Of a DNA stretch of 64,000 nucleotides, positions 1-64,000 are shown in pieces. The stretch comes from Armatimonadota bacterium (GTDB lineage Bacteria; Armatimonadota; Zipacnadia; Zipacnadales; VGFC01), in the NCBI GenBank assembly GCA_016869045.1, contig VGFC01000004.1, positions 40 through 64,039 on the forward strand, given 5' to 3'. Each line of letters starts with the position of its first letter. Positions within the stretch are counted from its first letter, which is position 1. The position numbers and the translations under genes are program-made. The notes beneath the pieces were generated by a model. The model searched no databases. It was not told the origin of the DNA and worked only from the letters and a program-made list of their open reading frames with translations.

Positions 1-1
1 C

Positions 2-2041
2 GCGGTCACTGGACCGCAGGGCTGCGTGATGTACCCGGGGCTGGACAACTACGACCCGCGCCGGGGCACGGTCGAGTTCTGGGCGCAGTCGCGCGCCGAG
101 GCACCGATCTGGACGGACGGCAAGGAGCACTGGTTGCTGGTCCTCTACCCAGAGCGCGCGGGCGCATCCCCGCGTTACGGGGTGGCCCCGTACTTCGTGG
201 TCCTGCGGAAGATGGCGGATGGCACGCTCGACTTGCGCGTGGTGAACGCCTCGGTGGCGCCGTACGCCGCGGCGGTGAGTCTCCGGGCGGCCCGCAGTTG
301 GTCGGTGAGCCTGCCTGCCGATGGCCTCGCGCCGGATGGCTGGCACCACCTTGCCGCCTCGTGGGACCTGGAGGGCCCCGGCCGGGCATGGCTACTCGTG
401 GACGGACAGGGCGTGACCGCTGAGCTCGGCCTGCCGGCGAACCACCTTGCGCCCAATCCGGGCGGGCTCATCGTGCTCGGCGGCATCTGGGGCCTGCCGG
501 GCGACGGAGTCGAGAGCTCAGGCTGCAGCCTGGATGACCTGCGCATCCAGTCCTCCACCGTCGCAGCACGGCTCGAGGGCGCGAGTCCACCGCCAGACCA
601 GACCTTGGACGAAGCCCGGCTGATAGCCGACGAGGACTCGGCAAGAGCCATGCTCGACCAGCTCCTGAAGCTGCAGTTCCACGGCGGCTGGGGCGCCAGC
701 TATCACTGGCCGACGTACACCCCCTCGGGCTGGGGCTTCATCGGGCGAGGCGTGGACATGTGGTTCCCGCACTCGGCCGAGGCGGGCCAGGCGCTCCTGC
801 GGGGCTGGATGCTCTGGGGCGATGACCGCTACCTCGATGGCGCCATCGAGGCCGCCGACATGTTCTGTCAGACCCAGATGGAGAACGGCTCGTGGGCGTA
901 TCACTACACCTACAGCCGCGGCGAGTTCCAGCGCTGGGGCGACCACGCGTACATAGCCCAGTCGATGCAGAGCAACCAGATCCGCTTCCTGTGCCTGATG
1001 AGCAAGCGGTTGGGCTACGAGCGCTACGAGCAGGCGATCCGCAAGGCCGGCGATTGGATGGTCTCCATCCAGTTCCCCAGCGGCGCCTGGGGCTGGGAGG
1101 CCTACCCGCTCGGGCAGACGGGCCCCTACGGCCATCCGGCCCTCAACGATGCCGTGACGCCCCAGGCCATGTACGACCTGTTCGTCATCTGGTGCGCGAC
1201 CGGGGACGACAAGTACCTCCAACCGATTCTGCGCGGCGCCGACTGGGTCATCGAGGCCCAGGCCGACGCGCCCACCTACGGCTGGGCGGACCAGTACAAC
1301 GAGAAGAACGAGTTCATCTGGATGCGCAACTTCGAGCCCCCGGCGGTCTCCATGCAGGCGATCAGCTCCGCCACGTGGGGCCTGTGCCTGGCCTATGACC
1401 TCTCCGGTGACCCCAGGTACCTGGAGCCACTGAAGAAGGTCCTCGAGTGGATGGACACCGTACCGGAGGATCAGCGCGGCTGGCTGTGGTACGACCCGGC
1501 GACGAGTGGCCCGGTCGTGGCCTACAACAACGAGATGCTCCCCGTGACGCACCCGAAAGCCATCGCGGAGATGATCCCGCGGTTGGACGCGCACTACGGC
1601 ACCAAGTACCCCTGGCAGGCCGACCGCATCCGCAATGAACTGAAGTACCGGGAGAACGGACCGGTGTACTGCGACTGGCACGGGTGGTGGCGGCCCCGCA
1701 AGGAGTTCGCTCAGCCGCGAACGGCGGCCGAGTTCGCCGAGGCGTTCAAGGCCGACCGTGCGAAGGGCGCCCGGGAGCAGGTTCAAGCCTGGGCCGCGGG
1801 CAAGCCGCTCGGCGGCATCCTGGGCGGGAGCGTCTCGGACGGCCGGACCTTCGAGATCGGCAACGCCATCCGCTACTGCGAGCAGCTCCTCACCGAGAGC
1901 GAGAACGCACGGGTCGGCGTCGGCGACCTGCCGGTTGAGAGCATCCCGCTCTACTATCGCGGCGGCAGCAACAACTGGACCTACATGGAGCCCCAGCGGG
2001 ACTACTTCGCGACACCTCTGGGCGCGACGGGAGGGGGATGA
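2..2041 (+). CDS. 5'-partial secreted polysaccharide-lyase-like protein: ConA/LamG-like beta-sandwich followed by an (alpha/alpha)-toroid domain resembling the PL10 pectate lyase family; frame is open to the window edge
   Basis: 671-aa ORF whose frame has no stop back to base 2. N-terminal half has LamG-like composition (…GWHHLAASWDLEGPGRAWLLVDGQ…). C-terminal half has repeated aromatic GW/WG motifs (AWGWEAYP, YGWADQYNEKNEF, WGLCLAYD) typical of alpha/alpha toroid lyases. Confidence 0.35.
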   Translation, partial: AVTGPQGCVMYPGLDNYDPRRGTVEFWAQSRAEAPIWTDGKEHWLLVLYPERAGASPRYGVAPYFVVLRKMADGTLDLRVVNASVAPYAAAVSLRAARSWSVSLPADGLAPDGWHHLAASWDLEGPGRAWLLVDGQGVTAELGLPANHLAPNPGGLIVLGGIWGLPGDGVESSGCSLDDLRIQSSTVAARLEGASPPPDQTLDEARLIADEDSARAMLDQLLKLQFHGGWGASYHWPTYTPSGWGFIGRGVDMWFPHSAEAGQALLRGWMLWGDDRYLDGAIEAADMFCQTQMENGSWAYHYTYSRGEFQRWGDHAYIAQSMQSNQIRFLCLMSKRLGYERYEQAIRKAGDWMVSIQFPSGAWGWEAYPLGQTGPYGHPALNDAVTPQAMYDLFVIWCATGDDKYLQPILRGADWVIEAQADAPTYGWADQYNEKNEFIWMRNFEPPAVSMQAISSATWGLCLAYDLSGDPRYLEPLKKVLEWMDTVPEDQRGWLWYDPATSGPVVAYNNEMLPVTHPKAIAEMIPRLDAHYGTKYPWQADRIRNELKYRENGPVYCDWHGWWRPRKEFAQPRTAAEFAEAFKADRAKGAREQVQAWAAGKPLGGILGGSVSDGRTFEIGNAIRYCEQLLTESENARVGVGDLPVESIPLYYRGGSNNWTYMEPQRDYFATPLGATGGG

Positions 2042-3276
2042 CCGTGGGCAAGACCATCCTGATGATCGGCGCGTTCGACACCAAGGGCGCGGAGTACGCC
2101 TTCCTGCGAGAGCGAATCCTCGCGCAAGGACACGGGGTACTGACCGCCAACACGGGAGTGCTGGGCTCCACGAGCGTGTTCCCGGTGGATGTCGAGGCAG
2201 ACGAGGTCGCTGAAGCGGGTGGCGCCAAGCTGTCTGACCTCCGCGAGCGCCACGACCGCGGCGAGGCGATGAAGGCCATGACGGCCGGGGCGCCCGTCGT
2301 CGTCCGGAGGCTGTTCGACGAGGGCTGCTTGGACGGCATCATCGGCATGGGCGGCACGGGTGGCTCGACGGTCGTGGCGGCAGCCATGCGCGCGCTGCCG
2401 GTAGGCGTGCCGAAGGTCTGTGTCTCCACCGCGGCCTCGGGGGACACCTCAGCCTACGTCGGCACCAAGGACGTGACGATGATCCCCTCTATCGTCGATG
2501 TGGCCGGGGTCAACCGCATCTCGCGCATCATCTTTGCCCGCGCGGCCGGCGCGATCTGCGGCATGGTCGCGGCGGAGGTGACGCCAGTCGCGGAAGACCG
2601 CCCGGTGATTGCCGCCTCGATGTTCGGCAACACCACGGAGTGCGTGAACGCGTGTGCGAAGGCGCTGGAGGCCGAGGGCTACGAGGTCCTCATCTTCCAC
2701 GCCACCGGCGCCGGCGGACGGACGATGGAATCCCTCGTGCGTGAGGGCCTGGTCGATGCGGTGCTCGACATCACGACCACCGAATGGGCCGACACCGTGT
2801 GCGGGGGCGTGTTCGACGCCGGGCCGGAGCGCCTGAGCGCGCCCGGCGAGATGGGCGTGCCGCATCTCATCGTGCCCGGCTGCGTGGACATGGCGAACTT
2901 CGGCCCGCTCGACACGGTGCCCGCGAAGTACCGGGACGCGGATCGCCTGCTCTACGAGTGGAACCCGTCGGTCACGCTGATGCGGACGGATGTCGAGGAG
3001 AACCGCCTGATGGGCGCGGTCTTCGCCGGGAAGGCCAACGCCGCGAAAGGCCCGGTGGCGCTCCTGGTCCCTCTGCGCGGCGTGTCGATCCTCGACGGCG
3101 AGGGGCAGCCGTTCTGCGACCGCGAGGCCGATTCCGCCATGTTCGATGTCCTCCGCGAGAACCTGCGCAGCGACATCCCTTACGCTGAACTGGATGCCAA
3201 CATCAACGACGCGGCGTTCTCCAGCCGCGCGGTCGAGATGATGCTGGAGCTGATCGCCCGCAAGCGAGGTGCATGA
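2038..3276 (+). CDS. UPF0261 family protein (Tm-1-like N-terminal domain; putative nucleotide-binding)
   Basis: 412-aa ORF beginning MTVGKTILMIGAFDTKGAEYAFLRE, the hallmark N-terminus of UPF0261. Its usual partner, a PEP-hydrolase-like TIM barrel, is encoded 700 bp downstream. Confidence 0.7.
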   Translation: MTVGKTILMIGAFDTKGAEYAFLRERILAQGHGVLTANTGVLGSTSVFPVDVEADEVAEAGGAKLSDLRERHDRGEAMKAMTAGAPVVVRRLFDEGCLDGIIGMGGTGGSTVVAAAMRALPVGVPKVCVSTAASGDTSAYVGTKDVTMIPSIVDVAGVNRISRIIFARAAGAICGMVAAEVTPVAEDRPVIAASMFGNTTECVNACAKALEAEGYEVLIFHATGAGGRTMESLVREGLVDAVLDITTTEWADTVCGGVFDAGPERLSAPGEMGVPHLIVPGCVDMANFGPLDTVPAKYRDADRLLYEWNPSVTLMRTDVEENRLMGAVFAGKANAAKGPVALLVPLRGVSILDGEGQPFCDREADSAMFDVLRENLRSDIPYAELDANINDAAFSSRAVEMMLELIARKRGA

Positions 3277-3692
3277 TGGGCTGTGACGAGAAGCTCGTGT
3301 TCGTCGAAGAGGCCGACGTGGAGACACAGGTCTTCGACTGGGGCCGCCTGTCGTGGCTGAGCGAGCCGCGCGTAACCGCCGCCGAGCGCTTCAGCGCGGG
3401 CGTCGTGAAGCTCGAGCCGGGCGGGGGCCACGACCGCCACAATCACCCGGGCGTTGAGGAGATTCTCTACGTGATCAGCGGCAAGGGCTGGCAGGTTGTC
3501 GATGCGCCGAGCGGCCGGCAGGAGCGCGAGATCGGGCCCGGCGTCCTTGTCCACATCCCGCCGGACGTGTACCATTCCACTGTGAACACCGGCGAGAGGA
3601 CGATGGCCATCCTGGCGATCTACGCGCCGCCCGGCCCCGAGGCGGAGCTGCGAGCCATGCCGGGCGTCATCATCGAGCCGCCACAGCGGTGA
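3273..3692 (+). CDS. cupin domain protein
   Basis: 139 aa with a cupin motif (GGGHDRHNHPGVEEILYVISGKG…HIPPDVYHS). Start overlaps the upstream stop (ATGA). Confidence 0.6.
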   Translation: MMGCDEKLVFVEEADVETQVFDWGRLSWLSEPRVTAAERFSAGVVKLEPGGGHDRHNHPGVEEILYVISGKGWQVVDAPSGRQEREIGPGVLVHIPPDVYHSTVNTGERTMAILAIYAPPGPEAELRAMPGVIIEPPQR

Positions 3693-3715
3693 GGGAGGGG
3701 CCGGGGAGGTGTGGA

Positions 3716-3937
3716 ATGACCGACTACCACATCAACATCTTCTACAGCGACGAGGATGGCGGCTACATCGCTGACATTCCCGACCTGGAGCACTGCTCAG
3801 CCTTCGGCGACACGCCCGAGCAGGCGCTGGCAGAGGTCGCGAGGGCCAAGGCAGCTTGGCTGGAGGCCGCGCGCGCGGCCGGCAAGCCCATACCAGAACC
3901 CCGCTACCGTCCTCTCATCTACCAGGTCGCCCATTGA
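3716..3937 (+). CDS. HicB-like antitoxin family protein (UPF0150), apparently orphan
   Basis: MTDYHINIFYSDEDGGYIADIPDLEHCSAFGDTPEQALAEVARAKAAWLEA matches the HicB N-terminal RNase-H-like fold. GGGGAGG RBS lies 7 nt upstream of the ATG at 3716. No HicA-sized partner ORF nearby. Confidence 0.5.
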   Translation: MTDYHINIFYSDEDGGYIADIPDLEHCSAFGDTPEQALAEVARAKAAWLEAARAAGKPIPEPRYRPLIYQVAH

Positions 3938-3995
3938 GCCAGTCCGACGCTGAGTTCTGCCGGCGTTCGGCAGCCCAGGAACGGAGGGATACCCC

Positions 3996-4832
3996 ATGTC
4001 GTTCACTCGCTCCGAAGTCCTCGCCCGTCTGCGCAAGAGCATCGACGCCGGCGTCCCGATCATCGGCGCGGGCGCCGGGACCGGGATCAGCGCCAAGTTC
4101 GAGGAGGCCGGGGGCGTCGATCTCATCATCATCTACAACTCCGGCCGCTACCGCATGGCGGGGCGCGGATCGCTGGCGGGCCTGATGCCCTACGGCGACG
4201 CGAACGCCATCGTCATGGAGATGGCCGGCGAGGTGCTGACCATCGTCGAGGACACGCCGGTCCTCGCAGGCGTATGCGCCACCGACCCCTTCCGCCAGAT
4301 GGACAAGTTCCTGCAGGAGGTCAAGGCCATCGGCTTCGCGGGGGTGCAGAACTTCCCGACAGTCGGCCTCATCGACGGGCTCTTCCGCCAGAACCTGGAG
4401 GAGACGGGCATGGGCTACGGGCTGGAGGTGGAGATGATCCGCCTCGCCCGCGCGATGGACTTGGTGACCACGCCCTACTGCTTCAACGCCCACGAGGGCC
4501 GGCTGATGGCCGAGGCGGGGGCCGACATCGTCGTCGCCCACATGGGCCTGACGACCAAGGGCTCCATCGGCGCGACGACGGCGGTGACCCTCGAAGAGGC
4601 GCCCGCCAGGGTGCAGGAGATCGCCGACGCCGCGAAGGCCGTGAACCCGGACGTGATCGTCCTGTGCCACGGCGGCCCGATCTCCGAGCCCGAGGATGCC
4701 GAGTACGTGTTGCAGCGCACTCAGGGCGTCCACGGTTTCTACGGCGCATCGAGCATGGAGCGCCTGCCCGTCGAAGTCGCGATCACCGAGCACATGCGCA
4801 AGTTCAAGGCCGTGAGGTTCCGCACGCCATGA
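3996..4832 (+). CDS. phosphoenolpyruvate hydrolase-like TIM-barrel protein (Tm-1 C-terminal-domain-like)
   Basis: 278 aa, [68 protein letters not shown]. Conserved partner of UPF0261 genes. Confidence 0.65.
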
Positions 4833-6034
4833 CCGCACGCCAACGCTTCCAGGCGATCATCCGGCACGAACGCCCCGATCGGCTTCCCTACACCTTCGGC
4901 GGGCCGCGCGCCTCGACGTTCGCGGCCTGGCGCAAGCAGGGCCTCTCCGAGGAGCAGCAGGCGAACTGGCATCGGTTCGTCGGCGAGGACGGCGCCACGG
5001 GGATCGGCACGCTGGACTGCGGTTGGCGCCCGCCCTTCGAGGAAGTCACGCTGGAGATCGACGGCAACAAGCGCATCTGGGTCGACTCGTGGGGCGTCAA
5101 GCGCCTGGACGCCATCGCGCAGCCGACCGAGGGGTTCCAGACCCGCAAGTACATCGAGTTCCCGGTGAAGTGCCCGGCGGACTTCGAGGCGATGAAGCAG
5201 CGCTTCGACCCTCACGATCCCGCGCGCACCGCGAACGAGGATTGGCGCAACCACCTCGAGCGGTGCCGCGATTCAGCGGTGCCCGTCATGGTGACCGTGC
5301 CCGGGCCGTACTGGCGCACGCGCGACTGGTGCGGGTTCGAGGGGCTGTCGCTGATGGTCTACGACCAGCCGGCGCTCGTGCACGAGATGTTCGAGTTCTG
5401 GACCTGGTTCCTCATGGAGCTGCTCGACGAGCCCCTGAAGCACATCGAGGTGGATGAACTCATCACCAATGAGGACATGGCCTTCAAGGGTCAAGCGATG
5501 CTCTCCCCGGCCAAGATGCGCGAGTTCCTCGTGCCGTGCTACCGCAAGCTGTACGAGTTCCTCAAGGAGCGCGGCGTGCGGGCCGTTGTGATGGACTGCG
5601 ACGGCTACAACAACCAGATCCTCGATACGATGTACCCGGAGTGTCTCGATGGGATTCAGCCCATCGAGATCGCCGCGGGCAACGAGCCCGAGGAGATTCT
5701 GGCGCGCTATCCCGGCATCTTCATCCACGGCGGTATCGACAAGCGGGAGTTGCGCTTCAGCCGCGAGCAGGCGCGCGCCGAGGTGGCTCGCCGTTTCCGC
5801 ACCGCCCACGAGCAGGGCGGGTACATCCCGCATGTGGACCACGGCGTCCCGCCCGACATCCCCTTGCGCAACTTCCTGTACTACGTCGAGCTGGCGAAGG
5901 GCTTCGCGCGCGGCGAGGACCTGGAGACCTACAAACCGCCCTGCGAGCTGGAGCAGCAGCTTGGCCCGATCGAGGAGATGTTCGACCCCCGCCGGGCAAT
6001 CGCCCTGGCCTATGCCGACGACGACGAGCACTGA
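4829..6034 (+). CDS. uroporphyrinogen-decarboxylase (URO-D) superfamily protein (MtaA/CmuA-like methyltransferase or decarboxylase)
   Basis: ATG at 4829 overlaps the upstream TGA. About 401 aa with URO-D-like conservation to the C-terminus (…[26 protein letters not shown]…). The longer track ORF from 4274 is an out-of-frame artefact over the upstream gene. Confidence 0.55.
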
Positions 6035-6059
6035 AGGGAATGCGGGGACATGACCCACC

Positions 6060-6121
6060 GGGAATTGAGGGACATGACCCAATTCGGTCGTATCGAATTG
6101 GGATCGTGTCCCTCAATTCCC
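6060..6121. repeat. near-perfect 27-bp inverted repeat (GGGAATTGAGGGACATGACCCAATTCG / CGAATTGGGATCGTGTCCCTCAATTCCC) with flanking short direct repeats
   Basis: Read directly. Arms are reverse complements with 2-3 mismatches and a 7-nt loop. GGGACATGACCCA occurs twice and CCGAACTCCC twice. Sits between the URO-D-like stop (6034) and the GT4 start. Confidence 0.6.
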
Positions 6122-6163
6122 CCGAACTCCCGGCCGAACTCCCGCCCCAGAGAGGACCCGCGA

Positions 6164-7252
6164 TTGAGAGTCGTCCTTGCGGCGCTGCATTTCATCGATT
6201 ACACCGTCCACCTCGCGAACGCGATGGCGAAGCTCGCGGACACGACGCTGGTCATCGCGCGGCGGAAGGCCGAGCACATCCTCGGCGCCATCGATCCCGC
6301 GGTCACGCGCCACGAGGTCGATCTCCCGCGCGTGATGTCGCTCGGCGGGTACCTGTGGGGACGGAAGCTGGCGCGCGACATCCTCGCGATGGCGCCGGAC
6401 GTCGTCCACATGCAGGAGGTGAACCCCTGGTTCGACCTCCAGGCGCCCTGGATCGCAAAGCGGGCGGCGCTGGTGAACACGGTGCATGATGTCGAGCGCC
6501 ATCCGGGCCACCGGCAGGCGAAGCGCGTGCCCTTCATCCGGCGAATGGCGCGGCGGGCGGCGCACCGCCTCATCGTGCACGGGCAGGCGCTCAAGCGGAT
6601 GATGGTCGAGGACGAGGGCGCGCCCGAGAGCAAGGTGCATGTCATCCCCCACGGCAACTTCCTCCACTACCTCACCTGGGGCGACGCGTCGGTGCCGGAG
6701 GAGCCCGACACGGTCCTCTTCTTCGGTCGCATCTGGGAGTACAAGGGCCTGGAGTACCTCATCCGCGCGGAGCCGGCGATCTCGCAGGCAATCCCCAACC
6801 TGAAGATCATCATCGGCGGACAGGGCGAGGACTTCGCCCGCTACCGGGCGATGATGGTTCACCCGGAGCGCTTCGAGGTGCACAACGAGTTCGTGAGCCG
6901 CGATCTGTCGGCCGACCTGTTCCGGCGCGCCAGTGTCGTCGTGCTCCCGTACACGGAGGCCTCCCAGAGCGGCGTCCTGGCGTTCGCGTACACGTTCGGG
7001 AAACCCGTGGTGGTGACGAACGTCGGCAGCCTGCCGGAGGTGGTGGACCAAGGGGAGACGGGCCTTGTCGTCCCACCGAGGGATGAGGAAGCCCTCGCGA
7101 AGGCTGTCGTGGCGATTCTCGACAACCCCGAGAAGCGACGAGAGATGGGCCGCAAGGCTCACGGGAAGGCGACGACCGATCTGTCGTGGGAGAGAATCGC
7201 CGAGCGGACGCTGGCCGTCTACCGGGAGGCCGTCGCGGCGCGCCGTCTTTGA
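6164..7252 (+). CDS. glycosyltransferase family 4 (GT-B fold)
   Basis: C-terminal GT4 signature (…VLPYTEASQSGVLAFAYTFGKPVVVTNVGSLPEVVDQGETGLVVPP…). Proposed TTG start at 6164 has an AGAGGA RBS 8 nt upstream; the track ORF start (6050) lies inside the inverted repeat. Confidence 0.7.
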   Translation: MRVVLAALHFIDYTVHLANAMAKLADTTLVIARRKAEHILGAIDPAVTRHEVDLPRVMSLGGYLWGRKLARDILAMAPDVVHMQEVNPWFDLQAPWIAKRAALVNTVHDVERHPGHRQAKRVPFIRRMARRAAHRLIVHGQALKRMMVEDEGAPESKVHVIPHGNFLHYLTWGDASVPEEPDTVLFFGRIWEYKGLEYLIRAEPAISQAIPNLKIIIGGQGEDFARYRAMMVHPERFEVHNEFVSRDLSADLFRRASVVVLPYTEASQSGVLAFAYTFGKPVVVTNVGSLPEVVDQGETGLVVPPRDEEALAKAVVAILDNPEKRREMGRKAHGKATTDLSWERIAERTLAVYREAVAARRL

Positions 7253-7265
7253 GCCGGTGAAGCCA

Positions 7266-7296
7266 GAACGAGGAGCGGATCGACCGCTCCCCGTTC
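7266..7296 (+). terminator. GC-rich stem-loop downstream of the GT4 gene (gaacgaggagcgg-atcgac-ccgctccccgttc)
   Basis: 13-bp near-perfect stem read from sequence, 14 nt after the stop. No U-tract, so intrinsic-terminator status is uncertain. Confidence 0.3.
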
Positions 7297-7547
7297 TCTC
7301 ACGACTTCGGTTGTCGCCGGAAGGCAATGGCGCCCTCCCGGGCCCTGCTACGGCGTACGCTGCGTGTAGCCCGTGGAGTTCCTGGCTCCCGGGGGTCTCC
7401 TGGGCGCGGTGCGCGCCCGATCACCGACCGATCCGAGTCACAAGGTCCACGTCACACGTCCCAGACGATCACTCTCCCCTACTTCGGCGTCCTCCCAGGA
7501 GTTCCTGCCGGCCCGCGAAAAAAAAGGTGCGCCGGGGTGCCCGCCCC

Positions 7548-8210
7548 TCACCGGCCGTCCGGCGACTCCGGCTTGAAGGGCACGGGCGGCTCGCCCTGGC
7601 GGCCGAGTTCCTCCACCACTTCGCTCTGGCTGAGGAACGGGAAGGCCGACGGGTCGCCAGCTGGCGGTACTGACGCCTTCGGCCGCGGGTCGCCCACACG
7701 GGAGCGCAGGCCGGCGAGAATCGCCGCGATCACCGCGAGGACCAGCCCGGCAGTCCACTGCCGGCAGATCAGCAGGTAGAGAGCGATGAAGCCCACAGCC
7801 GTCGCGCCTAGCACCAGTGCAAGCGCCAGGTAGTCCGGTGGGTCTGCCGCGGTGTCGTACGGGTCCCACTGCTCCTCCGGCCACTCGATCTCGCGGTCAG
7901 ACCGCAGGAAGAGCGCCGCCCGCACGAACGCGTTCCACGACGCCGGCGACAGGCTGCCCGACCCCACATTGGGGAAAAGGCCAGCGCCTTCACCGACGGG
8001 GCCTCGCAGTGTGTACTCCGGAAACTCCTGCCACAGCCGGACGACCACCGCCAGGACCGCCGGATCGGGGTGCCCTGCCTCCTTCGAGGCAGTCGCGAAG
8101 CGCCTGAACCCACGCCCAAGCGCCGGCCCGTCGATCGGGTCGCGGAGGAAACCCTCGATCCACGTCGCCAACAGGTCACGCAACTCGCGGTTGACCATTG
8201 CAGCCCCCAC
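7548..8210 (-). CDS. hypothetical protein with one predicted TM helix
   Basis: 220-aa ORF, last gene of a long minus-strand operon. Hydrophobic segment ALALVLGATAVGFIALYLLICRQWTAGLVLAVIAAILAG. Confidence 0.35.
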   Translation of the reverse strand: MGAAMVNRELRDLLATWIEGFLRDPIDGPALGRGFRRFATASKEAGHPDPAVLAVVVRLWQEFPEYTLRGPVGEGAGLFPNVGSGSLSPASWNAFVRAALFLRSDREIEWPEEQWDPYDTAADPPDYLALALVLGATAVGFIALYLLICRQWTAGLVLAVIAAILAGLRSRVGDPRPKASVPPAGDPSAFPFLSQSEVVEELGRQGEPPVPFKPESPDGR

Positions 8211-8242
8211 AACCGCCCCTACAAGGAGGTTGCCGGACGGCC

Positions 8243-9223
8243 TCAGAGCGCCACGACCCTCGCCGTCCTCGCCGATTCCAGCAACCCGCAGATCGCCGCC
8301 ATGTTGCCGAGGCTGTCCTGACGGGACAGGATGGGAGCCTCCCCCTCCGTGACCACGCGCCCGAAGTGCTCGACCTGCAGGACGTACGGGCTGGCGCCGG
8401 CGATCTCGATCTCCTCGCGACCGGAGGCGTCGTGGACGACGATCTTCGACGCATCGCCCGGCTTCCAGGGCACGGGCACTTCGATCCGGCCCGTGCTGCC
8501 GACGATCTCGGCGCTGCTACGGCCCGCGTGCTGGACGCCGACATCGAACTGCGCGTGGATGCCGCCCTCGAAGATGAGCGTGCCTGCGAAGCTCTCATCC
8601 ACGCCGCTGTCCTCGCCGAACTTCGCGGCGGCGAAGACGGCCGTCGGCTCGGCACCCGCGATGAAGCGCGACAGGTTGGTGCAGTAGCAGCCGACATCCA
8701 TCAGGGCGCCGCCGTGGAGGGGTCCGCTGAGTCGGATGTTCGCGGGGTCGCCGATGAAGAAGGAGAAGGTCGAATGGACCAGCCGCAGCTCGCCGATTCG
8801 GCCCGAGTCCACGATCTCCTTCAGCTTCGCCGTCTGCGGATGGCAGCGGTACATGAAGGCTTCCATGAGCCTCACGCCGTTCGCGTCCGCGGCCGCGAAC
8901 ATGCGCTGCGCCTCCTCGACCGTGACGGACAGCGGCTTCTCGCAGAGGATGTGCTTCCCGGCCTCGGCGGCCCTGACCGTCCACTCGCAGTGCAGCGAGT
9001 TTGGCAACGAGTTGTAGACGATCTCGACCTCGGGGTCGGCGAACAAGTCCTCGTAGGACCCATGCGCTCTGGCCGCGCCCTTGTCGTCAGCGAAGGCCTT
9101 CGCCCGGTCCGGATCGCGGCTGCCGACCGCAACCAGCTCCGCCGCGTCCGCCGCGTTGATCGCGTCCGCCAGCACCTTCGCAATCATCCCCGTGCCGATG
9201 ATGCCCCAGCGGGCCTTCAGCAT
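8243..9223 (-). CDS. Gfo/Idh/MocA family NAD(P)-dependent oxidoreductase
   Basis: Start MLKARWGIIGTGMIAKVLADAI (Rossmann GxGxxG), then EKPLSVTVEEAQRM and MEAFMYRCHP family motifs. Start moved to the internal ATG at 9223 because the upstream extension is low-complexity Gly/Arg. Confidence 0.7.
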   Translation of the reverse strand: MLKARWGIIGTGMIAKVLADAINAADAAELVAVGSRDPDRAKAFADDKGAARAHGSYEDLFADPEVEIVYNSLPNSLHCEWTVRAAEAGKHILCEKPLSVTVEEAQRMFAAADANGVRLMEAFMYRCHPQTAKLKEIVDSGRIGELRLVHSTFSFFIGDPANIRLSGPLHGGALMDVGCYCTNLSRFIAGAEPTAVFAAAKFGEDSGVDESFAGTLIFEGGIHAQFDVGVQHAGRSSAEIVGSTGRIEVPVPWKPGDASKIVVHDASGREEIEIAGASPYVLQVEHFGRVVTEGEAPILSRQDSLGNMAAICGLLESARTARVVAL

Positions 9224-9244
9224 GCTCCCCTCCAACGCCCGAAT

Positions 9245-9290
9245 AGCCAACCCGAAACTCGCAACCCGGAACCCGAGACTCCCTACCCTC
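9245..9290. repeat. family C short repeat (aacccgaaactcgcaacccggaacccgagac)
   Basis: CCCGAAAC-type heptad-like repeats in the spacer between the eda stop and the Gfo/Idh/MocA start. Confidence 0.4.
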
Positions 9291-9921
9291 CCCGTGCCGC
9301 CTTGACGGCCGCCACGAACTTCGCCGCCAAGTCGGTCAGCACGTCCCATTTGGCCTCCGCCATGGCGTCCTTCGGGGTCATCGCGCTTCCCACGCAAAGC
9401 GCCGCGGCGCCTGCCCTGATGAAGTCACCCGCCGTGTTCAGGTCCACGCCGCCGGTCGGGACGAGCCTCACCTGCGGGAGCGGCGCGAGCACATCCCTGA
9501 AGTAGCCCGGCCCCACGACGCCGGCCGGGAAGACCTTCACCAGGTCGGCGCCGGCGCGCCAGGCCGCGAGGATCTCGGTCGGCGTGAGGGCGCCCGGGAT
9601 GACGGGCTTGCTGTAGGTCCGGCACATCTCGATGACGCCGAGGTCCAGCGTCGGACCAACCACGAACTCCGCGCCTGCCAGGATGGCCGCCCGGCAGGTC
9701 TCGGCATCTAGCACCGAGCCCACGCCGATGACCGCCTCGTGCCCGAAGCGCCGCGCGGCCTCGCTGATGACAGCCAGGGCGTTCGGCGTCGTCATCGTGA
9801 CTTCGATGCACTCCACGCCCCCGGCCTTGATGGCCTCCACCACGCTGATGAGATGCTCCGAGCTCTTCGCGCGAATGACGGCCGTGATTCCCGAGTCGAG
9901 GATCCGGCTGAGTGTGTCCAT
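9283..9921 (-). CDS. eda: 2-dehydro-3-deoxyphosphogluconate (KDPG) / 4-hydroxy-2-oxoglutarate aldolase
   Basis: 212 aa, class I aldolase TIM barrel: …VIRAKSSEHLISVVEAIKAGGVECIEVTMTTPNALAVI…VGSVLD…VKVFPAG…. Confidence 0.7.
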   Translation of the reverse strand: MDTLSRILDSGITAVIRAKSSEHLISVVEAIKAGGVECIEVTMTTPNALAVISEAARRFGHEAVIGVGSVLDAETCRAAILAGAEFVVGPTLDLGVIEMCRTYSKPVIPGALTPTEILAAWRAGADLVKVFPAGVVGPGYFRDVLAPLPQVRLVPTGGVDLNTAGDFIRAGAAALCVGSAMTPKDAMAEAKWDVLTDLAAKFVAAVKAARGG

Positions 9922-9984
9922 GGTGCGCCTCCGGAGGGTCGTCGCATGTGGGGCGGGAGTTCGTGGACCAGGATGGAACGCCCT

Positions 9985-10764
9985 TCACTCCAGGCAGTGG
10001 GGCACGATCTCCGCAAGGGTCAGCAGGTCGAGCTGGTTGTGGCGGATGACGACCTCCAGGAGCCGAGCGTCTTGCGATCGGACGAACTCCTGGTAGCGAC
10101 GGGGAATCTCGGCGCCGGGGATGTCGTCCTCGCGCGTGCGCCCACACAGCATCGTCTCCAGCGTCTGCAGCCGGCAATCCGGGAAGCGCCCGCGGAACCG
10201 CCGCCGCGCCGGTTTCAGAAGATCGACGTGCTCGGCCGCCAGCAGCCAGTCCACGGCGTGGTAGATGGCCCGCTCTTCGAGCAAAGGCAGATCGAAGGTC
10301 GCCCCATTGTAGCTGAACAAGATTTCTATCCCCCGCAGCGCGGCCAGCGTCTCGGCGAGCAGGGGCGCTTCCTCAGGGAAGTCGCGGGCGAGGATCTGGG
10401 TCAGCTCAAGACCGCCCTGATTCCGATGGAGGATGCCCACCAGGAACACCGGCATCGAAGACAGGCCGAGCGTCTCGATGTCGATGAACGCAGCCGATGG
10501 GCCGACTGCAAGTGGCTGCACGCCGCCGATCTCCGGGCGCATCACGTAGCATGTGCCGAAGTCGTTCTCGACGACCTCGCCGGGTAGGAGCACCTCGACC
10601 GGCACGGGTGCGCCGGGCAGGCTGTCGCTCGACCGGTCGGGTTGCGGGGCGGAGGGGGCCTCTTGCGGGGGCTGGCTTTCCGGCTCGGCGGCCGTTGGGC
10701 CATCGGACGGCAACCGGCGGCGCAGGGCCGAGAGCTTCTTGCGCGTCTCTCGCGAGAAGAGCAT
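9985..10764 (-). CDS. RNase H-like 3'-5' exonuclease domain protein (YprB/RNase_H_2-like)
   Basis: AAFIDIETLGLSSMPVFLVGI…LFSYNGATFDLPLLEERAIYH matches the DEDD-like predicted exonuclease fold. Confidence 0.5.
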   Translation of the reverse strand: MLFSRETRKKLSALRRRLPSDGPTAAEPESQPPQEAPSAPQPDRSSDSLPGAPVPVEVLLPGEVVENDFGTCYVMRPEIGGVQPLAVGPSAAFIDIETLGLSSMPVFLVGILHRNQGGLELTQILARDFPEEAPLLAETLAALRGIEILFSYNGATFDLPLLEERAIYHAVDWLLAAEHVDLLKPARRRFRGRFPDCRLQTLETMLCGRTREDDIPGAEIPRRYQEFVRSQDARLLEVVIRHNQLDLLTLAEIVPHCLE

Positions 10765-10768
10765 GGCG

Positions 10769-12505
10769 CTACTCCGCGGCCAGGCTCGAGAGCTGGTCTA
10801 CGGCCTTGCGGTCGGTGTCGAGGGCCTCCCCGGCCATCCTCACCGCCGCCAGGGCGGCGTCCCGGTAGCCGGGCTGCGGGACGCCCGGCTGTGCGCCCTC
10901 GGGGGGACGCGGGAAGCCGTCATGCAACTGGGCGAGCTTGGCGGCCAGCGAGCGGTACAGGGCGGCGGCCGTCCGCGCGTGCGAACTCATCGCGCCGGGG
11001 AGTTCCCCCGCACGCTGCTCCAGGAACTGGGCCGCCGCGGTCCGGCTATCCCGCAAGGTCATCAGCGGTCCGTCGGCCCAGGAGGCCAGATCGGCCGCAT
11101 CCTCAGGAACGGTCTCGGTAGCGTGGGCCTGCAGATCCTTGACCAGGGCGTCATAGCCGGCAGTGCCCCCTGGCGACCCGAAGATCGCCGGACGCTGTAG
11201 AAGCAGCGCGACGCCGCGACGCGAGGCCGCGCGCACCAGGTCGGCCGAGGTTGCCTCGGTCTTGCGCGGCCCCAGTGCGAACTGATAGAACGAGTCGAGT
11301 GCCCCGCCCGCCTGGTCCGTGGCCGCCTTCCAGCGGCCGGCGAACTCCTCGAAGCCCTGGGTCCGCTCGCCGCCGCCGGGCCGCACGTAGACGAACTGCT
11401 TGCTGCCCCGGTCATAGCCGATGACGACGACCCAGTCGCCGTCGGTGTGCGGCACCATCGTCGGCTTGCCGCGGTCCACCGCCTGGCAGAGGCTGAGCAT
11501 GGCCTCTTCGGCGGTGCTGCTGGAACTCTCCAGCGACGAGAACCCATAGGCCGACGCACTCGCCTGGAGTGGGTTGTCGGCGAACACGGCCGACCCGAGG
11601 CTGCGGTTCTGCGGGTCATAGACGAACTGAAAGGCCGTGCCTGAGACCGCCATCAGCGTGTTGAGGTCGGCGCTAGTCCCGCGGTGCTTCAGGAGAACCG
11701 CCAGCGCGTCGAGGGTCACTGCCTGCACGCCGCCGCCCTCATGGGCGAAGGCGGGGACGCCGTCGATTCGCCTCTTGGGGAGCGGCGCTGTCGCCGGCTT
11801 GCCCTTCGGAGAACCGCCGCGAGCGTAGTAGAACCACCCGATGCGCTGGTAGGCGTCAACCGCGCTGGTCGTCTCCGGGAAGTTCTTGCGGACGCTCTCC
11901 CACTGCTTCACGGCGGCTTCGTCATTCTTGTCGATCTTCTCGAAAGCCCGCCCGAGGATCAGTTGGGCCTGCGCGCACTGGTTCGGCTGATCGGGGTACT
12001 TCTCCAGGATGCTCTGGCAGACCGACTTCGTCTCGGGTCGGCCCGCCTCCAGGAGCGCCAGCGCGAGTTGGATCCGCGCCCGGGCGCAGCCCGAGCGGCT
12101 TTCGGGGTGTTCGGCCTCCAGACGGTTCACCGCGGTCCTTATGAGCTGGACGTTCTTCGCTGCCCGCCCCATCGACGCGATCCACTGGAGGGCGTTGTCG
12201 GCATACGTGCTCCTCGGATGGCGGTCGGCAATCGTCTGGTAGTGCACCAACGCCTTCTGGGGGTCGGCGAGGTAGATCCGGTACAGTGAGGCCAGCTCGA
12301 AGTGCGCGGCTGCCGCCACCGGGTGATTGGGGTGCTTCTGGACCAACTGCTCGTAGCGGGCGGCCGCCAGATCGGGCTTGTTCTGAAGGCGCAGGGCTTC
12401 CGCGATTCGGAACTGGCGCCGCGCGCGGTCACTGCACCCGGAGACCAGAAGGGTCCCCAGAGCCGGCAAGAGCACCCAGGCTGCCCACGCCGCTCGACGC
12501 CTCAT
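10769..12505 (-). CDS. TPR-repeat lipoprotein with C-terminal BtrH_N/DUF4872-like (peptidase C39-fold) domain
   Basis: Signal plus lipobox (LLVSGCSD). N-terminal TPR repeats. C-terminal 300 aa align by eye with the two stand-alone paralogs at 17193 and 40855 (motifs AVSGTAFQFV and DWVVVIGYDRGSKQFV). Confidence 0.5.
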   Translation of the reverse strand: MRRRAAWAAWVLLPALGTLLVSGCSDRARRQFRIAEALRLQNKPDLAAARYEQLVQKHPNHPVAAAAHFELASLYRIYLADPQKALVHYQTIADRHPRSTYADNALQWIASMGRAAKNVQLIRTAVNRLEAEHPESRSGCARARIQLALALLEAGRPETKSVCQSILEKYPDQPNQCAQAQLILGRAFEKIDKNDEAAVKQWESVRKNFPETTSAVDAYQRIGWFYYARGGSPKGKPATAPLPKRRIDGVPAFAHEGGGVQAVTLDALAVLLKHRGTSADLNTLMAVSGTAFQFVYDPQNRSLGSAVFADNPLQASASAYGFSSLESSSSTAEEAMLSLCQAVDRGKPTMVPHTDGDWVVVIGYDRGSKQFVYVRPGGGERTQGFEEFAGRWKAATDQAGGALDSFYQFALGPRKTEATSADLVRAASRRGVALLLQRPAIFGSPGGTAGYDALVKDLQAHATETVPEDAADLASWADGPLMTLRDSRTAAAQFLEQRAGELPGAMSSHARTAAALYRSLAAKLAQLHDGFPRPPEGAQPGVPQPGYRDAALAAVRMAGEALDTDRKAVDQLSSLAAE

Positions 12506-13368
12506 AGGTTCGTCAGTTCCTCCAACACGAGGCAGACCTCTTCCATGACGGTACGGTTCGCCCCGCGCTGCTCTTCGGCCTCGTGCGCGCAGAAGTCGAT
12601 CAGGTCCAGCGCCTGAACTCTTCGCTGGATGCGGGCGGTCTGCTCGGCCTGTACGCCTGCCGGCATGTTGGCCAGCTCCTCCAGAATGAGGCCGACCTCT
12701 TCGTACTGCCGCGCCTCCGCCGGCTGCCGCTCAGCGACCTCGAAGGGCGGCGCCACGATGTCCCGGTAGCGCGGGACGAGGTCGCCGGCCACCACCCGGT
12801 TGCGAAGGCAACGCGCCAGGAAGTCCTCCGTAGAGGGGTGAGAGGCGCCGACGACTGCGGCGACGGCGCCCACGAGCAAGGCCAGGGCGACGGCGCTCGG
12901 CAGGAGGATCGTTCGCTGCCGGCTCGCCCGGCGGTCGGCCGTCTCCCGGCGAAGGCGTTCGCCGTGTTCGGCGAGGCGGTCCGTCACAGGAAGCAGCGCG
13001 GCGGAAGGCGCTTCGAGGAACGCGCTGCTCTCCGAAGCCAGATGATGCGCGGAGGCGATGGCCCGTTCGACAGCCTCCTCGGGGGCGGTCTCGGCCAGCC
13101 GCTCCTGGCAGACCTCCAGGATCAACATCGCCAGGTCGGGCCGCCGCCGGGCCGTCCCCAGCGAATCAAGCACCGCGTCCCAGCACTCGCCGAAGCGAGC
13201 CGCGGCCGCCGCCTCGTCCGCGGTCACCTGCGCGCAGGCGGCCCACACCAGTGAGGCATAGCGGTGCACCAGGCCCCGCAAGGCCTCCAGCTCCCCCCGG
13301 CGGGCGCGCGTCAGCAAAACGCGCTCGGCGCGCTGGTCGGAGGCAGGCTCAGTCTCAGGCGCAACCAT
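12502..13368 (-). CDS. hypothetical membrane protein with sigma-70 region-2-like N-terminus (possible anti-sigma/regulatory protein)
   Basis: N-terminus LLTRARRGELEALRGLVHRYASLVWAACAQV resembles ECF sigma region 2; central TM segment ILLPSAVALALLVGAVAAVV. Overlaps the downstream gene by 4 nt. Confidence 0.3.
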   Translation of the reverse strand: MVAPETEPASDQRAERVLLTRARRGELEALRGLVHRYASLVWAACAQVTADEAAAAARFGECWDAVLDSLGTARRRPDLAMLILEVCQERLAETAPEEAVERAIASAHHLASESSAFLEAPSAALLPVTDRLAEHGERLRRETADRRASRQRTILLPSAVALALLVGAVAAVVGASHPSTEDFLARCLRNRVVAGDLVPRYRDIVAPPFEVAERQPAEARQYEEVGLILEELANMPAGVQAEQTARIQRRVQALDLIDFCAHEAEEQRGANRTVMEEVCLVLEELTNL

Positions 13369-13393
13369 GGCCTCTCCGCAGGACGCCGCGGCC

Positions 13394-14074
13394 TCAGCCG
13401 CCGGAGGACTGGAACAACGCGTCGCTCAGGCCCGTGTTGACCCGGTAGCCCGTCAAAGTGATCGTGGCTTCCGCCCCCTTGCCGCCATCCGCTCGGGGCA
13501 CGTTGGGCGCCCGGCAGGTGATGATCGACGGCATCCAATAGCGGCCCCCGACCAGCGTGTGCTGCCAGTCCAGGGTCAGGTGCGTCTGCTGGCCCTCGAC
13601 GACCTCCATGCGCTGGATCGTCCACCGGCCCCCGTCGATGGTCACCAGCACCCGCCCCTGCTCGTCCTGCTCTTTCGGCTTGATCTTCAGCGTGTAGAGC
13701 GGCACACCGTTCACCGTCTTCGTGCCAACCAGGATGATCTCCGCGTCTTCCTCGATCCGTTTGGATAGGTTCCCGAAGGTGAACGCATCCCTCGGCACGA
13801 TCACCAGGCTCTTGCTCTTGATGCTCACCTTGTCGGGGCGCTTGAAGTACACAGTGAAGGTCGGGATCTCGTCCGGAGCCCCCGCGAAGCTGCTCCGCAC
13901 CTGCACTTGGGCGGTGTAGTCGTTGACTTCGGCGCTCAAGTCGAGCGCGCGACGGAGGACCTCGTTCGCGGTCGGAGCGGCCCAAGCCGCACCTGCCAGG
14001 CAGGCCGCCCCGAGGGCCGCGAGGGCGCACCACGCTGCCCTGCCAGGCCCCCGGCGAGGTGTGTTCGTCAGCAT
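13394..14074 (-). CDS. LolA-like outer-membrane lipoprotein carrier fold protein
   Basis: Signal peptide (AWCALAALGAACLAGAAWAAPT), then a beta-rich sequence typical of LolA/DUF4292. Sits downstream of the ABC ATPase/permease. Start moved to the ATG at 14074, whose stop overlap with the permease is ATGA-like. Confidence 0.45.
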   Translation of the reverse strand: MLTNTPRRGPGRAAWCALAALGAACLAGAAWAAPTANEVLRRALDLSAEVNDYTAQVQVRSSFAGAPDEIPTFTVYFKRPDKVSIKSKSLVIVPRDAFTFGNLSKRIEEDAEIILVGTKTVNGVPLYTLKIKPKEQDEQGRVLVTIDGGRWTIQRMEVVEGQQTHLTLDWQHTLVGGRYWMPSIITCRAPNVPRADGGKGAEATITLTGYRVNTGLSDALFQSSGG

Positions 14075-14943
14075 TTGATCTCCCTCCGCCCCATGATCAC
14101 GATGGCCCCCAGGAGGCCCGTCGCGGCATAGCCGGAGACCCAGAGAACCGCCTTCCGGATCTCGGCCCAGTCCGGGGCCTTGTCGAGGACGTGTTCGAAG
14201 GCGGCCATGTGGGTGGTCAGCAGATACGGCTGGATCTTCTCCAATGACTCGAAGGGCATCACGGCGACCATGCCGCTCAGCAGCAGGAAGCCGACCGTGA
14301 TTCCCGCCGCCGTGGCGCCCCGACCGACCGCACAGGACATGCACAGCGCGATGGAGGCGATGGCGATCATCGACAGCCCTTGCAGCAGGTAGGCGAAGGT
14401 CAGGTTGCGGATCGCCTCGAGTTCAGGCACAATCTGGAAGCCTCCGCCTCGCTGCATGTCGATCCAGACGAGGTCTCCGCCACCGAGGAAGATGTAGCCG
14501 ATCCCCAGTCCCGTCGCCCCGAGGAACAGCGTGAGGCTCACCGCATGCGTCGAGTTCACCAGCCACTTGGCGAGGACCACGTACGTCCGGCGGACAGGCC
14601 GACACAGCAGCGTCCGTAGCGTGCCCGACGAGTACTCCGTGGCGACCGCGCCCCCCGCGGCCATCGCGACCATCGCGGCCAGGAACACGTACACCGGCAG
14701 CTTCGCGAACAGGATCGCGCGCGGCACGAAGGCCGCCGTCATGATCTTCCCCGAGACGATGAAGTCGCCGCCCAGGGAACGCTGGATCTCGGCCTTGGCG
14801 CGCCGCTCGTGGTTGCGGGCATCCTTGGCGGCGGCGTAGACCACCAGCCCCGACAGCCCAAGCAGCAGCACGAAGCCCGCATACGTGGCGCGGTGACGGT
14901 AGAACTTGCTGAACTCAACCCGTAGGGCCGCCCACATGCCCAC
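14068..14943 (-). CDS. ABC-2 family transporter permease
   Basis: 291 aa with six predicted TM helices and ABC-2 topology. Overlaps the ATPase gene by 29 nt. Confidence 0.6.
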   Translation of the reverse strand: MGMWAALRVEFSKFYRHRATYAGFVLLLGLSGLVVYAAAKDARNHERRAKAEIQRSLGGDFIVSGKIMTAAFVPRAILFAKLPVYVFLAAMVAMAAGGAVATEYSSGTLRTLLCRPVRRTYVVLAKWLVNSTHAVSLTLFLGATGLGIGYIFLGGGDLVWIDMQRGGGFQIVPELEAIRNLTFAYLLQGLSMIAIASIALCMSCAVGRGATAAGITVGFLLLSGMVAVMPFESLEKIQPYLLTTHMAAFEHVLDKAPDWAEIRKAVLWVSGYAATGLLGAIVIMGRREIKC

Positions 14944-15847
14944 TCTCCGCCATGAGGGTGAGGTAGATCTCCTCCAGTGAGGAGCGCGCCGGGGTCAGCG
15001 CCGACACACGCAGGCCCGCGCCTACCAGGTCGTGATTCAGGTCGGCGATCAGGTCGCCGCTCAGCGTGACTCGGATCCAGCTATCTCGGACTTCAGTCCC
15101 GGTCACGTACGGAAGCGTCCCCGCGACCTGCACCGCGCGGGACAGGTCGTCCACTTGCACATCGGCCTGCGCCGTCGAGCGCGCCAGCAGGTCCGCGACC
15201 TTGCCGCGCCGGATCAGCTTGCCCCCGGACACCACGCCCACGTCGGTGCAGATCAGCTCCACCTCGTGCAGCAGGTGGCTGGAGAGGAAGATCGTCATGT
15301 TCTCATCGTCGCGGAGGTGTCGCATGAGTTCGCGGACCTCGACGAGGCCCTGCGGGTCGAGGCCCGTGGCCGGCTCATCGAGGATGATCAGTTCAGGCTT
15401 GGGCAGCAGGGCCTGCGCAATCCCCAGCCGCTGCCGCATACCGTGCGAGTAGCCCCCGACGCGGTCGTGCTGCCGGTCACTCAGACCCACAAGCTCCAGC
15501 GTCTCGTCGATCCGCTTCCGCTCGCAGCCCCCCGACAGGCGCGCGAGCAGCTCCAGGTTGCGCCGCCCTGAGAGGTAGTCGTAGAACGCCGGCGACTCCA
15601 CCATCGCGCCGACCCGGTCGCCCACCCGCAGGCGCTCCCCGGGCAGGCGCGCGCCGAGAACCCACGCCTCCCCGCCCTGCGGCCTCAGTAGGCCCAGCAG
15701 CAGGCGGATCGTCGTGCTTTTCCCCGCGCCGTTCGGGCCCAGGAAGCCGAAGATCTCCCCAGGCCCAACCTCCAGGTCGAGCCCATCGACCGCAACCCGC
15801 TTGCCGAAGCGCTTGGTGAGACCGGATGTTCGGATCACGGGTTCCAT
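14915..15847 (-). CDS. ABC transporter ATP-binding protein
   Basis: Walker A GPNGAGKST, Q-loop, signature LSGGCERKR-like, Walker B IILDEPATGLD, H-loop SSHLL. Confidence 0.85.
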   Translation of the reverse strand: MEPVIRTSGLTKRFGKRVAVDGLDLEVGPGEIFGFLGPNGAGKSTTIRLLLGLLRPQGGEAWVLGARLPGERLRVGDRVGAMVESPAFYDYLSGRRNLELLARLSGGCERKRIDETLELVGLSDRQHDRVGGYSHGMRQRLGIAQALLPKPELIILDEPATGLDPQGLVEVRELMRHLRDDENMTIFLSSHLLHEVELICTDVGVVSGGKLIRRGKVADLLARSTAQADVQVDDLSRAVQVAGTLPYVTGTEVRDSWIRVTLSGDLIADLNHDLVGAGLRVSALTPARSSLEEIYLTLMAESGHVGGPTG

Positions 15848-15912
15848 CAGGTCATTCGTCCGGTCGGCGGAGAGTGGTCAGGCTGCCGGATTATACCACG
15901 GGTCGGAGTTGC

Positions 15913-15941
15913 TTGACAGGCCCCCGTCCGTGGGATAGCAT
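15913..15941 (+). promoter_or_regulatory. candidate sigma70-type promoter (TTGACA-17 bp-TAGCAT) upstream of prs
   Basis: TTGACA at 15913-15918, 17-nt spacer, TAGCAT at 15936-15941. Lies in the divergent region between the ABC operon and prs. Confidence 0.25.
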
Positions 15942-16066
15942 ACGGGTGCGGGAGGGGCACCGCGCGGGCCTGTGTTTGTCGGCCCGCGCCCTCTTGTTAC
16001 TGCCCCCCGTTGAGCTTCGGTCACCGGACCGGCGTCGGCACGCTCCCCAGGAAGGAGGCAGTCACG

Positions 16067-17050
16067 TTGCCGCAATACTCGAAGCGATGTCTCTTCGCGG
16101 GCACGGGTGCTCAGCGACTCGTCGAGGCCGTCGCCAAGCACCTGAGCCGCATCAACCGGAAGCCCCAGAGCGTCTCCCCGGCGCTGGTCGGCAAGTGGGC
16201 GAACGCCGAGACGCGCGTTCAGCTCCAGACCAACGTTCGCGGGGCGGACGTCTTCATCTTCCAGTCCTTCGCCGACCAGGTGAACGACCGCATCATGGAG
16301 CTGATGCTGCTCGTGGACGCGGCCTTGCGCGCCTCGGCCGACCGCATCACCGTGGTCGCGCCGTACCTCCCCTACTCGAAGCAGGAGAAGAAGGTCCGCG
16401 GCCGCGAGCCTATCGCCGCGAAGGTCCTGGCGAACATGCTGCGCGCCGCCGGCGCCAACCGCGTCATCTCCGTGGACCTCCACGAACGCGCCATCCAGGG
16501 CTTCTACGACATCCCCTTCGACCACCTGACCGCGCTGGGCGTCCTCGCGGAGCACCTCGCGAAGCTCGGGTACAACCGCAACGACTCGGTCGTCGTTGCA
16601 CCGGACGAGGGCGCCATGGAGAAGTCCATGGCTCTTGCGCAGATGCTGGGTGTGGACGTTGCCGTCGTCCTCAAACGCCATCCCGAGGAAGACCCGGAAT
16701 CGGTAGAGACCGCAGCGTTCATTGGCAACGTCAAGGGGCGCCGCGCGGTCATCTGGGACGACATGATCCTGGGCGGCTCCACGCTCGTGAACGCAGCGGA
16801 AGAGGTCCTGAAGGGCGGAGCCAAGGAGGTCGTGGCTTGCATCACCCACGCCATCCTCTGCGGCACCGCCGTCCAGCAGATCGAGGCCTCCAAGCTCTCC
16901 AAGCTGATCGTCAGCGACACGACCGCACCCGAACGCGCCTACGCCAGCGAGAAGATCACGGTCGCGAGCATCGCGGGCCTCCTGGCCGAGGCCATCGACC
17001 ACATCCACCGCAACCTCAGCGTGAGCGAGCTGCTGCCCGACGAGGTCTGA
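16067..17050 (+). CDS. prs: ribose-phosphate pyrophosphokinase (PRPP synthetase)
   Basis: Full-length PRS motifs (…DLHERAIQGFYDIPFDHL…, PRPP-binding VIWDDMILGGSTLVNAAE). Proposed TTG start at 16067 has a GGAGG RBS 7 nt upstream; the track start at 16010 is also TTG. Confidence 0.85.
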   Translation: MPQYSKRCLFAGTGAQRLVEAVAKHLSRINRKPQSVSPALVGKWANAETRVQLQTNVRGADVFIFQSFADQVNDRIMELMLLVDAALRASADRITVVAPYLPYSKQEKKVRGREPIAAKVLANMLRAAGANRVISVDLHERAIQGFYDIPFDHLTALGVLAEHLAKLGYNRNDSVVVAPDEGAMEKSMALAQMLGVDVAVVLKRHPEEDPESVETAAFIGNVKGRRAVIWDDMILGGSTLVNAAEEVLKGGAKEVVACITHAILCGTAVQQIEASKLSKLIVSDTTAPERAYASEKITVASIAGLLAEAIDHIHRNLSVSELLPDEV

Positions 17051-17079
17051 CGGCGCGTCCGAGAAGGGGTGGAGCCGTT

Positions 17080-17166
17080 GGGACTGTCCCAGTTTTCGGC
17101 AGCCTCACCGCCGAAAACGGGACTGTCCCCTGTTGGCGGTGGCCTCCTCTGGTTCCCTCTGAGTCC
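17080..17166. repeat. family D element copy 1: GGGACTGTCCC - hairpin (gttttcggc/gccgaaaac) - GGGACTGTCCCCTGTTGGCGGTGG…CCCTCTGAGTCC
   Basis: Read directly, immediately 3' of prs. The flanks match the copy at 39123-39210; the internal hairpin does not. Confidence 0.6.
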
Positions 17167-17192
17167 GTCGGCCGATAGGCCGGGGTCTGGAC

Positions 17193-18299
17193 ATGCCAAC
17201 GCTGCTCGGTCTGGCCGCCATCGCGACCTCCGTTGCTCGGGCAGGAGGTGAGACCGTGGTCGTCGAGGGCGTTGATCACTACCGCGTCTGCGAGCCGATG
17301 TTCGAGGGCCTCCGCATCGTCCTCGCGCAGCGCGGCGAAACCTACTCACCCGCATACATCCAGGGCCTCTCCGGGGCGGCCTTTCGCATCGCGGGCATCT
17401 GCCCCTGTGCGCCGACGTGCAACGGCGCGATGGGCCCTCAGGACCTCCTGAAGCTCCTCGGCTACGACTTCGAGGAGTGCACGCTGACCGGCGAGGGCCT
17501 CGACCCCGAGCGCGACGTGCCGAAGGTCGTCGAGCGCGTCACGCAGGAGATCCGCGCGGGGCGGGCGGTGCTCGTATGGCACGCCTTCACCAACGCCGAG
17601 TGGGATGTGGTCAGCGGCTTCGACGACGAGAAGGGCGAGTTCATCGGCTTCGGTTCGTACACTGCGGGCAAGCCGGATGTCTGGCGGGCCGCCCAGACGC
17701 GCATGGCCAAAGCGGTCGAGATCTGCCCGGCGTACGGGGCGCTGCTGATCGGCAAGAAGACCGGCGAACTCGACGCACGCGAGGCTGAGTTGGCGGCGCT
17801 CGAGGAGGCCATCCGCGACTGCCATGCGCCGCGAGACGCCGAGTTGGACAACGCCGGCGACAAGGAAGCGCCCTGGAAGTTCCGCAAGGGGAAGGCCTGC
17901 TACGACGCGTGGGTCCACAACTACCGCGCCAACCCGCAGAAGGTCCCGGAGGCAGGGGACCGGTACTGCCTCGGCGTCTACCGCAGCACGCACCGCATGG
18001 CCGCCGACTTCCTGCGCGAGATCGCGCCGAAGTACCCCCGGGCTGCCGGCCACTTCGGGCAGGCCGCCGTCCTGTTCGACGAGGAGGCCGACGCCCTCGA
18101 CCGCTGCTACGAGAAGCTATGTGGTGGCTGGGAGGGCTGGCAGGAGCCGAACCCGGGGAAGGCGGAGAACATGGCGGAGGCGCTGCAGGTAGCCCGCAAG
18201 CGCTACGGCGCAGCCGTCAAGGAGATCGAGCGGGGCCTTGGCGAGATCGACCCCGAGCGCGTCGAGCAGGCACACCGCCCGCCGCCTACGGCCGGTTGA
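17193..18299 (+). CDS. BtrH_N/DUF4872-like (peptidase C39-fold) domain protein, function unknown
   Basis: 368 aa; Cys-containing N-terminal motif (ICPCAPTCNGAMG), then GLSGAAFRIA and VLVWHAFTNAEWDVVSGFDDEKGEFI. Paralogous to 40855-41763 and to the C-terminus of the TPR lipoprotein. Confidence 0.45.
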   Translation: MPTLLGLAAIATSVARAGGETVVVEGVDHYRVCEPMFEGLRIVLAQRGETYSPAYIQGLSGAAFRIAGICPCAPTCNGAMGPQDLLKLLGYDFEECTLTGEGLDPERDVPKVVERVTQEIRAGRAVLVWHAFTNAEWDVVSGFDDEKGEFIGFGSYTAGKPDVWRAAQTRMAKAVEICPAYGALLIGKKTGELDAREAELAALEEAIRDCHAPRDAELDNAGDKEAPWKFRKGKACYDAWVHNYRANPQKVPEAGDRYCLGVYRSTHRMAADFLREIAPKYPRAAGHFGQAAVLFDEEADALDRCYEKLCGGWEGWQEPNPGKAENMAEALQVARKRYGAAVKEIERGLGEIDPERVEQAHRPPPTAG

Positions 18300-19029
18300 C
18301 GTAGAGGTCCCCAAACGGCCGATGGGACTTCGGTCGCAGAACGGTGAAGGGCTCCGACAGAATCTCCCCCAGCGTGAAGCCGAACGCCTCCGCAAACGCT
18401 TCCAGGTCCTTCTCGATCGCCTTCATCTCCCCGGCATCCGCCTCGGCGACCGCGATGTGCTCGGTCGAGACGTGGTACGGATCGTACGCACCGCGCAGGT
18501 AGATCTGCCCGCCGTGGATGCCGGTCCCGCAGTAGTCGCCCACCAATGGCTTCCCGTCGCGCTCCATGCCCAGCAGCACCAGCGTCCCGCCCGCGAGGTA
18601 CTCGCCAAAGAAGTCGCCCGCCGTGCCCCCTGCCACGATGACCGGCGACTGGGTCTTGTACGCCTTCATGTGGATGCCCACGCGGTACCCCACATGGCCC
18701 TTCACATGGACGCTCCCACCCCTCATGCCGTAGCCCACGACATCCCCCGCATCCCCATGCACGAACAGCCGCCCCGCATTCATCGTGTTCGCGCAGCCAT
18801 CCTGCGCGTTGTTCATGACATGCACCGTCGGCCCATCCATGAAGGCCGCCAGGTCGTTGCCCGGCACGCCGTTTACCTCGACCGTCACATCGTCGCCGCG
18901 CAGTCCGCCGCCGATGTAGCGCTGACCGTTGACGTTACGCAGCACGATCCGCGTCTCGCCCCGGCCGACCGCCTCGCGAATCTGCTCGTTAAGCTGCTTG
19001 TAGTACACGCCTCGTGCGTCGATCTCCAT
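18286..19029 (-). CDS. glutamate synthase alpha-subunit C-terminal (GXGXG) domain protein (split/archaeal-type GltS)
   Basis: Repeated GxGxG-like glycine beta-helix motifs (VEVNGVPGNDLAAFMDGPTVHV…VHGDAGDVVGYGMRGGSVHVKGHVGYRVG). Confidence 0.7.
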   Translation of the reverse strand: MEIDARGVYYKQLNEQIREAVGRGETRIVLRNVNGQRYIGGGLRGDDVTVEVNGVPGNDLAAFMDGPTVHVMNNAQDGCANTMNAGRLFVHGDAGDVVGYGMRGGSVHVKGHVGYRVGIHMKAYKTQSPVIVAGGTAGDFFGEYLAGGTLVLLGMERDGKPLVGDYCGTGIHGGQIYLRGAYDPYHVSTEHIAVAEADAGEMKAIEKDLEAFAEAFGFTLGEILSEPFTVLRPKSHRPFGDLYVNRP

Positions 19030-19036
19030 CCGAACC

Positions 19037-19145
19037 TCACGTCTCAGGTCGCGTGTCTCGTGTCTCGCGTTTCAGGTCGCTGCCGCGCCTTGCTGGCGCC
19101 CCCTGCCGTGCAACCCGAAACCCGAAACTCGAAACCCCAAAACCA
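19037..19145. repeat. family C intercistronic module (gtctcaggtcgcgtgtctcgtgtctcgcgtttcaggtcgc … aacccgaaacccgaaactcgaaacccc)
   Basis: Direct and inverted short repeats between the GltS FMN-domain gene and the GXGXG-domain gene on the minus strand. Confidence 0.5.
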
Positions 19146-19148
19146 GCC

Positions 19149-20666
19149 TTACTCCCCCGCGTGCTTCACTCCCAGCACGTCGAGGCTCTCCTTCGTCAGG
19201 TTGACGCCGCGCAGGCGATCGCGCGAGCCGCGCAGCGATTCTACCGCATTCACGCCCAGCGCGCCGAGTATCTCCTTGAGTTCCTCGGTCCAGCCCTCCA
19301 GTAGGTTGGCGGCCATCTCGGCGCGCACGGACGGGTCCAGGCGCCGGGTCAACTCCGGCCGCTGGCTGGTGATCCCCCACGAGCAGTTGCCCGTGTGGCA
19401 CTGCTGGCAGACGTGGCAGCCCAGCGTGATGAGCGCCGCGGTGCCGATGGCAACCGCATCCGCGCCCAGGGCGATGGCCTTCGCCACGTCGGCCGACGAG
19501 CGGATGCTCCCCGCGCAGATGATCGAGGCCTCGTGGCGGATGCCGTCCTTTCGGAGGCGCTCATCCACCGCCGCCAACGCGATCTCGACGGGGATGCCCA
19601 CGTTGTCGCGGATGACCGTCGGCGCAGCGCCCGTGCCGCCGCGAAAGCCGTCCAGGTAGACGTAATCGGCGCCCGCCCGGACGATCCCCGAGGCGATGGC
19701 CCCGACGTTATGCACCGCCGCGATCTTCACGCCGACGGGCTTCTCGTACTCCGTGGCTTCCTTCAGGGCGTAGATGAGCTGCCGTAGGTCCTCGATCGAG
19801 TAGATGTCGTGGTGCGGCGCGGGAGAGAGGGCGTCCGAGCCGATGGGAATCATGCGGGTGCCCGCGATGTCCGAGGACACCTTGCGTCCGGGTAGGTGCC
19901 CGCCGATCCCGGGCTTCGCGCCCTGCCCGATCTTGATCTCGACCGCCGCCGAGTTCCTCAGATACCCCTCATGCACGCCGAACCGACCCGACGCGCACTG
20001 GACGATGGCGCAGTCCGCGTAGTCCTGCAGGTCCTCGTGCAGGCCGCCCTCGCCCGTGTTCCATAGCGTGCCGATCTTCTTCGCGGCCATCGCCAGTGAC
20101 TTCTGCGCGCTCAGGCTGATCGAGCCCAGCGACATCCCGGCAAAGATGATCGGCGTGCTGATCCGCAGTTGCGGCGCGATCTTCGTCTTGAGCTTCGGCT
20201 TGCCGTCGGGGCCTGTCTCCACCTCGATGCGCTCGGGCTTGCGCCCGAGGTACGTGCGCAGCTCCATCGGCTCGCGCAGCGGGTCGATCGAGGGATTCGT
20301 CACCTGGCAGGCATCGAGCAGCAGGTTGTCCCACAGCACGGTCCACGGGCGGTCGTTGCCCATCGCGCTGAGCAGCACGCCGCCGCTCTCCGCCTGCCGC
20401 ACGATCCGCTTCTGCATCGCCGGGCTCCACACATCGTGGCCGGCCTGCGCGTAAGGCCGCTCGTGGATTTGGATGCACTGCTGGGGGCAGTGATCCGTGC
20501 AGAAGTGACACGCCACGCATGGGTTCTCGCCCGGCATGACCCGGTCGGTGAACTCCAGCGCGTTGAAGCCGCAGCCCATCACACACCGCTTGCACTTGAT
20601 GCAGCGGTCGTGGTGGACGACCTGCACGAACTCACCGGGTACGGTCGACTTCGTTGCCAGCCTCAT
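19149..20666 (-). CDS. glutamate synthase FMN-binding domain protein with N-terminal 2x[4Fe-4S] ferredoxin domain (archaeal-type GltB core)
   Basis: CIKCKRCVMGC and CVACHFCTDHCP clusters, then the GltS FMN domain (…GEGGLHEDL…KIGQGAKPGIGGHLPG…DGFRGGTGAAP…). Confidence 0.8.
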   Translation of the reverse strand: MRLATKSTVPGEFVQVVHHDRCIKCKRCVMGCGFNALEFTDRVMPGENPCVACHFCTDHCPQQCIQIHERPYAQAGHDVWSPAMQKRIVRQAESGGVLLSAMGNDRPWTVLWDNLLLDACQVTNPSIDPLREPMELRTYLGRKPERIEVETGPDGKPKLKTKIAPQLRISTPIIFAGMSLGSISLSAQKSLAMAAKKIGTLWNTGEGGLHEDLQDYADCAIVQCASGRFGVHEGYLRNSAAVEIKIGQGAKPGIGGHLPGRKVSSDIAGTRMIPIGSDALSPAPHHDIYSIEDLRQLIYALKEATEYEKPVGVKIAAVHNVGAIASGIVRAGADYVYLDGFRGGTGAAPTVIRDNVGIPVEIALAAVDERLRKDGIRHEASIICAGSIRSSADVAKAIALGADAVAIGTAALITLGCHVCQQCHTGNCSWGITSQRPELTRRLDPSVRAEMAANLLEGWTEELKEILGALGVNAVESLRGSRDRLRGVNLTKESLDVLGVKHAGE

Positions 20667-20686
20667 CTTGGCGCCTCAACCGTAGC

Positions 20687-20746
20687 GTCGTAGGTCGGGA
20701 TTCCAATCCCGACACTGCCTTTCTCAACACAATCCGTGCTGCGCCC
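20687..20746. repeat. family B partial copy (right half: cgtcgtaggtcgggattccaatcccgacactgcctttctcaacacaatccgtgctgcgccc)
   Basis: Shares the internal hairpin GTCGGGATtCCAATCCCGAC and the right terminal repeat TCAACACAATC with the full copies at 30672 and 59041. Confidence 0.6.
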
Positions 20747-20755
20747 AAACGCGCC

Positions 20756-21853
20756 TCAGCTCGTCACACTCTCATCGAGCCATCCGATGACCGGATGCCC
20801 CGCCTGCGGCGTCCAGACCCGGTCCGGCGACTCGCACATGATATGGATCGCCGCTTCCTCGCTGGAGATGAAGAGCATGTCGTCCTTCTCCGCCGCCACC
20901 ATCGGACGGAGCTTGATCCGGTCGTTGAACCCCACCAGGCCGCGCGAATGCCCGAACAGGATCGCGAACGGCCCGTTGACGGTCGCGGGCGCGTAGGTGA
21001 TCCGCAGGGCTTCGAGCAGTTCGGCCTCCTCCGGGTCCATGTCCGGGCGGTCAATCGTCTTCCAGAACGGCGGGGCGAGCACCTCGCACGCCATCTCGAT
21101 CGACAGCCCATGGCGGCGGATCAGCAAGTCCAGCAGGTACACCATCACCTCGGTGTCGGTCTGCAACGTGCACTTGTAGTCGAACTGCTCGAGGTACCTC
21201 CGGTTGATTCCGTACGACGAGATCTCGCCGTTGTGGACGACCGAGTAGTCCAGCAGGCAGAACGGATGCGCGCCGCCCCACCACGCCTGCGTGTTGGTCG
21301 GGAAGCGACCGTGGGCGGTCCAGATGTAGCCCTCGTACTCCTCCAGTCGGTAGAACCGCCCGATGTCCTCCGCGAAGCCCACCGCCTTGAAGGCGCCCAT
21401 GTTCTTCCCCGAGGAGAAGATGTACGCGCCCTCGATCTCGTCGTTCACCCGCATGACCGTCTTCATCACCGTGTCGGCTTCGCCTTCGGTCTCGCTGCGG
21501 GTGCTGCGAGGCGTCGCGAAGTACCGCCACAGGTTCGGCGCGTCGCCGATCCCCTCCGTCGGGCGCGTGGGGATGAACTCCGAGTGGGCGATGCTGAAGT
21601 GCCCCCGCAGCAGGTCCTCGGTGAGGTCCTGGGCCTGATCGCTGTAGTACATCGTGTGCAGGGCGTAATGATCGGCGTAGTCGGGGTAGATGCCGTATCC
21701 GGCGAAACCGCCGCCCAGGCCGTTGCCGCGATCGTGCAAGTTGGCGATGGCCCGGATCGGCACCTCGCCCGAGACCTTGCGGCCCCGGCGGCTGATCAGC
21801 CCGGCCAGGCCGCACCCCGAGATCTCCTTGGACCAGTCCCAGCGATGCCTCAT
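20756..21853 (-). CDS. class-II glutamine amidotransferase domain protein (GltS N-terminal domain, stand-alone)
   Basis: N-terminal nucleophile Cys in …ISGCGLAGLISRRG…, then Ntn-hydrolase GATase-II motifs (…YIWTAHGRFPTNTQAWWGGAHPF…HNGEISSYG…). Confidence 0.8.
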   Translation of the reverse strand: MRHRWDWSKEISGCGLAGLISRRGRKVSGEVPIRAIANLHDRGNGLGGGFAGYGIYPDYADHYALHTMYYSDQAQDLTEDLLRGHFSIAHSEFIPTRPTEGIGDAPNLWRYFATPRSTRSETEGEADTVMKTVMRVNDEIEGAYIFSSGKNMGAFKAVGFAEDIGRFYRLEEYEGYIWTAHGRFPTNTQAWWGGAHPFCLLDYSVVHNGEISSYGINRRYLEQFDYKCTLQTDTEVMVYLLDLLIRRHGLSIEMACEVLAPPFWKTIDRPDMDPEEAELLEALRITYAPATVNGPFAILFGHSRGLVGFNDRIKLRPMVAAEKDDMLFISSEEAAIHIMCESPDRVWTPQAGHPVIGWLDESVTS

Positions 21854-21866
21854 GCGGAATGCTCCG

Positions 21867-21985
21867 AACGACGGTTACAGGTCTCGGGTTTCGGGTCTCG
21901 GGTTACGGACACAGCCACTCCAACTGCCGCTCCGCCGGCGCCAAGTCCCGGCGGCAACCCGAAACTCGAAACCCGAAACGGCCTC
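21867..21985. repeat. family C intercistronic module: GTCTCGGGTTTCGGGTCTCGGGTT …51 nt… AACCCGAAACTCGAAACCCGAAAC (long imperfect inverted repeat)
   Basis: Read directly. On the minus-strand mRNA it lies just 5' of the GATase start codon. Confidence 0.55.
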
Positions 21986-23303
21986 ACTTGCCCTCGGCGA
22001 GCACTGCCTGCAGCTCCTCGACGCCGCTGTCCGACACCTCCGGCAGCCCGAGCTTCTGGCGCTGGGCCTTCGAGGGCTTCGTGAGCTTGCCGGTCTTCTT
22101 GAAGGCCTCCAGCCCGGACAGGATGGCCTTGGGTGCCAGCCCGCGCTCGATGGCCAGCCGCTTCAGGGCGCGCATCGGCTCGATCATCCCGAACCGCTGG
22201 AAGCAGCGTTCGTGGCACTCGTAGCACTCCAGGCACCGCCAGATGTGCTCGTGCCCCAGCACCTCCTCGACGCGCCCCTCGACGATGGCCTGCATCAGAT
22301 CGAACGCGCTGTACGCCTCGTCCGTGCGATGGGCGGCGCAGACATCGCTGCAGGCCTGGCACTCCAGGCACTTCCGGAGCGCGACCATGTCCACGCCCTC
22401 CAACACGCCCGTCACGCGCTCCGCCCGCGCAACCCACCCCCGGGCCGCCTCCTCCATCGGCACGCGGTGCATGCCCAGGGCCAGCTCCTCCACAGGGATG
22501 CCCATCGACAGCGCGATCAGCTCCATCAGGTAGGCTACCGGCGTCTCGAACTCCTCGCCCTCGCGCCGAAAGCCGTATTGCTGGATGTCGTACTGCATGA
22601 AGCACGCCGGGCAGCTCACGCACAGGCAGTCCACACCCACCTCCCGCAGCTCCGCCAGCTTGTCGCGGGTGAGCTTCGCCCCCTCCTCCACCAGCCCCGC
22701 CGTGTTCTGCGTGCCGCCGCAGCACATCAGCTTCGTCTCGTAGTCCACCGACTTCGCGCCGATGGCCTCGACGATCGCGTCGAACTTCCGCGGGTTCAGC
22801 GGGTCGTCGGCGTTCACGTCCACGCTTGGCCGCGACTGGTGGCAGCCCGCGTGGACCGCCACGCGCAGCCCGGCCAGCGGCAGCGTCACGTGCTTCCCAA
22901 GGTACTCGAGCCCGATCTCGTCGTGCAGGAGATCCAGCAGGTGGAAGACCCTCACCGCGCCGCGGTACGTCCGCCCGACGCGTGCCAGCCGCCGGTTCAC
23001 TTCCTCCCGCAGGTCGCGGTGCAGCCCCAGCTCCCGCGCGGCCCCCGCCAGCGACCCCACGCAGCCGTTGCACGGGCTGAATAGGTCCACACCCGCCTCC
23101 TCCGCGATCGCTAGGTTGCGGGCGGCGGTGACCAGCCAGTTCAGCTCCGACTCGTTCTTCACTACCGACTTCTCGGGGCAGCACGTGAGGCCGTCCAGGT
23201 CTACGAACTCGAACCCGAGGCGATCAAGCACGAGCCGCGTGCTCTTCTCCATGAAGGGGAAGCGCCCGGCGATGAAGCAGCCCCAGAACGCTCCGAGACC
23301 CAT
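21984..23303 (-). CDS. heterodisulfide-reductase-like Fe-S protein: HdrB-type CCG domains fused to an HdrC-type 2x[4Fe-4S] module
   Basis: Two CCG-type cysteine-rich domains (…LTCCPEKS…, …KLMCCGGTQNT…CVSCPACFMQYD…), then CxxCxxC…CP ferredoxin motifs (CLECQACSDVC, CLECYECHERC). Start placed at ATG 23303 (MGLGAFWG…); an alternative ATG at 23252 (MEKST…). Confidence 0.55.
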   Translation of the reverse strand: MGLGAFWGCFIAGRFPFMEKSTRLVLDRLGFEFVDLDGLTCCPEKSVVKNESELNWLVTAARNLAIAEEAGVDLFSPCNGCVGSLAGAARELGLHRDLREEVNRRLARVGRTYRGAVRVFHLLDLLHDEIGLEYLGKHVTLPLAGLRVAVHAGCHQSRPSVDVNADDPLNPRKFDAIVEAIGAKSVDYETKLMCCGGTQNTAGLVEEGAKLTRDKLAELREVGVDCLCVSCPACFMQYDIQQYGFRREGEEFETPVAYLMELIALSMGIPVEELALGMHRVPMEEAARGWVARAERVTGVLEGVDMVALRKCLECQACSDVCAAHRTDEAYSAFDLMQAIVEGRVEEVLGHEHIWRCLECYECHERCFQRFGMIEPMRALKRLAIERGLAPKAILSGLEAFKKTGKLTKPSKAQRQKLGLPEVSDSGVEELQAVLAEGK

Positions 23304-23728
23304 CGGTCCCAGCCTTTCCTCGCCTACAGGCCGTCCGGCCGGGTACGGGATGTTCGTGGCCGGAGGGGCAGAGTAACGGATTCCGTTCTCGCGCGTCAAG
23401 TGGCGCGCGGTGTTTCTCGGCTCGTATAGCGCGTCTCGGACCCCGAATCCGGCCAACACAGGCCCACCGCGCCCTGTTCCGGCCGCTTCGCCCAGCGGGC
23501 GCTCGCCCTGCCGGGGGCTTTCCGGTTGGCTTCCGGTCGAGGCGCCCGGAGTGTCGCGGTTGGGTACGTCGCCCCGCCTTCGGGGACCAGGAGAGAGGGC
23601 CGCCGGGCGGTACAGGCGGCAACGGGGCGGCAAATCCTGGGGGGCGGGGGCCAAGGAAGAGCCGGCGCCTCATCAGGGAGCCGAGGCGCCGGCTGTTTGC
23701 TGCTCGCGAAGGGAGAGGCCCGAACGGC

Positions 23729-24823
23729 CTAGCTGTTATCGGGCTTGGGCGGGTCGGTCGGGTCGCCGGGGTCGCCCGGGTCGGTCCACTTCGTCAGGTC
23801 GAAGTCCACCGTGGTGGTCTGGTTCTTCTCGATGGTCACGTCCTGCCCTTGCCAGTCCCATCCGTCGGCCCAGCACTCGATGAAGTGGGTCCCGATGGGC
23901 ACGTTCAGCGAGTAGTGGCCTAGCGCGTCGGTGAGCGTGTTGAAGACCTGGATCTCAATCCACGGAGGAGGACAGGCGCCGTCCGCGCACGGCATTCCTC
24001 CGCCGCCACCGGGGCGCGTCTGCAGCCACTTCTCGACGCCGAGCATCGGCACCGGGACCGGCCACGGGCTGCCCGTGGTGAGCGTGATGTGCGCCCCCTC
24101 GATGGGAGCACCCTCACCGGTCACCAGCCCCTCCACCGTCCCCACGCCCTGCTCGGGCGCCGGGTAGACGCGGAAGTCAGCGACGGCCGTTGAGCCCGCA
24201 TCCACCCACACGTACTGGATCTGCGGATCGTAGCCGGGCACGACCACGGTCACGTCATAGGAGCCCGAGGGCACGGCCTCCATCAGGTACGAACCGTTCG
24301 CGTTCGTGAAGGCGCTGATGACGATCTGGTCCGGGTCGCCGGTTCGGCCCACGCCAATCGGCTCGTTATCCCCGGGCTGCGGCTCCACCCAGTTGATGGC
24401 GGAGGTCGCGATCACCTCGACCCCCTTGACCGCCTCGATGGTCCCGTCCTGGAGCACCTTGGTGACGATGCCCGCGATCTGTCCGCCCAGCGTGGGCGCT
24501 ACATCACCGATCGCCGTGCTCTGGCCTCGGCGCACCACGACGGCCCTATAGGCGCCCTGCATCCCGCCCGGGCCGACGAACCCGATCGTGTGGTTCCCTG
24601 GGGGAACGTTCGGCACGGTGAAGTCGCCGCTCGCGTTGGGGCGAGCCGTAACCGGCTGTCCATCGACGGTGATCGTGTACTGCGGTGCATTGTTGGCGCC
24701 GGCCAGCCGACCGGTGATCTGCCCCGCGTTGTTCGGTGGCGGGTTCGGTCCGCCTCCGCCGCCGCACCCGATCACAAGACACACCAGCAAGACGCCGACG
24801 CAAATCAGTGCAACCCTTCCCAT
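23729..24823 (-). CDS. secreted lipoprotein with carboxypeptidase-regulatory-like (CarboxypepD_reg) beta-sandwich repeats
   Basis: Signal plus lipobox (LVIGCGG); repeated NASGDF/NANGSY beta-sandwich motifs; Gly/Pro-rich. Confidence 0.45.
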   Translation of the reverse strand: MGRVALICVGVLLVCLVIGCGGGGGPNPPPNNAGQITGRLAGANNAPQYTITVDGQPVTARPNASGDFTVPNVPPGNHTIGFVGPGGMQGAYRAVVVRRGQSTAIGDVAPTLGGQIAGIVTKVLQDGTIEAVKGVEVIATSAINWVEPQPGDNEPIGVGRTGDPDQIVISAFTNANGSYLMEAVPSGSYDVTVVVPGYDPQIQYVWVDAGSTAVADFRVYPAPEQGVGTVEGLVTGEGAPIEGAHITLTTGSPWPVPVPMLGVEKWLQTRPGGGGGMPCADGACPPPWIEIQVFNTLTDALGHYSLNVPIGTHFIECWADGWDWQGQDVTIEKNQTTTVDFDLTKWTDPGDPGDPTDPPKPDNS

Positions 24824-24913
24824 GTGAGTCCCTCACTTCCCCTGCGGATTGGTGAGATGGGAGACCTCTCTGCGCTTTGGACGCATCGCCGAGCGCTCCT
24901 GTTCCATCACGCG

Positions 24914-25591
24914 TCAGCCGTTTTCACGCGCCAGTGCCAGAGCCTCCACCCGCGCAAAGGGGATATCGGCCAGGCTCTTGACCACTATGTTCGCCGCCGC
25001 CAGCTCTTCACCTGCTACGGTGCTCGTGACCGCGATGCACGGACAGCCCGCGGCCCGCGCCGCCTGGACCCCTACCGGCGCGTCCTCGAAGACCACGCAC
25101 CTCGCCGGCGCGAGGCCCAGCCGCTCGGCCGCGAGGGCGTAGATCTGTGGGTCTGGCTTCTTCCGGGTCACATCGTCACCCGTGATGACGACGTCGAACC
25201 ACTCCAGCTTGAGGCCCGTGCCCTCGATCACCGGGAACTGCTTCGCCTTCTGGCCCGACGTCGCGATGGCCAGCCCAACCTCCGGGCCCTCCCGGGCTGC
25301 CTTGACCAACGCCGGCACCCCGGGTGCTGCGGGAAGCGGCTCGGACTCCAGCAGCGCGAAGAAGCACTCCGCCCGCCGCAAGACCGCCGCCTGCGTATCG
25401 ATCGTGACACCGTACTTCTCGGCGACACCCTCCACGTACCGCTCATCGCCGGTGCCCACGAACGGGCGGAAGTCCTCCGGCTGCACCGCCACGCCGTAGA
25501 GCTGCCGGAACATCTCGACGCTCGCCTTCGCGTTCAGCGCCTCCGTGTCGGCGATCACGCCGTCTACGTCGAAGACCAGGGCCCACTGCAC
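24914..25591 (-). CDS. HAD-IA family hydrolase (beta-phosphoglucomutase-like phosphatase)
   Basis: Motif I FDVDGVIADTE, motif II TSG, motif III K…, motif IV FEDAPVGVQAARAAG. Confidence 0.7.
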   Translation of the reverse strand: MQWALVFDVDGVIADTEALNAKASVEMFRQLYGVAVQPEDFRPFVGTGDERYVEGVAEKYGVTIDTQAAVLRRAECFFALLESEPLPAAPGVPALVKAAREGPEVGLAIATSGQKAKQFPVIEGTGLKLEWFDVVITGDDVTRKKPDPQIYALAAERLGLAPARCVVFEDAPVGVQAARAAGCPCIAVTSTVAGEELAAANIVVKSLADIPFARVEALALARENG

Positions 25592-25803
25592 GGGAGATGC
25601 ACCGCCTCAGGTTCGGAGGATGGCCCTCCACTTCGCCGCCCGGCCCGCAGTTCCTGCCCCCGGCCCGCCGCCGGGCGGGAACATGGGGGTATGCCTGTTG
25701 CGTTGGAGGCGGTAGACGAAGAGGGTGCTGGTGAAGGCGCGAGCCGGCCGTTCCCAGTCGGCTTTCGCTCGTCTGATTCTGTGTTCGCAGGGAAGGAATC
25801 GCG

Positions 25804-27297
25804 ATGCGCGGGTGGCCGGTCGTGTTGGTCGCGGCAGTCCTGATACTCACGTTGCCCTTGGTCCTGGCGGGATGCAAGGGGCAGACCGAGAAGCCGTCAA
25901 CCGAGACGGCCTCCTCCGAGACGGACGAGCACGAAGGCCATGACCACGAGGCCGAAGCCGCGAAGTCCCCTGGTGAGGAGGGCAAGGAGGAGGCGAAGAA
26001 GCCTTCGGCGGCTGCCAGCGCCGTCCTGAAGGACCTCACCTCCGACGACGACTCCCTCCGAATCTCGGGGCTTCAGCGGGTCGCCAAGCTGGCCGCCGGC
26101 GAGGAGCGCGACCAGGTCCGAGACCAGGTCCGCGAGCTCGCCGTCGGCCGGGACATGAGCGCCGAGGTGCGACAGGCGGCGATCGAGGCCTGGTCACCGT
26201 GGGCCACGGAGGACCCCCAGCCTCTGTTCCTGGCCGCCGACTCCCCCCATGCGCCCGTGCGGATGGCGGTCGCCGTCGCGCTGCGGAAGGTAGGCCGCCC
26301 GGACGTGCTGGAGGTCATCGAGAAGCTCAAGGCGGACCCGGACAGCACGGTGAAGGCCGCCGCCGCCGAGACGTACGCGGGCTTCATGCGACAAGCCGAC
26401 ACCGATCAGTCGATCGGCCTGCTGATCGCCGACCTGGGTCACCCGGACGGCGACCGCAGCGCACAGGCCGGAATGACCCTCGAGCAGCGCGGCCGCGAGG
26501 ACCGGCGCGTGATCCCGAAGTTGGTGCAGGCCCTCCGCACGAGTCCCGACCCCGCCAAGCGCCACAGCTGCGCCGTGGTCATCGCCCTCGCCTCGGCCGG
26601 CACGCATCCGGGTCAGAAGCGCTTCGCCTCAACCGTCAACGCCACGTTCCGGTCGGATGCCACCCCCGCTCCGGTCTACGTCGAGGGAGCCCCTGCCCTG
26701 ATCGAGGCCCTCGAGAAGGACCCGTCCCCCATGGTTCGCGAGGCGGCGGCGTTCGGTCTCGGAGTGCTCGGCGTCCCGCAGGGCGCGAAGCCGTTGGGCC
26801 GCGCGCTGAGCGACCCGGACCCCTACGTCCGGCGAAGGGCGGCGGCCGCACTCATCGTCGTGCCGCCGGACGAGGTGAAGGACCAACTTCTGCGCGCCGC
26901 CCGCCGCGACCCGTCGCCTGAGGTGCGCCGCTTCGCCGTCGAGGCCATGGCCGGCCTCAAGGGCGATGACGCCGCAATGACGGTGGCGACCTGCCTGCGG
27001 GACCCGAATCCCGACGTCCGTCTCTATGCGTGCGAGGTGCTGAAGAAGATCGGGACCCGCGCGCAGACCCAGGCGCTGCTCTGGATGTTCGAGGACCCGG
27101 ACGAGGATGTCCGCTGGAAGGCCGTTGCCGCGGTCGCCGAGTTCGCCGATCCCGCAGCGAAGAGCCAGCTCATTGCCGCCCTCAACGATCCGTCGCCGCG
27201 CGTCGCCCTCGCCGCCGAACGCGGGGTCCATCGTCTCGGCATCGGCGCCCGCGTCCTCACCAAGGAAGAGCGCGCCGGCCTGGGACCCAAGCAATGA
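25804..27297 (+). CDS. HEAT-repeat (PBS-lyase-like) lipoprotein
   Basis: Signal plus lipobox (LVLAGCKG), then about 10 HEAT-like repeats (…DPSPEVRRFAVEAMAGL…, …DPNPDVRLYACEVLKKIG…). Confidence 0.6.
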   Translation: MRGWPVVLVAAVLILTLPLVLAGCKGQTEKPSTETASSETDEHEGHDHEAEAAKSPGEEGKEEAKKPSAAASAVLKDLTSDDDSLRISGLQRVAKLAAGEERDQVRDQVRELAVGRDMSAEVRQAAIEAWSPWATEDPQPLFLAADSPHAPVRMAVAVALRKVGRPDVLEVIEKLKADPDSTVKAAAAETYAGFMRQADTDQSIGLLIADLGHPDGDRSAQAGMTLEQRGREDRRVIPKLVQALRTSPDPAKRHSCAVVIALASAGTHPGQKRFASTVNATFRSDATPAPVYVEGAPALIEALEKDPSPMVREAAAFGLGVLGVPQGAKPLGRALSDPDPYVRRRAAAALIVVPPDEVKDQLLRAARRDPSPEVRRFAVEAMAGLKGDDAAMTVATCLRDPNPDVRLYACEVLKKIGTRAQTQALLWMFEDPDEDVRWKAVAAVAEFADPAAKSQLIAALNDPSPRVALAAERGVHRLGIGARVLTKEERAGLGPKQ

Positions 27298-27318
27298 GCT
27301 TCGCACAAACACGGGAAT

Positions 27319-27378
27319 AGTGGGGCGGGCATTCTTGCCCGCCAAGGGGCCCCGGCGGGCAAGAATGCCCGCCCCACT
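27319..27378. terminator. perfect 25-bp inverted repeat (AGTGGGGCGGGCATTCTTGCCCGCC / GGCGGGCAAGAATGCCCGCCCCACT) with a 10-nt palindromic loop, downstream of the HEAT gene
   Basis: Arms are exact reverse complements. It lies 22 nt after the stop and is followed by GTTTCC. Candidate strong transcription terminator or protein-binding palindrome. Confidence 0.5.
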
Positions 27379-27419
27379 GTTTCCGTATCTCTGAGGGACC
27401 CAAGTAGGAGGGCCTTCCG

Positions 27420-28178
27420 ATGGCCGGTAGTCGGCTAACGGCCGCCGCCCGGTACTTCCGGACGGCGGTCGATCTGCTTCAGAGGATCGCGGACGACCAG
27501 GCCGACGCGATGGAGCAGGCCGCGCAGAAGATCGCCGGCGTCGTGCGCCGCAGTCGGCTCGTCCACACCTTTGGCTGCGGCCACTCGGGCCTCCTCGCTC
27601 AGGAGATCTTCTACCGCTCGGCGGGCCTGATGCTCGTCAACTACGTCCACGCCCCCGGCCAAACCCTCGACGTGCGGCCCGTACGGATTACCAGCCATTT
27701 CGAGCGCCTGAGCGGCTACGCGGAGATCCTCGCCGCCGGCCAGGACATCCTACCCGACGATGTCGTCATCGTCATCTCCAGCTCCGGTCGCAACGCCGCC
27801 CCCATCGAGTTCGCGATCGAAGCGAAGCGCCAGGGCGCCCTCGTGATCGCCCTCACCTCCCTGATGATCGCCGCCTCCGGCGTGAAGAGCCGCCACGCGA
27901 GCGGCACCCTCCTCCACGATCACGCAGACCTCGTCTTGGACAACCACCTCGACCCGGGCGACGCCATGGTGGACCTGGACAACTTCGCCCAGCGCGTCGG
28001 CCCGATGTCCACTGTCCTCGGCGCGGCGATCCTGCAGGCGGTCGTGGCCCGCGCCATCGAGATCCTGGCCGACGAAACAACGGACCTGCCGGTCTTCATC
28101 AACGCCAACGTGGACGGCGGCACCGAGCACAACGAGCGGTGGATCGCCCGCCTCTCCGGCCAGGCGAGACATCTGTAA
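27420..28178 (+). CDS. SIS (sugar isomerase) domain protein, UPF0309-like
   Basis: VHTFGCGHSGLLAQE…VIVISSSGRNAAPIEFAIEAKRQGALVIALTS is the SIS phosphosugar-binding fold. Confidence 0.6.
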   Translation: MAGSRLTAAARYFRTAVDLLQRIADDQADAMEQAAQKIAGVVRRSRLVHTFGCGHSGLLAQEIFYRSAGLMLVNYVHAPGQTLDVRPVRITSHFERLSGYAEILAAGQDILPDDVVIVISSSGRNAAPIEFAIEAKRQGALVIALTSLMIAASGVKSRHASGTLLHDHADLVLDNHLDPGDAMVDLDNFAQRVGPMSTVLGAAILQAVVARAIEILADETTDLPVFINANVDGGTEHNERWIARLSGQARHL

Positions 28179-28225
28179 CAGGCAAGCAGGAGACTCGCGC
28201 GGGTCCGTCGAACCACCCACAAAAC

Positions 28226-28342
28226 GGGAATCCGCGATTCTCGTCCGAGCTGTTCCCGTGTAGGGGCGCGATTCATCGCGCCCGCCCATGTAGGGGCGCC
28301 ATTCATGGCGCCCAAGAACCGATACCGCGGATTCTCATACAG
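28226..28342. repeat. family A element copy 1 (MITE-like: GGGAATCCGCGATTC… two hairpin units …CAAGAACCGATACCGCGGATTCTCATACAG)
   Basis: Units tgtaggggcgcgattcatcgcgccc and atgtaggggcgccattcatggcgccc, each a 7-bp-stem hairpin with TTCA loop; ends are an imperfect inverted repeat (GAATCCGCG…CGCGGATTC). Lies upstream of the AOR gene. Confidence 0.7.
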
Positions 28343-28380
28343 ACCCCCGACCACCACGGATCGGCGAAAGGGGAAGCGTC

Positions 28381-30258
28381 ATGGCGATCAAGGGCGTGCT
28401 ACACCGACTGGCCTTCGTGGACCTGAACACCGGCACGGTGACCTACGAGGACCCGGGCGACGAGCTGTACGAGAAGTACCTCGGCGGCTACGGGCTCGGC
28501 GCATACATGCTCTACACGCGGCAGAAGCCCGGCCTCGACGCGCTGGCGCCCGAGGCCATGCTCGGTCTGCTGACCGGCCCGCTCACCGGCACCGACGCGA
28601 TCACCGGCAACCGCTTCATCGCCGTCGGCAAGTCGCCCAAGACGGGCACCTGGGGCGATGCGAACTGCGGCGGGTACTTCGGCCCGGCCCTCAAGGAGGC
28701 GGGCCTCGATGGCGTCTTCTTCACGGGAGCAGCCAAGGACCCGGTCTACGTCCTCGTGCAGAATGGCGAGGTGACCGTCGAGTGCGCCGCTGACTACTGG
28801 GGGCTCGACAGTGTCGAGACCGAGGCGAAGTTCCAGGCGGCCTACGGCAAGCGGGCGCGTGTGGCGTGCATCGGGCCTTCGGGCGAGCGCGTGAGCGCCC
28901 TGGCCGCGATCATCAACGATGGCGGGCGCGCCGCCGGCCGCTCGGGGCTCGGCATGGTCATGGGCTCCAAGAAGCTCAAGGCCGTCGTGGCCGTCCCGTC
29001 AAGCCCGGTCGAGGTCGCCGACGCCGATGCCCTGAAGGCCGTTCGCCAACGCGTGCTGGGTGAGTACTACAAGGCGGGCAACCCGGCCTACGAGCTGTTC
29101 AGCAGCTACGGCACCTGCGGAATCACCGCCGGCTCGGTCCAGAAGGGCGACGCGCCGATCAAGAACTGGTCGGGCACCGTGCACGACTTCCCCACCGCCG
29201 AGAAGATCAGCGACGATGCGGTCATCGCCACCCAGACCCGCAAGTACGGCTGCTGGCGCTGCCCCCTTGCTTGCGGCGGGCACGTGAAGGTGGCGGAGGG
29301 CGCCTACGAGGTCGAGGGGCACAAGCCCGAGTACGAGACGCTCGCGGCCTTCGGCGCCATGTGCCTCAACGACAACCTCGCCTCCATCACGGTCTGCAAC
29401 GACATCTGCAATCGGATGGGAATGGACACCATCTCGGCCGGCTGCACTGTGGCCTTCGCCATTGAGTGCTACGAGCGCGGCATCATTACTAAGGAGGACA
29501 CGGGCGGCCTGGAGCTGACCTGGGGCAACCACGAGGCCATCGTCAAGGTCACCGAGCAGATGGGCGACGGCACCGGCTTCGGCGGCATCGTGCTGGGCGA
29601 TGGCATCAAGACCGCCGTAGGCCGGATCGGCCCGGAGGCCGAGGTGGCGGCCATGCACTGCGCCGGCGAGGAGCTGCCGATGCACGACCCGCGCTGCAGC
29701 CCCGGCATCGGCGCCAGCTTCGTGATCGACGCAACGCCGGGCCGTCATACGCAGTACGGCAGCTGGCTCGACGAAGCCGCCTTCCTCCCGCCGGACCTCG
29801 GCCAGCCCCTCCACGCCGACAAGTATGTCTACAACGGCAAGGGCGAGAACGGCGCCTACGTCAGCCGTTGGGGGCACGTCGTCAACGCTTCGGGCCTCTG
29901 CATGTTCGGCTGCACCGTGACCCCGGCGCCCGCCGTGCCCGAGTTCCTCACCCACGCCATGGGCGTCGAGTACACGATGGACAAGGTCCAGGAGGTCGGC
30001 GGCCGGATCGGCGCCCTCCGCATGGCCTTCAACATCCGTGAGGGCGTCCGCAATCCGCTGGACTTCAAGCTCCCGCGCCGCGTGCTGGGCGACCCACCGC
30101 TGGAGCAGGGCGACACCGCCGGCGTCACGGTGGACAACATCGTCGAGATCAAAGACTACTGCGCCGCGATGGGCTGGGACCCGGAGACCGGCGTGCCCAG
30201 CCGGGAGACGCTCGAGGGGTACGACCTGGGCTTCGTCGCGAAGGACCTGCACGGGTAG
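28381..30258 (+). CDS. tungsten-containing aldehyde:ferredoxin oxidoreductase (AOR family)
   Basis: 625 aa with AOR_N and AOR_C domains throughout: …NRFIAVGKSPKTGTWGDANCGGYFGPALKEAGLDGVFFTGAA…; Fe-S and pterin motifs including GCWRCPLAC. Confidence 0.85.
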   Translation: MAIKGVLHRLAFVDLNTGTVTYEDPGDELYEKYLGGYGLGAYMLYTRQKPGLDALAPEAMLGLLTGPLTGTDAITGNRFIAVGKSPKTGTWGDANCGGYFGPALKEAGLDGVFFTGAAKDPVYVLVQNGEVTVECAADYWGLDSVETEAKFQAAYGKRARVACIGPSGERVSALAAIINDGGRAAGRSGLGMVMGSKKLKAVVAVPSSPVEVADADALKAVRQRVLGEYYKAGNPAYELFSSYGTCGITAGSVQKGDAPIKNWSGTVHDFPTAEKISDDAVIATQTRKYGCWRCPLACGGHVKVAEGAYEVEGHKPEYETLAAFGAMCLNDNLASITVCNDICNRMGMDTISAGCTVAFAIECYERGIITKEDTGGLELTWGNHEAIVKVTEQMGDGTGFGGIVLGDGIKTAVGRIGPEAEVAAMHCAGEELPMHDPRCSPGIGASFVIDATPGRHTQYGSWLDEAAFLPPDLGQPLHADKYVYNGKGENGAYVSRWGHVVNASGLCMFGCTVTPAPAVPEFLTHAMGVEYTMDKVQEVGGRIGALRMAFNIREGVRNPLDFKLPRRVLGDPPLEQGDTAGVTVDNIVEIKDYCAAMGWDPETGVPSRETLEGYDLGFVAKDLHG

Positions 30259-30272
30259 CGGCAGGTGCTCGA

Positions 30273-30548
30273 ATGTCGGTAACGGTGCGCGTTCCACCGT
30301 ACTGGAGGCGACACACCGGCCGCAGGGCCGATGTCTCCGCCGAGGGCGCGACGGTCGGCGAGGCCCTCGCGGATGTCGTGCGGCAGCATCCCGAGCTGGG
30401 CCCGCTCCTCTATGGGGACGACGGGGAACTTGCTGCCGGCCTCTCCGTGTTTCTGAACCGTGAATCGATCACCCGGCGAGATGGTGAGCGCACCCCCGTC
30501 TCGCCGGGCGACTCTCTCATGGTTGTGCTTGCCATTGCGGGAGGGTGA
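30273..30548 (+). CDS. MoaD/ThiS-family sulfur-carrier-like protein (C-terminal GG)
   Basis: 91-aa beta-grasp-sized ORF ending …MVVLAIAGG; 15 nt downstream of the AOR stop. Confidence 0.55.
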   Translation: MSVTVRVPPYWRRHTGRRADVSAEGATVGEALADVVRQHPELGPLLYGDDGELAAGLSVFLNRESITRRDGERTPVSPGDSLMVVLAIAGG

Positions 30549-30560
30549 ACCTCAGCCAAA

Positions 30561-30819
30561 CAGGAATCCGCGATTCCCGTCCGAGCCGTTCCCATGTAGG
30601 GGCGCGATTCACCGGCCGTTGTTGTGTAGGGGCGCGATTCATCGCGCCCGCCCATGTAGGGGCGCCATTCAGATTGTGTTGAGAAAGGGCCCCGTCAAAG
30701 GAAGAACCCTCTCCTACGCGCTCTACGTGGCTCGTAGGTCGGGATACCAATCCCGACAATGCCTTTATCAACACAATCTTCATGGCGCCCAAGAACCGAT
30801 GTCGCGGACTCCCATACAG
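30561..30819. repeat. family A element copy 2, interrupted by a nested family B MITE
   Basis: Left end CAGGAATCCGCGATTCCCGTCCGAGCCGTTCCC plus hairpin units; right end CAAGAACCGATGTCGCGGACTCCCATACAG. The third hairpin unit ggcgccaTTCA|…|TTCAtggcgcc is split by the insertion. Confidence 0.7.
30672..30778. mobile_element. family B MITE (107 bp; TIRs GATTGTGTTGAGAAAGG / CCTTTATCAACACAATC; internal hairpin GTCGGGATACCAATCCCGAC) inserted in a family A hairpin loop with a 4-bp TTCA target duplication
   Basis: Read directly. TTCA at 30668-30671 and 30779-30782 flanks the insert. Removing the insert restores the canonical unit ggcgccattcatggcgcc. Confidence 0.7.
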
Positions 30820-30855
30820 CCGGATGCCCCTCACACAACCACCCGGAGCCGACCC

Positions 30856-32301
30856 ATGAGCAGCATGTGGGCAGTCGTCGCGACGCCCGCCCGACGGATG
30901 GCGGGCGTTCTTGCCATCGCCGCCTTGGCCACCGGCCTCGGCCACGCCGCCGATGAGGAGACCTGCGTCACCTGCCACGAGCAGGCCACGCCCGGCATCG
31001 TCCTGCAGTGGCGCAGTTCGGAGCACGCCAAGGTAGGCGTGCAGTGCTCGCAGTGCCATGCCGCCAAGGCCGGTGAGCCTGACGCGTTCGACCACTACGG
31101 CGAGACGGTCGCGATCATCGTCTCGCCCCAGGACTGCGGGCAGTGCCACGCCAGGGAATTCGCGGAGCAGAAGGGCTCGCACCACGCGAAGGCCGGGGAG
31201 ATTCTCGGCTCGCTCGACAACCTCCTGGGCGAGGTCGTCGGTGGCGAGCCCGCGGTTAACGTCGGCTGCCGGCAGTGCCACGGGTCCATCGTGAAGGTCG
31301 ATGCCAAGGGGCAACCGACGCCCGGCACGTGGCCGAACACGGGCATGGGCCGGATTAACCCCGACGGCTCGCGCGGCTCCTGCTCGGCGTGCCATGCGCG
31401 ACATGCGTTCAGCGTGCGCCAGGCCCGGCAGCCGGAAGCGTGCGGCAAGTGCCACCTCGGCCCGGACCACCCCCAGATGGAGGTCTGGGAGGAGTCGAAG
31501 CACGGCATCATGTACCGCGCCACCCGCGAGGAGCTGAAGCTCGATGCGGACCCCTGGCGAGCCGGCAAAGAGTACTTCGTCGGCCCGACCTGCGCCTCGT
31601 GCCACATGAGCGCAGCGGGAGAGCAGCCGGTCACCCACGATGTCGGCGAGCGCATCTCCTGGACGCTCCGCCCCGCGATCTCCGCGAAGCTCAACCTCAT
31701 CGTGCTGGAGAACGGAGCGCAGGTCGATGTCCTCGGCGACGACCCGCAGCTCCCGAAGGTCGGCGACAGCTACACGCCCCCAGGGAAGGAGGCCCAGAAG
31801 GTCCGCGCGGTGCTCAACTGGCAGGCGCGGCGCGAGCGGATGCAGGATGTCTGCCGACAGTGTCACGCCGTGCCCTTCGTGCAGCAGGCCTACGCTCAGT
31901 TCGACGAGGCCGTCATCCTGTACAACGAGAAGTTCGCGAAGCCCGGCAAGGCCCTCATCGACGACCTCCGCAAGGCCGGGAAGATCACGCCGGTGGACTT
32001 CGACGACCCGATCGAGTGGACGTGGTATGAGCTATGGCATCACGAGGGTCGGCGGGCGCGCCACGGCGCAGCGATGCAAGGCCCTGACTACGCGTGGTGG
32101 CACGGCATCTACGACGTGGCCAAGACGTTCTACCAGCACCTCCTCCCGCAGGTCCGGGAGGTAGCCGGACCGGAACTCGCGGACGAGCTGCTGAAGCGGG
32201 ACGTCTACACCGTGCCCGGACACGAGTGGCACCGCGATGGCATGAGCAAGGACGCGCTGGAGAAGATGCAGCAGTTCTACCGAGAGCGCTACGGCCAGTA
32301 G
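30856..32301 (+). CDS. octaheme c-type cytochrome, hydroxylamine-oxidoreductase (HAO/eHao) family
   Basis: ATG at 30856 (MSSMWAVVATPARRMAGVLAIAALATGLGHA signal). Eight CxxCH motifs (CVTCH, CSQCH, CGQCH, CRQCH, CSACH, CGKCH, CASCH, CRQCH) in about 480 aa plus …WHHEGRRARHGAAMQGPDYAWWHG…. The track ORF start at 30460 lies in repeat DNA. Confidence 0.55.
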   Translation: MSSMWAVVATPARRMAGVLAIAALATGLGHAADEETCVTCHEQATPGIVLQWRSSEHAKVGVQCSQCHAAKAGEPDAFDHYGETVAIIVSPQDCGQCHAREFAEQKGSHHAKAGEILGSLDNLLGEVVGGEPAVNVGCRQCHGSIVKVDAKGQPTPGTWPNTGMGRINPDGSRGSCSACHARHAFSVRQARQPEACGKCHLGPDHPQMEVWEESKHGIMYRATREELKLDADPWRAGKEYFVGPTCASCHMSAAGEQPVTHDVGERISWTLRPAISAKLNLIVLENGAQVDVLGDDPQLPKVGDSYTPPGKEAQKVRAVLNWQARRERMQDVCRQCHAVPFVQQAYAQFDEAVILYNEKFAKPGKALIDDLRKAGKITPVDFDDPIEWTWYELWHHEGRRARHGAAMQGPDYAWWHGIYDVAKTFYQHLLPQVREVAGPELADELLKRDVYTVPGHEWHRDGMSKDALEKMQQFYRERYGQ

Positions 32302-32321
32302 CCGTTTGGAGGGGCCGCATA

Positions 32322-32345
32322 CGAGTCCCGCCCTGGCGGGACGGA
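32322..32345. terminator. stem-loop GTCCCGC-CCTG-GCGGGAC between the convergent HAO-family gene and the SBP gene
   Basis: 7-bp perfect stem read from sequence, 24 nt after the HAO stop and 18 nt from the minus-strand SBP stop. Possible bidirectional terminator. Confidence 0.35.
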
Positions 32346-32362
32346 GTATCCGGCCCAAATCC

Positions 32363-33703
32363 TCACGGCTTGTGAGCCGCCCGGTACTGGTTGATTCGGC
32401 GCGCAGCGTCGCGGCAGCCCTGGGCGGCGCTCTTCCTGCCGATCCAGATGTTGTCCAGCTCGTTCTGGTACAGCTCCCGGATCTCCGCCCAATCGGGCAC
32501 GTTCGGCGGATCGACGCCGTAGCTCAGGGCCTCGGCAAACACCCTCCGCCCCTGCCCGGTGTCCCCCTTGACGTATGGCCCGTTGATGACGGATAGCCGC
32601 GAGGGCATCTTCTCCAGCTTCTCTGCCATGAACTGCTGCGACGCCGCGCTCATCAGGAACTCGAACAGCTTCCAGGCCGCGTCCGGGTGCTTGCTCTGCG
32701 TGCAGATCGCGTAGTTCTCGGTGCCCAGCATCGTGGCCCGCCGCTTCTTCATCGGCAGCGGCGCGACGCCCCACTGCAGGCCCTGGCTCTGCGTGGCTTC
32801 GCTCAGCGCCTGGATGTCCCACGGGCCGGTCATGTACATCCCGATCCTCCCGCTGCTGAACTCCTCCCGCCCCTCGTTACGCTCCTTCGGTTGGGACTGG
32901 GGTGTCACTCTATGGACCTGCAGCAGGTCGGCCACGAACTTCACCGCCTCGATGTCCTCGGGCGAGTCCAGTGTGCACTTCGAGCGGTCGCGGCTGAAGA
33001 TGTCGCCCCCGTTCTGCCAGAACCACGGGTACAGCCGTGCCTCCCAGAAGTCGATGAAGCACCCCCACTGATCGGTCGTTCCATCGCCGTTCGTGTCCCG
33101 CGTGAGCTTCCTCGCGGTCTGCAGGTATGCGTTCCAATCCCACGGCTCCTGCTTGTCGGGGTAGGGCACGCCCGCGGCGTCGAACAACGCCTTATTGTAG
33201 AAGAGCGCGTACACCGACGTGTAGCGGGGCAGCGAGTACAGCTTGCCCTTGTGCCGGCACAGGTTGAGCAATCGCTCGTTGAAGTCCGACACCGACAGGT
33301 CTTGGGATTTCGCCAGGTAGTCGTCCAGCGGCAACAGGGCGCCCTTGCTCGCCAGCGGCACGAAGTACGCGCCGTGTATCGAAACCAGGTCCGGCGCCAC
33401 CTGGGCCGCGATCGCCCCCTGCAGCTTGGCCATGGGCTCCTTGCTCCCGGCGGCATTCTGCAGCTCCACGCTGATGTCCGGGTTCGCCTTCCGGAACTCG
33501 TCCAGCAACGCCTCGTTCGCCTCCTCCTCCGCCGCCTCCGTCCACGTGTACATGGTGATCTCAACGCCGCCGGACTTCCCCTGCGGCGCCGAGGTCGTCC
33601 CCGCCTTCTCCTCTTTGACGACAGTACACCCAACCACGAGAGCAACGGACAGGGCGACAACACCCAGAACCGTGCAGTGCTTCAACGCGGGACTTCCTCT
33701 CAC
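32363..33703 (-). CDS. ABC transporter substrate-binding protein (family 1 / carbohydrate-type)
   Basis: Signal plus lipobox (VGCTV), then sugar-SBP composition (…MYTWTEAAEEEANEALLDEFRKANPDISVELQN…YSLP…). No cognate permease or ATPase is adjacent in this window. Confidence 0.7.
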   Translation of the reverse strand: MRGSPALKHCTVLGVVALSVALVVGCTVVKEEKAGTTSAPQGKSGGVEITMYTWTEAAEEEANEALLDEFRKANPDISVELQNAAGSKEPMAKLQGAIAAQVAPDLVSIHGAYFVPLASKGALLPLDDYLAKSQDLSVSDFNERLLNLCRHKGKLYSLPRYTSVYALFYNKALFDAAGVPYPDKQEPWDWNAYLQTARKLTRDTNGDGTTDQWGCFIDFWEARLYPWFWQNGGDIFSRDRSKCTLDSPEDIEAVKFVADLLQVHRVTPQSQPKERNEGREEFSSGRIGMYMTGPWDIQALSEATQSQGLQWGVAPLPMKKRRATMLGTENYAICTQSKHPDAAWKLFEFLMSAASQQFMAEKLEKMPSRLSVINGPYVKGDTGQGRRVFAEALSYGVDPPNVPDWAEIRELYQNELDNIWIGRKSAAQGCRDAARRINQYRAAHKP

Positions 33704-33916
33704 GCGACAGCGCTACGCAGAACGCGCGGATTATAGCACCGCGCCGCCCCCCACACAACGGCGGGGTCACATCTTTAAATTTTAATCTTCTGCCGCTGTC
33801 GGGGTTGGGGCAGCGAACGCGAGACGTCGCTCGGGGCGTTCGGACTCGCTCTGGAGGGCTCGCAGCTGCGGAGGGCGAATCAGCGAGGCCGACCGCTCAT
33901 CGCCAGGAGGCTCCTC

Positions 33917-34750
33917 GTGTCTCACGTCGCACCACAGATGCCGTCCGTGCCGTTCGGCCCGGTTCAGGTATCCCGGCTGGTACTCGGCGCCAACCCGATC
34001 AACGGCGGCTCCCACCTGTCCGGCTTCGTGAACCGCCAGATGAAGCGCTACTTCACGGAAGAGAACATCCTGGCGCTGCTACGCCGGTGCGAGGAGCTGG
34101 GCGTCAACACCTGGCAGTCCGGCGAGGTGAACCTCGACCTGTGGCGGCGCTACCGCGAGGCCGGCGGCGAGATGCACTTCCTCGCGCTCGCCGCAGACAG
34201 CCCGGCCGATCCCGAGCAGGTAACGCGCCTCGCGCAGGCAGGCGTGCTCGGAATCGCGCACCACGGGGAGGTCACGGACAGCCTGTTCAAGACCGGACGT
34301 CTGGCGGAGGCGCGCCAGTTCTGCAAGACCCTCCGCGACGCCGGCGTGCAAGTGGGCGTCTCGACCCACATGCCGGCCGTGGTGGAGACCATCGAGGAGC
34401 AGGGCTGGGACATCGACTTCTACATGACCTGCGCGTACGAGCGGCACCGGACCCGCGAGGAGCTGCTGGAGCTCCTCGGCCACGTGCCGATCCCTCTGCG
34501 CGAGGTGTACCTGGAGTCCGACCCCCCACGCATGTACGCAGCCATGCGCAGCACTCCGAAGCCCTGCCTCGCCTTCAAGATCCTCGCCGCCGGTCGCCTC
34601 AGCGACTCAGCCGAGCAGGTCGAGGCCGCCTTCCGCTCCACCCTCGAGGGAATCAAGCCCCAGGACGCGGCGATCGTGGGGATCTACCCGGAGTACCGCG
34701 ACCAGGTCGCCGAGGATGTGGCGCTGACGATTCGCTACGGGGCCCCGTGA
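33917..34750 (+). CDS. hypothetical protein (possible TIM-barrel enzyme; no confident family)
   Basis: 277-aa ORF, GC-rich third positions throughout, no recognisable motif. Upstream AT-rich patch 33770-33790 (atctttaaattttaatcttc) could hold its promoter. Confidence 0.3.
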   Translation: MSHVAPQMPSVPFGPVQVSRLVLGANPINGGSHLSGFVNRQMKRYFTEENILALLRRCEELGVNTWQSGEVNLDLWRRYREAGGEMHFLALAADSPADPEQVTRLAQAGVLGIAHHGEVTDSLFKTGRLAEARQFCKTLRDAGVQVGVSTHMPAVVETIEEQGWDIDFYMTCAYERHRTREELLELLGHVPIPLREVYLESDPPRMYAAMRSTPKPCLAFKILAAGRLSDSAEQVEAAFRSTLEGIKPQDAAIVGIYPEYRDQVAEDVALTIRYGAP

Positions 34751-34758
34751 CCGCCCGC

Positions 34759-35577
34759 CTACAGCCCCAGTTCCGTCCGCGCGTAACGCACGCCCTGCTC
34801 CACCGCCTCATGCTCCCGCTCCCACGTCTCCTGCGCGGAAGCCCCGGCCGGAACCAGGCTCTCGAGCTGCACACTCGCCTGCGGGGCTTGTTCGTGCAGC
34901 AGGGCCACGATCTCCCGCAGCGGCACGATGCCCTCGCCGAGGGGCACGCCGTGCATCAGCGCTGTGTCCGCCTGGAGGGTGATCGTCGCGTCCTTCAGGT
35001 GGACCATCAGCACGAGGGGCGCGAGGTTGCGAGCCGCCGCCAACGGCTCCTCCAGCACCGCCAGCGAGTTGCCCGTATCGAAGCAGAAGCCCAGGTTCGG
35101 GCTGCCGACTCGCGCGGCGATCTGAAGCAGCTCCTCCGACCGCAGCTCCATGTGGTTCTCGATGGCGACCTTCAGCCCGAGTTCCTCGGCGAACCGCATC
35201 GTCTCGCGTAGGTTGGCGACCGCCGCATCTGCTTGCACCTGCACGGGCGGCTCGTAGCGGCTGCGGCTGACGAACGTACGCAGCACCGGCGACCCGAGAA
35301 CCGCCGCCGCCTCCAGCCACGGCCTCAGCGTCCCGAGGTCGGTTCCCATGTAGCCCAACTCCAGAGCCAGACCGCGCTCCCCTGCGACCTCACGCACCCG
35401 CTGCAGGTGCGCCTCCTCCAGCGACCCAACATGCCCCGCGTCGATGTAGACGGCCTCTAGCCCGAGCCCCGACGCGCGTTCGAGCACGTCGAAGATGTCG
35501 AACGCCTCCGGCACCCCGGGCTGTCCGGCCAGCCCGAACGAGTGATGGTAGCTGTAGGAACCGAGCCCGAACCTCAT
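34759..35577 (-). CDS. sugar phosphate isomerase/epimerase (xylose-isomerase-like TIM barrel)
   Basis: MRFGLGSYSYHH…AIENHMELRSEELLQIA…GFCFDTGN… (AP-endonuclease-2/XylA-like metal ligands). Start trimmed to ATG 35577; the upstream 35 codons lie in family A repeat DNA. Confidence 0.7.
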   Translation of the reverse strand: MRFGLGSYSYHHSFGLAGQPGVPEAFDIFDVLERASGLGLEAVYIDAGHVGSLEEAHLQRVREVAGERGLALELGYMGTDLGTLRPWLEAAAVLGSPVLRTFVSRSRYEPPVQVQADAAVANLRETMRFAEELGLKVAIENHMELRSEELLQIAARVGSPNLGFCFDTGNSLAVLEEPLAAARNLAPLVLMVHLKDATITLQADTALMHGVPLGEGIVPLREIVALLHEQAPQASVQLESLVPAGASAQETWEREHEAVEQGVRYARTELGL

Positions 35578-35626
35578 CGGCGCCCCTCCCTCGTTGCCCT
35601 GCAGCGTGGAAAGCACCGCCCCCGCC

Positions 35627-35708
35627 GTGTAGGGGCGTGATTCATCACGCCCAAGCGTAGGGGCGCCATTCATGGCGCCCAAATGTAGGGGCGCGATTCA
35701 TCGCGCCC
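35627..35708. repeat. family A hairpin array copy 3 (three units: …gcgtgattcatcacgcc…, …gcgccattcatggcgcc…, …gcgcgattcatcgcgcc…)
   Basis: Intercistronic between the isomerase and the Gfo/Idh/MocA gene. Each unit is a perfect 7-bp stem with TTCA loop. Confidence 0.7.
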
Positions 35709-35731
35709 CTCCTCGCCTCTCACACGCCCGC

Positions 35732-36805
35732 TCACACGATCTCGTCCGTGTACACCACCCGGCGCTCGCGGTATGACCGGTAGCCTGCGAGGTACGACCG
35801 CACGGTCAGCAGGTTGTCCTCGCCGCTGGAGATGTGCGGTCGGTCGTCGGTGATGGCGTCCATGAGGTCGCCCATGGTCCCCAGGTAGCTGTCGTTGCGC
35901 ACGCGGTCGTCGGGCAGCGTCAGGTCCCACTCAATCCACTCCTCGCCGAAGTCCTTCGAGAGCAGCCTGATCGTCGAGAACGGGTGCCCCTCAATCGCGC
36001 CCTTCGTGCCCTCGATTCGGAAGCGCCAGTGCCCGCTGCCGTGGACGGTCGTCTGGTTCAGCGCGAGGCACGCTACGGCTCCGCTCGGGAAGGTGACGCT
36101 GAACGACATCGCCATCGGTCCCCGGAAGTTCTGGCCGGGCCGACGCGTTCCGGTGCAGTAGACGCTCGCGGGCGTTTCGCCCGTCCAGAATCGCAGGAAG
36201 TCGAAGTGGTGCGCTCCCCACTCGATGTTCATGAAGTCATCCAGCCCCGCATTCCACCGGCGGTCCGGCATGACGTGCCAGTAGATGTGATCCTGGTTGC
36301 CCAGCATCTCCTCGGAGAGGTAGTACACCTCGCCGATCAGCCCCTGCCGGATCAGCTGCCACGCCGCGCGGAACACGTTTAGCCAGCGATAGTGCGAGTT
36401 CACTCCGAGCTTCACGCCGGCGCGGTTGGCGGCGGCCACCATCGAGCGTCCCTCGTCCAGCGAGCGTGCGAAGGGCTTCTGCACGAGGAGGTGCTTGCCG
36501 GCTTGCGCACAGTGCTCGACGATCTCCTGCCGACCGAAGGCCTGCGTGCTCAGGTCGATGATCTCGACCTCCGGCAGTTCGAGCATCTCACGGTAGTCGA
36601 GGAAGCCTCTCTCGATCTCGAACCTGTCGCGGACGAAGTCCAGCTCCTCCTGCTTCAGGTCGGCCACGGCCACGACGTTCAGGCCACACGCGCGGTAGGC
36701 GGGCAGGTGGTAGTTCTTCACCACCCATCCGCAGCCGATGATCCCGATTCCGTAGTCGGTCTTCTTCGGGTGTGGGCGGACGTCCAGGTCAGGCTTCGCA
36801 GCCAC
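35732..36805 (-). CDS. Gfo/Idh/MocA family oxidoreductase
   Basis: GIGIIGCGWVVKNYHLPAY Rossmann start, EKPFARSLDEGRSM family motif, C-terminal alpha/beta domain. Confidence 0.75.
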   Translation of the reverse strand: MAAKPDLDVRPHPKKTDYGIGIIGCGWVVKNYHLPAYRACGLNVVAVADLKQEELDFVRDRFEIERGFLDYREMLELPEVEIIDLSTQAFGRQEIVEHCAQAGKHLLVQKPFARSLDEGRSMVAAANRAGVKLGVNSHYRWLNVFRAAWQLIRQGLIGEVYYLSEEMLGNQDHIYWHVMPDRRWNAGLDDFMNIEWGAHHFDFLRFWTGETPASVYCTGTRRPGQNFRGPMAMSFSVTFPSGAVACLALNQTTVHGSGHWRFRIEGTKGAIEGHPFSTIRLLSKDFGEEWIEWDLTLPDDRVRNDSYLGTMGDLMDAITDDRPHISSGEDNLLTVRSYLAGYRSYRERRVVYTDEIV

Positions 36806-36894
36806 GGGGCAACCGCTCCCTTCCGCGCGGGCTGGGTTCGAGCCGGCATCCGGCGGTTCGTCAGGGGAAGGCGGCTAGCCTCTCTGGGGGCACG

Positions 36895-39003
36895 TCACGC
36901 GGGGGCTGGGGCCGGTCGAGCGTCGCGAGAGGGCTTGCTGCGAGCTGCGAGCGCGCTGTCGATGGGTTCCTGCATGCGCTCCCAGACGCCGCGCACCGTC
37001 TCCACCTCGTCCGAGCCGACCTCCGTGGGCGAGTACGCGGCCTTCACGTACAGCCCCGTGAGGTCGTCCGCATCGGGGCGCGGCATCCCACCGATGTACG
37101 CCGGAAGCGCGCGGCAGAACTCATAGGGCGTCTGGTTGTCGGCCCGCGCGTAGCCGATCAGGTCGGCGAAGGCCTGGAACGCGGCGTAGACGTGCCGCAC
37201 GACTTGCGCAGGCGTCAGCGACTCGGCGAGTACGCGGTCGGCGAAGATGTCCGCGAAGGGGTCCTCGGGGAGGCCGTCCTCCTTCAGCTTGATCCGCGGC
37301 CGCCAGCCGAAGAGGCGCGCGAGGAATGCGAGCGCCGCAGCCACGGCAGCGGCCACCCGCGCCCACGCATCGCGCATCCCCTCCTTCGTCGCCTCCCACA
37401 GCGCGCCCAGCCACCCGCGGAAGGACGGGAGGTTCTTCCGGTTCTTGTAGGCCCGGTAGATCAGGTAGGCCAGGAGCAGCAGGAGCAGCAGCAACAGGAG
37501 CAGGATCAGCAGCCAGAGCAGCAGTTGCTTCAGCAGGTCGATCGCGCCGGAGGCGCCTCGCTCGTTCTTCCCGCTCGGCTGGGCCTTCTCTTCGCCCGTC
37601 CCCGCGCCGCTCGCGTCAGCCTTGCTCTCGTCGTCCCCGCGGCCCTGGTTGCTCGCGCCGCCGCCTTCCGAGGGCCGCTCCTCTTTCTGATCCTCCCCGC
37701 TCTGTTGGCCGTCCTGGCTATCGCCCTGCTGCTCGGCGCCGGACTTGCCGGAGGCTCCCTCGCCGCCCTGTCCCCCGCTTGAGCCGGTGCCGGCCTCGCC
37801 GCCTACGTCGCCGCCCGAGCTGCCCGATCCCGCGGCGGTCTCCCTGCCGGCCTTCTCACCGTTGGAGCCGCCCGTGGGAGTCGGATTGTCGTCCTCCCCC
37901 GCCTTCGCGTGCTTGCCCGCCTCGGCCCCTTCCGCGCCGCTCGAGGAGCCTTGGTCCTCGTCGGCCCGGTGGTCGCCGCCCGCGTCGGCGCGCGGCTTCC
38001 GCGAGCCCCAGGCCGGCCCGTTGTTCCACGGCGTCTCCGGCGGCTCCCGCCAACCGCTGAGGCCCCGCGCGACCCGCTCCCTCGCACGCTCCACCGCATG
38101 GACTCGCGGCAAGAGCGCCGCCATGGCCAGGATGACCGCCACGATGGCCATGCTCGCCGCAGCCCACACCGGCGTGATGGTGGTCGCCACGCGGATGCGA
38201 CGCTTCCGCGCGGACATCCGCAGCGACGACAGCGACGTCAGCGCCAGCAGCACCAGCGCGAAGAACGAGTAGGACACCATGCACAAGAAGGCGTGGCGCC
38301 GATGCGACTCCGACGAGGCGCCGACGAGCTGCTGGCCGAGCGCGAAGATAATGAGCGCCGCCAGCGAGGTCCACATCAGCACCCAACCCGGGTGGCGGGG
38401 CGTGTCGCCGCGATCGGTCTTCTTGCGCTTGGGCCGCGGGCGCGCCGCAGTCAGCAGGCCTCGGTCCTCCATGACCTCGTAGTTCTCCTCCGCCGTGCAC
38501 GCACGCGTCACCACTCCGGCAATCCACCAGATCACGCCGACCAGCGCGTAGTTGAACACGAGCGCCACGACCTGGCTCGCCGTGTCCGACGAGCCCACGA
38601 ACGAGCCGGAGTACATCGTCACATGGAAGACGAACAGGATCATCGCCAGCGCGAGGCCCAGCATGTACGGCAAGGCCAGGATGTGCGCGCCGTACCGGCT
38701 TCTCATGCGGGTGGTGAGAATCGTGCCGAGCAGGAACCAGAAGCAGACCCAGCGCAGCCCACTCACGCCGCGGTCCCCGATGGCCCCGCGCAGGTCGATC
38801 AGGTAGTAGAAGAAGCTGGCGAGCAACCCGAAGACGGCAACGGGGATCAGGACCTCCGTCAGCCAATCGAACGAGGGCTGTGCAGGCGGCGCCTCGATGG
38901 CTTCCGCCTCAGGCGGAGCCTCAGCCGGAGGCGGCGTCGGCCGCGGCGGCGGGGGAGCCGCGCTCGGCCGCTCGGCGGGTGGTCGGAAGTCCCAGGCGTC
39001 CAT
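36895..39003 (-). CDS. multi-pass membrane protein with long acidic Gly/Ser/Glu low-complexity linker, poly-Leu TM and DUF4129-like C-terminal domain
   Basis: 702 aa: N-terminal Pro-rich region, at least 6 TM helices, a 170-aa G/S/E/D/Q-rich disordered region, an L11 run (LLLWLLILLLLLLLLLLLAYLIY), and a C-terminus with PYEFCRAL… as in DUF4129. Confidence 0.4.
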   Translation of the reverse strand: MDAWDFRPPAERPSAAPPPPRPTPPPAEAPPEAEAIEAPPAQPSFDWLTEVLIPVAVFGLLASFFYYLIDLRGAIGDRGVSGLRWVCFWFLLGTILTTRMRSRYGAHILALPYMLGLALAMILFVFHVTMYSGSFVGSSDTASQVVALVFNYALVGVIWWIAGVVTRACTAEENYEVMEDRGLLTAARPRPKRKKTDRGDTPRHPGWVLMWTSLAALIIFALGQQLVGASSESHRRHAFLCMVSYSFFALVLLALTSLSSLRMSARKRRIRVATTITPVWAAASMAIVAVILAMAALLPRVHAVERARERVARGLSGWREPPETPWNNGPAWGSRKPRADAGGDHRADEDQGSSSGAEGAEAGKHAKAGEDDNPTPTGGSNGEKAGRETAAGSGSSGGDVGGEAGTGSSGGQGGEGASGKSGAEQQGDSQDGQQSGEDQKEERPSEGGGASNQGRGDDESKADASGAGTGEEKAQPSGKNERGASGAIDLLKQLLLWLLILLLLLLLLLLLAYLIYRAYKNRKNLPSFRGWLGALWEATKEGMRDAWARVAAAVAAALAFLARLFGWRPRIKLKEDGLPEDPFADIFADRVLAESLTPAQVVRHVYAAFQAFADLIGYARADNQTPYEFCRALPAYIGGMPRPDADDLTGLYVKAAYSPTEVGSDEVETVRGVWERMQEPIDSALAARSKPSRDARPAPAPA

Positions 39004-39122
39004 GTCGGGGCGGCGGACTCCTGTGCGCAGGTCCCAGGCTCAGACTAAGGACGACCGAACCTGGCCGTTCCCTACAGTATACACCAGAACCGCCCGCGTC
39101 TACACGCCGAAGTGCGGCGTCA

Positions 39123-39210
39123 AGGACTGTCCAAGTCTCGATCCCACAGGGATCGAGACGCAGGACTGTCCCTTGTTGGCGGTGGGGTCCTGGAACTCCC
39201 TCTAGTCTCC
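39123..39210. repeat. family D element copy 2: AGGACTGTCC - hairpin (gtctcgatccc/gggatcgagac) - AGGACTGTCCCTTGTTGGCGGTGG…CCCTCTAGTCTCC
   Basis: Read directly. Same conserved flanks as copy 1 at 17080-17166 with an unrelated internal hairpin. Overlaps the last codons of the downstream secreted-protein gene. Confidence 0.6.
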
Positions 39211-40845
39211 CGGTGCCTGCCGTGTGACGATGGGAACATACCCTACCTCGAAGCCCCGCGGCGGGGTCACGATCAGCCTCGGGTCGATTCCCGCCAGCCT
39301 TCCGCGTGCGGGCGGCGCGAGGTAGTCGCGGTCCTTCTTCCAGCTCCGATGGATTCTCTCGACCCGGGCCTGCATGTCCTCTCGCTCCGCGGGCGTCAGA
39401 TCGGCGTTGAGCAGTGCCGGCTGGTCCGCGAACCGGTACCAGTAGTAGGTCACCACGCTCCCGTCCCCGAGGCGCGCCTCGAAGGGTCCTGCAACCGGGC
39501 CGGGCCTCTTCCAGCAGCTGTTCGGATCGTCGGGCGTGACGTATGCCTCGGGCTGGGGCTCGGCGGGCCGGTCGAAGCGCACCTGGGCCAGACCCGTCTC
39601 GGCCGGCACGTCCTCGGCCCGAACCGGGACCCACTCTGTCTTCTTGCCGTCGTTGACCAAGTGGTAGTACTGAGGCAGCGTTGCCAGCAGACCGTCCTTC
39701 GAGCCGCTCCTGGAGACCAGTTCGTAGTTCCACCGGTATCCGAAGGTGGTGGGGTCCGGCGCCTGGGGAGTCGCAAAGGAAGTCCAGGCGACGGGCCTCC
39801 TCTCCTCATTCGGTGTGGACGGGGCGTAGATTCTCCAGGTTGCCCCTCCGCCTCCGCTGAAGGTGTGCAGAACGGCTCCCTGCGGATCGATGGCGCCGCT
39901 GGCCTCGGGCCCGCCCTCAAACCACGCCTTCACGCCGTCCCATAGCGCAGCCTTGTTGTAGGACGTGACATGGTGAACGACGACCGAATCGCCCTCCGGC
40001 CCCCGGGGGAAGGAGGTTGGGGCGATCCGCGCCCACGTCTCGCCCTTGGCGTCGACCGCCTGGACGCTGGGGATGTACTGGGTCTCCATCTGCAGCGCCC
40101 TGTTGGGCTCGGAGGGACGGCTGTCCAGCAGCATCCCGGCCAGGCGAGGCTCCGGCACGGTGGAACGCGACCAGAAACAGGGCAGGAAGAAGGCGACCGG
40201 ACCCTTGAAGTTCCGCGTGTTCAGGAACAGCGTCCAGCACTGGTCGCCCGTCGGGACGTCCTTGCCGTCCGTGGTGGACTTGGCCTTCGTGAGCGGAAGC
40301 GGGAGGTACCCGTAGCCGAACAACTCGCCGCAGGTACCTTGCGCCAGGTTCAGCCCATCCGGCGGCCAGAGCACCCAGGGACTGAGCTGGGCCACTCCGT
40401 AGAGGCCCGTCGGGTTGTCCCAGTCCCGGCCCTTGCCCGCTCCGGGCCCGTTGGCCCATTCCACGAAGTTCAGGGCCACGCCGCCCATGATGAACTTCGG
40501 CGTCTCCGTGGCGAAGCGCGTGTCGCGCCACCACCCCAGGCCGCCCTCGATGTCGGAGTACGCGTTCTTGGGCGCCGGACCGTCGTACTGGGCGAACATC
40601 CATGTGCCGGGTAGACCGGTCTGGAACTGATGCCCCGGATACGTCTTCAGCAGCGGCCAGGCCGCCACGTACATCGAGAACCCGGCGTTGTACGTCTCCG
40701 GGACTCTCTCGTTCGGCACGAGCAGGTACCCGGCCATCTCGCCTTCCTCGATCCTGCCGTCGGTCGCGAACACGGAACCTTCGGGCCAGACGCATGCGAC
40801 CGCCAGGCAGGCGATGAGCAGCTCGACGAAACTCCTTGTCACCAT
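39202..40845 (-). CDS. secreted hypothetical protein (signal peptide; function unknown)
   Basis: 547-aa ORF, N-terminal MVTRSFVELLIACLAVACVWP; Trp/Gly-rich, no recognisable catalytic motif. Confidence 0.35.
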   Translation of the reverse strand: MVTRSFVELLIACLAVACVWPEGSVFATDGRIEEGEMAGYLLVPNERVPETYNAGFSMYVAAWPLLKTYPGHQFQTGLPGTWMFAQYDGPAPKNAYSDIEGGLGWWRDTRFATETPKFIMGGVALNFVEWANGPGAGKGRDWDNPTGLYGVAQLSPWVLWPPDGLNLAQGTCGELFGYGYLPLPLTKAKSTTDGKDVPTGDQCWTLFLNTRNFKGPVAFFLPCFWSRSTVPEPRLAGMLLDSRPSEPNRALQMETQYIPSVQAVDAKGETWARIAPTSFPRGPEGDSVVVHHVTSYNKAALWDGVKAWFEGGPEASGAIDPQGAVLHTFSGGGGATWRIYAPSTPNEERRPVAWTSFATPQAPDPTTFGYRWNYELVSRSGSKDGLLATLPQYYHLVNDGKKTEWVPVRAEDVPAETGLAQVRFDRPAEPQPEAYVTPDDPNSCWKRPGPVAGPFEARLGDGSVVTYYWYRFADQPALLNADLTPAEREDMQARVERIHRSWKKDRDYLAPPARGRLAGIDPRLIVTPPRGFEVGYVPIVTRQAPGD

Positions 40846-40854
40846 GACCGCACC

Positions 40855-41763
40855 TCATCCCATCGCGGTAGACGTCTGCTCGACCCGCGCAATGCACGCC
40901 CCCTCGCGCTCCGCGGCCTCGGCCAACAGCTTCACCCTGGCCTCCGCCTCCAGCTCCTTGCTGGCACACCGCTCCAGGAGACCGGCGATCGCAGCGTACT
41001 CCTCGGCCAGCCCCACGGCCTCCGCGCCGGACGGCAGCAGAGCGGCGACCTCCCGGAAGTAGTCCGCGGCACGCGCGCGGCACTCCGCCCACACCGTCCC
41101 GTTCCACCAGTTCCCGTGGCTCGCGCCCTGGCCCGCTTTGACCGCCGCCGACCAGTTCGCGTACCCGTCGGGCCCCATGCCATAGTGCTCGCCCGTGTGG
41201 GCCTTCGCGTTCCGCCACAAGTCCACCGCGTAGCGCAGGCTGTCCGCAACGGCCTTGCGCAGGTCCGCGGGCTCGCAGCGGTGCAGCACGTGGAAGTCGA
41301 CATGGAACTTGTCGCCGAGTTCGGCCCACGTGCCGAATGCCAGGTGCTTCGGCGGGAAGTCGTGGCCGGGCCAGGGCTGGGTGGTGAGGAAGCCGGTGTC
41401 GTCCCAGCCCATGATGAGCTGGTTTTCCATGTTCACGAGCATGCAGGGCGCGCCCGCCCCGAGGCTCTCCCGGAGGCGGCACTCGACGGTCGCGCGCTCC
41501 TCGGCCGTACTGCCGCCGTGGAAGAACCCGAGCGGCTCCCGATGCAGGCCCACGTTCTCCAGTAGAGCGTCCAGCGGACGCGCGTCCCAGCAGTACGGCC
41601 CGCTGGGGCACAGCTCCCTGTGGATGTTGAGCACGAAGGCGTGCCCGCTCGCGCCGTAGAGAACCGCGTCCCAGACGGCGAGGCCGTAATGGTCGAGCGC
41701 TCCCCGCAGAGCGCCCATCATCGTGCAGTTGAACGGCGCCTGCCTGAGGTTCTCAAGCTGCAT
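40855..41763 (-). CDS. BtrH_N/DUF4872-like (peptidase C39-fold) domain protein, function unknown
   Basis: NCTMMGALRGAL…GASGHAFVLN…CMLVNMENQLIMGWDDTGFLT and a C-terminal helical domain, paralogous to 17193-18299. Confidence 0.45.
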   Translation of the reverse strand: MQLENLRQAPFNCTMMGALRGALDHYGLAVWDAVLYGASGHAFVLNIHRELCPSGPYCWDARPLDALLENVGLHREPLGFFHGGSTAEERATVECRLRESLGAGAPCMLVNMENQLIMGWDDTGFLTTQPWPGHDFPPKHLAFGTWAELGDKFHVDFHVLHRCEPADLRKAVADSLRYAVDLWRNAKAHTGEHYGMGPDGYANWSAAVKAGQGASHGNWWNGTVWAECRARAADYFREVAALLPSGAEAVGLAEEYAAIAGLLERCASKELEAEARVKLLAEAAEREGACIARVEQTSTAMG

Positions 41764-41821
41764 GGCCCCTGCTCCTTCCTTGCCTTGGGACTCCCTGACG
41801 TGTCATCGTAGGCCCACGTAT

Positions 41822-41905
41822 CTCGTAGGTCGGGATTCCAATCCCGACACTGCCTTTCAACACAATCCGTGCTCTGCCCACGGCCGGGCGCAGCACGCTG
41901 CGCCC
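41822..41905. repeat. family B partial copy plus flanking hairpin (…gtcgggattccaatcccgacactgcctttcaacacaatc cgtgctctgccc … gggcgcagcacgctgcgccc)
   Basis: Right-half MITE-B sequence and the same CGTGCTCTGCCC extension and second hairpin as the full copy at 59041. Confidence 0.55.
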
Positions 41906-44905
41906 CTACTTCAGCCTCCACAGCCGCGTGCTTTCTCCCCCCATCTCGACCCGGAACTCCGTCGCCTCCTCCGCAATCGTCTCTCCGCTGAAGAGGTCCG
42001 TGACGGTCGCCCGCTTCGGCAGCCGAACCGTCCGCGTGCCGGCGTTGTCCACGAACAGCGACAGCAGGCTCGCGTTCGCATAGACCGTGTCATCGCCGTC
42101 CACGTAGATGTGCACGCCGGCGTCGCGGGCCAGCTTGCGCAGCAACCGCGCCGGCAGTACCGGCGCCGCCGAGAAGATCGAAGTCCAGCCATCCATCTGT
42201 TTGACCACCAGGCCCGCGCGCTCGCTGCCCGCGAGCTTCCCGAGCACCTGCGCCTCGGGATCGTCCGCCCACACGACCGGGGCGAAGGCCTGGTCTGTCC
42301 CGTATGCGCTGCCATCCGCGAGCGCCACCTTCAGCGGCGCCGCCTCCTCGCTGAAGCGCAGGCGGATGCCCGTGAGGTCGAGCATCGACCGCTCGTCGAG
42401 CTTCCCGCCGCGCACGAGCCCCGGCGCGTAGAGCCACAGAGCCGTCGCGCCGTTGCGCTTGACGACCGTCTCGATGGCCGCGCGCTGCTCGCCCGTCGGC
42501 GCCCACGCATTCGCCAGGATGTACAGTCGCTGCGGCGGCATGTCCGCCAGGTCGCTCAGGTCGTAGTACCCGAACGGCGCGCCGCACCGGCCTAGCTGCG
42601 GGAGCTGGTGCAGCATGAACCAGTCGGTCACGCCGTTGTGGCTGCGCAGGTACCCGAGGCTTTGCGGATCGACGATGAACGCGATCTGGCTGACCGGCCG
42701 GCGATCCCACGCGACCGTCTCATCGGCGATCGCCTTCATCTGCCCGATGTCCTTCAGGATGCGCGGGTCGTCGTACCAGCCGCCGCCCATGTCGAACCAC
42801 CACTTGCCGCACGCGTTCGAGATGACGTTCGCAAACTCGCGCTGCTGCATCGCGAGGCTGCCCTCGTACGTGTCCTGCTTACCCCACTCACCCTTCTGGC
42901 CGCCGGTCAGCCACGTGCGGATGTCGTTCTCGTCGAACCACATCTTCCCGTGCAGCTTCACCGAGTCCGTGAGCGACATGAAGTGGCTGAAGCCGCCCGC
43001 CAGATTCCGGAACGCGTAGCTCGTCGGGCTGGTCAGGAAGTCCACGTCCGGCGACTGCCAGACCTTGAGCGGCGCGAGGTGCCCCGCGTTCTGCTGGCGC
43101 TGCTCGAAGAGCTGCAGCACGTATCCGTAGAACGTGCCAAACAGCGTTTCGCCGTTCGTCGCCTGCTTCACGACACGCGCGAAGTAGTCGATCGTCTCGG
43201 CCGTGAGGTCAGACAGGAAGAGCTGGAAGTCGATGACATCCCGCGCGGAGGTCGGATCGCGGAACGCCCCGTGCTCCGTCGCGACGCGCTTCTGGTAGCG
43301 CGGAATCGCCGCCGTCGCCAGCGTGACGCCCGCCTGCCCCCACGCCTGCTGCAGGGCCGCATCCGTCCCGTACTTCGCCGTGAGCCACTGGCGGAAAGCC
43401 TCCACCGTCGGCTTGCTGTAGTCGCAGTACTTGCCCTCGTTGGCGCCCCAGTACATCCACTCCTCGGTGGTCCCGCTCGCGACGTGGTACCCGATCACCC
43501 GGTCCGCGTAGGGCGCCTGGCGGATGTGCTCGATGTACCTGGTCAGCGCATACGCGGTGTCCGTGCGCCAGACCTCCGACGCCCAGGACGGGCACGGCTT
43601 CCGCTCCGTCTCGTAGAAGAGCTTCGACTCGCCCTCGCCGTCATCGTAGAGCACGAGATGGTCGGGATGCAGCTTGTCCCACCAGTCCGGCGAGTTCACG
43701 TAGACCCGCGGGAAGATGTACGCGTTCGGGTCCGCCTCCAGGATCTTCAGGATCTGCTCGTCGAGCTGGCTGAAGTCGAAGTGGTCGCCCGGCTCCAGCC
43801 ACGCCTGCCGCGCGAAGCCCTGCCACGTGTGGCGGCTGCACGTCGAGGGGAACGAGTAGATGTGCACCCCGTGCTCGCCGACCTGCCCGTAGTACTTCGA
43901 GTTCGGGTTGTACGTCATGTAGACCATCGCCGAGTTCGGCTTCCCGTCGATGAACAGCGTCGGCGCGCCGTTGTGCATCTTCACCTTCGCGACAACGGGC
44001 TTCGGTGTGCGCTGGTTCATCTTCACCGTTCCGATCACCCCATCCGTGCGGTCCTTGTACACGACATCCGCGAAGCCCACGCGCAGCTGCACCTCATGCG
44101 GCCCGCCCCAGGCATAGCGCGGAATGCGAAGCTCTGTGCTGACCTCTACCTCGGCCCCGACCGGCCACTCGGCCGGCCGCGTCGCGGTGGTCACCGCCTG
44201 CTCCACCATGGGTTCGCCGTTGCGTAGCAGCCGCAGCGCAACCTCCGCGTCGGCCGGCAGCGCATCCGCCGCCTTCACCCGCAGGCGCAGCGGAACCGTC
44301 GCTCCCGCCTCGGCGCGCTCCGGTAGTTCCACCTCGCTGACGCTCACGAGTGGCGGTTTCGGCCGCTGCACGCTCAGCTCACCGAGGAAGACCTCGTACT
44401 TCACATCCGCCTTCACATCGAACGCGATGATCGCGAGGTACTTCGCGGGCCAGTTGAACGCACCGTCCGGGTCCTTCGACCATCCCGCGAGCGCGAACTC
44501 GCTCCACGGCCAATCGACTCGCTGCCACTTCCCGTCCGCCTCCAACCGCACCGGCTTGGGCGTGTACTCCGCATTCCCCCGGTCGGCGATCTTCACCGAC
44601 AGCGTGAATGGCGCGTCCGTGTTCCGGATCAGCAGCGAGAGCGTCTCAAAGGGCCGCTCGATCTCGCGCCGCCGGAAGATGTCGTTGAACCCGAACCCCG
44701 GCTTCATCGTGAAGGCCCAGCGCGTCACGTCTCCGCGCTCCGGGTCCTTCGCGTCCTCCAGGCTCCACTCCGTCATTTCGCTGCGCAGGCGCGCCTCATC
44801 CCGCGCAAGGTCGAAAGCCGCAGACGGATGCCCGGGCCACAGGACCTCGGTGCGCATCTCCTGGGTGCTACCTGAGCAGGCCAGCAAAGCCAGCAACGCC
44901 AGCAT
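41906..44905 (-). CDS. large lipoprotein, putative glycoside hydrolase (clan GH-A/GH42-like TIM barrel with N-terminal beta-sandwich domains)
   Basis: Start MLALLALLACSGST (lipobox). A central region with GH-A-like strand motifs (…YIFPRVYVNSPDWW…, …EEWMYWGANEG…) weakly suggests a TIM-barrel hydrolase; family is not certain. The N-terminal 34 track codons lie in family A repeat. Confidence 0.35.
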   Translation of the reverse strand: MLALLALLACSGSTQEMRTEVLWPGHPSAAFDLARDEARLRSEMTEWSLEDAKDPERGDVTRWAFTMKPGFGFNDIFRRREIERPFETLSLLIRNTDAPFTLSVKIADRGNAEYTPKPVRLEADGKWQRVDWPWSEFALAGWSKDPDGAFNWPAKYLAIIAFDVKADVKYEVFLGELSVQRPKPPLVSVSEVELPERAEAGATVPLRLRVKAADALPADAEVALRLLRNGEPMVEQAVTTATRPAEWPVGAEVEVSTELRIPRYAWGGPHEVQLRVGFADVVYKDRTDGVIGTVKMNQRTPKPVVAKVKMHNGAPTLFIDGKPNSAMVYMTYNPNSKYYGQVGEHGVHIYSFPSTCSRHTWQGFARQAWLEPGDHFDFSQLDEQILKILEADPNAYIFPRVYVNSPDWWDKLHPDHLVLYDDGEGESKLFYETERKPCPSWASEVWRTDTAYALTRYIEHIRQAPYADRVIGYHVASGTTEEWMYWGANEGKYCDYSKPTVEAFRQWLTAKYGTDAALQQAWGQAGVTLATAAIPRYQKRVATEHGAFRDPTSARDVIDFQLFLSDLTAETIDYFARVVKQATNGETLFGTFYGYVLQLFEQRQQNAGHLAPLKVWQSPDVDFLTSPTSYAFRNLAGGFSHFMSLTDSVKLHGKMWFDENDIRTWLTGGQKGEWGKQDTYEGSLAMQQREFANVISNACGKWWFDMGGGWYDDPRILKDIGQMKAIADETVAWDRRPVSQIAFIVDPQSLGYLRSHNGVTDWFMLHQLPQLGRCGAPFGYYDLSDLADMPPQRLYILANAWAPTGEQRAAIETVVKRNGATALWLYAPGLVRGGKLDERSMLDLTGIRLRFSEEAAPLKVALADGSAYGTDQAFAPVVWADDPEAQVLGKLAGSERAGLVVKQMDGWTSIFSAAPVLPARLLRKLARDAGVHIYVDGDDTVYANASLLSLFVDNAGTRTVRLPKRATVTDLFSGETIAEEATEFRVEMGGESTRLWRLK

Positions 44906-44960
44906 GTGTGCCGTCACTCCTCCCACGCGGGGCTCCGTGGTTCCCGTCCTCGCCGCCCTC

Positions 44961-45014
44961 ATGTAGGGGCGCGATTCATCGCGCCCAAGTGTAGGGGCGC
45001 CATTCATGGCGCCC
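44961..45014. repeat. family A hairpin array copy 4 (two units)
   Basis: atgtaggggcgcgattcatcgcgccc aagtgtaggggcgccattcatggcgccc, between the beta-helix gene stop and the GH-like gene start. Confidence 0.7.
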
Positions 45015-47211
45015 GAGGCTCGCCACCGCCGGTTCCTACCCAGCGCTCCGGCAGAATCCCGAACCCATCAAACCAGTACTGCTGCCCCTGCTTCCCGTTC
45101 CCGTTGGTGTAGAAGCGGAACATCTGGAGCAGCTTCACATCGGGGAAGACCTCGCGCACCCACCGCGCGTCGATCTCGACCTCGTGCCACTGGTCGTCGT
45201 CGGTCAGCGTGACCTTGCCGAGGTCCTTGTAGTTGCCCACATTGCGCGTCGCCGTGCCGCCAACGCACACCGCGCCCTGGCCGTGGTTCGTGCTCTTGAA
45301 GGCGTGGAGCCACAGGCCCACCGGCACGCCCGCAGGGATGCGGTAGGCGAAGCGCACGGTCGGGAAGCGGTCGATGTCCCACCAGGGCGGGCGGATGTCA
45401 CACGAGAGAATGGCGCCATCCCTCTCCGCGTAGACGCGCATCGAGCGCTTGCCGCTGGAAGCCGTCGTATCGTCGATCCGCGCATTCGTGTTCTGCTGGC
45501 GGCTGAAGTTCCAGAGGTAGAACCAGTTCTCCAGGTCCTCCGGCTCGAAGCCGACGGCAACGGTGGGCTTCGTCGCCGTCTCCATCGTCTCGATGCGCAG
45601 GCCGCCGGGGATCGCCGGGCCCGCGTACCACTTCTGCTTCTCCGCGCCGCGCTCGTACGCGCCGAGGTCCGGCGCTTTGCCGACGTACGGCAGCGCGACC
45701 CCGTCGCCCTTCTGCCACGTCGCGTCGCGGTCGAGCGTGAGGATGTTCGCCTCGATATCGGCCTTCACGACGACCGCCTGCTGCTTCTTCGCGCCGATGA
45801 AGACGAGGTCACCCGTCTCGCCCGGGATGCCGAAGCCGTCGTAGAATGGCCGCGCATCATCGACCGGCACTTCGCGCCCCGAGCCCGCCTCGCGAGTTAG
45901 CGCCAGCGGCTCTCCTGCATCGAGACACGGGCTGCCCTCGCGCAGCCGGTAGTCATCCTTCGCCGCATCGACGAAGAGCGGATCGGCATCCAGGTTGCCG
46001 GCGAACTGCGCGGGCTTCTGCGCATCCGCCTCCGCGGCCGTCATCGTCAGCCCGTCCCAGGTCGAGACGCCGGGGAACTTCCAGTCATAGCGCACCGTCT
46101 TGTCGCCGGGTCTGCTGCCGAAGAGCACGTTCGAGCGGAAGATGTTGTCCTCCGCGATGTTCGAGTAGAGCAGCAAGGAGAGGCCGTCGCCGCCCGAGTC
46201 GTTGCCTGCAAACACGTTGTTGCGGAACACGTTGCCCGCCACGTAGTGCTGCTCAGGCTTCTCGCTCAGGTCGATCATCTCGTAGCCGTACTCGAGGTTG
46301 CGGTACCACGTGTTGTAGTACAGGTGCGAGCGCAGCATGCCCCACGGCTCGTTGGTCTCCCACTTGTACGAGTTGATGACCAAGGGCCCGTACCAGTTGC
46401 GGTAGATGACGTTGTGCCGGAAGATCGAGTCCACGACAAACAGCTTCGCGCGCCCGTCCGCCGAGCCCGACCCATCGAACCCGTTCGTGATGACGCAGCG
46501 CTCCATCAGCAGCCGCGGCGTCGAGAAGCACTCGAAGTTCCGTCCCCACCGGCAGTCGAAGATGCACTCCCGCACGACGTTGTACGGGCAGTCGAACCAC
46601 AGGCCGAAGGGCCGATGCCCGGCGCGGCTGATGTGGATGCGGTAGAAGAGGTTGTGGCTGCAGTCGAAGTTGTTCCACATGTCCCCGCCGACGTGCCCCC
46701 ATTCGCCGAGGGCGAGCGTCCGGAGGCACTCCAGGTTCTCGTAGCGGTTGTAGTGGCACCCCTTGCACTCGATCGGGCTGTAGACGCCCGTGGCCTGCTC
46801 CATGTGGCAGTTGGCGATGCCGCAGTGGCTCGCCGAATCGAGCTTCATCCACCCTCCCGCCGTCGGCAGGAGCGACAGCCCGTCGATGGTGATCCAGTTC
46901 CGCTCCTTGAGCCGGACGCAGGTCGCGACGTCGTCGCTCGATTTGCCGCCCGTGACCACCGCCTTCAGCGGAGATGCTGCGCGGTACGTGATCCGCTTCC
47001 CCTCGGCGCCCGAGTTCGCCGGCTCAATCACGCCGGGGTACTCGCCATCGAGCAGCACCACCGTATGGCCCGGCTGCAGCGTCGCATTGGCCTTCGCGAG
47101 CGTCTCCCACGGCTGGGCGCGCGTGCCGGCGTTGGCGTCATCACCGGAGGGTGAGAGGTAGTACTCAGTCGCGGTGGCCACCGAGGCGAGGACGAGGATG
47201 AGGGTAAGCAT
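45004..47211 (-). CDS. secreted right-handed parallel beta-helix repeat protein (pectate-lyase-fold carbohydrate-active enzyme)
   Basis: Start MLTLILVLASVATATEYYL (signal). Repeated NxxFxxN/HN beta-helix rungs (…FRHNVIYRN…, …VFRNNVFAGN…, …NIFRSNVLFG…); C-terminal beta-sandwich. Confidence 0.5.
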   Translation of the reverse strand: MLTLILVLASVATATEYYLSPSGDDANAGTRAQPWETLAKANATLQPGHTVVLLDGEYPGVIEPANSGAEGKRITYRAASPLKAVVTGGKSSDDVATCVRLKERNWITIDGLSLLPTAGGWMKLDSASHCGIANCHMEQATGVYSPIECKGCHYNRYENLECLRTLALGEWGHVGGDMWNNFDCSHNLFYRIHISRAGHRPFGLWFDCPYNVVRECIFDCRWGRNFECFSTPRLLMERCVITNGFDGSGSADGRAKLFVVDSIFRHNVIYRNWYGPLVINSYKWETNEPWGMLRSHLYYNTWYRNLEYGYEMIDLSEKPEQHYVAGNVFRNNVFAGNDSGGDGLSLLLYSNIAEDNIFRSNVLFGSRPGDKTVRYDWKFPGVSTWDGLTMTAAEADAQKPAQFAGNLDADPLFVDAAKDDYRLREGSPCLDAGEPLALTREAGSGREVPVDDARPFYDGFGIPGETGDLVFIGAKKQQAVVVKADIEANILTLDRDATWQKGDGVALPYVGKAPDLGAYERGAEKQKWYAGPAIPGGLRIETMETATKPTVAVGFEPEDLENWFYLWNFSRQQNTNARIDDTTASSGKRSMRVYAERDGAILSCDIRPPWWDIDRFPTVRFAYRIPAGVPVGLWLHAFKSTNHGQGAVCVGGTATRNVGNYKDLGKVTLTDDDQWHEVEIDARWVREVFPDVKLLQMFRFYTNGNGKQGQQYWFDGFGILPERWVGTGGGEPRAP

Positions 47212-47227
47212 GTTGTGAGGCGCCTCC

Positions 47228-47365
47228 CTGGGACCGCGCGCACCCTTGCGCGCCTGCGGTGGCAGCCGTGGCCGTCCACCTGGGACCGCGCGCACCCTTG
47301 CGCGCACTGCTGTCGCACCATCGCCGTCGTAGGTCGGAGCGCCGCTCCGACACGCCGCCTACGGC
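47228..47365. repeat. 26-bp direct repeat (ctgggaccgcgcgcacccttgcgcgc, twice) plus a family-B-related hairpin (cgtcgtaggtcggagcgccgctccgac)
   Basis: Read directly in the spacer between the beta-helix gene start and the heparinase-like gene stop. Confidence 0.45.
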
Positions 47366-50274
47366 AGCAACTCCCGCCACGTCGGCATGTGGCAGCGCAC
47401 GGTGACGTATCCGTCCTTCGTCTCGAACCCGACGGACTCCCCGTTCACCGTCACCCGCCGGACCGACCCGGGCGGATGCTCCGCGCAGCGCAATGTGATG
47501 TCCTGCTCGCCACCCACGAGTGGCGCCGTGACCCACAGGCGTAGCTCATCCTTCTCCTGGGCCAGCAGCAAGTTGGCCGGCGCGGTGCACTCGACACACA
47601 GCTCTCCCTCGCAGTCGAGTCGGGTGAAGCTCACAAGCAGTAGTCCGTCCAGGGTCTCGTCGCCCGTGCCGAGATCGAGGAGCATGGCCACCTGCGCATT
47701 CGTCTCCGCGTCCTCGAACTGGTGCGTGCCTGGTCCGTGCGCGACCATGACCGCGTCGCCGAGGGAAGCAGCGAAGCCCTCTCCCAACACCTGCGCATAG
47801 TCGATGGGCGGAGCCTCCCCGGTTCCCGGCCATAGTATGGCCAGCACGTCGGTCTCAGCGACCCCAGGCAGCGTCGCCTTCAGCCGCTTCTTCGTCTCAC
47901 CCTTGCCGCCGTCGGCGGTGTGGTCGGCGACCTCGCACGTGAGGCCCTTGGGATAGAGGATCTGCAGCCGCAGCCTCGCCTCGCCCTTGGTGATGTCCCA
48001 GGCTTGGTCCCCCGCCGGTGTCCACTCCCCATCGCAGTGGTACAGCCAATCTATCGTGCTCGGCTGCTTCGCGGCGATGTGGTCGTGCACGAGCACGTAC
48101 GAATCGTCCACGTACAGGAGCGTGCGGGTGAATCGGTCCAGACCCTCGTAGGCCGCGCCCGCCTCGCCCTGCACGATGCCGCACCCCGGCGCCGCGAAGA
48201 ACTCCGTGATCTGCGCGCGCCCGCCCATGTCGGCAATCGGCTGCGTCCAGCCCTGCGCCTCGCCGATCTGCCCCTTGCCGTTGACGAGGATCGTGTTGTG
48301 GTCCTCGGTCTGCTTCCTGGTGTGGGCGTAACTCGCGTCCATCGCGAAGAACTGACCCTTCCAGTAGAGCATGAAGCTGTTCGCGTCCGGGTGGTCGTGG
48401 GCCACGTTCACGTAGTGCGGCTGCTCGAAGGACGTGCGGTACTCGTTCAGCGCGTGCCCGCCGTACGGGCCGCACTTGAAGAACGCCGCGAGCGCGTTCG
48501 GGTCGGTCCAGCTCGACCGGAACGCCGCGATCTCGACATCGGGGAAGTACCGCCAGGTCGGGTAGTCCTCGACCTTCGCCGGCTGCAGCTTGTCATCGAA
48601 GAGGAGGCAGTTCCAGTTCTGGTAGTCGTAGCTCGCCGGCGCGGCCTCGTAGTTCGCCATGTGCAGCGCCTGCGCGAAGCCATCGCCGAACAGGCTGGCG
48701 CAGAGGAAGTGGTAGTGGTTGAACCAGCCCACATCCCGCCCGCCGTCGGCGTAGTCCCAGACGGCCTTGCCGCCGGGCAGCACCATGTGCGCGCGGAAGT
48801 GCGGCAGTTCACGGATGCCCGGCTGGTTAGTCAGCAGATCGACGGTCGTGCAGCGCCTCAAGGCCCAGAGCCACGGGACGAGATACTGCGTGCCGAAGGC
48901 CTGGTACCCGGCCGCTTCGTGGTTCGAGCCGTCTTCCGGCAGCCACTTCACGATCTCCTCCGCCTTCCGAATCGCGTAGTCGAGGTGACCGTCGATCTCC
49001 GGCACATCGCCGTACAGCGCGAGGCTCGCGAGCAGCAACCCGGCCATGCGATGCCACAGGTGGTTGTTCTGCGGGTCCTGCTGCCAGTAGTGGTTGCCGG
49101 GGGAGTTCTGCATGAAGCCCTTGTCGTAGAGCCGCTGGACCTGCAGCCACAGCTTGTCCTGCACGAAGCGCCGTTCCTCATCGGTGAGGTCCTTGTAGAC
49201 CACGTCGTAGCCGATGGCGCAGCCCGCGAGCACGTTGGCCGCGCCCATCCCTGTATCGACCTCGCCGCCCGTCTGGAAGTGCCGCGACCGGCACATCGCC
49301 AGCAGCAGCCCCTTCGTCGTCTCGCGGTAGCGGAGATCGTCCGACAGCTCCGCCAGGAACGCGATCGTCGGCATCTTCCACCAGCCCCACCGCTGCGCAT
49401 CTGTGTCGTTCTTCAGCCAGGGCTCGTCTTCCGGGACAGTCAGCGAGGCGAGCCCATACTGCACCGCCGCATCGAGGAACCGCTTGTGAGTGGTCCGGCA
49501 GCGCGCCCGCAGCGCGGGCAACTCCGCCCGCGTGAAGAACAGCCGCGGATGCTGGCCCTTCATCTCCGGCCGGAAGGGGATGGCAAACTCCCCCGGCAGC
49601 GGCTTGCGCTCGATCACCCCCGGCTTCATCTCCCCCTCGATGGTCACCGAAATGTCGTCCACGATGGCCGCGTCCGGGAAGTTCTCCTTGCTCCCGTAGA
49701 TGACAACCGAGGTGAAGCCCGAGGGCATTTCCGCCGATTCGTAGTGCACACCCCGGTCGTCGAGCTGCACCTCCATCCCGCCATCCGCGAGCACCTTGAA
49801 GGTCCACTTCCGCCAGCCCGCCTTCACCTGCCCGCCGGCCCACAGCCGACTCGGCCAATCGCCCGTCACCGCGTTGATGTAGCCATAGCCCGTGTTCCCC
49901 GCGAGGTACCGCGCGTAGATGCGCCCGTACACTACGTCGCCGCCGTCCTGATCGCGCAGACCCACCAGCGGCCCGAAGGCATACTGCTTCTCATCCTGAA
50001 GCTGCGTGCCCGCGTCGTAGTACCAGATGGTCACGGTGCCGTACGCCGGCTTCTCGCTCACCGGGATCACCACGACGCCCTTCGGCTCCACGCGCAGGGC
50101 CCTCTGGCCGCCATGCACGGGATCGCCGACGACCGAGGCGTCCCCGGTCGTCTGCGCGTTGGCGGGCAGGCCGGCCTCGAGGTCGAGCGTAACCGTGGCC
50201 GCCGGAGTCTGGGCGTGCGACACGGGCGCCCAGGGAAGGGCCATGAGAAACGCAAGGGCACCGGTGAGTGCCAT
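47359..50274 (-). CDS. heparinase II/III-like polysaccharide lyase (alginate-lyase-type alpha/alpha toroid plus Hepar_II_III beta-domain), secreted
   Basis: Signal MALTGALAFLMALPWAPVSHAQTP; toroid motifs (…NHLWHRMAGLLLASLALYGD…); C-terminal …VNVAHDHPDANSFMLYWKGQFFAMDASYAHTRKQTEDHNTILVNG… typical of heparinase II/III. Confidence 0.55.
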   Translation of the reverse strand: MALTGALAFLMALPWAPVSHAQTPAATVTLDLEAGLPANAQTTGDASVVGDPVHGGQRALRVEPKGVVVIPVSEKPAYGTVTIWYYDAGTQLQDEKQYAFGPLVGLRDQDGGDVVYGRIYARYLAGNTGYGYINAVTGDWPSRLWAGGQVKAGWRKWTFKVLADGGMEVQLDDRGVHYESAEMPSGFTSVVIYGSKENFPDAAIVDDISVTIEGEMKPGVIERKPLPGEFAIPFRPEMKGQHPRLFFTRAELPALRARCRTTHKRFLDAAVQYGLASLTVPEDEPWLKNDTDAQRWGWWKMPTIAFLAELSDDLRYRETTKGLLLAMCRSRHFQTGGEVDTGMGAANVLAGCAIGYDVVYKDLTDEERRFVQDKLWLQVQRLYDKGFMQNSPGNHYWQQDPQNNHLWHRMAGLLLASLALYGDVPEIDGHLDYAIRKAEEIVKWLPEDGSNHEAAGYQAFGTQYLVPWLWALRRCTTVDLLTNQPGIRELPHFRAHMVLPGGKAVWDYADGGRDVGWFNHYHFLCASLFGDGFAQALHMANYEAAPASYDYQNWNCLLFDDKLQPAKVEDYPTWRYFPDVEIAAFRSSWTDPNALAAFFKCGPYGGHALNEYRTSFEQPHYVNVAHDHPDANSFMLYWKGQFFAMDASYAHTRKQTEDHNTILVNGKGQIGEAQGWTQPIADMGGRAQITEFFAAPGCGIVQGEAGAAYEGLDRFTRTLLYVDDSYVLVHDHIAAKQPSTIDWLYHCDGEWTPAGDQAWDITKGEARLRLQILYPKGLTCEVADHTADGGKGETKKRLKATLPGVAETDVLAILWPGTGEAPPIDYAQVLGEGFAASLGDAVMVAHGPGTHQFEDAETNAQVAMLLDLGTGDETLDGLLLVSFTRLDCEGELCVECTAPANLLLAQEKDELRLWVTAPLVGGEQDITLRCAEHPPGSVRRVTVNGESVGFETKDGYVTVRCHMPTWRELLP

Positions 50275-50317
50275 CGGACACCTCCAATCGAGGGGAATCG
50301 CCAGCCATTCGCCTGCC

Positions 50318-51598
50318 CTACCCGCGCAGCCACTCGTAGGTGACGTAGGCCATCAGGACCACGAAGACCAGCCGGTAGGGCCGCTGCCATCGGGTCACCG
50401 CACGGGACCACTCCCAGACCGCAAGGGCCGCGATCGCGGGGGCGCCTGCGCCGGGCAGGTACAGCTTGTAGGGGAACAAGTCGTAGGTGTACGCATGCGC
50501 GATGGGAGCATACATGATGGCCATCCACGCCACGAAGCACGCCACCAGACGCCACTGTCCGCGCACCAGGACGTAGGCGCTCCCCCAGAAGGCCCCCGCG
50601 TGCAGCAGCGCGTCCCAGAACGAGGGAGTCAGCACCACCCAGCCGGAGGGCGGCATGGACGGCAGGCCCCAGGTTGCGGTCCACGGCGTCACAAGCATGA
50701 AGCGCACCGGCAGATACCAGAACCGGGGCCGATGGATCATGGCGGCCATGTCCTGGTTGAAGAAGAACCCGCGCACCTCGAACCGCCAGGCAAGATACAG
50801 GGCCACCACCACGCACATGCCGAGTAGCGGCCAAATCGACCGCCTCCATTCCGACCGCGGCCTCGTCAGGACCATCCACGCGACGAGGAGGGCGGGGAGC
50901 ACGAGCGCATGCTCCTTGGCCAGGAGCGCCGGCGCGAGCAGAGCCACCGACAGGACCGCCCGGCGCCGCGGCGCCGCCGGGTCGGCCACCCACCCAAGGA
51001 ACAAGTAGGCCGACAGGTACCCACAGAGCGCGACGAGCAGGATGAAGCGCTCGGGGTAGTATAGCACGGTGATGCGGTTCTCCGGCGCAGCGGCATAGAT
51101 CAGGCCGGCCACGGCGCCCAGCGCGCGGCTGCAACCCAGGCGCCCGAGCATCAGCCCGAAGGCGACGCAGCTCGCCGCGAACACGAACAGGTTCGTCAGG
51201 CGGTAAGGGAAGGCGACCGTCGGGTCATGGGCCTGCCTTTCGAGGTCCTCCGTATCGAGGCTCCCATCGGCGCCGTACCGGACGTGCGGCCGGTCCCACA
51301 GCGCGCGGTCGATGAAGAGGCTCAGGAAGCCCAGGGGCCGAAAGCAGGGGTAGCTTGTGCCCGCCGACGTGCACCACCGGCCGAGGTCGTCCCAGTTCAG
51401 GGGACCCAGCTGACGGATGTAGACCGACTCGTCGAACCCATCCGGCCGTGAGTACAGGCGCGGGCCGTAGATCGCGAACGCAAGGCCCACTACGGCGGCG
51501 GCCCACAGACACCCCGCCGCAACGCGGTGCCGCTCGTCGGCCAGCCGGCCGCAGAGCTGCTCCCACGTTCCCTGCAGCCTCGCAAACCCAACCGGCAT
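50318..51598 (-). CDS. integral membrane GT-C-fold glycosyltransferase-like protein (PMT/ArnT-like)
   Basis: About 11 predicted TM helices; first periplasmic loop carries a DE motif (RPDGFDESVYIRQLG) as in GT39/GT83. Confidence 0.4.
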   Translation of the reverse strand: MPVGFARLQGTWEQLCGRLADERHRVAAGCLWAAAVVGLAFAIYGPRLYSRPDGFDESVYIRQLGPLNWDDLGRWCTSAGTSYPCFRPLGFLSLFIDRALWDRPHVRYGADGSLDTEDLERQAHDPTVAFPYRLTNLFVFAASCVAFGLMLGRLGCSRALGAVAGLIYAAAPENRITVLYYPERFILLVALCGYLSAYLFLGWVADPAAPRRRAVLSVALLAPALLAKEHALVLPALLVAWMVLTRPRSEWRRSIWPLLGMCVVVALYLAWRFEVRGFFFNQDMAAMIHRPRFWYLPVRFMLVTPWTATWGLPSMPPSGWVVLTPSFWDALLHAGAFWGSAYVLVRGQWRLVACFVAWMAIMYAPIAHAYTYDLFPYKLYLPGAGAPAIAALAVWEWSRAVTRWQRPYRLVFVVLMAYVTYEWLRG

Positions 51599-51616
51599 GG
51601 TTCGCTCCCCGGTGGG

Positions 51617-52867
51617 TCACCGCTTCGTGATGCTGTCCGACGTCTTCACATTGGCCGCGGAGTCGTACGTCCACCCGCTCTTGGAGAGGCTGTCTACGGT
51701 GAAGGTGAACGTGCCGGCGGACCGGGTCTTCGCCGAGCTCAGCGTCACCTGCCCCGACGAGTCCGTCGTCCCCGACACCGTGCCCGTTACCACGCCGCTC
51801 CAGCGGCCGGCGACCAGCACACCGGACACGGGAGCGCCGCCTGCCTCGGCCACCGACACCGTCGCCGTCGCGTTGGTGAAGGAGCCCCTGGTCTGAAGCC
51901 CCATCGTGATGCCGCCCACGTGCATGGCACTGGCGGGCGTGGCGCCCACCGTGAAGGCGAACTGGTCGTCGCTCAGTGCGTGGGCCCAGAACCCCCCGTC
52001 GGCGTAGTTCGTCTGGCCCCAGGGGTACTGCGACGCCAGTGCCGGCGGCACGTTGTGGAAGGACTCCTCTGTCAGCAGAAGCCGACAGCGGTAGCTCCCG
52101 CCGGGCAGCGTCACCTGGCCGGGTTGCGGGCGATTGGGCTCCCCTTCGGCGTACACGCTGGTCGTTGCGGCACTGAAGGGCGTGCTGTAGACGTCCGACC
52201 TATACGTAACGGTATGCTCACGCGGCGCGCCGTCGTTCGCAGTGGGGGTTCGCTGGTCCGTTCGCCAGAGCACATGGAAGCTGCTGTCCAGGTGAATGTC
52301 GCGCAGGGCATTGCCGCCGATGTCGGTGATGAAGAAGTCGAACAGCAGGTACCCCAGAACCCAGTGCCCCCGGTGTCGGCTCAGTTGGTTGTCGGCCACG
52401 TTCCACCCGCAGGTGTTGCACCACCATCGGCCCACGCTCCCGATCTGCTTGTTCGACCAGTTGGGCGGATCGGCAAGGTCGGTCCCGCTCCAGGGGTAGG
52501 GCTTCACGGGCATGCCCTCCAACTTCACCTGGTACGCGAAGTGCGGGCGGAGACTGGCCGCGGTGAGCGTTCCCGCGAGTGTCGTCGCGCCTCCGGAACC
52601 GGACGTGAACGTAACCAACGCCGGCGGCGCGTAGCACTCCGCACAGGACCCGTCACCCGGGCTGAAGAGGTACGGGTGATCGAGGATGTCCCGATAGCGG
52701 TAGTACTGCCCCGCGGGCGGGTACGGCCCGATGCTCAGGGCGTGCACCAATGACCCACCGGGGGGGACGGGCCCGGTTGACGAACCGCAACCGCTCACCC
52801 CCCAGGCGAGCAAGCCGACGAGGGCAAGGCTGACACAGGCGGCCGTGATCGTCCGTCGCGTTCGCAT
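51617..52867 (-). CDS. secreted lipoprotein, function unknown
   Basis: Signal plus lipobox (LAWGVSGCGSS); Gly/Thr/Ser-rich C-terminal beta-rich region. Confidence 0.35.
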   Translation of the reverse strand: MRTRRTITAACVSLALVGLLAWGVSGCGSSTGPVPPGGSLVHALSIGPYPPAGQYYRYRDILDHPYLFSPGDGSCAECYAPPALVTFTSGSGGATTLAGTLTAASLRPHFAYQVKLEGMPVKPYPWSGTDLADPPNWSNKQIGSVGRWWCNTCGWNVADNQLSRHRGHWVLGYLLFDFFITDIGGNALRDIHLDSSFHVLWRTDQRTPTANDGAPREHTVTYRSDVYSTPFSAATTSVYAEGEPNRPQPGQVTLPGGSYRCRLLLTEESFHNVPPALASQYPWGQTNYADGGFWAHALSDDQFAFTVGATPASAMHVGGITMGLQTRGSFTNATATVSVAEAGGAPVSGVLVAGRWSGVVTGTVSGTTDSSGQVTLSSAKTRSAGTFTFTVDSLSKSGWTYDSAANVKTSDSITKR

Positions 52868-52910
52868 TGTCTGGCCTCCCGGCTTCGTGAGGTCGCGTTT
52901 GGTCGGTCGG

Positions 52911-54140
52911 CTAGAACGCCGCGGCCACCTCGAGACCGGACACGCCCACGGCGTTGTCGGCCTGTATCCGCCCCCACCCGGTGCCCGAGTCCCACCCGGC
53001 CGGACGCAGGTCCAGCGCGGTGTCGATCAGACGCTGGCGCACCTGGGCGGGCGTCCGCGTCGGATTGGCGGCCAGCAGGAGGGCCACCGTGCCGCTCACG
53101 TGAGGGCAGGCCATCGAGGTCCCGCTCTTGAGGCCGTACTGGTTGTTCAGGATGGTCGAGAGCACATCGACGCCCGGCGCCGCCACGTCAACCGCGGGCC
53201 CGGTGCTCGAGAAGCTCGCGCGTCGGTCCCGCTTGTCCGTCGCGGCGACCGCGATGACGCTGTCGTACTTCGCCGGATAGCCGACGGTGTCCGTGCCGGA
53301 GCCGTTGTTGCCCGCCGCAGCCACCAACACGATGCCGGCGTTGTAGGCGTTGTCGCACGCATCCTTCAGGAGCGTGGGTGGCGATGAGCCCCCCAGGCTC
53401 ATTGAGGCGACCTGCATCCCGTTCGTCACGCACCAGTCAAGGCCCGCGATGAGCCAGCTCCACTGACCGCTGCCTCCGCCCAGGACCTTCACCGCATACA
53501 GGTCGGCCTCCGGCGCCACACCGATCACGCCGATCTCGTTGTCCTCCGCCGCGATCGTGCCCGCGCAGTGCGTCCCGTGCCCGTTGTCATCCATCGGGTC
53601 GTTGTCCCCGTTGGCGAAGTCATAGCCCCCCGCCACGTAATTGGCCTTCAGGTCCAAGTGGTTGTAGTCGATGCCCCCGTCAAGCACCGCGACCTTTACG
53701 TTCGCGCCCTTGTTCGTCGGATGCACGAGTTCGGCATCGATCTGGTCCACGCCCCACGGCAGCTGCTCGCCGGACGGCGGCGGTTTCTGCGGCTTGCCGA
53801 GTTCCTCGCACTCACCGTCGGGCTCGACCCGCAGTACGTTCGGGTTGCGCTCGAGGGCCTCCAGTGCCTGTGGGGGAACGGAGGCCGCCATGCCCGGCAC
53901 GATCCGGTACGTCAGATGCACCTTGCCGCCGGCCTGTCTGATTGACTCGCGCTCCGCGGCGCCCGGGGGCGTCTTGAAGGTGATCAGGACCTTTGCGTTC
54001 CCGTCCGCATCGGTCGTGAAGTCCCGCGCCCCCTTGAACGCTTCGTCTCTGGGGGGCGGGCCGCCACTGCCGCAACCGTACAGCGCCAGCAAAGCAGCCA
54101 AGAGAATCGCCGTCGCCAACGCCAACCTGATCGCCCGCAT
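52911..54140 (-). CDS. S8 family subtilisin-like serine peptidase with N-terminal I9 propeptide
   Basis: Catalytic triad motifs VAVLDGGID (Asp), DDNGHGTHCAGTIAA (His), GTSMACPHVSG (Ser); lipobox LYGCGSG. Confidence 0.85.
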   Translation of the reverse strand: MRAIRLALATAILLAALLALYGCGSGGPPPRDEAFKGARDFTTDADGNAKVLITFKTPPGAAERESIRQAGGKVHLTYRIVPGMAASVPPQALEALERNPNVLRVEPDGECEELGKPQKPPPSGEQLPWGVDQIDAELVHPTNKGANVKVAVLDGGIDYNHLDLKANYVAGGYDFANGDNDPMDDNGHGTHCAGTIAAEDNEIGVIGVAPEADLYAVKVLGGGSGQWSWLIAGLDWCVTNGMQVASMSLGGSSPPTLLKDACDNAYNAGIVLVAAAGNNGSGTDTVGYPAKYDSVIAVAATDKRDRRASFSSTGPAVDVAAPGVDVLSTILNNQYGLKSGTSMACPHVSGTVALLLAANPTRTPAQVRQRLIDTALDLRPAGWDSGTGWGRIQADNAVGVSGLEVAAAF

Positions 54141-54190
54141 GTCGCACCTCTTCTTGGTTCGTGGTCACGCTACCCGCGTGTCGCGTCCCA

Positions 54191-54283
54191 GCCGTTCCCA
54201 TGTAGGGGCGCGATTCATCGCGCCCAAGTGTAGGGGCGTGATTCATCACGCCCAAGAACCGCTGTCGCGGATTCCCCCATACG
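54191..54283. repeat. family A element copy 5 (GCCGTTCCCA - two hairpin units - CAAGAACCGCTGTCGCGGATTCCCCCATACG)
   Basis: In the divergent region between the S8 protease and purL; same unit and tail as copies 1-2. Confidence 0.7.
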
Positions 54284-54424
54284 TTCGTCGTTGCCTCCGG
54301 AAGACCTGCACGATCTGCCTTGTCGCGACGCAGGACTCGGGGGGCTCCCTAGCGAAGCCTGCTCCGCGGGACGACGGCACAAGGGCCGGCGAGCCCCGCA
54401 AGCGTTGTCCACGGGAGACCTACG

Positions 54425-56782
54425 ATGCAGCTCGATGATCGACGCGTTCGCGTATCCGAACTCACCGACGAGCAGCTCGCTGCGGAGCTGAAGCAGCACG
54501 GCGTCGGGTTGACGCCGTTTGAGGCCAGGCGGATCGTGGAACTGATCGGCCACGACCCGACGCTCACGGAGCTGCACATCTTCAACGTCGAGTGGAGCGA
54601 GCACTGCTCGTACAAGAGCTCGCGGGCGACGCTGAAGGAGTTCCTGCCGACCGACGCCCCCAACGTGATCCTCGGGCCGCAGGAGGACGCGGGGATCATC
54701 GAGCTATGCCGGCACAAGGGCCGGCGCTATGGCGTCGTCATCGCGCATGAGAGCCACAACCATCCCTCGCAGGTCCTCCCCCGCGAGGGCGCGGCCACCG
54801 GCATCGGCGGGATCGTGCGCGATGTGGACTGCATGGGCGCGCGCGTGATCGCGACCGGCGACCCGCTGCGCTTCGGCAGTCTGCAAAGCGAGAACGTCGA
54901 GCGGACGCGCTGGATCGTCGAGGGCGTCGTCGAGGGCATCTGGCAGTACGGCAATGCCCTCGGCGTGCCGAACCTGGGCGGGGACGTCTACTTCCGCGAG
55001 GCCTTCGACGACAACTGCCTCGTCAACGTGGTCTCGCTCGGGATTGTCGCCGAGGAGGACATCATCCACTCCGCCGCTCCGCCCGAAGCCGCCCAGGAGC
55101 CTTACGACCTCATCCTCGTCGGCAAACCGACAGACGACTCCGGCTTCGGCGGCTCGGCGTTTGCCAGCAAGGTCCTCAGCGAGGAAGAGCAGGCCGAAGA
55201 CCGCGCTGCGGTTCAGGTGGACGATCCCTTCCTCAAGAACGTGCTCGCGATGCGCAAGGCCAACGAGGCGGTCCGCGAGGCGGCGAAGGCCCAGGGCTAC
55301 CCCATCGGCATCAAGGACCTCGGCGGCGGCGGCTTCGCCTGCGGTTCGTCCGAGATCACGGCCGCCGGTGGGTTCGGGGTGGACATCGACCTTGACGCGG
55401 TCCACGTCGGCTTGGAGAACCTCCACCCCGAGACCATCTGCTGCGCGGAGACCCAGGAGCGCTACGTCCTCGCTGTGCCCCGGCAGTTCACGCCCGAGGT
55501 CTTGCGCATCTACAACGAGGACTGGGACCTGCCGAACGTCTACGAGGGCGCCTGCGCGCGCGTGGTCGGCACGTTCAACGACACGCAGCGGTACGTCATC
55601 CGGCACCAGGGCAAGATCGTCTGCGACGCTCCCGTCGAGGCGGTGACCTCCGGCATCTCCTACCAGCGCGAAGAGAAACCTCGCGAGCCGCAGCTCGCCG
55701 AGCCCGACTTCGAGCAGCCGGCCGACCTCGCCGCCGCCTTGCTGAAGGTCCTCGGCCACGAGAACGTCTGCTCGCGCGAGTTCATCTACCGCGCGTATGA
55801 CACCGAGGTGCAGGGCAACGCGGTGATCCGTCCGGGCGAGGCGGACGCCGGCGTGTGCGCGCCGCTGGAGGGCAGCCGGGCGGGTGTCGCGCTGGCGATG
55901 GATGGGAACCCAGCGTACGGTGCGATCAGTCCATACTGGGCGGGTGCGAACGCGGTCGTCGAGGCGTGCCGTAACGTCGCTGCGGTCGGCGCCATGCCGG
56001 CGGGCCTCACCGACTGCCTCAACTACGGCAACCCCGAGACTCCCACCGCCTTCTGGGAGTTCCGCGAGGGCGTGAAGGGCATCGCGGATGCGGCCCGGCA
56101 GGTCGGGCTGAAGACCCATCCGGGCCAGCCGGTGCCGGTCGTGTCCGGCAACGTGAGCTTCTACAACGAGTCGGCGACCGGGCGCGCCGTCGAGCCGTCG
56201 GGCATCATCGCGTGTGTCGGCGTGATGGCCGACAGCTCGCAGGCCGTCACCATGCAGCTCAAGCACCCAGGCGACACGCTGTATCTCGTCGGCCCGCGCT
56301 ACGACGAATGCGGCGGCTCGGCCTACTACCAGGCGTTGGCACTGGGCCTCGGCGCCAACGTGCCCCACGTCCGCTGGGACGAGCAACGGGCGGCTATCTA
56401 CGGCGTCCTCGATGCCATCGACGCCGGGCTCGTGGCCGCCTGCCACGACATCAGCGACGGCGGTTTGGCGGTCGCACTCGCCGAGATGGCCCTCGGAGGC
56501 TACGCGAGGGGGAAGCTCGGGGCCGAAGTGGACCTCACTCCCCTGGGTGGTGACCTCCGCGCCGACACGCTGCTGTTCAGCGAATCCGGCGGCTTCGTCG
56601 CCGAGGTGAAGGCGGGCCGCGAGGCCGAGTTTGAAGCCCTCTTCGCCGGGCAACCGGTCACGCCCATCCGCATCGGCACGGTCACCCCCGAGTCGCAGTT
56701 CCGGGTCGCCGGCCTCCTGTCGGTCACGATCGCCGACATGGCCGAGGCCTGGACCACCGGCCTCGCCACGCGCCTCCGCTAA
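54425..56782 (+). CDS. purL: phosphoribosylformylglycinamidine synthase subunit PurL (FGAM synthase II)
   Basis: 785 aa with the PurL-specific N-terminus (…FNVEWSEHCSYKSS…), ATP-binding and AIRS-like domains throughout. Confidence 0.85.
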   Translation: MQLDDRRVRVSELTDEQLAAELKQHGVGLTPFEARRIVELIGHDPTLTELHIFNVEWSEHCSYKSSRATLKEFLPTDAPNVILGPQEDAGIIELCRHKGRRYGVVIAHESHNHPSQVLPREGAATGIGGIVRDVDCMGARVIATGDPLRFGSLQSENVERTRWIVEGVVEGIWQYGNALGVPNLGGDVYFREAFDDNCLVNVVSLGIVAEEDIIHSAAPPEAAQEPYDLILVGKPTDDSGFGGSAFASKVLSEEEQAEDRAAVQVDDPFLKNVLAMRKANEAVREAAKAQGYPIGIKDLGGGGFACGSSEITAAGGFGVDIDLDAVHVGLENLHPETICCAETQERYVLAVPRQFTPEVLRIYNEDWDLPNVYEGACARVVGTFNDTQRYVIRHQGKIVCDAPVEAVTSGISYQREEKPREPQLAEPDFEQPADLAAALLKVLGHENVCSREFIYRAYDTEVQGNAVIRPGEADAGVCAPLEGSRAGVALAMDGNPAYGAISPYWAGANAVVEACRNVAAVGAMPAGLTDCLNYGNPETPTAFWEFREGVKGIADAARQVGLKTHPGQPVPVVSGNVSFYNESATGRAVEPSGIIACVGVMADSSQAVTMQLKHPGDTLYLVGPRYDECGGSAYYQALALGLGANVPHVRWDEQRAAIYGVLDAIDAGLVAACHDISDGGLAVALAEMALGGYARGKLGAEVDLTPLGGDLRADTLLFSESGGFVAEVKAGREAEFEALFAGQPVTPIRIGTVTPESQFRVAGLLSVTIADMAEAWTTGLATRLR

Positions 56783-56783
56783 C

Positions 56784-56892
56784 CCCCATGTAGGGGCGCC
56801 TGCGCTAGCCCCCATGTAGGGGCGCCTGCGCTAACCCCCATGTAGGGGCGCGATTCATCGCGCCCACATGTAGGGGCGTGATTCATCACGCC
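56784..56892. repeat. family A array copy 6 (two variant units cccatgtaggggcgcctgcgcta(g/a)cc, then two canonical hairpin units)
   Basis: Immediately after the purL stop. Confidence 0.65.
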
Positions 56893-57066
56893 CCATGCCG
56901 TTTCGTCCTTGCATCCCGTCCTTGCATCCTCTCCGCCTGCGGCGGCCCTCTTGGCCCGCCCGGTTGTTTGCATCTGGCAAGGGTTTTTCTGAAACCTCGT
57001 ACAGACCACGCTGTCTACACCTCCAATCGGGAGTGTAACTGCTCCCGGGCTGAAAGGACTGGGTCG

Positions 57067-57828
57067 ATGAGAAAACCGGTCTTACCCGTTGTTGCTGCGA
57101 CGATGCTGCTTGTCGCAGGGTTGTCGTCTGCGTTCGCGCAGACCGCCCCGCCCGCGGTACGCATCGGCGTCGTGGACCTCGAGTTGGTCGGTCGCAAGTT
57201 CGATCGCAAGGCCAAGGAAGAGGAAGCGCTGACGCAGTGGTATGTCGGGAGGCAGAGCTTCCTGCAGGAGCTGGACAAGTACATCTTCTGCGTGGACGAC
57301 GAGTGGAAGCAGGTGCTCGCGCTCCTGGACACGCCCAAGGGCCAGCGCACCCCGGAGCAGGATGCCCAGTTGAAGGCCCTGCTGGATGAGGGCACCAAGC
57401 GGGAAACGCGGTACAAGGACCTCGAAGCCAAGCAGGCTCAGGGAGCCCTCACGAAGGACGAGGAGAACAGCCTGAAAGAGCTTCGTGAGACCCCGACGGC
57501 ACGGACCGCTGACCTGCGAAACCGTGCTGAGAACATCGAGAACGAACTCCAGCAGCGCATGGCCGCGATCCGCGAGGCGCTGATGAAGCCCGTTCGCGAC
57601 GCAGTGAACGCGATCGCGGCCGAGAGAGGCTTCGCGCTGGTCCTGGAAAAGGACTGGGTCTACTTCGGTGGCGAGGACATCACCGAGGACGTCATCAAGA
57701 AGGTGAACGAGATGGCGCCCCCTCCGGCGGGCACGGCCGTCCCACCCCAACCGGGCACGCCTCCGGCGGGCGGCGAGAAGCCCAAGGAGGGCGACGGTGG
57801 CAAGCCGCCGGGCGGTGGCAATCCCTAA
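57067..57828 (+). CDS. skp: OmpH/Skp family periplasmic chaperone
   Basis: ATG 57067 with an AAAGGA RBS; signal peptide, then IGVVDLELVGRKFDRKAKEEEAL… coiled-coil and a Pro/Gly-rich tail. Position upstream of lpxD fits the ompH-lpxD arrangement. Confidence 0.6.
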   Translation: MRKPVLPVVAATMLLVAGLSSAFAQTAPPAVRIGVVDLELVGRKFDRKAKEEEALTQWYVGRQSFLQELDKYIFCVDDEWKQVLALLDTPKGQRTPEQDAQLKALLDEGTKRETRYKDLEAKQAQGALTKDEENSLKELRETPTARTADLRNRAENIENELQQRMAAIREALMKPVRDAVNAIAAERGFALVLEKDWVYFGGEDITEDVIKKVNEMAPPPAGTAVPPQPGTPPAGGEKPKEGDGGKPPGGGNP

Positions 57829-58963
57829 GCCCTTCTGGGCTGCCGTGTTCTGCCTGGCGCCCTGTGCGCCGGCGGTGCTGACGGGGTGCTCGCGGTCGGG
57901 TGCGGTGACGGGTCGCGCGGGGCCCGAGGCCGTGCGGGTCTATCCCGCGCAGCTCATGTCGGAGCACCCGCTGTATCGCGAAGTAACGGAGTTGTCCGCC
58001 CGCATCGCGGCCGTCAATGCGCCGCCCGACCTGCGCGAGATGCGGGCGCTGATGTCCAGGCCCTTGGGCCGACAACTCCTGCGGCCACCGAGGGTGCAGG
58101 AGCCGGATCGCCTGCGGTTGACGGCGTGGGAGGCACAGACCGACGCGCAGTTGGCGGCGGAAGTCCAGGAGGCGGAGGAGTCCCTCGGCTTCTGGTCCGA
58201 GGCCGACCTGAGCAAGCGAGAGGCGCGCCTGTCGCGTGAGGTCGCGGACGCGGTGCGGCAGGAGCAGAACGAAGCCGAACTCGCGCGACTGCGGACGGAG
58301 ATCGGCGAGATCGAGCGCCGTCAGGGCGAGCTAGACGAGTTGCGCCGGCTTGCGATCTCCGAGGATCAAGAGGTGGCGGCGCGCGCCGTCGAACGGCAGG
58401 CCGCGCTGTGGGCGGAGATCGCGGCCAAAGCCGAAGCCGTCCAGCGCGAGGCAGACGCCAGGCTTCGCGAGCTCAGGGAGTCCGGCGAAGCCGACATGCG
58501 GAAGGCCCTTGCCGAGGCCCGTACCCGGGCGGAGGCGGAGCGAGCCGCCCATGCCAAGCAGCTTCGGGACGCCGGCGCACAGGTGAGGGAGCGGCTGCCC
58601 GAGGGCGTGCAGGCTGCCGCAACGCCGATCACACCCACCGAGGACGCGCAGAGCGTTCCTCCGGCGCCCGCGACGACAGAGCTGACGGCGCTTGTGGGGG
58701 AGATCGAGGCGGCGCAGCGGGCCGCGCGAGAACGGCGACTGAATCGGCTGGTGGCGGCGCGCGGGCGACTGCTCCGGGAGATCGCCCTCAGCACACAGAG
58801 CGCGGTACGCGCGGTCGCGATTCGCAACGGACTTGATGTGCGCTTCGGCCCGGACACGGACCCGGGCCTGCGAGACGCGACGGAGGACTTCCGGCCGCTC
58901 CTCCGCGACTATTGGGCAGCGCGACCGGCGATCTCCGGGGGCCCCACCGGCCCCCGCCACTGA
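57797..58963 (+). CDS. coiled-coil lipoprotein (possible second OmpH-like protein)
   Basis: Lipobox AVLTGCS; long E/R/A-rich coiled coil. Confidence 0.35.
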   Translation: MASRRAVAIPKPFWAAVFCLAPCAPAVLTGCSRSGAVTGRAGPEAVRVYPAQLMSEHPLYREVTELSARIAAVNAPPDLREMRALMSRPLGRQLLRPPRVQEPDRLRLTAWEAQTDAQLAAEVQEAEESLGFWSEADLSKREARLSREVADAVRQEQNEAELARLRTEIGEIERRQGELDELRRLAISEDQEVAARAVERQAALWAEIAAKAEAVQREADARLRELRESGEADMRKALAEARTRAEAERAAHAKQLRDAGAQVRERLPEGVQAAATPITPTEDAQSVPPAPATTELTALVGEIEAAQRAARERRLNRLVAARGRLLREIALSTQSAVRAVAIRNGLDVRFGPDTDPGLRDATEDFRPLLRDYWAARPAISGGPTGPRH

Positions 58964-59029
58964 AACCGTCGTCATGTACGGGCGCGATTATGGTCATGCA
59001 CAATGTGATTAGGCGGGCGTCGTTGTAGG

Positions 59030-59208
59030 GGCAGAGCGTGGATTGTGTTGAAAAAGGGCTGCGTCGAGGAAGCACGCCTCTCATACGCGCCGTACGCGGC
59101 TCGTAGGTCGGGATACCAATCCCGACACTGCCTTTATCAACACAATCCGTGCTCTGCCCAGGTGTTGCTGAACGGACGGCATGGGCAGAGCACGCTCTGC
59201 CGCTACAA
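59030..59208. mobile_element. family B MITE full copy 2 (core 59041-59147) with extended inverted flanks GGGCAGAGCGTG/CGTGCTCTGCCC and a trailing hairpin GGGCAGAGCACGCTCTGCC
   Basis: TIRs GATTGTGTTGAAAAAGG / CCTTTATCAACACAATC; internal hairpin GTCGGGATACCAATCCCGAC. Upstream (58981-59020) is a degenerate family A unit (gtacgggcgcgattatggtcatg). Confidence 0.65.
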
Positions 59209-59331
59209 CGACCCGACGATGTCAGGTTATTTCGTGCATGACCATCATCACGCCCGACGCCGTGCGTCTGATACACCCTCTGAGGCCGCACGCAGATCGT
59301 GGACGAACATCGGGAGGGGCGAGATCCTGAC

Positions 59332-60366
59332 ATGACCATCCCACTAGCAGACATCGCAGCAATGGTCAACGGTAGCCTCACCGGCGACGGGCGCACGCTC
59401 ATCGTGGGCGTGGGCAGCCTGGAGACGGCGCGGGAAGGTGAGATCACCTTCATCGACAAGCCCGAGCTCCTCTCCGTGGCCGACGTCAGCCCTGCGGCGG
59501 CGCTGATCGCGCCGGCCAACGCGCCGCGCGGCAGGAAGCCCATGATCCTCACCGAGGATCCGCGCCTGGCCTTCAGCAAGGTCCTGGAGATCTTCGCCCC
59601 CAAGCGCAACGTCTACCGCGGCGTGCATCCGCGGGCGGTCGTCGGCGAGAACGTGACGCTGAGCGAGAACGTCAGCATCGGCGCTCACGCCTACGTGGGC
59701 GACGGAACCACGCTGGAGGCCGGGGTCATCATCTACCCCAATGCGTACGTGGGCGACAACGTCACTCTGGGCGCGGGCACGATCATCTGTCCCCAGGTCT
59801 TCGTGGGTGACCGCTGCGTCCTGGGCCACCGAGTCGTGGTCCATGCCGGCGCCTCCATCGGCGGGGACGGCTTCGGTTACGTTCAGGAGGGCGGCAAGCA
59901 CCGCAAGATCCCGCAGATCGGCGTCGTCATCATCGGCGACGACGTCGAGATCGGCGCCAACTCCACGGTCGATCGCGCGACGCTGGGCGCCACCAAGATC
60001 GGGCGCGGCACCAAGATCGATGACCACGTACACATCGCGCATAACGTCGTCATCGGCGAGGACTGCCTGCTCTGCGGCCAGGTCGGCATCTCCGGCTCGG
60101 TGACGGTGGGCGATCGCGTTATCATGGCCGGCCAGGTCGGCGTGAACGACCACATCACGATCGGCAGCGACATCATCATCGGCGGCCAGGCCGGCGTGTT
60201 CAGCGACCTACCCGAGCCCGGCTACTACTCCGGCTATCCGGCCAAGCCTCACAACCACTCGCTCCGCGTGTTGGCGGCCACCCAGAAGCTCCCCGACATG
60301 GCCAAGCGCCTGAAGGCCGTCGAGCGCCTGCTCGAAGAACTCCAGGCTGACGCGTCGAAGGACTAA
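59332..60366 (+). CDS. lpxD: UDP-3-O-(3-hydroxyacyl)glucosamine N-acyltransferase
   Basis: Left-handed beta-helix hexapeptide repeats along the length and an LpxD-type N-terminal domain; ATG 59332 with GGGAGGGG RBS. Confidence 0.8.
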   Translation: MTIPLADIAAMVNGSLTGDGRTLIVGVGSLETAREGEITFIDKPELLSVADVSPAAALIAPANAPRGRKPMILTEDPRLAFSKVLEIFAPKRNVYRGVHPRAVVGENVTLSENVSIGAHAYVGDGTTLEAGVIIYPNAYVGDNVTLGAGTIICPQVFVGDRCVLGHRVVVHAGASIGGDGFGYVQEGGKHRKIPQIGVVIIGDDVEIGANSTVDRATLGATKIGRGTKIDDHVHIAHNVVIGEDCLLCGQVGISGSVTVGDRVIMAGQVGVNDHITIGSDIIIGGQAGVFSDLPEPGYYSGYPAKPHNHSLRVLAATQKLPDMAKRLKAVERLLEELQADASKD

Positions 60367-60432
60367 CCGCCCTCGCCGTCGAACTACGGCACCATCGCGC
60401 CCAAGCGGGGTCCCGCGGTTCCTCTTGCCGTC

Positions 60433-60514
60433 ATGTAGGGGCGCGATTCATCGCGCCCATGTGTAGGGGCGTGATTCATCACGCCCAAATGTAGGGGCGC
60501 CATTCATGGCGCCC
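60433..60514. repeat. family A hairpin array copy 7 (three units)
   Basis: atgtaggggcgcgattcatcgcgccc atgtgtaggggcgtgattcatcacgccc aaatgtaggggcgccattcatggcgccc. Confidence 0.7.
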
Positions 60515-60589
60515 GAGGGTCCGTATCGTGGGTTCCTGTCTTGGCGGAGGCCCCAATCGGGCCTCCGCTTCGGTAAACCGACACCACAG

Positions 60590-60990
60590 GCCAGCACCAT
60601 GACCTCGCGCACCACGCTCGCCGTCTTGGAGGACAGGCATTCTTGCCTGTCCCAGCCCGCCGCGTTGGAGGACAGGCATTCCTGCCTGTCCAAGCCCCCC
60701 GCGTTGGAGGACAGGCATTCTTGCCTGTCCAAACCGCACCCGGAACGTTGGGGACTGACGACGAAACCCAGCCCCATCGGGTTTCGTTGTCTGTCCCCGA
60801 AGTTGCCTTTCGCGTTCCGTCACTACCCCCGACGAGCCGACACCATGACCTCGCGCACCACGCTCGCCGTCCTGGAGGACAGGCATTCTTGCCTGTCCAA
60901 GCCCGCCGCGTTGGAGGACAGGCATTCTTGCCTGTCCGAGCCCGCCGCGTTGGAGGACAGGCATTCCTGCCTGTCCACTTGCCTGTCCAG
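60590..60990. repeat. duplicated module: 31-bp leader (caccATGacctcgcgcaccacgctcgccgtc) plus 3 x 38-bp repeats, each holding the perfect 22-bp palindrome GGACAGGCATTCTTGCCTGTCC; copies at 60590-60730 and 60837-60990, separated by 107 bp carrying a 9-bp-stem hairpin
   Basis: Read directly; six palindromes in total with unit spacing 38 bp. The array is in frame with the downstream secreted-protein ORF (peptide repeat ALEDRHSCLSKPA). Confidence 0.7.
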
Positions 60991-62782
60991 GGTCTACCGA
61001 CTGTGCCTTGGCCTACTGGCACTGACCCTCGCCGCCGCCGGGAGCGCCGATCGCCGCCTGGACTTCGCCGCTCGCGAGCGCGCGGAGGGCCCTCTGCGGA
61101 TCGGGGAAGTGACGGGCGGCGGGCAGGTGCTCATCCGCCTGCGGAGCAAGGCCGGGTCCGTCCTCCCGCGCGCCCAGAAGGCCGCCGAGGGCCTGCAGAA
61201 GGCCGCGGTTGCAGGCCTCTCGCCTCCCGCCCTGACCGTGGTGGTCGGGCCCGACGGCTCGTCGATCCTCAAAGGCGATGGGCAGGAGATTGTCACCGCC
61301 GACAAGGAGACGGCGCAACTCTCCTCCACGACCCCGACGGCTCTGGCCGCGAGCTGGCAGAGCGCACTCAACACGGTGTTCCGCGAACCCTACCTGGTTC
61401 TGTCTGAGCCGGACGGCCTCCAGGTCCCCGTGGACGAGGCGCGCTACGTCGCCTACGGCGGGCCGCTTGGGAAGCACCTCTCGGCAACCTCCGGCGACGA
61501 GGCCGTGGCGCTGGCGAAGCTGGAGCCGACGAACCGCCGCCTCAAGGTCTACGGGGCCGGTCCGGGTGACACCGCGGTCGCGCTGAAGGCGGGCGCCCTC
61601 AGCCTCGGCCTCCCGGTGCAGGTCCGCTTCTGGGCCGCGAAGATCCTCCCAACCGCCGTGGCGGAGCTAACCGGCAGCGGGCAGGACGGGCACACCGCAA
61701 CCAGGGTTGCCGTCAACGCCGCCCTCGCCGCCGCGCAGCCTCAGCCCGGCGCCACCGTCTCCGCGATCTCCACCGACCGCGAGGGGCCGCTGTTCCGTGT
61801 CGGTGTCCTGGCCACCGGCCAGGACTGCATCGACGCCAAGAGGCAGGTCGAGGTGACACTGAAGTGGGTCACGCCGCCGACCCTCGAGCCGGTGGACGTG
61901 TTCGTGAGCAACTCCCCCGAGCGCATCGTCGCCCTCGGAAGCCTCATGCGCGAGCAACTCCTCCCGGACCGTGCGGCGCGCTTCTTGTACCATCACGTCA
62001 ACTCGACGGAGCAGACCGTCCTCTTCGTTGCCCGCATCGCGAATGCGGGGCCCGGACCCGCCGCCGCGCACGTGATCCTCGGCGAGTCCGGCCCGGACAA
62101 GGACGAGTTGGGCGTCGGCCACGCCGCGGCCGCGCGGTTCTGGAGGGAGCAGCGGACCGGGAGCGGCTACGTCCTGCAGGTCCCGCCGATGACTGCCTCC
62201 GACATCGTGCGCACGCCCGTCGGGCGCGAGGCCATCGTCAGCGGCCTGGCCCAGATCACCCCGCTCTCGTCATCGCCGCTGCTCCTCGAAGTCGCCGCCG
62301 TGCCGGTCGGCCACGAGACGGAGTGGGTCGAGCCCCTCCGGCCGGAGGACTACGCCTCGCCCAAGTTGACGACCTTCCGCTTCGGTGCGCGCAAGGCCGT
62401 CGAGCTGAAGCACGAGATCGGCGGGGCGTGGACGTTCTTCAGCCTGGGCAAGGAGGGCTCGACGAACGAGGCCGGCACGTACCTGGCCGGCGACTACGGC
62501 GTCCTGCACGAGATCGACCTCGAACTCACGAACGCCCGTGAGCAGACCGGCTTCGCGGAGATGGAAGTGCGCGCGAGCGGCGGCGTGATGCGCGGGCTGT
62601 TCCTGATCGACAACGTCCTCCACGAGACCGGTCTTCTGGTCGGCACCCAGCAGGAACGGGTGCTCAAGCTGGAGGTCCCCTCCGGAGCGACGCGTCGTGT
62701 CCGCATCGAGACGATTCCGGAGTCCGCCTCCAACTACCCGGTGCACCTGATCGTCCACTCGCGGCTGCGGAACGTGCCATGA
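60845..62782 (+). CDS. hypothetical exported/membrane-anchored protein (start uncertain: ATG 60845 or 60598, both inside the palindrome array)
   Basis: Hydrophobic segment LCLGLLALTLAAAGSA right after the array, then about 590 aa of Ala/Gly/Val-rich globular sequence with no confident family match. No in-frame start codon lies between the array and the hydrophobic segment. Confidence 0.4.
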   Translation: MTSRTTLAVLEDRHSCLSKPAALEDRHSCLSEPAALEDRHSCLSTCLSRVYRLCLGLLALTLAAAGSADRRLDFAARERAEGPLRIGEVTGGGQVLIRLRSKAGSVLPRAQKAAEGLQKAAVAGLSPPALTVVVGPDGSSILKGDGQEIVTADKETAQLSSTTPTALAASWQSALNTVFREPYLVLSEPDGLQVPVDEARYVAYGGPLGKHLSATSGDEAVALAKLEPTNRRLKVYGAGPGDTAVALKAGALSLGLPVQVRFWAAKILPTAVAELTGSGQDGHTATRVAVNAALAAAQPQPGATVSAISTDREGPLFRVGVLATGQDCIDAKRQVEVTLKWVTPPTLEPVDVFVSNSPERIVALGSLMREQLLPDRAARFLYHHVNSTEQTVLFVARIANAGPGPAAAHVILGESGPDKDELGVGHAAAARFWREQRTGSGYVLQVPPMTASDIVRTPVGREAIVSGLAQITPLSSSPLLLEVAAVPVGHETEWVEPLRPEDYASPKLTTFRFGARKAVELKHEIGGAWTFFSLGKEGSTNEAGTYLAGDYGVLHEIDLELTNAREQTGFAEMEVRASGGVMRGLFLIDNVLHETGLLVGTQQERVLKLEVPSGATRRVRIETIPESASNYPVHLIVHSRLRNVP

Positions 62783-63783
62783 GGCTGCGCGACACGAGTG
62801 AGGGTGAGTTTCTGCGCGCCGTCCGCCAGACGCTGGGCGGCGCCGGGGGCCGAGTGTGTCTGGGGATCGGGGACGATGCCGCAGTCCTCGACTGCCCGCC
62901 CGGGCGCTCCCTGGTGCTCACCTGCGACGCCGCGGTTGAGGGCCGTCACTTCCGCCGCGAGTGGTTCTCTCACCGCGAGATCGGCGAGCGCGCCGTGCGC
63001 TGCGCCCTCAGTGATCTCGCCGCCATGGGCGCCGAACCCGTGGCGGTGCTGCTCACCCTGATCGTGTCACCCGAGGAGGATGAAGTGGCGGCCCGAGCGG
63101 TGGTCGAGGGCGCGGCCGCGGCGTCCGCGGAGTTCGGCGCGCGCCTGGCCGGCGGCGAGACCGTCGGCGCTCAAGGTCCCCTGGTGCTCGACGTGGCGGC
63201 TGCCGGCCTGGTACGCACGGGGCGGGAGTTGCGCCGCTCCGGGGCGCAGCCCGGCGACGTCATCGCGGTCAGCGGGACCCTCGGCGACGCGGCCGCCGGC
63301 CTCGCCGCGCTCCGCGCCGGTCTTGGTGGCCCCGAGGCGACAGCGGTGATCCGTCGCTACAAGGTCCCCCAGCCCCAAGTAGCTCTCGGCGTCTTGCTGG
63401 CCCAGTGCGACGGCGTGCACGCAGCCATCGACATCAGTGATGGTCTCCTCATGGACGCGGGTCACATGGCCGAGCAGAGCGGGGTAGGCATCGAGCTGTT
63501 CGCCGACGCTCTCCCCCTCTCCCCCGCCTGTGAAGCGGTCGCCCGGGAACTCGGGGTGCAGCCCTCGGCATGGGCCCTTGGCGGCGGGGAGGACTTCGAG
63601 CTGCTAGTTGCCATATCGCCCCTGGAGTTCGGGAGAGTGCACCATCGGGCCAAGCAGGACTGTGCACTTGAGCTACTCGGCATCGGGCAGGTGACCGAGG
63701 GGCACGGCGTCCGCCTCACAGGGCCTGACGGAACGGACCTCGCCTCGCCCGCAGCGGGCTGGGACCAGTTCCGCTCATCGTAG
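62779..63783 (+). CDS. thiL: thiamine-monophosphate kinase
   Basis: AIR-synthase-related fold with ThiL motifs (…IGDDAAVLD…LVLTCDAAVEGRHF…DLAAMGAEP…ISDGL…GGEDFELL…). Start overlaps the upstream stop (ATGA). Confidence 0.75.
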   Translation: MRLRDTSEGEFLRAVRQTLGGAGGRVCLGIGDDAAVLDCPPGRSLVLTCDAAVEGRHFRREWFSHREIGERAVRCALSDLAAMGAEPVAVLLTLIVSPEEDEVAARAVVEGAAAASAEFGARLAGGETVGAQGPLVLDVAAAGLVRTGRELRRSGAQPGDVIAVSGTLGDAAAGLAALRAGLGGPEATAVIRRYKVPQPQVALGVLLAQCDGVHAAIDISDGLLMDAGHMAEQSGVGIELFADALPLSPACEAVARELGVQPSAWALGGGEDFELLVAISPLEFGRVHHRAKQDCALELLGIGQVTEGHGVRLTGPDGTDLASPAAGWDQFRSS

Positions 63784-63791
63784 TCCTTCAC

Positions 63792-63970
63792 ATGTAGGGG
63801 CGCGATTCATCACGCCCAAATGTAGGGGCGCGATTCATCGCGCCCAAGTGTCGGGGCGTGATTCATCACGCCCAAATGTAGGGGCGTGATTCATCACGCC
63901 CAAATGTAGGGGCGCGATTCATCGCGCCCAAGTGTAGGGGCGCGATTCATCGCGCCCTATTGTGTAGGGG
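63792..63970. repeat. family A hairpin array copy 8: six tandem units plus a truncated seventh, running to the window edge
   Basis: Units of 27-28 bp with no spacers, alternating gcgcgattcatcgcgcc / gcgtgattcatcacgcc / gcgcgattcatcacgcc variants. Confidence 0.75.
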
Positions 63971-64000
63971 TTAACATGAAACGGTCCGCCGTTGGGGAAG

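Follow-up and report, generated by a model that had tools for sequence, protein, structure and literature searches.

The ERIC/IRU elements of enterobacteria and the Correia elements of Neisseria are imperfect palindromes of ~100–150 bp, found in transcribed intergenic regions in either orientation, with TA duplicated. Their length variants are due to internal insertions and deletions at fixed points, and their conservation between species is high. Prokaryotic MITEs are small elements with terminal inverted repeats, flanked by direct repeats that fade with age, and they give rise to stem-loop transcripts (PMC10969869). The IS1031 group shows a preference for 5'-TNA-3' and generates exclusively a 3-bp direct repeat; one published member of this group carries the 17-bp repeat GAACCTGTCTAGTATCT (PMC12016507). 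A different organization was described for the REPIN by Bertels and Rainey (2011), in which two highly conserved regions enclose a less conserved spacer, the whole forms a hairpin and compensating changes are common (PMC3116915).

Family D is a previously undescribed repeat family of Armatimonadota. It is represented by two copies, A and B, in the window (the whole stretch of DNA that was analysed, 64 kb). We favor, with a probability of about 0.55, the reading that Family D is a new non-coding repeat family of the MITE type, probably moved in trans by an IS5/IS1031-like transposase, and that the hairpin core of the element would be kept by some sort of sequence-specific recognition. In a literature search, the box and tail strings were matched by unrelated primer sequences only.

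Anatomy of the Family D element

A complete copy has a length of ~120 nt (about 115–125 nt end to end) and thus extends beyond the coordinates given in the earlier note. Read on the + strand, it consists of a triplet, a 17-nt arm (GAGGGTGTAYGAGAAGG), a loop (GGTGGAGNCGTT), a box (GGGACTGTCCC), the tip, a second box (GGGACTGTCCC), a loop (YTGTTGGCGGTGG), a 17-nt arm (CCTTCTCRTACACCCTC) and again a triplet, the latter usually being TGA or TCA. The two arms are inverted repeats of each other. The loops, G-rich on one and the same strand, cannot pair with each other; the left one is present in most copies, though it lies outside the search pattern. The tip is a perfect hairpin, variable in sequence and in length. 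Three arm subfamilies were distinguished: F1 (GAGGGTGTAYGAGAAGG), F2 (GAGGTAGTCTCAGGAC) and F3 (GAGCCTRTCCCGARA). The terminal-repeat sequences named for the family are GAGGGTGTAYGAGAAGG, GAGGTAGTCTCAGGAC and GAGCCTRTCCCGAAA. The features of both window copies are collected in Table 1.

Table 1. Features of Family D copies A and B, in window coordinates.
Feature	Position	Strand	Sequence and remarks
Copy A, left TGA	17048..17050	+	prs stop codon; left half of the putative 3-bp target-site duplication
Copy A, left terminal inverted repeat	17051..17067	+	CGGCGCGTCCGAGAAGG; from alignment and model match; outer 10 nt degenerate with respect to the consensus GAGGGTGTAYGAGAAGG
Copy A, left G-rich loop	17068..17079	+	GGTGGAGCCGTT; the right loop is not complementary to it
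Copy A, box 1	17080..17090	+	GGGACTGTCCC; read from the sequence
Copy A, variable tip, class I	17091..17118	+	bulged A, perfect 9-bp stem GTTTTCGGC/GCCGAAAAC, loop AGCCTCACC
Copy A, box 2	17119..17129	+	GGGACTGTCCC; pairs with box 1, leaving a T·T mismatch
Copy A, right G-rich loop	17130..17142	+	CTGTTGGCGGTGG (the "tail" of the earlier note); then ...CCCTC TGA
Copy A, right terminal inverted repeat	17143..17159	+	CCTCCTCTGGTTCCCTC; from the alignment
Copy A, right TGA	17160..17162	+	right half of the putative target-site duplication
Copy B, box 1	39123..39133	+	AGGACTGTCCA; left loop and left inverted repeat not recognisable upstream
Copy B, variable tip, class II	39134..39161	+	perfect 11-bp stem GTCTCGATCCC/GGGATCGAGAC, loop ACA
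Copy B, box 2	39162..39172	+	AGGACTGTCCC; read from the sequence
Copy B, right G-rich loop	39173..39185	+	TTGTTGGCGGTGG; then ...CCCTC TAG
Copy B, right terminal repeat, F2 subfamily	39186..39202	+	GGTCCTGGAACTCCCTC; ends on the G of the minus-strand TAG stop

Copy A is a nearly complete F1 element with a decayed left arm, inserted at the stop codon of prs. The covariance-model match that spans it covers positions 17047–17166. In its left repeat, the inner 7 nt (GAGAAGG) are the sole remaining stretch that pairs with the right arm. Its class I tip was found in 13 other copies. Copy B belongs to another subfamily, with a different tip, the right repeat kept and the left repeat lost. Its tip is about the same as that of the copy at locus L010, though the frame of L010 differs. 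The positions of the two copies, their box pairs, their different perfect hairpins and the shared tail all read as described in the earlier note.

The description of conserved ends around a variable structured core, made from these two copies, also holds in ~30 further ones, among which at least 10 different perfect hairpins occur with the boxes and the tail kept. With tips of 20 to 75 nt, in lengths that are not multiples of three, the family keeps no common reading frame. The same tip type is found in different outer frames, and vice versa: the F1 frames contain three tip types, the F2 frames three, and the F3 frames two in addition to a single-box form (L008). The term "cassette-like" is a fair description of this pattern. 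Single-box "empty" forms are seen in L008 and L029, and in L016 boxes are nested inside boxes. The tip of L007 holds a hairpin that stands alone at positions 6052–6115 of the window, in L010 and in L037. Box slippage, self-templated correction of the palindromes and gene conversion between copies could produce such reshuffling of tips and frames. In L010, L017, L021, L028 and L007, the core is present and the terminal repeats are not recognisable. Hairpins of the type GGACAGGC..GCCTGTC were found between the same kind of terminal repeats, beside Family D copies, in L015 and L033. They give some support to the proposed link between Family D and the palindromes with GGACAG/CTGTCC arms.

Occurrence and insertion sites

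In the 64 kb of the window, the exact string GGACTGTCC occurs four times, all within copies A and B, and the exact string TGTTGGCGGTGG occurs twice, only in these same copies. With one mismatch allowed, the 9-mer is not enriched in the window (14 found versus 24 expected), so that only the exact strings, in their linked arrangement, carry the signal of Family D. A covariance model built from 18 aligned copies matched copy A with 113 bits and copy B with 56 bits. The next-best window match, at 28 bits, came from a different hairpin family, and the model found no third Family D copy in the window.

With the pattern GGACTGTCCCNTGTTGGCGGTGG, a scan of species-representative genomes revealed an Armatimonadetes MAG from Lake Tanganyika that contains four copies, of which two lie at contig ends; an alphaproteobacterial MAG gave one partial match. 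The metagenome scan with the exact pattern yielded 35 loci (~25 distinct) in samples from lakes, wetlands and sediments. Together, the MAG and the metagenomes provide ~30 distinct copies beyond copies A and B. All metagenome copies were selected by an exact match of 21 to 22 bases covering box 2 and the right loop, so the conservation of these two parts is not independent evidence. Diverged copies were recovered by the covariance model (L011 3710–3830, L010 3101–3164 and L005 1460–1576), giving second copies on each of the L010 and L011 contigs, and a second L040 copy (~1497–1560) was seen by string search. The family is thus larger than the two window copies, and these do not go back to a segmental duplication, the origin that the earlier note had weighed against its own proposal.

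Among viral contigs, the left-loop and terminal-repeat patterns gave only chance matches inside coding sequence, and a blastn search of the PLSDB plasmids with copy A gave no match. Two candidates were rejected. The L053 spacer, considered as a degenerate copy, is not matched by the model and has an unrelated fold, and position 532 of L004, considered as an IS end, proved to be a short remnant without core.

Copy A lies between prs (ORF 16010–17050) and a gene of 368 aa, in a spacer of 142 nt. The orthologs of prs and of the 368-aa gene are only 8 nt apart in L043 (prs 87% identical) and 6 nt apart in L047 (85%). The TGA is likewise found at the empty site of L043, and the same triplet follows the right repeat of copy A. 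Unrelated spacers follow prs in L041 (91%), L058 (86%) and L057 (87%), and a different gene on the opposite strand lies within ~10 nt after prs in L045 (83%). The element is absent from the prs site in all six of these relatives. Judged by its prs homologues, the window belongs to Armatimonadota; the best match among them has 91% identity, and "Candidatus Zipacnadales" is the closest relative with a name.

At the site of copy B, the TAG stop (39202–39204, minus strand) belongs to a gene of 547 aa (39202–40845), the stop-codon position of which is conserved across three orthologs. In the closest relative (L052, a 91%-identical ortholog), an F2-type arm, GAGGTAGTCTCAGGACCC, is located directly at the stop codon, where the contig ends. 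The arm is absent in the 84% and 79% relatives, which have other sequence at this place. The comparisons with relatives at the prs site and at the copy B site indicate that the element comes and goes at fixed gene junctions.

The genes flanking the copies are unrelated housekeeping genes, coding for prs, an ABC ATPase, a LolA-like protein, archaeal-type glutamate synthase subunits and a DUF4129 protein, with a histidine kinase and TPR proteins in other loci. About half of the copies are in sense and about half in antisense orientation with respect to the neighbouring genes.

Identical triplets flank 6 of 18 copies (TGA/TGA in L002, L020 and copy A; TCA/TCA in L005, L012 and L022), compared to 2.7 expected by permutation (P = 0.026), and the inverted alternative is seen in two copies only. 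The right-hand triplet starts with T in 16 of 18 copies and is often the real stop codon of the adjoining gene. T-N-A on both sides is the commonest state. The weight of this excess is tempered by the 12 of 18 copies without identical triplets and by the fact that T-S-A could in part stem from a palindromic terminus. The F2-type copies, including copy B with its TAG, have no TNA, which weakens the case for a 3-bp TNA duplication. L036 is flanked by CATC/CATC, L027 and L008 have direct repeats of 10–11 nt, which do not fit a 3-bp duplication, and a few copies show repeats of 7–11 nt. Long target duplications were also considered for L002 and L012 (direct repeats of 9–11 nt) and were discarded, the repeats being inflated by the near-palindromic termini.

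A small non-coding element with terminal inverted repeats, dispersed in copies that are present in one relative and absent in another, is what is expected of a MITE. According to this reading, a DDE transposase supplied in trans would move the element by cut-and-paste or copy-in. If it is of the IS1031 group type of the IS5 family, insertion would occur at TNA and these 3 bp would be duplicated. The element would land in short intergenic gaps, often precisely at a stop codon, and, once in place, all of it could adopt a single long hairpin, be it in single-stranded DNA, in a cruciform or in the RNA of a read-through transcript. Its tip would evolve fast, through compensating changes and exchange between copies.

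The mobilizing partner is hypothetical, and the MITE reading is weakened by the outcome of the search for a transposase. No recombinase, integrase or transposase domain was present in the 20 scanned flanking or neighbouring proteins from the window and the loci, 15 of which are window proteins around copies A and B; a recombinase recognising the box, as envisaged in the earlier note, was hence not encountered among them. No full-length IS with matching terminal repeats and no transposase gene was found in the window or in the retrieved loci. An all-against-all blastp of 200 ORFs from all loci revealed no mobile-element family among recurrent neighbours. One recurrent cluster, which includes a TPR protein, looked like repeat-driven similarity. 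Two further points are at odds with an ordinary MITE: the core-only copies suggest that the core may be the real unit, with the repeats as accessories, and the two loops, not being inverted copies, depart from what a symmetric transposase-binding end predicts.

Folding and conservation of the core

Each box is a palindrome around a central T, and box 1 pairs with box 2, leaving a central T·T mismatch. The pairing of the boxes with each other is supported by a compensating change in L011b, where box 1 reads GGGACTGACCC and box 2 reads GGTCTGTCCC: the palindromes of the individual boxes are destroyed and the box-to-box pairing is kept. Since the boxes pair with each other, box, hairpin and box constitute a single long stem-loop with a variable tip. 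Compensating changes also distinguish the tips, as in GTCTCGATCCC versus GTCCTGATCCC.

The predicted folding energies of copies A and B are −41 to −49 kcal/mol as RNA and −22 to −29 kcal/mol as DNA, with z-scores of −3.1 to −4.6 against shuffled sequence. Over the 18 copies, 82.9% of the cells of the named structure pair, versus 39–48% when the partners are slid. Changes on both sides affect 17 pairs, and none of 500 shuffles reaches the observed value. In the outer helix (columns 5–23 with 100–117), 75% of the cells pair, with changes on both sides in 13 of 18 pairs. Run on the mixed alignment, RNAalifold independently returned the stems of box and tip and not the outer helix, which is supported by the named-structure count only.

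The degree of conservation differs strongly along the element. In the 14 class-I copies, the divergence from the consensus amounts to 19% in each arm, 11.5% in the left loop and 7.1% in the tip, and to just 0.6% in box 1, which is off the consensus at 1 of 154 positions. Box 1 and the left loop were outside the search pattern, and box 2 was fixed by it. The central T of box 1 is invariant in every copy, so the T·T mismatch is conserved, with box 2 being fixed by the search pattern. The fact that boxes and loops are kept almost unchanged suggests that the core is recognised by a protein.

Alternative readings and relation to known systems

A REP/REPIN-like origin seems rather unlikely to us. 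Family D would then consist of the box palindromes, each with an adjacent GTTGG, around a freely evolving spacer, and a HUH/Y1 transposase (RAYT or IS200-like), encoded in single copy, would copy the unit in its folded single-stranded form. This enzyme would recognise the T·T mismatch, the foot of the hairpin and the G-rich single strands beside it. The architecture agrees with the published description (PMC3116915), and a core more conserved than the outer arms, as well as core-only copies without terminal repeats, are in line with it. The same is true for the strand-specific features, i.e., the G-rich loops on one strand and the central T in box 1 of every copy. GTAG-type REP arrays abound in the window, which makes a RAYT-type system probable in this genome, and GTTGG is also found ahead of the hairpin in the units of the 60.6-kb array. 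However, the regions adjacent to the boxes (GGTGGAGNCGTT and YTGTTGGCGGTGG) are not inverted copies and do not form a REP doublet, and the usual GTAG tetranucleotide is absent from Family D. The direct TGA/TCA triplets at six copies are unexpected, as HUH transposition makes no duplication. A crude regex scan (HUH...Y..NP) of all retrieved DNA gave no match, and no RAYT-like gene is located beside any copy.

Selection at the RNA level appears doubtful. The element would act as an intercistronic or 3'-end hairpin (exonuclease block, U-tract-less stop or uncoupling of translation) or as a protein-binding RNA motif, and mobility would explain its spread only. The very stable RNA folds of the window copies speak for such a role, and so does the location of copies right after stop codons, between co-directional and probably co-transcribed genes. 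The core is conserved beyond the needs of pairing. Summed over 32 copies, the + strand folds slightly better than its complement (−2199 versus −2073 kcal/mol) and has more G-U pairs (139 versus 88). On the other hand, the roughly even orientation argues against a strand-specific cis-acting RNA, as half of the copies would be transcribed as the C-rich complement, and the mismatches of the outer stem, 18 G·T versus 16 A·C, favor no strand. A test of orientation by GC skew, which is negative in 24 of 34 copies, is weak, given that the copies are not independent and that gene orientation confounds it. Promoter and terminator scans at both copies detected nothing at the elements, neither a T-run terminator nor a promoter consensus, and no conserved sequence outside the element could serve as its own promoter. 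Rfam 15 gave no match over the whole window at the gathering score, and around copy A, at E<10, only three chance miRNA or CRE matches of 13–19 bits. ARAGORN found no tRNA or tmRNA. An intrinsic terminator, which the earlier note had mentioned along with small RNA families, was rejected, as neither copy has a T-run and the hairpin is followed by CYTGTTGG; a known RNA family was dismissed for want of any Rfam match.

About equally doubtful is the possibility that the invariant core is a selected module in its own right. A dedicated protein would recognise the two GGGACTGTCCC boxes with their conserved T·T mismatch, between two G-rich loops on the same strand, in their folded single-stranded form, and tips would be exchanged or inserted site-specifically at the box. 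This would amount to a new hairpin-targeting recombination or insertion system, riding on MITE frames or outliving them. It would explain the occurrence of tips in unrelated frames, the single-box forms, the nesting in L016 and the nested hairpin family of L007.

The analogy to integron attC sites, raised in the earlier note, or to another folded-strand recombination site has very little probability. A tyrosine recombinase would recognise the GGGACTGTCCC stem and exchange cassettes. The likeness is one of fold, and superficial: two stems with an unpaired region between them, a mismatched or bulged base, a variable terminal structure and GTT in both loops. Two direct copies flank a single gene in each of L010 and L011, and the single-box "empty" forms (L008, L029) could be regarded as empty sites, but slippage between two 11-nt direct boxes explains these equally well. 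Both sides of the base are G-rich and non-complementary, without the RYYYAAC/GTTRRRY (R''/R') pair; the right GTTGGCG does not fit GTTRRRY, and the left CGTTGGG is not RYYYAAC. The 20 scanned proteins contain no integrase or recombinase domain, and there is no cassette array. The neighbouring genes are not promoterless cassettes; they are conserved genes of the chromosome, each in a context of its own, and are syntenic in relatives without the element. The two window copies are 22 kb apart, with copies in either orientation relative to the genes.

If the MITE reading is true, Family D adds newly described miniature mobile repeats to the poorly studied, mostly uncultured Armatimonadota. Its insertion precisely at stop codons, between genes that are otherwise closely packed or are likely co-transcribed, would reshape intergenic regions and probably affect mRNA stability as well. 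An inner core ~30 times better conserved than the terminal repeats, together with the reshuffling of the tips, goes beyond a routine MITE and could point to a hairpin motif recognised by a protein as DNA or RNA. Copies of the element break metagenome assemblies, and several are located at contig ends. The covariance model and a diagnostic 23-mer can be used to find this lineage in metagenomes.

With the ERIC/IRU and Correia elements, Family D has in common the size, the imperfect palindrome, the intergenic location in either orientation, the internal length variants and the high conservation between species. It differs from these TA-duplicating elements in sequence and in phylum. To our knowledge, the combination of an invariant box pair with a T·T mismatch and a swappable perfect-hairpin tip is not known from either of them. 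With REPINs, Family D shares two conserved blocks that contain a short palindrome, a less conserved spacer, a long hairpin with frequent compensating changes and an extragenic, multi-copy occurrence. Unlike REPINs, it has an additional outer inverted repeat and flanking direct triplets, and outside the palindromic box its blocks do not form inverted copies. The IS1031-type MITEs share with Family D a non-coding length of ~120 bp, 17-nt repeats starting with GAG and, in part of the copies, T-N-A triplets at both ends (identical in one third of copies), as well as an intergenic dispersal in both orientations, presence or absence between relatives and a stem-loop fold. The repeat of the IS1031 group (GAACCTGTCTAG..; PMC12016507) also resembles the F3-type repeat of Family D (GAGCCTGTCCCG..). 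Family D differs from these MITEs in its GC content, which is high rather than AT-rich. Conservation in an ordinary MITE centres on the terminal repeats, whereas in Family D these diverge by 19% and it is box 1, at 0.6%, that is kept.

Further hairpin repeats in the window

The window contains a second long-hairpin repeat, whose features are listed together with the other elements in the table. It has a folding energy of -74 to -76 kcal/mol and constitutes a family distinct from Family D, the ~120-nt hairpin-forming repeat under study. A standalone long hairpin is also present, both in the window and at two loci from other genomes or metagenomes. In the Family D copy of a further such locus (L007), the tip itself is made of this hairpin family, nested within the repeat. 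Short intergenic runs of heptamers were likewise identified, and one such run adjoins the Family D copy of L039.

Coordinates of the repeats and of the gene discussed here (window positions unless a locus is named)
Feature	Position	Sequence or detail
Second long-hairpin repeat, ~125 nt	30655-30792; 59024-59161	termini GGGCGCCAT..AGATTGTGTTGA, CGTAGGTCGGGATTCCAATCCCGAC hairpin inside
Second long-hairpin repeat, partial copies	20618-20750; 41800-41890	
Near-perfect palindrome, ~76 nt	27316-27382	CAGTGGGGCGGGCATTCTTGCCCGCCGGGG / CCCCTTGGCGGGCAAGAATGCCCGCCCCACT
39-nt unit array	60590-60990	two blocks, three units each; unit GTTGGAGGACAGGCATTCTTGCCTGTCC
Hairpin separating the two blocks	60751-60798	GGGGACTG...CTGTCCCC
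Standalone long hairpin	6052-6115	GGGAATTGAGGGACATGACCCAATTCG...CGAATTGGGATCGTGTCCCTCAATTCCC
Standalone long hairpin, elsewhere	L010 ~4745-4790; L037 ~3451-3500	GGGAATTGAGGGACATGACCCAATTCG...CGAATTGGGATCGTGTCCCTCAATTCCC
CCCGAAAC-like heptamer runs	9247-9286; 19110-19135; 21954-21979	GCAACCCGAAACCCGAAACTCGAAAC
Gene for 547-aa protein	39202-40845	minus strand
REP-like tandem arrays	28249-28349; 30585-30671; 35559-35714; 44935-45050; 54174-54289; 56770-56927; 60393-60550; 63752-63991	unit TGTAGGGGCGCGATTCATCGCGCCC

The 60.6-kb array and Family D

The two blocks of the 60.6-kb array are preceded identically by ACCATGACCTCGCGCACCACGCTCGCCGTC. The array has the motif GGCATTCTTGCC in common with the ~76-nt palindrome, which folds at -76.6 kcal/mol. 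A hairpin similar to that of the array (GGACAGGC..GCCTGTC) is found at L015 (755-820), flanked by terminal repeats of the F3 type, one of the three subfamilies of Family D terminal repeats, and immediately adjoining a Family D copy. At L033 (~320-390), one F3-type terminal repeat adjoins the Family D copy. Because of these adjoining F3-type repeats, the array-type hairpin repeat and Family D may have a common mobilising system.

Neighborhoods of Family D

Hairpins of differing kinds have been acquired repeatedly at the junction downstream of prs. In two relatives, this spacer carries a GC-rich hairpin unlike Family D, namely ACCGCCCTCCGAGTGGGGGCGGT in L041 (~5000-5060) and CCGCCCTCGCCCCGCGAGGGCGG in L058 (~2000-2050).

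The 547-aa protein encoded next to the Family D copy at 39123-39210 contains no Pfam domain. Each of the best 120 of its >3500 matches (E <= 1e-40) shows 73-91% identity; some of the matches come from MAGs that carry the labels Planctomycetes, Phycisphaerae, Verrucomicrobia and Limisphaerales. For a protein without annotation, its conservation is unusually strong.

In L001 (2019-2041), from a MAG labelled Alphaproteobacteria, a 23-nt stretch matches box 2 and the right loop of Family D exactly, while box 1 and the hairpin are absent at this locus. The match directly adjoins, on the opposite strand, the start codon of an ORF called epimerase-like by eye from its N-terminal GxxGxxG motif. It may be a chance match, the remnant of a copy or the result of a transfer.

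REP-like arrays

Many intergenic gaps of the window are occupied by tandem arrays of a REP-like unit, in which GTAG is followed by a short hairpin. These arrays suggest that the genome harbors a REP system of the RAYT type.

Follow-up and report, generated by a model that had tools for sequence, protein, structure and literature searches.

GTAG-tagged hairpin repeats in an uncultured Armatimonadota genome are very probably REPs tied to a RAYT clade

IS200/IS605 elements have a Y1 HUH transposase, and their left- and right-end hairpins, carried on one strand, are alike but not identical. The REP-associated tyrosine transposase (RAYT) of E. coli, TnpA-REP, reportedly cleaves its REP; to our knowledge, RAYT-driven REP transposition has been demonstrated only as cleavage and joining in vitro, in E. 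coli, and never in vivo. The GTAG-tagged REP superfamily (Di Nocera, De Gregorio, Rocco 2013, PMC3733652) includes the REP/PU elements of E. coli, the REPs of Pseudomonas and the SMAG repeats of Stenotrophomonas. Its members share GTAG at one foot, a GC-rich stem (6-13 bp) and a small loop; they occur in many intergenic copies, form sub-families through complementary stem changes with occasional G-T pairs, are in some families nested in longer palindromes, and reach deep-branching phyla. Subclass 2.4 REPtrons (Quentin et al. 2018, PMC6006769), equivalent to RAYT group 4 (Bertels 2017, PMC5581495), are scattered over many phyla; in their canonical REP, the base of the stem consists of three G-C pairs (PMC6006769), and group-4 RAYTs are only weakly associated with abundant flanking 16-mers (PMC5581495). 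In Pseudomonas fluorescens, the REPIN is a replicating REP doublet on which a single-copy RAYT acts in trans (Bertels and Rainey 2011, PMC3116915).

The window analysed here, 64 kb of an uncultured Armatimonadota genome, contains a dense and previously undescribed set of such repeats, designated Family A. The kind of element is not new: REPs and RAYTs are known bacterial selfish or domesticated DNA. Each unit reads RT-GTAG-GGGCGNNA-TTCA-TNNCGCCC, in which GGGCGNNA and TNNCGCCC form an 8-bp stem (7 bp in the first-pass annotation) around the 4-nt loop TTCA. That annotation described a hairpin repeat dispersed over eight intergenic loci in at least 23 copies, and the inventory bears this out: 21 intact and 5 partial copies, all on the plus strand, at a density of 26 units per 36 kb. 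Full units start at 28260, 28290, 30626, 35629, 35657, 35685, 44963, 44991, 54202, 54230, 56842, 56870, 60435, 60463, 60491, 63794, 63822, 63850, 63878, 63906 and 63934; partial units lie at 30596, 30656, 56790, 56816 and 63964. The pattern GGCGYGATTCATCRCGCC, with up to two mismatches, has 20 plus-strand sites where 0.07 are expected by chance, and GTAGGGGCG has 24 plus-strand sites within 28.2-64 kb against 0.5 expected in the whole window. The head is GTAG in 25 of the 26 units and GTCG in one (63850). Among the full units, three stem variants predominate: A (CGCGA/TCGCG, ten), B (CGTGA/TCACG, six), and C (CGCCA/TGGCG, four). The remaining one, at 63794, is the hybrid stem noted earlier, A on the left and B on the right. 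Folded as single-stranded DNA, one unit gives -11.2 kcal/mol (z -4.5).

The defining features of the superfamily are found in the window: a 5' GTAG foot, a short GC-rich stem-loop, and many copies at intergenic loci. The REP-like character proposed at first reading is supported. The exact sequence of the window unit was not found in the text or available supplements of the superfamily survey, leaving aside the consensus sequences of its Figure 1 (PMC3733652). A CRISPR array was considered and rejected: the spacers are 4-6 nt (unique spacers of ~26-72 bp, usually with cas genes near, were the criterion), the arrays are scattered over eight loci, and none of the 20 ORFs scanned in the 27.4-63.8 kb interval had a cas-related Pfam match.

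Two of the loci, both on the plus strand like all the others, are tailed composites bearing the sequences GGAATCCGCGAT...ATCGCGGATTCC. The first, at 28226..28340, is a MITE-like type-1 composite: left arm GGGAATCCGCGATTCTCGTCCGAGCTGTTCCCGT; unit A (28260-28283); the spacer GCCCAT; unit C (28290-28313); and right arm AAGAACCGATACCGCGGATTC. It folds into an outer stem bearing two hairpins (-31.8 kcal/mol, z -4.2). The second, at 30561..30811, has the type-1 architecture and an additional partial unit (30596-30611), which lies between the left arm (30561-30595) and unit A (30626-30649); the right arm spans 30791-30811. Unit C of this composite is interrupted in the loop, where a 107-bp TIR element (30672-30778), with duplication of the TTCA target, separates 30656-30671 from 30779-30790. 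The unit at 30656, earlier called truncated, is therefore split, and its right half and the right tail lie at 30779-30811. Conserved tails had also been attributed to a third copy, the A-B head-to-tail dimer (54202-54253) at 54191..54277 in the divergent region between a subtilase gene and purL; there only the right arm, the type-1-like AAGAACCGCTGTCGCGGATTCC, is intact, and the left arm is degenerate.

The other five loci are likewise head-to-tail. A B-C-A array of 28-bp period lies between convergent genes (35629..35708). An A-C dimer with degenerate arms lies between two minus-strand genes (44963..45014), and the TGA stop of the upstream minus-strand ORF (45004-47211) falls in the loop of its unit C. 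In the purL-ompH spacer (56784..56893), an A-B dimer at 56842-56893 follows two 26-bp tandem duplications (56790, 56816) of a segment with a REP head and the purL stop region; the partial units reported at these two positions belong to this duplication, which takes in the purL stop codon. Downstream of lpxD, an A-B-C array with degenerate arms (60435..60514) folds into three independent hairpins (-31.9 kcal/mol, z -7.2). Finally, the array at 63794..63970 has six units (A/B hybrid, A, B with the GTCG head, B, A, A) and ends in a truncated head, GTAGGGG, at 63964-63970, abutting the start of another inserted element (63971-64000). Another assembly of this last locus (L116) has only two units and then a different flank, so copy number here varies by assembly or strain.

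The window variants A, B, and C are all perfect complements, as first noted, and a covariation test on a larger set agrees. In 53 distinct unit types, drawn from many genomes with a pattern that fixes GTAGGG, T13, A16, and the final CC, paired cells make up 94.6% (81.4% in shuffles) and double-change cells number 51 (10.9 in shuffles); none of 500 shuffles reached the observed values. At least 15 distinct, perfectly paired stems occur, with double changes at five of the eight pairs, and combinations are complementary in 130 of 131 exact-pattern matches from other genomes. GTAG, GGG/CCC, and loop residues T13 and A16 are invariant across the 53 types, an invariance partly imposed by the search pattern. 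Sub-families that differ by complementary stem changes are a hallmark of the GTAG superfamily, and the 8-bp stem, the small loop, the intergenic copies, the occasional G-T pairs, the nesting of some copies in longer palindromes and the occurrence in a deep-branching phylum match it as well.

What distinguishes Family A is its module, an ordered head-to-tail heterodimer, A then C. Ordered head-to-tail pairs are reported as rare for REPs; in the window lineage, in contrast to the rest of the superfamily, they dominate. Among 127 non-redundant arrays in related contigs, A precedes C in 62 heterodimers and follows it in 8, and F precedes B in 11 and never follows it. Two-unit arrays account for 101 of the 127, although the metagenome set was chosen on head-to-tail junctions and the share of arrays with at least two units is thereby inflated. 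Like the REPIN, the module is a doublet, and a type-2 composite of related contigs, (C'A')-30 bp-(F B), is likewise a large inverted structure. Unlike the inverted pair of a REPIN or BIME, all 26 window units are direct, head-to-tail, and on the plus strand; inverted arrangements occur only in other contigs (the type-2 composite) and in other phyla.

The 64-kb window encodes no RAYT gene. Related contigs do, and Family A GTAG units flank the gene in L188, L199/L200, L203, L131 (from the window's own sample series), and L058 (a Myxococcales MAG). The flanking REPs are direct arrays, not the inverted ones of classical REPtrons; in L188 and L199, direct hairpin arrays, on the coding strand, bracket the gene. 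These ORFs match Pfam Y1_Tnp (PF01797; 24.5 bits, cutoff 23) and NCBIfam REP_Tyr_transpos (NF047646; E 3.6e-17 and 1.2e-15), and score as RAYT rather than IS200 (62.6 versus 17.3 bits by NCBIfam). A profile of 32 homologues matches E. coli TnpA-REP (PDB 4ER8, E 9e-7) over both the HUH and the Y region, with N71, H72, H74, W138, Q139, Y159, N163, and P164 invariant. The subclass 2.4 motifs NH[IFV]H, WQ, and YIxxNP are found in the related-contig RAYTs; the long REP, its three basal G-C pairs, the existence of a second, "double-foot" REP type (L126), and the scatter over many phyla also agree. Judged by sequence, the transposase of Family A is a RAYT of subclass 2.4 / group 4 (Quentin 2018, Bertels 2017), although the 26 units per 36 kb contrast with the weak repeat association reported for that group.

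The repeats have also entered the gene itself. In-frame REP insertion was confirmed on DNA in L188, L199, L203, L205, and L207; in the last two, distant members of the clade, REPs occur solely inside the RAYT gene. Of 120 homologues, 62 have VGAxFxAP and/or GxMNxAPT, almost always in the stretch from HUH to Y; such in-gene REPs are the published hallmark of subclass 2.4 (PMC6006769). For the sub-clade closest to the window (P0001-P0009), REPs inside the gene and those flanking it form head-to-tail dimers or arrays that keep to one strand, whereas most homologues outside it have an inverted in-gene pair, VGAQFIAP...GAMNRAPT. The L131 gene, the only copy from the window's sample series, is broken off after its in-gene REP by foreign sequence and the contig end; an active cognate RAYT in the window's own genome is therefore only putative.

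Comparison of relatives (PurL identity 83-92%) supports REP mobility. At the purL-ompH site, where the window has an array, relative L199 has a RAYT gene between direct REP arrays, and both REP and RAYT are missing from three further relatives; the S8-purL site (window 54191..54277) is empty in L199 and in L208-L210. Moreover, an identical 24-mer is found in MAGs assigned to many phyla, and its range agrees with that of named RAYT homologues (Desulfosoma, Comamonadaceae, Chloroflexi, Omnitrophica). The 24-mer likely travels inside and beside a widespread, horizontally spread RAYT gene, a concrete reason for one 24-nt hairpin being identical across phyla.

Family A is thus very probably a REP family of the GTAG-tagged superfamily, made of single-stranded DNA hairpins tied to RAYT subclass 2.4 / group 4. 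This suggests a model. The unit is a hairpin with a 5'-foot GTAG, three basal G-C pairs, four or five variable complementary pairs, a closing A-T, and a TTCA loop, and would serve as recognition and cleavage substrate of the HUH/Y1 enzyme. By analogy with E. coli TnpA-REP (PDB 4ER8), the RAYT would bind and cleave it as single-stranded DNA, reading GTAG, the stem base, and probably the loop; the mid-stem would need only to pair, which would account for the compensatory variants. The propagating module would be the ordered head-to-tail pair of two unlike hairpins (A-C, A-B, or F-B, in that order), alone or within the two larger palindromic composites. Arrays of more than two units probably derive from dimers through slippage or unequal recombination. 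Where a RAYT gene lies between direct arrays, recombination between them could delete it and leave a solo array; the window arrays, which have no RAYT, may stem from such deletion or from simple dispersal in trans.

The same evidence would read differently if the group-4/2.4 RAYT of this Armatimonadota lineage still worked like an IS200/IS605 transposase: the A-C heterodimer would be a minimal single-strand transposon (left end plus right end), the RAYT between direct arrays the autonomous form, and solo arrays the product of deletion between flanks. The Y1 HUH enzyme, the similar hairpins on the same strand, and the RAYT between direct arrays show a putative likeness to IS200/IS605 and the gene-less PATEs. 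But the protein scores as a RAYT, and there is no sign of multiple identical gene copies. We regard this reading as doubtful. If it is true, the system would be a living intermediate between IS200/IS605 and domesticated RAYT/REPIN, and would provide a natural substrate pair for testing RAYT movement of REPs.

It is unlikely that the tailed copies are classical DDE-type MITEs, moved by cut-and-paste through 12-bp TIRs (GGAATCCGCGAT/ATCGCGGATTCC), with the GTAG hairpins as mere cargo or as later arrivals in a palindromic target. The MITE-like description itself is supported: the elements at 28226 and 30561 are members of a composite family with 12-bp TIRs and at least 14 non-redundant copies of the same architecture in related contigs. 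These have arms, TIRs, and the specific GCCCAT spacer in common, so the ~115-bp type-1 unit amplifies as one piece; GTAG repeats also lie within longer palindromes in Anabaena, Thermomicrobium, and Halothiobacillus (PMC3733652). However, the arms are missing from most arrays (35629, 56842, 63794, and most A-C dimers, which have 30 different spacers), and exact GAATCCGCG matches in the window are confined to REP loci, leaving no arm-only copy there. No clear target-site duplication was seen at type-1 composites, and the suggested search for a cognate element with matching TIRs found no full-length IS in ~1.6 Mb of DNA examined. Nor is there support for reading the shorter arrays as MITE cores: the basic module is the head-to-tail dimer, to which the tails add an optional outer context.

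Less probable still is a primary role as RNA (3'-UTR stabilisers, processing sites, or terminators), with the hairpin selected on one strand, the minus strand according to the first-pass annotation. E. coli REPs are able to stabilise upstream mRNA. The stems covary, co-directional genes flank most window arrays, and G-T pairing is frequent in GTAG repeats, many of which are suggested to be transcribed (Di Nocera 2013, PMC3733652). But the two strands of Family A fold alike (-11.2 versus -11.0 kcal/mol as single-stranded DNA), and orientation does not track transcription. All eight loci have plus orientation even though a divergent promoter region holds one of them and another sits between minus-strand genes; a rough count over the 127 arrays, with rough gene calls, gives 20 sense and 19 antisense. 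The remaining window arrays lie beside plus-strand genes, so any RNA transcribed along with those genes would mainly carry the plus version rather than the minus. Nor is the choice of the minus strand supported by the C-A/G-U hybrid: in the larger set, CGCGA/TCACG (four cases) is joined by hybrids that wobble on the plus strand, CGTGA/TCGCG (two or three) and CGTGG/TCACG (two). Every hybrid joins arms of neighbouring variants, so recombination or slippage accounts for them no less well than point mutation. An intrinsic terminator was rejected: the plus strand continues AA(A/G)T, GCCC, or ACAT and the minus strand CTACAT, without a T-run on either. No Rfam family matched, units also lie in frame within RAYT coding sequence, and the invariant GTAG sits outside the helix, which fits recognition of DNA by a protein and not RNA folding. 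Since the family has a cognate single-strand-DNA transposase, recognition of a DNA hairpin is the simplest source of the constraint, and any mRNA-stability role would be secondary.

That the arrays are ordinary minisatellites, grown by local replication slippage without transposition, is scarcely credible: 28-bp-period arrays do reach 6-7 units, a 26-bp slippage duplication lies at 56770-56841, and assemblies of one locus differ in array length, but the GTAG unit occurs at 8 unlinked window loci, at 127 non-redundant ones on related contigs, and across many phyla, close relatives have empty sites, slippage does not predict the dominance of ordered two-unit heterodimers, and dispersal leaves slippage only as a likely contributor to arrays of more than two units.

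For REP/RAYT specialists, these results link Family A to a specific RAYT clade and provide three useful features: the ordered heterodimer; the RAYT flanked by direct arrays; and the purL-ompH series (RAYT plus arrays, array only, empty). Together they form a tractable natural system for the question of the RAYT's mobilised unit.

Family A is itself exploited by other elements. The 107-bp TIR element inserts precisely in the loops of GTAG hairpins of several families, with the loop as its 4-bp duplication, and so resembles the REP-targeting insertion sequences (IS1397/ISKpn1 in BIME loops; IS621 and ISPpu9/10 of the IS110 family). Neither it nor the element at 63971-64000 belongs to Family A; both may belong to the IS3 or IS110 families. 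Family A units also affect genome annotation and assembly: they yield spurious ORFs and peptide motifs (GAMNRAPT, VGARFIAP, GRDESRPY), and they cause assembly breaks.

Family A is a real repeat, far beyond chance. The core pattern, allowed up to two mismatches, matches 20 plus-strand sites in the window (0.07 expected). The head GTAGGGGCG has 24 plus-strand matches from 28.2 to 64 kb, compared with 0.5 expected for the window as a whole. Inventoried unit by unit, the family comprises 21 intact copies of RT-GTAG-GGGCGNNA-TTCA-TNNCGCCC, each with an 8-bp stem and a 4-nt loop, and five partial ones. All are on the plus strand, and together they occupy the eight loci named in the first-pass annotation. 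Units recur every 28 bp (30 bp at two loci) and come in three stem variants: A (CGCGA/TCGCG; ten units), B (CGTGA/TCACG; six), and C (CGCCA/TGGCG; four). The unit at 63794 is a hybrid, with an A left arm and a B right arm; that at 63850 has the sole mutated head, GTCG.

Some irregular units have local explanations. The one at 30656, earlier taken to be truncated, instead has its loop split by a 107-bp terminal inverted repeat (TIR) element with duplication of TTCA, and its remainder, along with the right tail, lies at 30779-30811. The partial units at 56790 and 56816 belong to a 26-bp tandem duplication containing the purL stop codon. Here the unit GCGCCTGCGCTAACCCCCATGTAGGG is repeated 3.2 times (56770-56841), covering the stop codon and the first 7-10 REP bases; its appearance suggests duplication by slippage at this site, with the REP head as the seed. 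In another assembly, the locus corresponding to 63794-63957 (metagenome contig L116, 19370-19421) holds just two units, after which the flank differs, so the six-unit array is either strain-variable or mis-assembled.

Family A consists of GTAG REPs with a REP-associated tyrosine transposase (RAYT, a Y1 HUH enzyme) of subclass 2.4, or group 4, and thus represents an already-known type of system. The GTAG REP survey defines the superfamily by a GC-rich hairpin that carries GTAG at its foot; it also describes sub-families with complementary stem changes and occasional G-T pairs, nesting in longer palindromes, and occurrence in deep-branching phyla (PMC3733652). Neither the exact sequence nor its peptide footprint turned up anything relevant in a literature search, but this sequence type may already be listed for some species among the family consensus sequences in Figure 1 of PMC3733652.

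The E. coli RayT protein, used as a tblastn query, matched nothing in the window or the fetched loci. Because this protein itself scores weakly on Pfam Y1_Tnp, a motif scan (HxH...Yxxx[NEQ]P) was used instead, with E. coli RayT as the positive control. The scan, which is not exhaustive, detected no RAYT either in the window or among the 115 cross-phylum loci (L001-L115); it missed an N-terminal RAYT fragment in a Myxococcales locus (L058) that was later found by tblastn with the new homologues. Scanning metagenome contigs for head-to-tail unit junctions yielded 79 loci, mostly from the window's own sample series (Ga0194110-113), and among these the motif scan identified two Y1 transposase ORFs, on contigs L188 and L126.

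The L188 protein (211 aa) scores 24.5 bits on Pfam Y1_Tnp (cutoff 23) and matches the NCBIfam REP-associated tyrosine transposase model with E 3.6e-17. Family A head-to-tail dimers lie both upstream and downstream of its gene, on the same strand, and a reversed dimer lies in frame within the gene, encoding GVMNDAS...GAMNRAPT. The L126 protein (228 aa; plus-strand 5193-6158), which comes from the window's sample series, is tied to a different, "double-foot" GTAG hairpin, GTAGGGGCGGAC-CCACGT-GTCCGCCCCTAC, with copies on either side of the gene and in frame within it; the 107-bp loop-targeting element has hit the downstream copy. Homologues of the L188 protein number 3,767 at E <= 1e-5, many of them named RayT by JGI. 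Their in-gene REP peptides take two forms, VGAxFxAP from the forward unit and GxMNxAPT from the reverse unit; in the proteins P0001-P0120, GAMNRAPT, VGAQFIAP, VGARFIAP, and GVMNHAPT are Family A translations. Some RAYTs, such as P0013 and P0026, contain long runs of these motifs, which shows that REP arrays have expanded in frame within the gene.

A single RAYT found no match in the PDB by phmmer. A profile of 32 homologues had one significant match among solved structures, E. coli TnpA-REP (PDB 4ER8; E 9e-7), aligning the HUH and WQ...Y..NP regions. The published traits of subclass 2.4 (group 4) are the motifs NH[IFV]H, WQ, and YIxNNP; a canonical long REP whose stem base holds three G-C pairs, alongside a "double-foot" type; in-frame REPs inside the gene; and a distribution scattered over phyla (PMC6006769; PMC5581495). 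The L188 and L126 RAYTs, their homologues, and their REPs match this description.

The distribution of Family A is likewise broad. Scanning one genome per species for exact matches to GTAGGGGCG[YS]ATTCAT[SR]CGCCC gave at least 115 stretches, and the records among the matches listed are classified in about twenty phyla or candidate phyla. These include Acidobacteriota, Chloroflexota, Gemmatimonadota, Omnitrophota, Actinomycetota, Bacteroidota, Nitrospirota, Thermotogae, Armatimonadota, Myxococcales, Gallionella, and Erwinia, among others. Among the matches listed, GC content ranges from 0.49 to 0.74 and the flanks differ between records, so the cross-phylum 24-mer is not a contaminant. BLAST with a three-unit array found no match among PLSDB plasmids or INPHARED phages. 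All-against-all ORF clustering of the 115 cross-phylum loci, in search of a recurrent neighbor protein, returned common housekeeping and signaling families and no transposase.

Co-varying, compensatory stem substitutions, claimed in the first-pass annotation from the window, are borne out on this wider scale. The scan pattern allows 16 combinations at two variable pairs, and the four complementary ones account for 130 of the 131 matches listed. All GTAGGG-N6-TNNA-N6-CC units in the fetched DNA were then gathered, giving 59 distinct types with at least 15 different perfect-complement stems; the high-copy types are all perfectly paired. Among the 53 in-register types, 94.6% of cells are paired (81.4% in shuffles) and 51 show double changes (10.9 in shuffles), with compensatory change at five of the eight stem pairs; unit copies are not independent events, so these counts overstate the number of substitutions. 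None of 500 shuffles reached the observed covariation values, and sliding the partner by one to three columns lowers pairing to 23-52%. Constant across the set are GTAG, three basal G-C pairs, and loop residues T13 and A16; since GTAGGG, T13, A16, and the final CC are fixed by the collecting pattern, the free observations are confined to G7 and its partner C22, which is nearly invariant.

Units are commonly paired, and their order is asymmetric. In a non-redundant set of 127 arrays, selected on head-to-tail junctions, 101 have two units; A precedes C in 62 cases (C precedes A in eight), A precedes B in 14 (the reverse in eight), and F, a further variant, precedes B in 11 (the reverse in none). 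The A-C order occurs with 30 different spacers, so it does not stem from a single copied master. Two composites enclose such dimers. Type 1, at-AGGAATCCGCGATTCTCGTCCGAGCCGTTCCCGT [A gcccat C] aAGAATCGATATCGCGGATTCCCATATAG, is bounded by a 12-bp TIR, is present in at least 14 non-redundant copies, and folds as an outer stem bearing two hairpins. Of the three tailed copies originally likened to MITEs, those at 28226 and 30561 are type 1 members, and that at 54191 is only a degenerate one. Type 2 is a palindrome of about 230 bp with (C'A')-30 bp-(F B). Elsewhere, both array orientations are seen on other contigs, with neighbors agreeing in nine cases and disagreeing in five, so the all-plus state of the window is regional at most. 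GC skew, considered with regard to a replication-strand bias, tracks gene orientation in the window.

This organization sets Family A apart from described GTAG REP and group 4 cases: ordered head-to-tail heterodimers and direct arrays dominate, the REPs flanking the RAYT are direct, not inverted, and repeat density is high relative to group-4-type systems. The inverted arrangement that defines REPINs and BIMEs is absent from the family in the window. Left-end and right-end hairpins on one strand might recall IS200/IS605 elements, a lead only.

Among close relatives, the purL-ompH spacer exists in three states. In one relative (contigs L199 and L200, the spacer being L199 3882-4760; PurL 92% identical to that of the window), RAYT P0003 lies directly downstream of purL, with three Family A units before it and five or six after, all on the coding strand. 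Its position is the site of the window array at 56790-56893, and nucleotide alignment with the window extends across purL and the A-B dimer but no further. The window has an array only (56784-56893). Three further relatives (L208, L209, and L210; PurL 83-88% identical) have ompH directly after purL, with neither REP nor RAYT. The REP dimer upstream of the window purL is also missing in all four relatives. Close relatives thus differ in where the units are inserted. Since the RAYT lies between arrays that are direct repeats of each other, their recombination would remove the gene, with one array left behind, and the window array may be such a remnant. Alternatively, REPs may have inserted independently at a site that they prefer. 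The only RAYT of this sub-clade from the window's sample series, on contig L131, is preceded by an A-E dimer and is interrupted, beyond its in-gene REP, by unrelated sequence and the end of the contig.

As solved for E. coli TnpA-REP, a RAYT would recognize a folded single DNA strand of Family A. Several features fit: GTAG is invariant yet not part of the helix; the loop and the base of the stem do not vary either (partly fixed by the collecting pattern); the stem middle changes freely provided that pairing is kept; and units lie in frame inside the transposase gene. The paired changes had been read as the signature of a selected RNA, a reading that is not needed given the fit to DNA-strand recognition. 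Its assignment to the minus strand fails on five counts. The two strands fold equally well (-11.2 versus -11.0 kcal/mol). Neither strand has a T-run after the hairpin. Hybrid units wobble on either strand, and they always join arms of neighboring variants, which fits recombination. Sense and antisense orientations are about even (20 versus 19, a rough count from crude GC3-filtered ORF calls). Finally, transcripts of most window arrays would carry the plus rather than the minus version. Nothing in the window matches Rfam at gathering thresholds. The units may still influence mRNA stability in a secondary way. Readings as a CRISPR, an intrinsic terminator, or a plain minisatellite are ruled out by anatomy.

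The region is ordinary chromosome, with genes for a SIS-domain protein, aldehyde:ferredoxin oxidoreductase, a multihaem cytochrome, a solute-binding protein, glycoside hydrolases/lyases, a subtilase, PurL, OmpH, LpxD, and ThiL. Its PurL is 100% identical to a protein that NCBI names from an Armatimonadetes MAG, and is found on JGI contigs from samples 3300020109 and 3300020083. Five arrays lie beside or between plus-strand genes, one between minus-strand genes, one between convergent genes, and one in a divergent promoter region. In two cases the end of a gene is provided by a REP. ORF 45004-47211, on the minus strand, stops at a TGA in a unit C loop (45004-45014), so its last three codons come from a REP arm, and an 890-aa ORF on L131 terminates at the TAG of a GTAG head (8349-8355).

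Other elements accompany the family. The 107-bp TIR element, with ends GATTGTGTTGA...TCAACACAATC, has full copies at 30672-30778 and 59041-59147, right halves only at 20680-20735 and 41815-41868, and at least 13 non-redundant copies in related contigs. It contains a GTAG hairpin of its own, GTAGGTCGGGAT-WCCA-ATCCCGAC, and sits precisely in the loops of GTAG hairpins of several different families, the 4-bp duplication being the loop itself (TTCA, CGTG, CCAT, or CACG). It appears to target REP loops, behavior that presumably resembles that of IS1397. The last REP head (63964-64000) is cut after GTAGGGG and continues as TTAAC-ATGAAACGGTCCGCCGTTGGGGAAG, also present at L200 4713-4833 and L202 1153-1176. 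In L200 this sequence runs into an inverted-repeat-rich leader and then an ORF starting MTQIAMDVHRK, which we take to resemble an IS110-family transposase N-terminus. It is probably a REP-targeting IS and the cause of the assembly breaks at 63964-64000.

Other GTAG/GTGG hairpin families also occur in the window. GTAGGGGCGCAG-CGTG-CTGCGCCC (41886-41909, minus strand) is located at a gene's 3' end, and GTAGGGGCAGAG-CGTG-CTCTGCCC (59025-59040 with 59148-59159, plus strand) is split by the 107-bp element. The inverted pair GTGGGGCGGGCA-TTCT-TGCCCGCC, 11 bp apart at 27320-27377, looks like a REPIN. Finally, ORF 60506-62782 contains 39-bp tandem repeats (60612-60977) in two blocks of about three copies each (89-95% matches), every repeat carrying the hairpin GGACAGGCATTCTTGCCTGTCC; two sample assemblies give ORF lengths of 727 and 730 aa, a difference of 3 aa.

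Follow-up and report, generated by a model that had tools for sequence, protein, structure and literature searches.

A MoaD-linked aldehyde oxidoreductase beside an HAO-family octaheme cytochrome in an Armatimonadota genome: probably two functional modules

Introduction

Three genes follow one another on the + strand of an Armatimonadota MAG and encode an aldehyde:ferredoxin oxidoreductase (AOR), a ThiS/MoaD-family protein ending in Gly-Gly, and an HAO-family octaheme cytochrome c, with copies of a repeat ("family A") nearby. This raises the question of whether the locus is one redox unit put together by the repeats, or a set of neighbours with separate roles. The window, i.e. the whole stretch of DNA that was analysed, spans 64,000 nucleotides and includes the following features:

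27420..28178, + strand: SIS-domain sugar isomerase-like gene, the upstream synteny anchor, outside the unit
28227..28335, + strand: family A copy 1, terminal inverted repeats around two 20-nt GC hairpins
28381..30258, + strand: AOR, 625 aa, single-subunit type and cytoplasmic as predicted, with Pfam domains AFOR_N and AFOR_C
30273..30548, + strand: 91-aa beta-grasp protein of the ThiS/MoaD family with a Gly-Gly C-terminus, of sulfur-carrier type, PF02597
30563..30812, + strand: family A copy 2, oriented like copy 1 and split by a nested element
30672..30778, + strand: nested element of ~107 bp with inverted ends GATTGTGTTGA / TCAACACAATC
30856..32301, + strand: 481-aa octaheme c-type cytochrome from the HAO/IhOCC clade, predicted to be exported, lacking the Tyr cross-link residue
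32363..33703, - strand: ABC solute-binding protein (SBP), the downstream synteny anchor

The ThiS/MoaD start codon lies 14 nt past the AOR stop codon, and 307 nt separate the ThiS/MoaD gene from the cytochrome gene. The three gene identities given in the initial annotation were upheld by profile and structure matches, with the AOR, ThiS/MoaD and PF13447 domains all recovered. In my reading, the locus probably consists of two separate functional modules lying side by side, an AOR-MoaD cassette and a reductive octaheme cytochrome, to which the repeats were later arrivals. It would then be an ordinary locus, a known two-gene cassette beside an independent nitrogen-oxide-reducing cytochrome.

The AOR and its Gly-Gly carrier

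The AOR (NCBI entry MBM3471829.1, Armatimonadota) matched AFOR_N and AFOR_C with E-values of 4.7e-67 and 4.3e-96, and its top PDB match was the Pyrococcus furiosus AOR 1AOR (E 4.7e-90, residues 9-612). This full-length alignment (E 5e-90) retained the [4Fe-4S] ligands (CxxCxxxC plus a further Cys) and the pterin motifs, including the Glu and His of PEYE and H(I/T). The single-subunit enzymes 1AOR, 9G7J and 9MQX scored about 301-306 bits against the window AOR (1AOR 306), compared with 250 bits for AorB of Aromatoleum aromaticum (8C0Z), and no signal peptide was detected. The window AOR is thus closest to the single-subunit, ferredoxin-dependent type and would be cytoplasmic, and like that type it has no extra subunits, although it comes from an Armatimonadota MAG of mesophile type. 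The operon of the AorABCDE system of A. aromaticum (PMC6365974) likewise encodes MoaD-like proteins beside a catalytic subunit of the AOR family, but genes for the AorA polyferredoxin and the AorC FAD subunit are absent here. The usual Fe-S and FAD partners had been described as missing; as the enzyme belongs with those that work as a single subunit, there are no such subunits to miss.

The carrier ended in ...AIAGG and matched PF02597 with 38.7 bits (cut-off 22.5). A Gly-Gly ThiS/MoaD protein directly beside AOR is a known arrangement (Iyer, Burroughs & Aravind 2006, PMC1779556; Makarova & Koonin 2010, PMC2948915), described as a sporadic cassette that serves tungsten-cofactor synthesis and is probably mobile (PMC1779556). 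Its distribution was similarly sporadic here: across 80 AOR loci, six lineages had ThiS next to AOR, and in the loci examined ThiS was never seen beside the cytochrome without AOR. Unlike the published clusters, the pair here stands without MoeB, MoaE, MoaA or pyridine-disulfide oxidoreductase genes, and its carrier is nearer CysO in sequence. The nearest solved structures were two CysO-type proteins, 4N6E_B and 3DWG_C, which aligned over the full length with E about 1e-10, followed by SAMP1, the SAMP1 and moaD_arch models both stayed under their cut-offs, and the ortholog in a sister lineage (L089/L090) terminates in GGNQ, so that processing would be needed. Together with the lack of MoaE and MoeB genes within the window, these features would fit a protein that is no tungsten-cofactor MoaD but carries sulfur as CysO does, or modifies some other target in the manner of ubiquitin. 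I consider this unlikely: the gene sat strictly beside AOR in the six lineages and nowhere else in 170 or more loci, and AOR-linked MoaD proteins are regarded as cofactor maturation factors (PMC1779556), as are the MoaD-like aorD and aorE (PMC6365974). Even such a carrier would be compatible with two modules. The first module would comprise a cytoplasmic single-subunit metallopterin/[4Fe-4S] AOR, with tungsten rather than molybdenum as the presumed metal, and the carrier, which is thought to provide the dithiolene sulfurs of the AOR pterin cofactor.

One unit or two modules

The octaheme protein had been proposed as the redox partner of the AOR. The cytochrome carries a Sec-type leader and would be matured outside the cytoplasm, while the AOR has no signal peptide and no membrane conduit is encoded in the adjacent DNA; because one is predicted to be exported and the other cytoplasmic, the two cannot be direct partners.

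Synteny nevertheless ties the genes together within a narrow clade. The order HAD-HEAT-SIS-AOR-ThiS-cyt-SBP was the same in L001/L088, L091 and L092, where spacers of only 40-47 bp, with a hairpin and a ribosome-binding site inside, separated ThiS from the cytochrome. This spacing suggests a single operon, probably read as one transcript, and some shared regulation or physiology is therefore likely. Outside the clade the association dissolved. The trio was confined to close relatives with an AOR at least 85% identical; the sister lineage L089/L090 had AOR-ThiS followed directly by the SBP, with the cytochrome absent; and the AOR sister clades L093-95, L114 and L099/100 had neither ThiS nor cytochrome. 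Seen from the cytochrome, no AOR or ThiS gene lay closer than 10 kb to the orthologous gene in any of 80 species-level genomes, and both were absent in six of seven other contexts examined, the exception (P0002) being a trio from a close relative. Other Armatimonadota (P0004, P0035) lacked the association. Co-location of the trio is a trait of close relatives and not a general one.

A case for a single unit, in which low-potential electrons from aldehyde oxidation by AOR would reach a periplasmic octaheme reductase via ferredoxin and a membrane complex encoded elsewhere, comes from the unrelated lineage L097/L098/L112. Here the order is cytochrome-ThiS-AOR and the HAO-family cytochrome, from another subfamily, is 30% identical to that of the window; AOR is absent in the nearest relatives of this cytochrome. 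Across the 80 AOR loci, no ORF had three or more CxxCH motifs apart from the HAO-family octahemes beside AOR in the trio and in L097/L098, and another close cytochrome relative adjoins an Fe-S protein and an aldo-keto reductase. The recurrence exceeds the expectation for unlinked genes and hints weakly at selected co-location. One stress regulon under selection would be a variant of the same idea: aldehydes are reactive, as are hydroxylamine or NO, the two kinds of compound combine into oximes, and selection would hold the genes in an operon. All three genes share a strand, and the short spacers with a ribosome-binding site recur in three repeat-free relatives, which fits either version. However, once the window itself is discounted, only one extra lineage remains in support, no quinol dehydrogenase is encoded next to the pair, and the separate compartments, the AOR-free cytochrome contexts (80 of 80 genomes), the cytochrome-free sister lineage and the bare AOR clades all speak against a single unit, which I regard as improbable. 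Several observations sit less easily with two modules: the L097/L098/L112 recurrence, the operon-like spacing in relatives, the lack of an electron-donor gene near the cytochrome, and a carrier nearer CysO than canonical MoaD.

Family and likely chemistry of the cytochrome

The cytochrome starts at ATG 30856, giving a 481-aa protein identical to the JGI protein P0001 and similar in length to its relatives (473-483 aa). A GTG at 30460 was rejected as the start, with that ORF reading through the repeat. The protein has eight CxxCH motifs (residues 37, 64, 94, 138, 176, 196, 246 and 333) and no CxxCK motif, with CHLGPDHPQMEVWEESKHG from residue 199 and WHHEG from residue 394, and it matched PF13447 with 90 bits (cut-off 21.9). 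Its top solved relatives were IhOCC of Ignicoccus hospitalis (4QO5; E 1.9e-50, or 2.3e-63 with a profile), HAO (E 2e-20) and Kustc0458 (E 3e-20), whereas NrfA and ONR appeared only in Foldseek with E > 1. It therefore groups with the HAO/IhOCC clade and not with NrfA, ONR or OTR. It belongs to a separate, bacterial and very conserved subfamily (60-78% identity across phyla).

The Tyr that makes the HAO-type cross-link was absent. Tyr467 of Nitrosomonas europaea HAO sits in GGWTYTEGW, and the aligned column (MAFFT) holds the Trp of GPDYAWWHG in the window cytochrome and a Phe in IhOCC; a HMMER pairing with the cross-link-free Kustc0458 likewise placed Trp in this column. Absence of the cross-link Tyr marks reductive HAOs (PMC8042395; PMC9250108). 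Since Trp replaces this Tyr, the cytochrome is assigned to the reductive type, and its most likely role is periplasmic reduction of nitrite, hydroxylamine or NO. This is the chemistry expected of Kustc0458 (HAOr, 6H5L; PMC8042395) and epsilonproteobacterial Hao, which share the HAO fold and the Trp, although sequence likeness to them did not go beyond the heme 5-7 core and some short motifs at the C-terminus, and the window has no diheme partner like Kustc0457. IhOCC shares the eight CxxCH motifs, heme-4-type active-site motifs and C-terminal helices and lacks a Tyr at the cross-link column, but is only about 23-30% identical and belongs to another subfamily, its own close relatives being the L098-type proteins. 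In other genomes, the neighbours of the cytochrome included Hcp, NapA and Rrf2, Crp/Fnr and NarL-type regulators. The second module would serve detoxification or ammonification, with electrons coming from quinol or the periplasmic cytochrome pool and not from AOR; no donor of the NapC/NrfH type was encoded nearby.

An oxidative enzyme acting on hydroxylamine or hydrazine, like HAO or HDH, appears very unlikely. The window protein is of the same superfamily as N. europaea HAO (1FGJ/4FAS) and anammox HDH (6HIF), arranges its eight hemes alike and keeps the Asp-His pair (in CHLGPDHP) that follows heme 6, and an invariant Tyr lies 3-4 residues ahead of the cross-link column. Moreover, a native orange octaheme cytochrome from Guaymas Beggiatoaceae (BOGUAY_0691) was reported to oxidise both hydroxylamine and hydrazine (PMC6449678). 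It is probably of the same subfamily, judging from shared taxa and an alignment that was poorly machine-read; proteins of its type are of similar length (479-512 aa), and homologs in Thiomargarita, Parabeggiatoa and purple sulfur bacteria were 53-57% identical to the window cytochrome. The gammaproteobacterial genes usually have a TPR protein gene directly downstream, which is not so here. Against oxidation stand the Trp in the cross-link column, about 20% identity to HAO and HDH, a hydrazine_HDH score of 85.7 bits (cut-off 900), nearest structures that are cross-link-free (IhOCC, Kustc0458), and the lack of the haoB, c554 and cM552 genes that are found in the true hao cluster of L171.

Repeats around the cassette

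The 24-nt hairpin unit GTAGGGGCGCGATTCATCGCGCCC occurred 22 times in the window where none was expected. Both copies at the locus have terminal inverted repeats GGAATCCGCG / CGCGGATTC, at 28228-28236/28326-28334 in copy 1 and 30563-30573/30802-30812 in copy 2, ending 45 nt ahead of the AOR start codon and 43 nt ahead of the cytochrome start codon, respectively. The copies lie where they had been placed initially, but they bracket AOR-MoaD only and leave the cytochrome outside.

That the repeats assembled or moved the unit did not stand up to comparison with relatives: L001 keeps the same gene order with no repeat unit across 10.7 kb, and because repeat-free relatives share this order with a 40-47-bp spacer, both family A copies were inserted after the gene order was set. 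A composite-transposon origin of AOR-MoaD, with or without the cytochrome, would draw on two same-oriented copies with matching ends (the left end is found nowhere else in the window, and the right end has no other mismatch-free match but a weaker one with 3 mismatches at 54247) and on the mobility ascribed to the cassette (PMC1779556), but it is extremely improbable and already contradicted by the synteny of relatives, which lack the elements yet keep HAD, HEAT and SIS upstream and SBP downstream, as well as by elements without coding capacity, no transposase gene nearby, and a nested insertion typical of accumulation in an existing spacer. Under the two-module reading, a MITE/REP-like element would have inserted twice in the source genome, ahead of AOR and into the ThiS-cytochrome spacer, where the copy then gained the nested element. 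The latter sits within copy 2, inside the loop of its last hairpin, with TTCA on both flanks, RNA folding of the spacer at copy 2 was unusually stable (z = -5.7), and ends related to the nested element recur at 20715(-) and 59041(+).

The three genes

All three adjacent same-strand genes described in the initial annotation proved to be real, with AFOR_N and AFOR_C domains in the first, a PF02597 match and a terminal Gly-Gly in the second, and a PF13447 match together with eight CxxCH motifs in the third. The contig has a G+C content of 68%, and the aldehyde:ferredoxin oxidoreductase (AOR) and the cytochrome of this Armatimonadota MAG are listed at NCBI as MBM3471829.1 and MBM3471831.1. The genes and the repeats around them are as follows.

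28227-28335: family A repeat, copy 1
28381-30258, + strand: AOR, 625 aa, AFOR_N and AFOR_C domains
30273-30548, + strand: ThiS/MoaD-family protein, 91 aa, C-terminal Gly-Gly, beginning 14 nt after AOR
30563-30812: family A repeat, copy 2, in the same orientation as copy 1; terminal inverted repeats of the family are GGAATCCGCG / CGCGGATTC
30672-30778: nested element of ~107 bp in the loop of copy 2's last hairpin, inverted ends GATTGTGTTGA / TCAACACAATC
30856-32301, + strand: octaheme cytochrome, 481 aa from ATG 30856

AOR-family enzymes oxidise aldehydes to acids and reduce ferredoxin. The window AOR exceeded the Pfam gathering scores (AFOR_N, 226 bits with a cut-off of 29.8; AFOR_C, 322.8 with a cut-off of 27) and aligned end to end with the P. 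furiosus enzyme 1AOR (E 4.7e-90), keeping the [4Fe-4S] ligands CxxCxxxC plus a distal Cys as well as the catalytic Glu and His; the paired motifs in the window protein and 1AOR were CWRCPLAC and CYACPIGC, GLCMF and GLCLF, PEYE and PEYE, and GRH and GCH. It scored 301-306 bits with the single-subunit enzymes 1AOR, 9G7J and 9MQX versus 250 bits with AorB 8C0Z from the three-subunit enzyme of A. aromaticum and, judged by these scores, is closer to the single-subunit ferredoxin-dependent AORs than to AorB. A three-subunit AorABC type was rejected on the same ground and on that of the neighbours, namely a gene with a SIS domain, ThiS and the cytochrome. Neither a 4x[4Fe-4S] small subunit nor a FAD subunit is encoded next to the window AOR, as had been noticed from the sequence, but these partners are not missing in the sense first proposed: AorA and AorC are not needed by single-subunit AORs (PMC6365974), and their absence is therefore a matter of enzyme type that leaves nothing to be filled. 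The window contained no tungstate transporter and no riboswitch, and tungsten (versus molybdenum) in the pterin cofactor is putative; a Pfam search over the remainder of the window found no ccm, NapC/NrfH, Rnf, tungstate transport or Moco genes.

The ThiS/MoaD carrier scored 38.7 bits with PF02597 (cut-off 22.5), terminates in AIAGG, and stayed below the equivalog cut-offs of moaD_arch (24.7 versus 49.5 bits) and SAMP1 (45.4 versus 60). Its best solved relatives were of the CysO type (4N6E_B and 3DWG_C; E about 1e-10), thus the label "MoaD for the tungsten cofactor" comes from context, not from the sequence. MoaE and MoeB genes were not found in the window. A 2006 study (PMC1779556) reported that certain archaea and bacteria, sporadically distributed, have MoaD genes directly next to AOR, and proposed that AOR-linked MoaD belongs to a mobile cluster making molybdopterin for the tungsten cofactor (PMC1779556; also PMC2948915). 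Among 80 metagenomic AOR loci surveyed here, a ThiS-like Gly-Gly ORF adjoined AOR in six lineages, and such an ORF was absent from all of the more than 85 cytochrome loci without AOR, a distribution that fits the published picture of a mobile AOR-MoaD cassette. The ThiS ortholog of a sister lineage (L089 2028-2309 and L090 1709-1990) ends in AMAGGNQ instead of GG, and would need C-terminal processing before thiocarboxylation.

The cytochrome starts 307 nt downstream of ThiS. Its ATG at 30856 is backed by the JGI call (481 aa, P0001), by relatives of 473-483 aa and by a GGAG ten nucleotides upstream, while the longer models, an ORF of 613 aa from GTG 30460 and the NCBI model of 606 aa, both traverse the repeat. 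The NCBI model, MBM3471831.1, begins inside the repeat, about 125 aa too early (region 30460-30855), and spurious translated-repeat peptides of the type CRGAIHRA / GRDESRPY occur in several window ORFs. The locus carries a practical warning that repeat elements in spacers cause gene callers to over-extend ORFs. The N-terminus of the cytochrome (MSSMWAVVATPARRMAGVLAIAALATGLGHA/ADEE) resembles a signal peptide of the Sec type.

Class of the cytochrome

With eight CxxCH motifs, a PF13447 match and its best similarity to HAO-clade structures, the cytochrome is a member of the HAO/IhOCC clade. Its significant solved relatives were all from that clade (IhOCC 4QO5, Kustc0458, NeHAO, kustc1061 and HDH), with IhOCC 4QO5 reaching E 1.9e-50, or E 2.3e-63 with a family profile. 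The same five structures were returned by Foldseek from a poor AlphaFold2 model (21-sequence alignment; mean pLDDT 64.6, heme core <50) at a TM of about 0.25, which gives family-level support only; NrfA and ONR were listed there only at E > 1. An NrfA or ONR identity was rejected since CxxCK motifs are absent and the matches insignificant, so the HAO grouping, which had been set against NrfA, ONR and OTR, stood. In the classification of Soares et al. (PMC9250108) the protein falls into clade 1. The hydrazine_HDH model gave 85.7 bits, far from its cut-off of 900.

An HAO type in the oxidative sense was not borne out. Tyr467 of NeHAO lies within ...AHVNPGGWTYTEGW... (GGWTYTEGW), and the kustc1061 counterpart of this region is ...AHMSMYNQTYGNG...; the NeHAO C-terminus was displayed with a HaoA rebuilt from a frameshifted metagenomic hao cluster, L171, and a search with a 102-aa NeHAO fragment for full-length HAO returned short fragments only. 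In a short, purely sequence-based MAFFT alignment from heme 8 to the C-terminus, the Tyr467 column is occupied by the first Trp of GPDYAWWHG in the window cytochrome and by Phe in IhOCC and six proteins of the type found at locus L098. The HMMER pairing with Kustc0458, which is free of the cross-link (QQDVSWWWG), placed Trp opposite Trp, and a search of the PDB with a C-terminal fragment of the window cytochrome at E up to 10 did not reach HAO. The defining residue of the oxidative P460 enzymes is therefore missing, and the rule of Ferousi et al. on the cross-link Tyr assigns such cytochromes to the reductive type (PMC8042395). Genes for haoB and the cytochromes c554 and cM552 were not found near the window cytochrome, unlike in L171. 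I consider the window cytochrome to be probably reductive, with a small doubt coming from an invariant Tyr nearby.

The Tyr in question, Tyr412 in GPDY[AT]WWHG (residues 409-417, window 32080-32106), is invariant in all 21 aligned family members, precedes Trp414/415 and stands 3-4 residues before the HAO cross-link column; many L098-type proteins also have a Tyr at that place (GADYGVF). L171 itself (2303-6374) is a true nitrifier-type hao cluster with haoA, haoB, c554 and cM552 on a metagenome contig, and the several frameshifts in its haoA and haoB are probably sequencing errors.

The cytochrome subfamily and its neighbours elsewhere

The highly conserved subfamily returned more than 8000 matches at 58-78% identity, from Armatimonadota, Bacteroidota, Acidobacteriota, Myxococcota, Nitrospirota, Gammaproteobacteria and others, including Thiomargarita, Parabeggiatoa and purple sulfur bacteria. 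The orange octaheme cytochrome of Guaymas Beggiatoaceae acts as a nitrite reductase and as an oxidase of hydroxylamine and of hydrazine, and its homologs were reported from these same three groups (PMC6449678). A putative kinship with the window subfamily is suggested by the shared taxa; the supplementary alignment of the orange cytochrome is corrupted machine-read text that served for a rough check of motifs and length only.

Across 80 species-level genome loci with 10-kb flanks, taken around orthologous cytochromes at 50-69% identity, neither an AOR nor a ThiS homolog was found (0/80). In 41/83 loci (L008-L087), mostly from Gammaproteobacteria, the gene just downstream of the cytochrome, at a median distance of 89 bp (e.g. 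L029 11478-11957), encodes a TPR protein that is secreted and about 150 aa long; the window lacks it. This TPR protein may serve the cytochrome as a dedicated partner or in its maturation. Other recurrent neighbours were NarL-type and Crp/Fnr regulators and NapA-like and FccAB-like genes.

Closest relatives of the window cytochrome, which differ in context (protein, identity, gene neighbours)
P0002, 78%, AOR-ThiS upstream
P0003, 73%, Fer4/AF_0155, Hcp and YwiC
P0008, 73%, no relevant neighbour
P0004 (Armatimonadota), 71%, Rrf2
P0007, 71%, Fer4/AF_0155 and aldo-keto reductase
P0035 (Armatimonadota), 68%, no relevant neighbour

An AF_0155-type poly-[4Fe-4S] protein thus stands beside two of the closest relatives (L005 4526-9827 and L177 6001-9451), accompanied by Hcp and YwiC in one locus and by the aldehyde-active aldo-keto reductase in the other.

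Linkage of AOR, ThiS and cytochrome

Co-location in relatives held for part of the material: the order AOR-ThiS-cytochrome was found in the 80 AOR loci only where AOR was at least 85% identical to that of the window (L091, L092 and L088, the last being the same locus as L001), but not at the species-level cytochrome loci. Those three AOR loci are wholly syntenic over HAD-HEAT-SIS-AOR-ThiS-cytochrome-SBP. In the sister lineage, represented by contigs L089 and L090 with an AOR 85% and a ThiS 78% identical to the window's, the convergent SBP gene follows directly after AOR-ThiS and the cytochrome is absent, so even near relatives show the cytochrome to be a one-gene unit that can be separated from the rest.

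One further lineage combines the genes. L097 and L098/L112, which are close kin (AOR 96%, cytochrome 92% identical), have an AOR 57.5% identical to the window's in the order histidine kinase, HAO-family octaheme cytochrome, ThiS (Gly-Gly), AOR and GntR regulator. The L097/L098 cytochrome is 30% identical to the window's and a much closer relative of IhOCC (E 4e-123), and its nearest relatives lack AOR and lie in the order cytochrome-GntR (L168) or ferritin-cytochrome-radical SAM (L169/L170); in the L097/L098 lineage it was apparently ThiS-AOR that was inserted next to the cytochrome. L098 has an extra ~220 bp between ThiS and AOR compared with L097, containing a 56-aa ORF (5759-5929) that has no Pfam match. 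A neighbour-joining tree of AORs places four clades in one subfamily: those of the window and of L097/98, and a further two that have neither ThiS nor cytochrome.

ORFs with at least three CxxCH motifs occurred only in the window and L097/98 lineages among the 80 AOR loci. As a rough estimate, a frequency of one such gene per ~3000 in a genome would place it within two genes of a given AOR in ~0.1-0.2% of cases, and ~50 lineages would give at most 0.1 expected adjacencies. With the window, as the reason for looking, left out of the observed count, one extra AOR-cytochrome lineage remains; at a p no better than about 0.1 it is suggestive, not decisive.

Repeats

The repeats are MITE/REP-like: they have inverted repeats at their termini, are present in many copies and lack coding capacity. 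Of the 24-nt hairpin unit GTAGGGGCGCGATTCATCGCGCCC, the window contains 22 copies versus 0 expected. Target-site duplications were not evident at the two family A copies, and the nested element has TTCA on either side; related ends of the second small repeat family to which it belongs lie at 20715-20734 (-) and 59041-59060 (+). The RNA of the spacer between ThiS and the cytochrome has an unusual degree of structure (z = -5.7). Rfam returned no match for the whole window at gathering scores or for 28100-30900 with E up to 1, and a Moco/Wco riboswitch is accordingly absent; a scan of 27300-32600 found no U-tract terminator or sigma-70-like promoter, and is uninformative for this phylum.

Of the proposal that family A copies bracket the unit and assembled or moved it, only the bracketing was upheld in part: the two copies lie around AOR-MoaD, but the cytochrome is outside. 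The repeat unit is absent from the 10.7 kb of L001, where the SIS-AOR spacer is 95 bp versus 202 bp in the window, and ThiS and the cytochrome are 40-47 bp apart in L088, L091 and L092, a stretch that consists of a small GC hairpin along with a ribosome-binding site and the ATG. The gene order is therefore older than the repeats, and a composite-transposon origin was rejected. The repeats entered existing spacers and the nested insertion followed; exact insertion points are not alignable with these empty-site relatives, which are only ~85% identical at the protein level. Both insertions were already present in other samples with the same strain, which is carried by JGI 3300020084 and 3300020109.

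The hairpin units lie on the + strand in 21 of 22 cases, over 36 kb (28260-63957) with flanking genes on both strands, and include a six-unit tandem array with a 28-nt period at 63794-63957.

Functional interpretation

Taken together, the initial observation was accurate and its functional and evolutionary reading mostly unsupported. The locus is better read as two modules. In the cytoplasm, AOR would oxidise aldehydes and reduce ferredoxin, and the Gly-Gly carrier, once thiocarboxylated, may feed the synthesis of its pterin dithiolene, as conserved adjacency and the literature suggest. In the periplasm, the octaheme enzyme, lacking the Tyr cross-link, would reduce nitrite, hydroxylamine or NO with electrons from quinol or the periplasmic cytochrome pool; this role is suggested by its clade, by the lack of the Tyr and by the genes that adjoin its relatives (Hcp, Rrf2, Fnr/NarL, Nap). 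The 40-47-bp spacers suggest that the cytochrome gene is probably carried on the AOR-ThiS transcript in this one clade of Armatimonadota; in the window genome, two non-autonomous repeats entered later. Should this conservative reading be correct, the locus brings little change: it is an Armatimonadota example of the AOR-MoaD cassette, and the widespread, barely characterised subfamily of reductive HAO-like cytochromes, which may add to nitrite and hydroxylamine turnover in many environments, gains one more member.

A more far-reaching alternative is that the cassette and cross-link-free HAO-family cytochromes were brought together repeatedly, at least twice, for a joint anaerobic or stress physiology. 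The second lineage speaks for it, as the two differ in gene order and their cytochromes are only 30% identical, but I regard this as unlikely, and co-selection of AOR-MoaD cassettes with reductive HAO-like cytochromes as of low probability. Such a physiology could be one in which aldehydes, by way of ferredoxin, drive the reduction of nitrite, hydroxylamine or NO, or it could be a common defence against hydroxylamine or NO plus reactive aldehydes. If true, it would link tungsten-enzyme aldehyde metabolism to the nitrogen cycle in a previously unrecognised way; a new coupling of aldehyde oxidation with nitrogen-oxide reduction would follow only if the recurrent adjacency proves to be selected. 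The cytochrome as direct redox partner of AOR, the first suggestion, is excluded by topology, since AOR is cytoplasmic and the cytochrome periplasmic.

Elsewhere in the window, a split archaeal-type glutamate synthase is encoded by three genes (GATase_2, Glu_synthase+Fer4 and GXGXG) at 18286-23669 (-), adjoining a gene for a CCG/Fer4_8 (HdrD/GlpC-like) protein.
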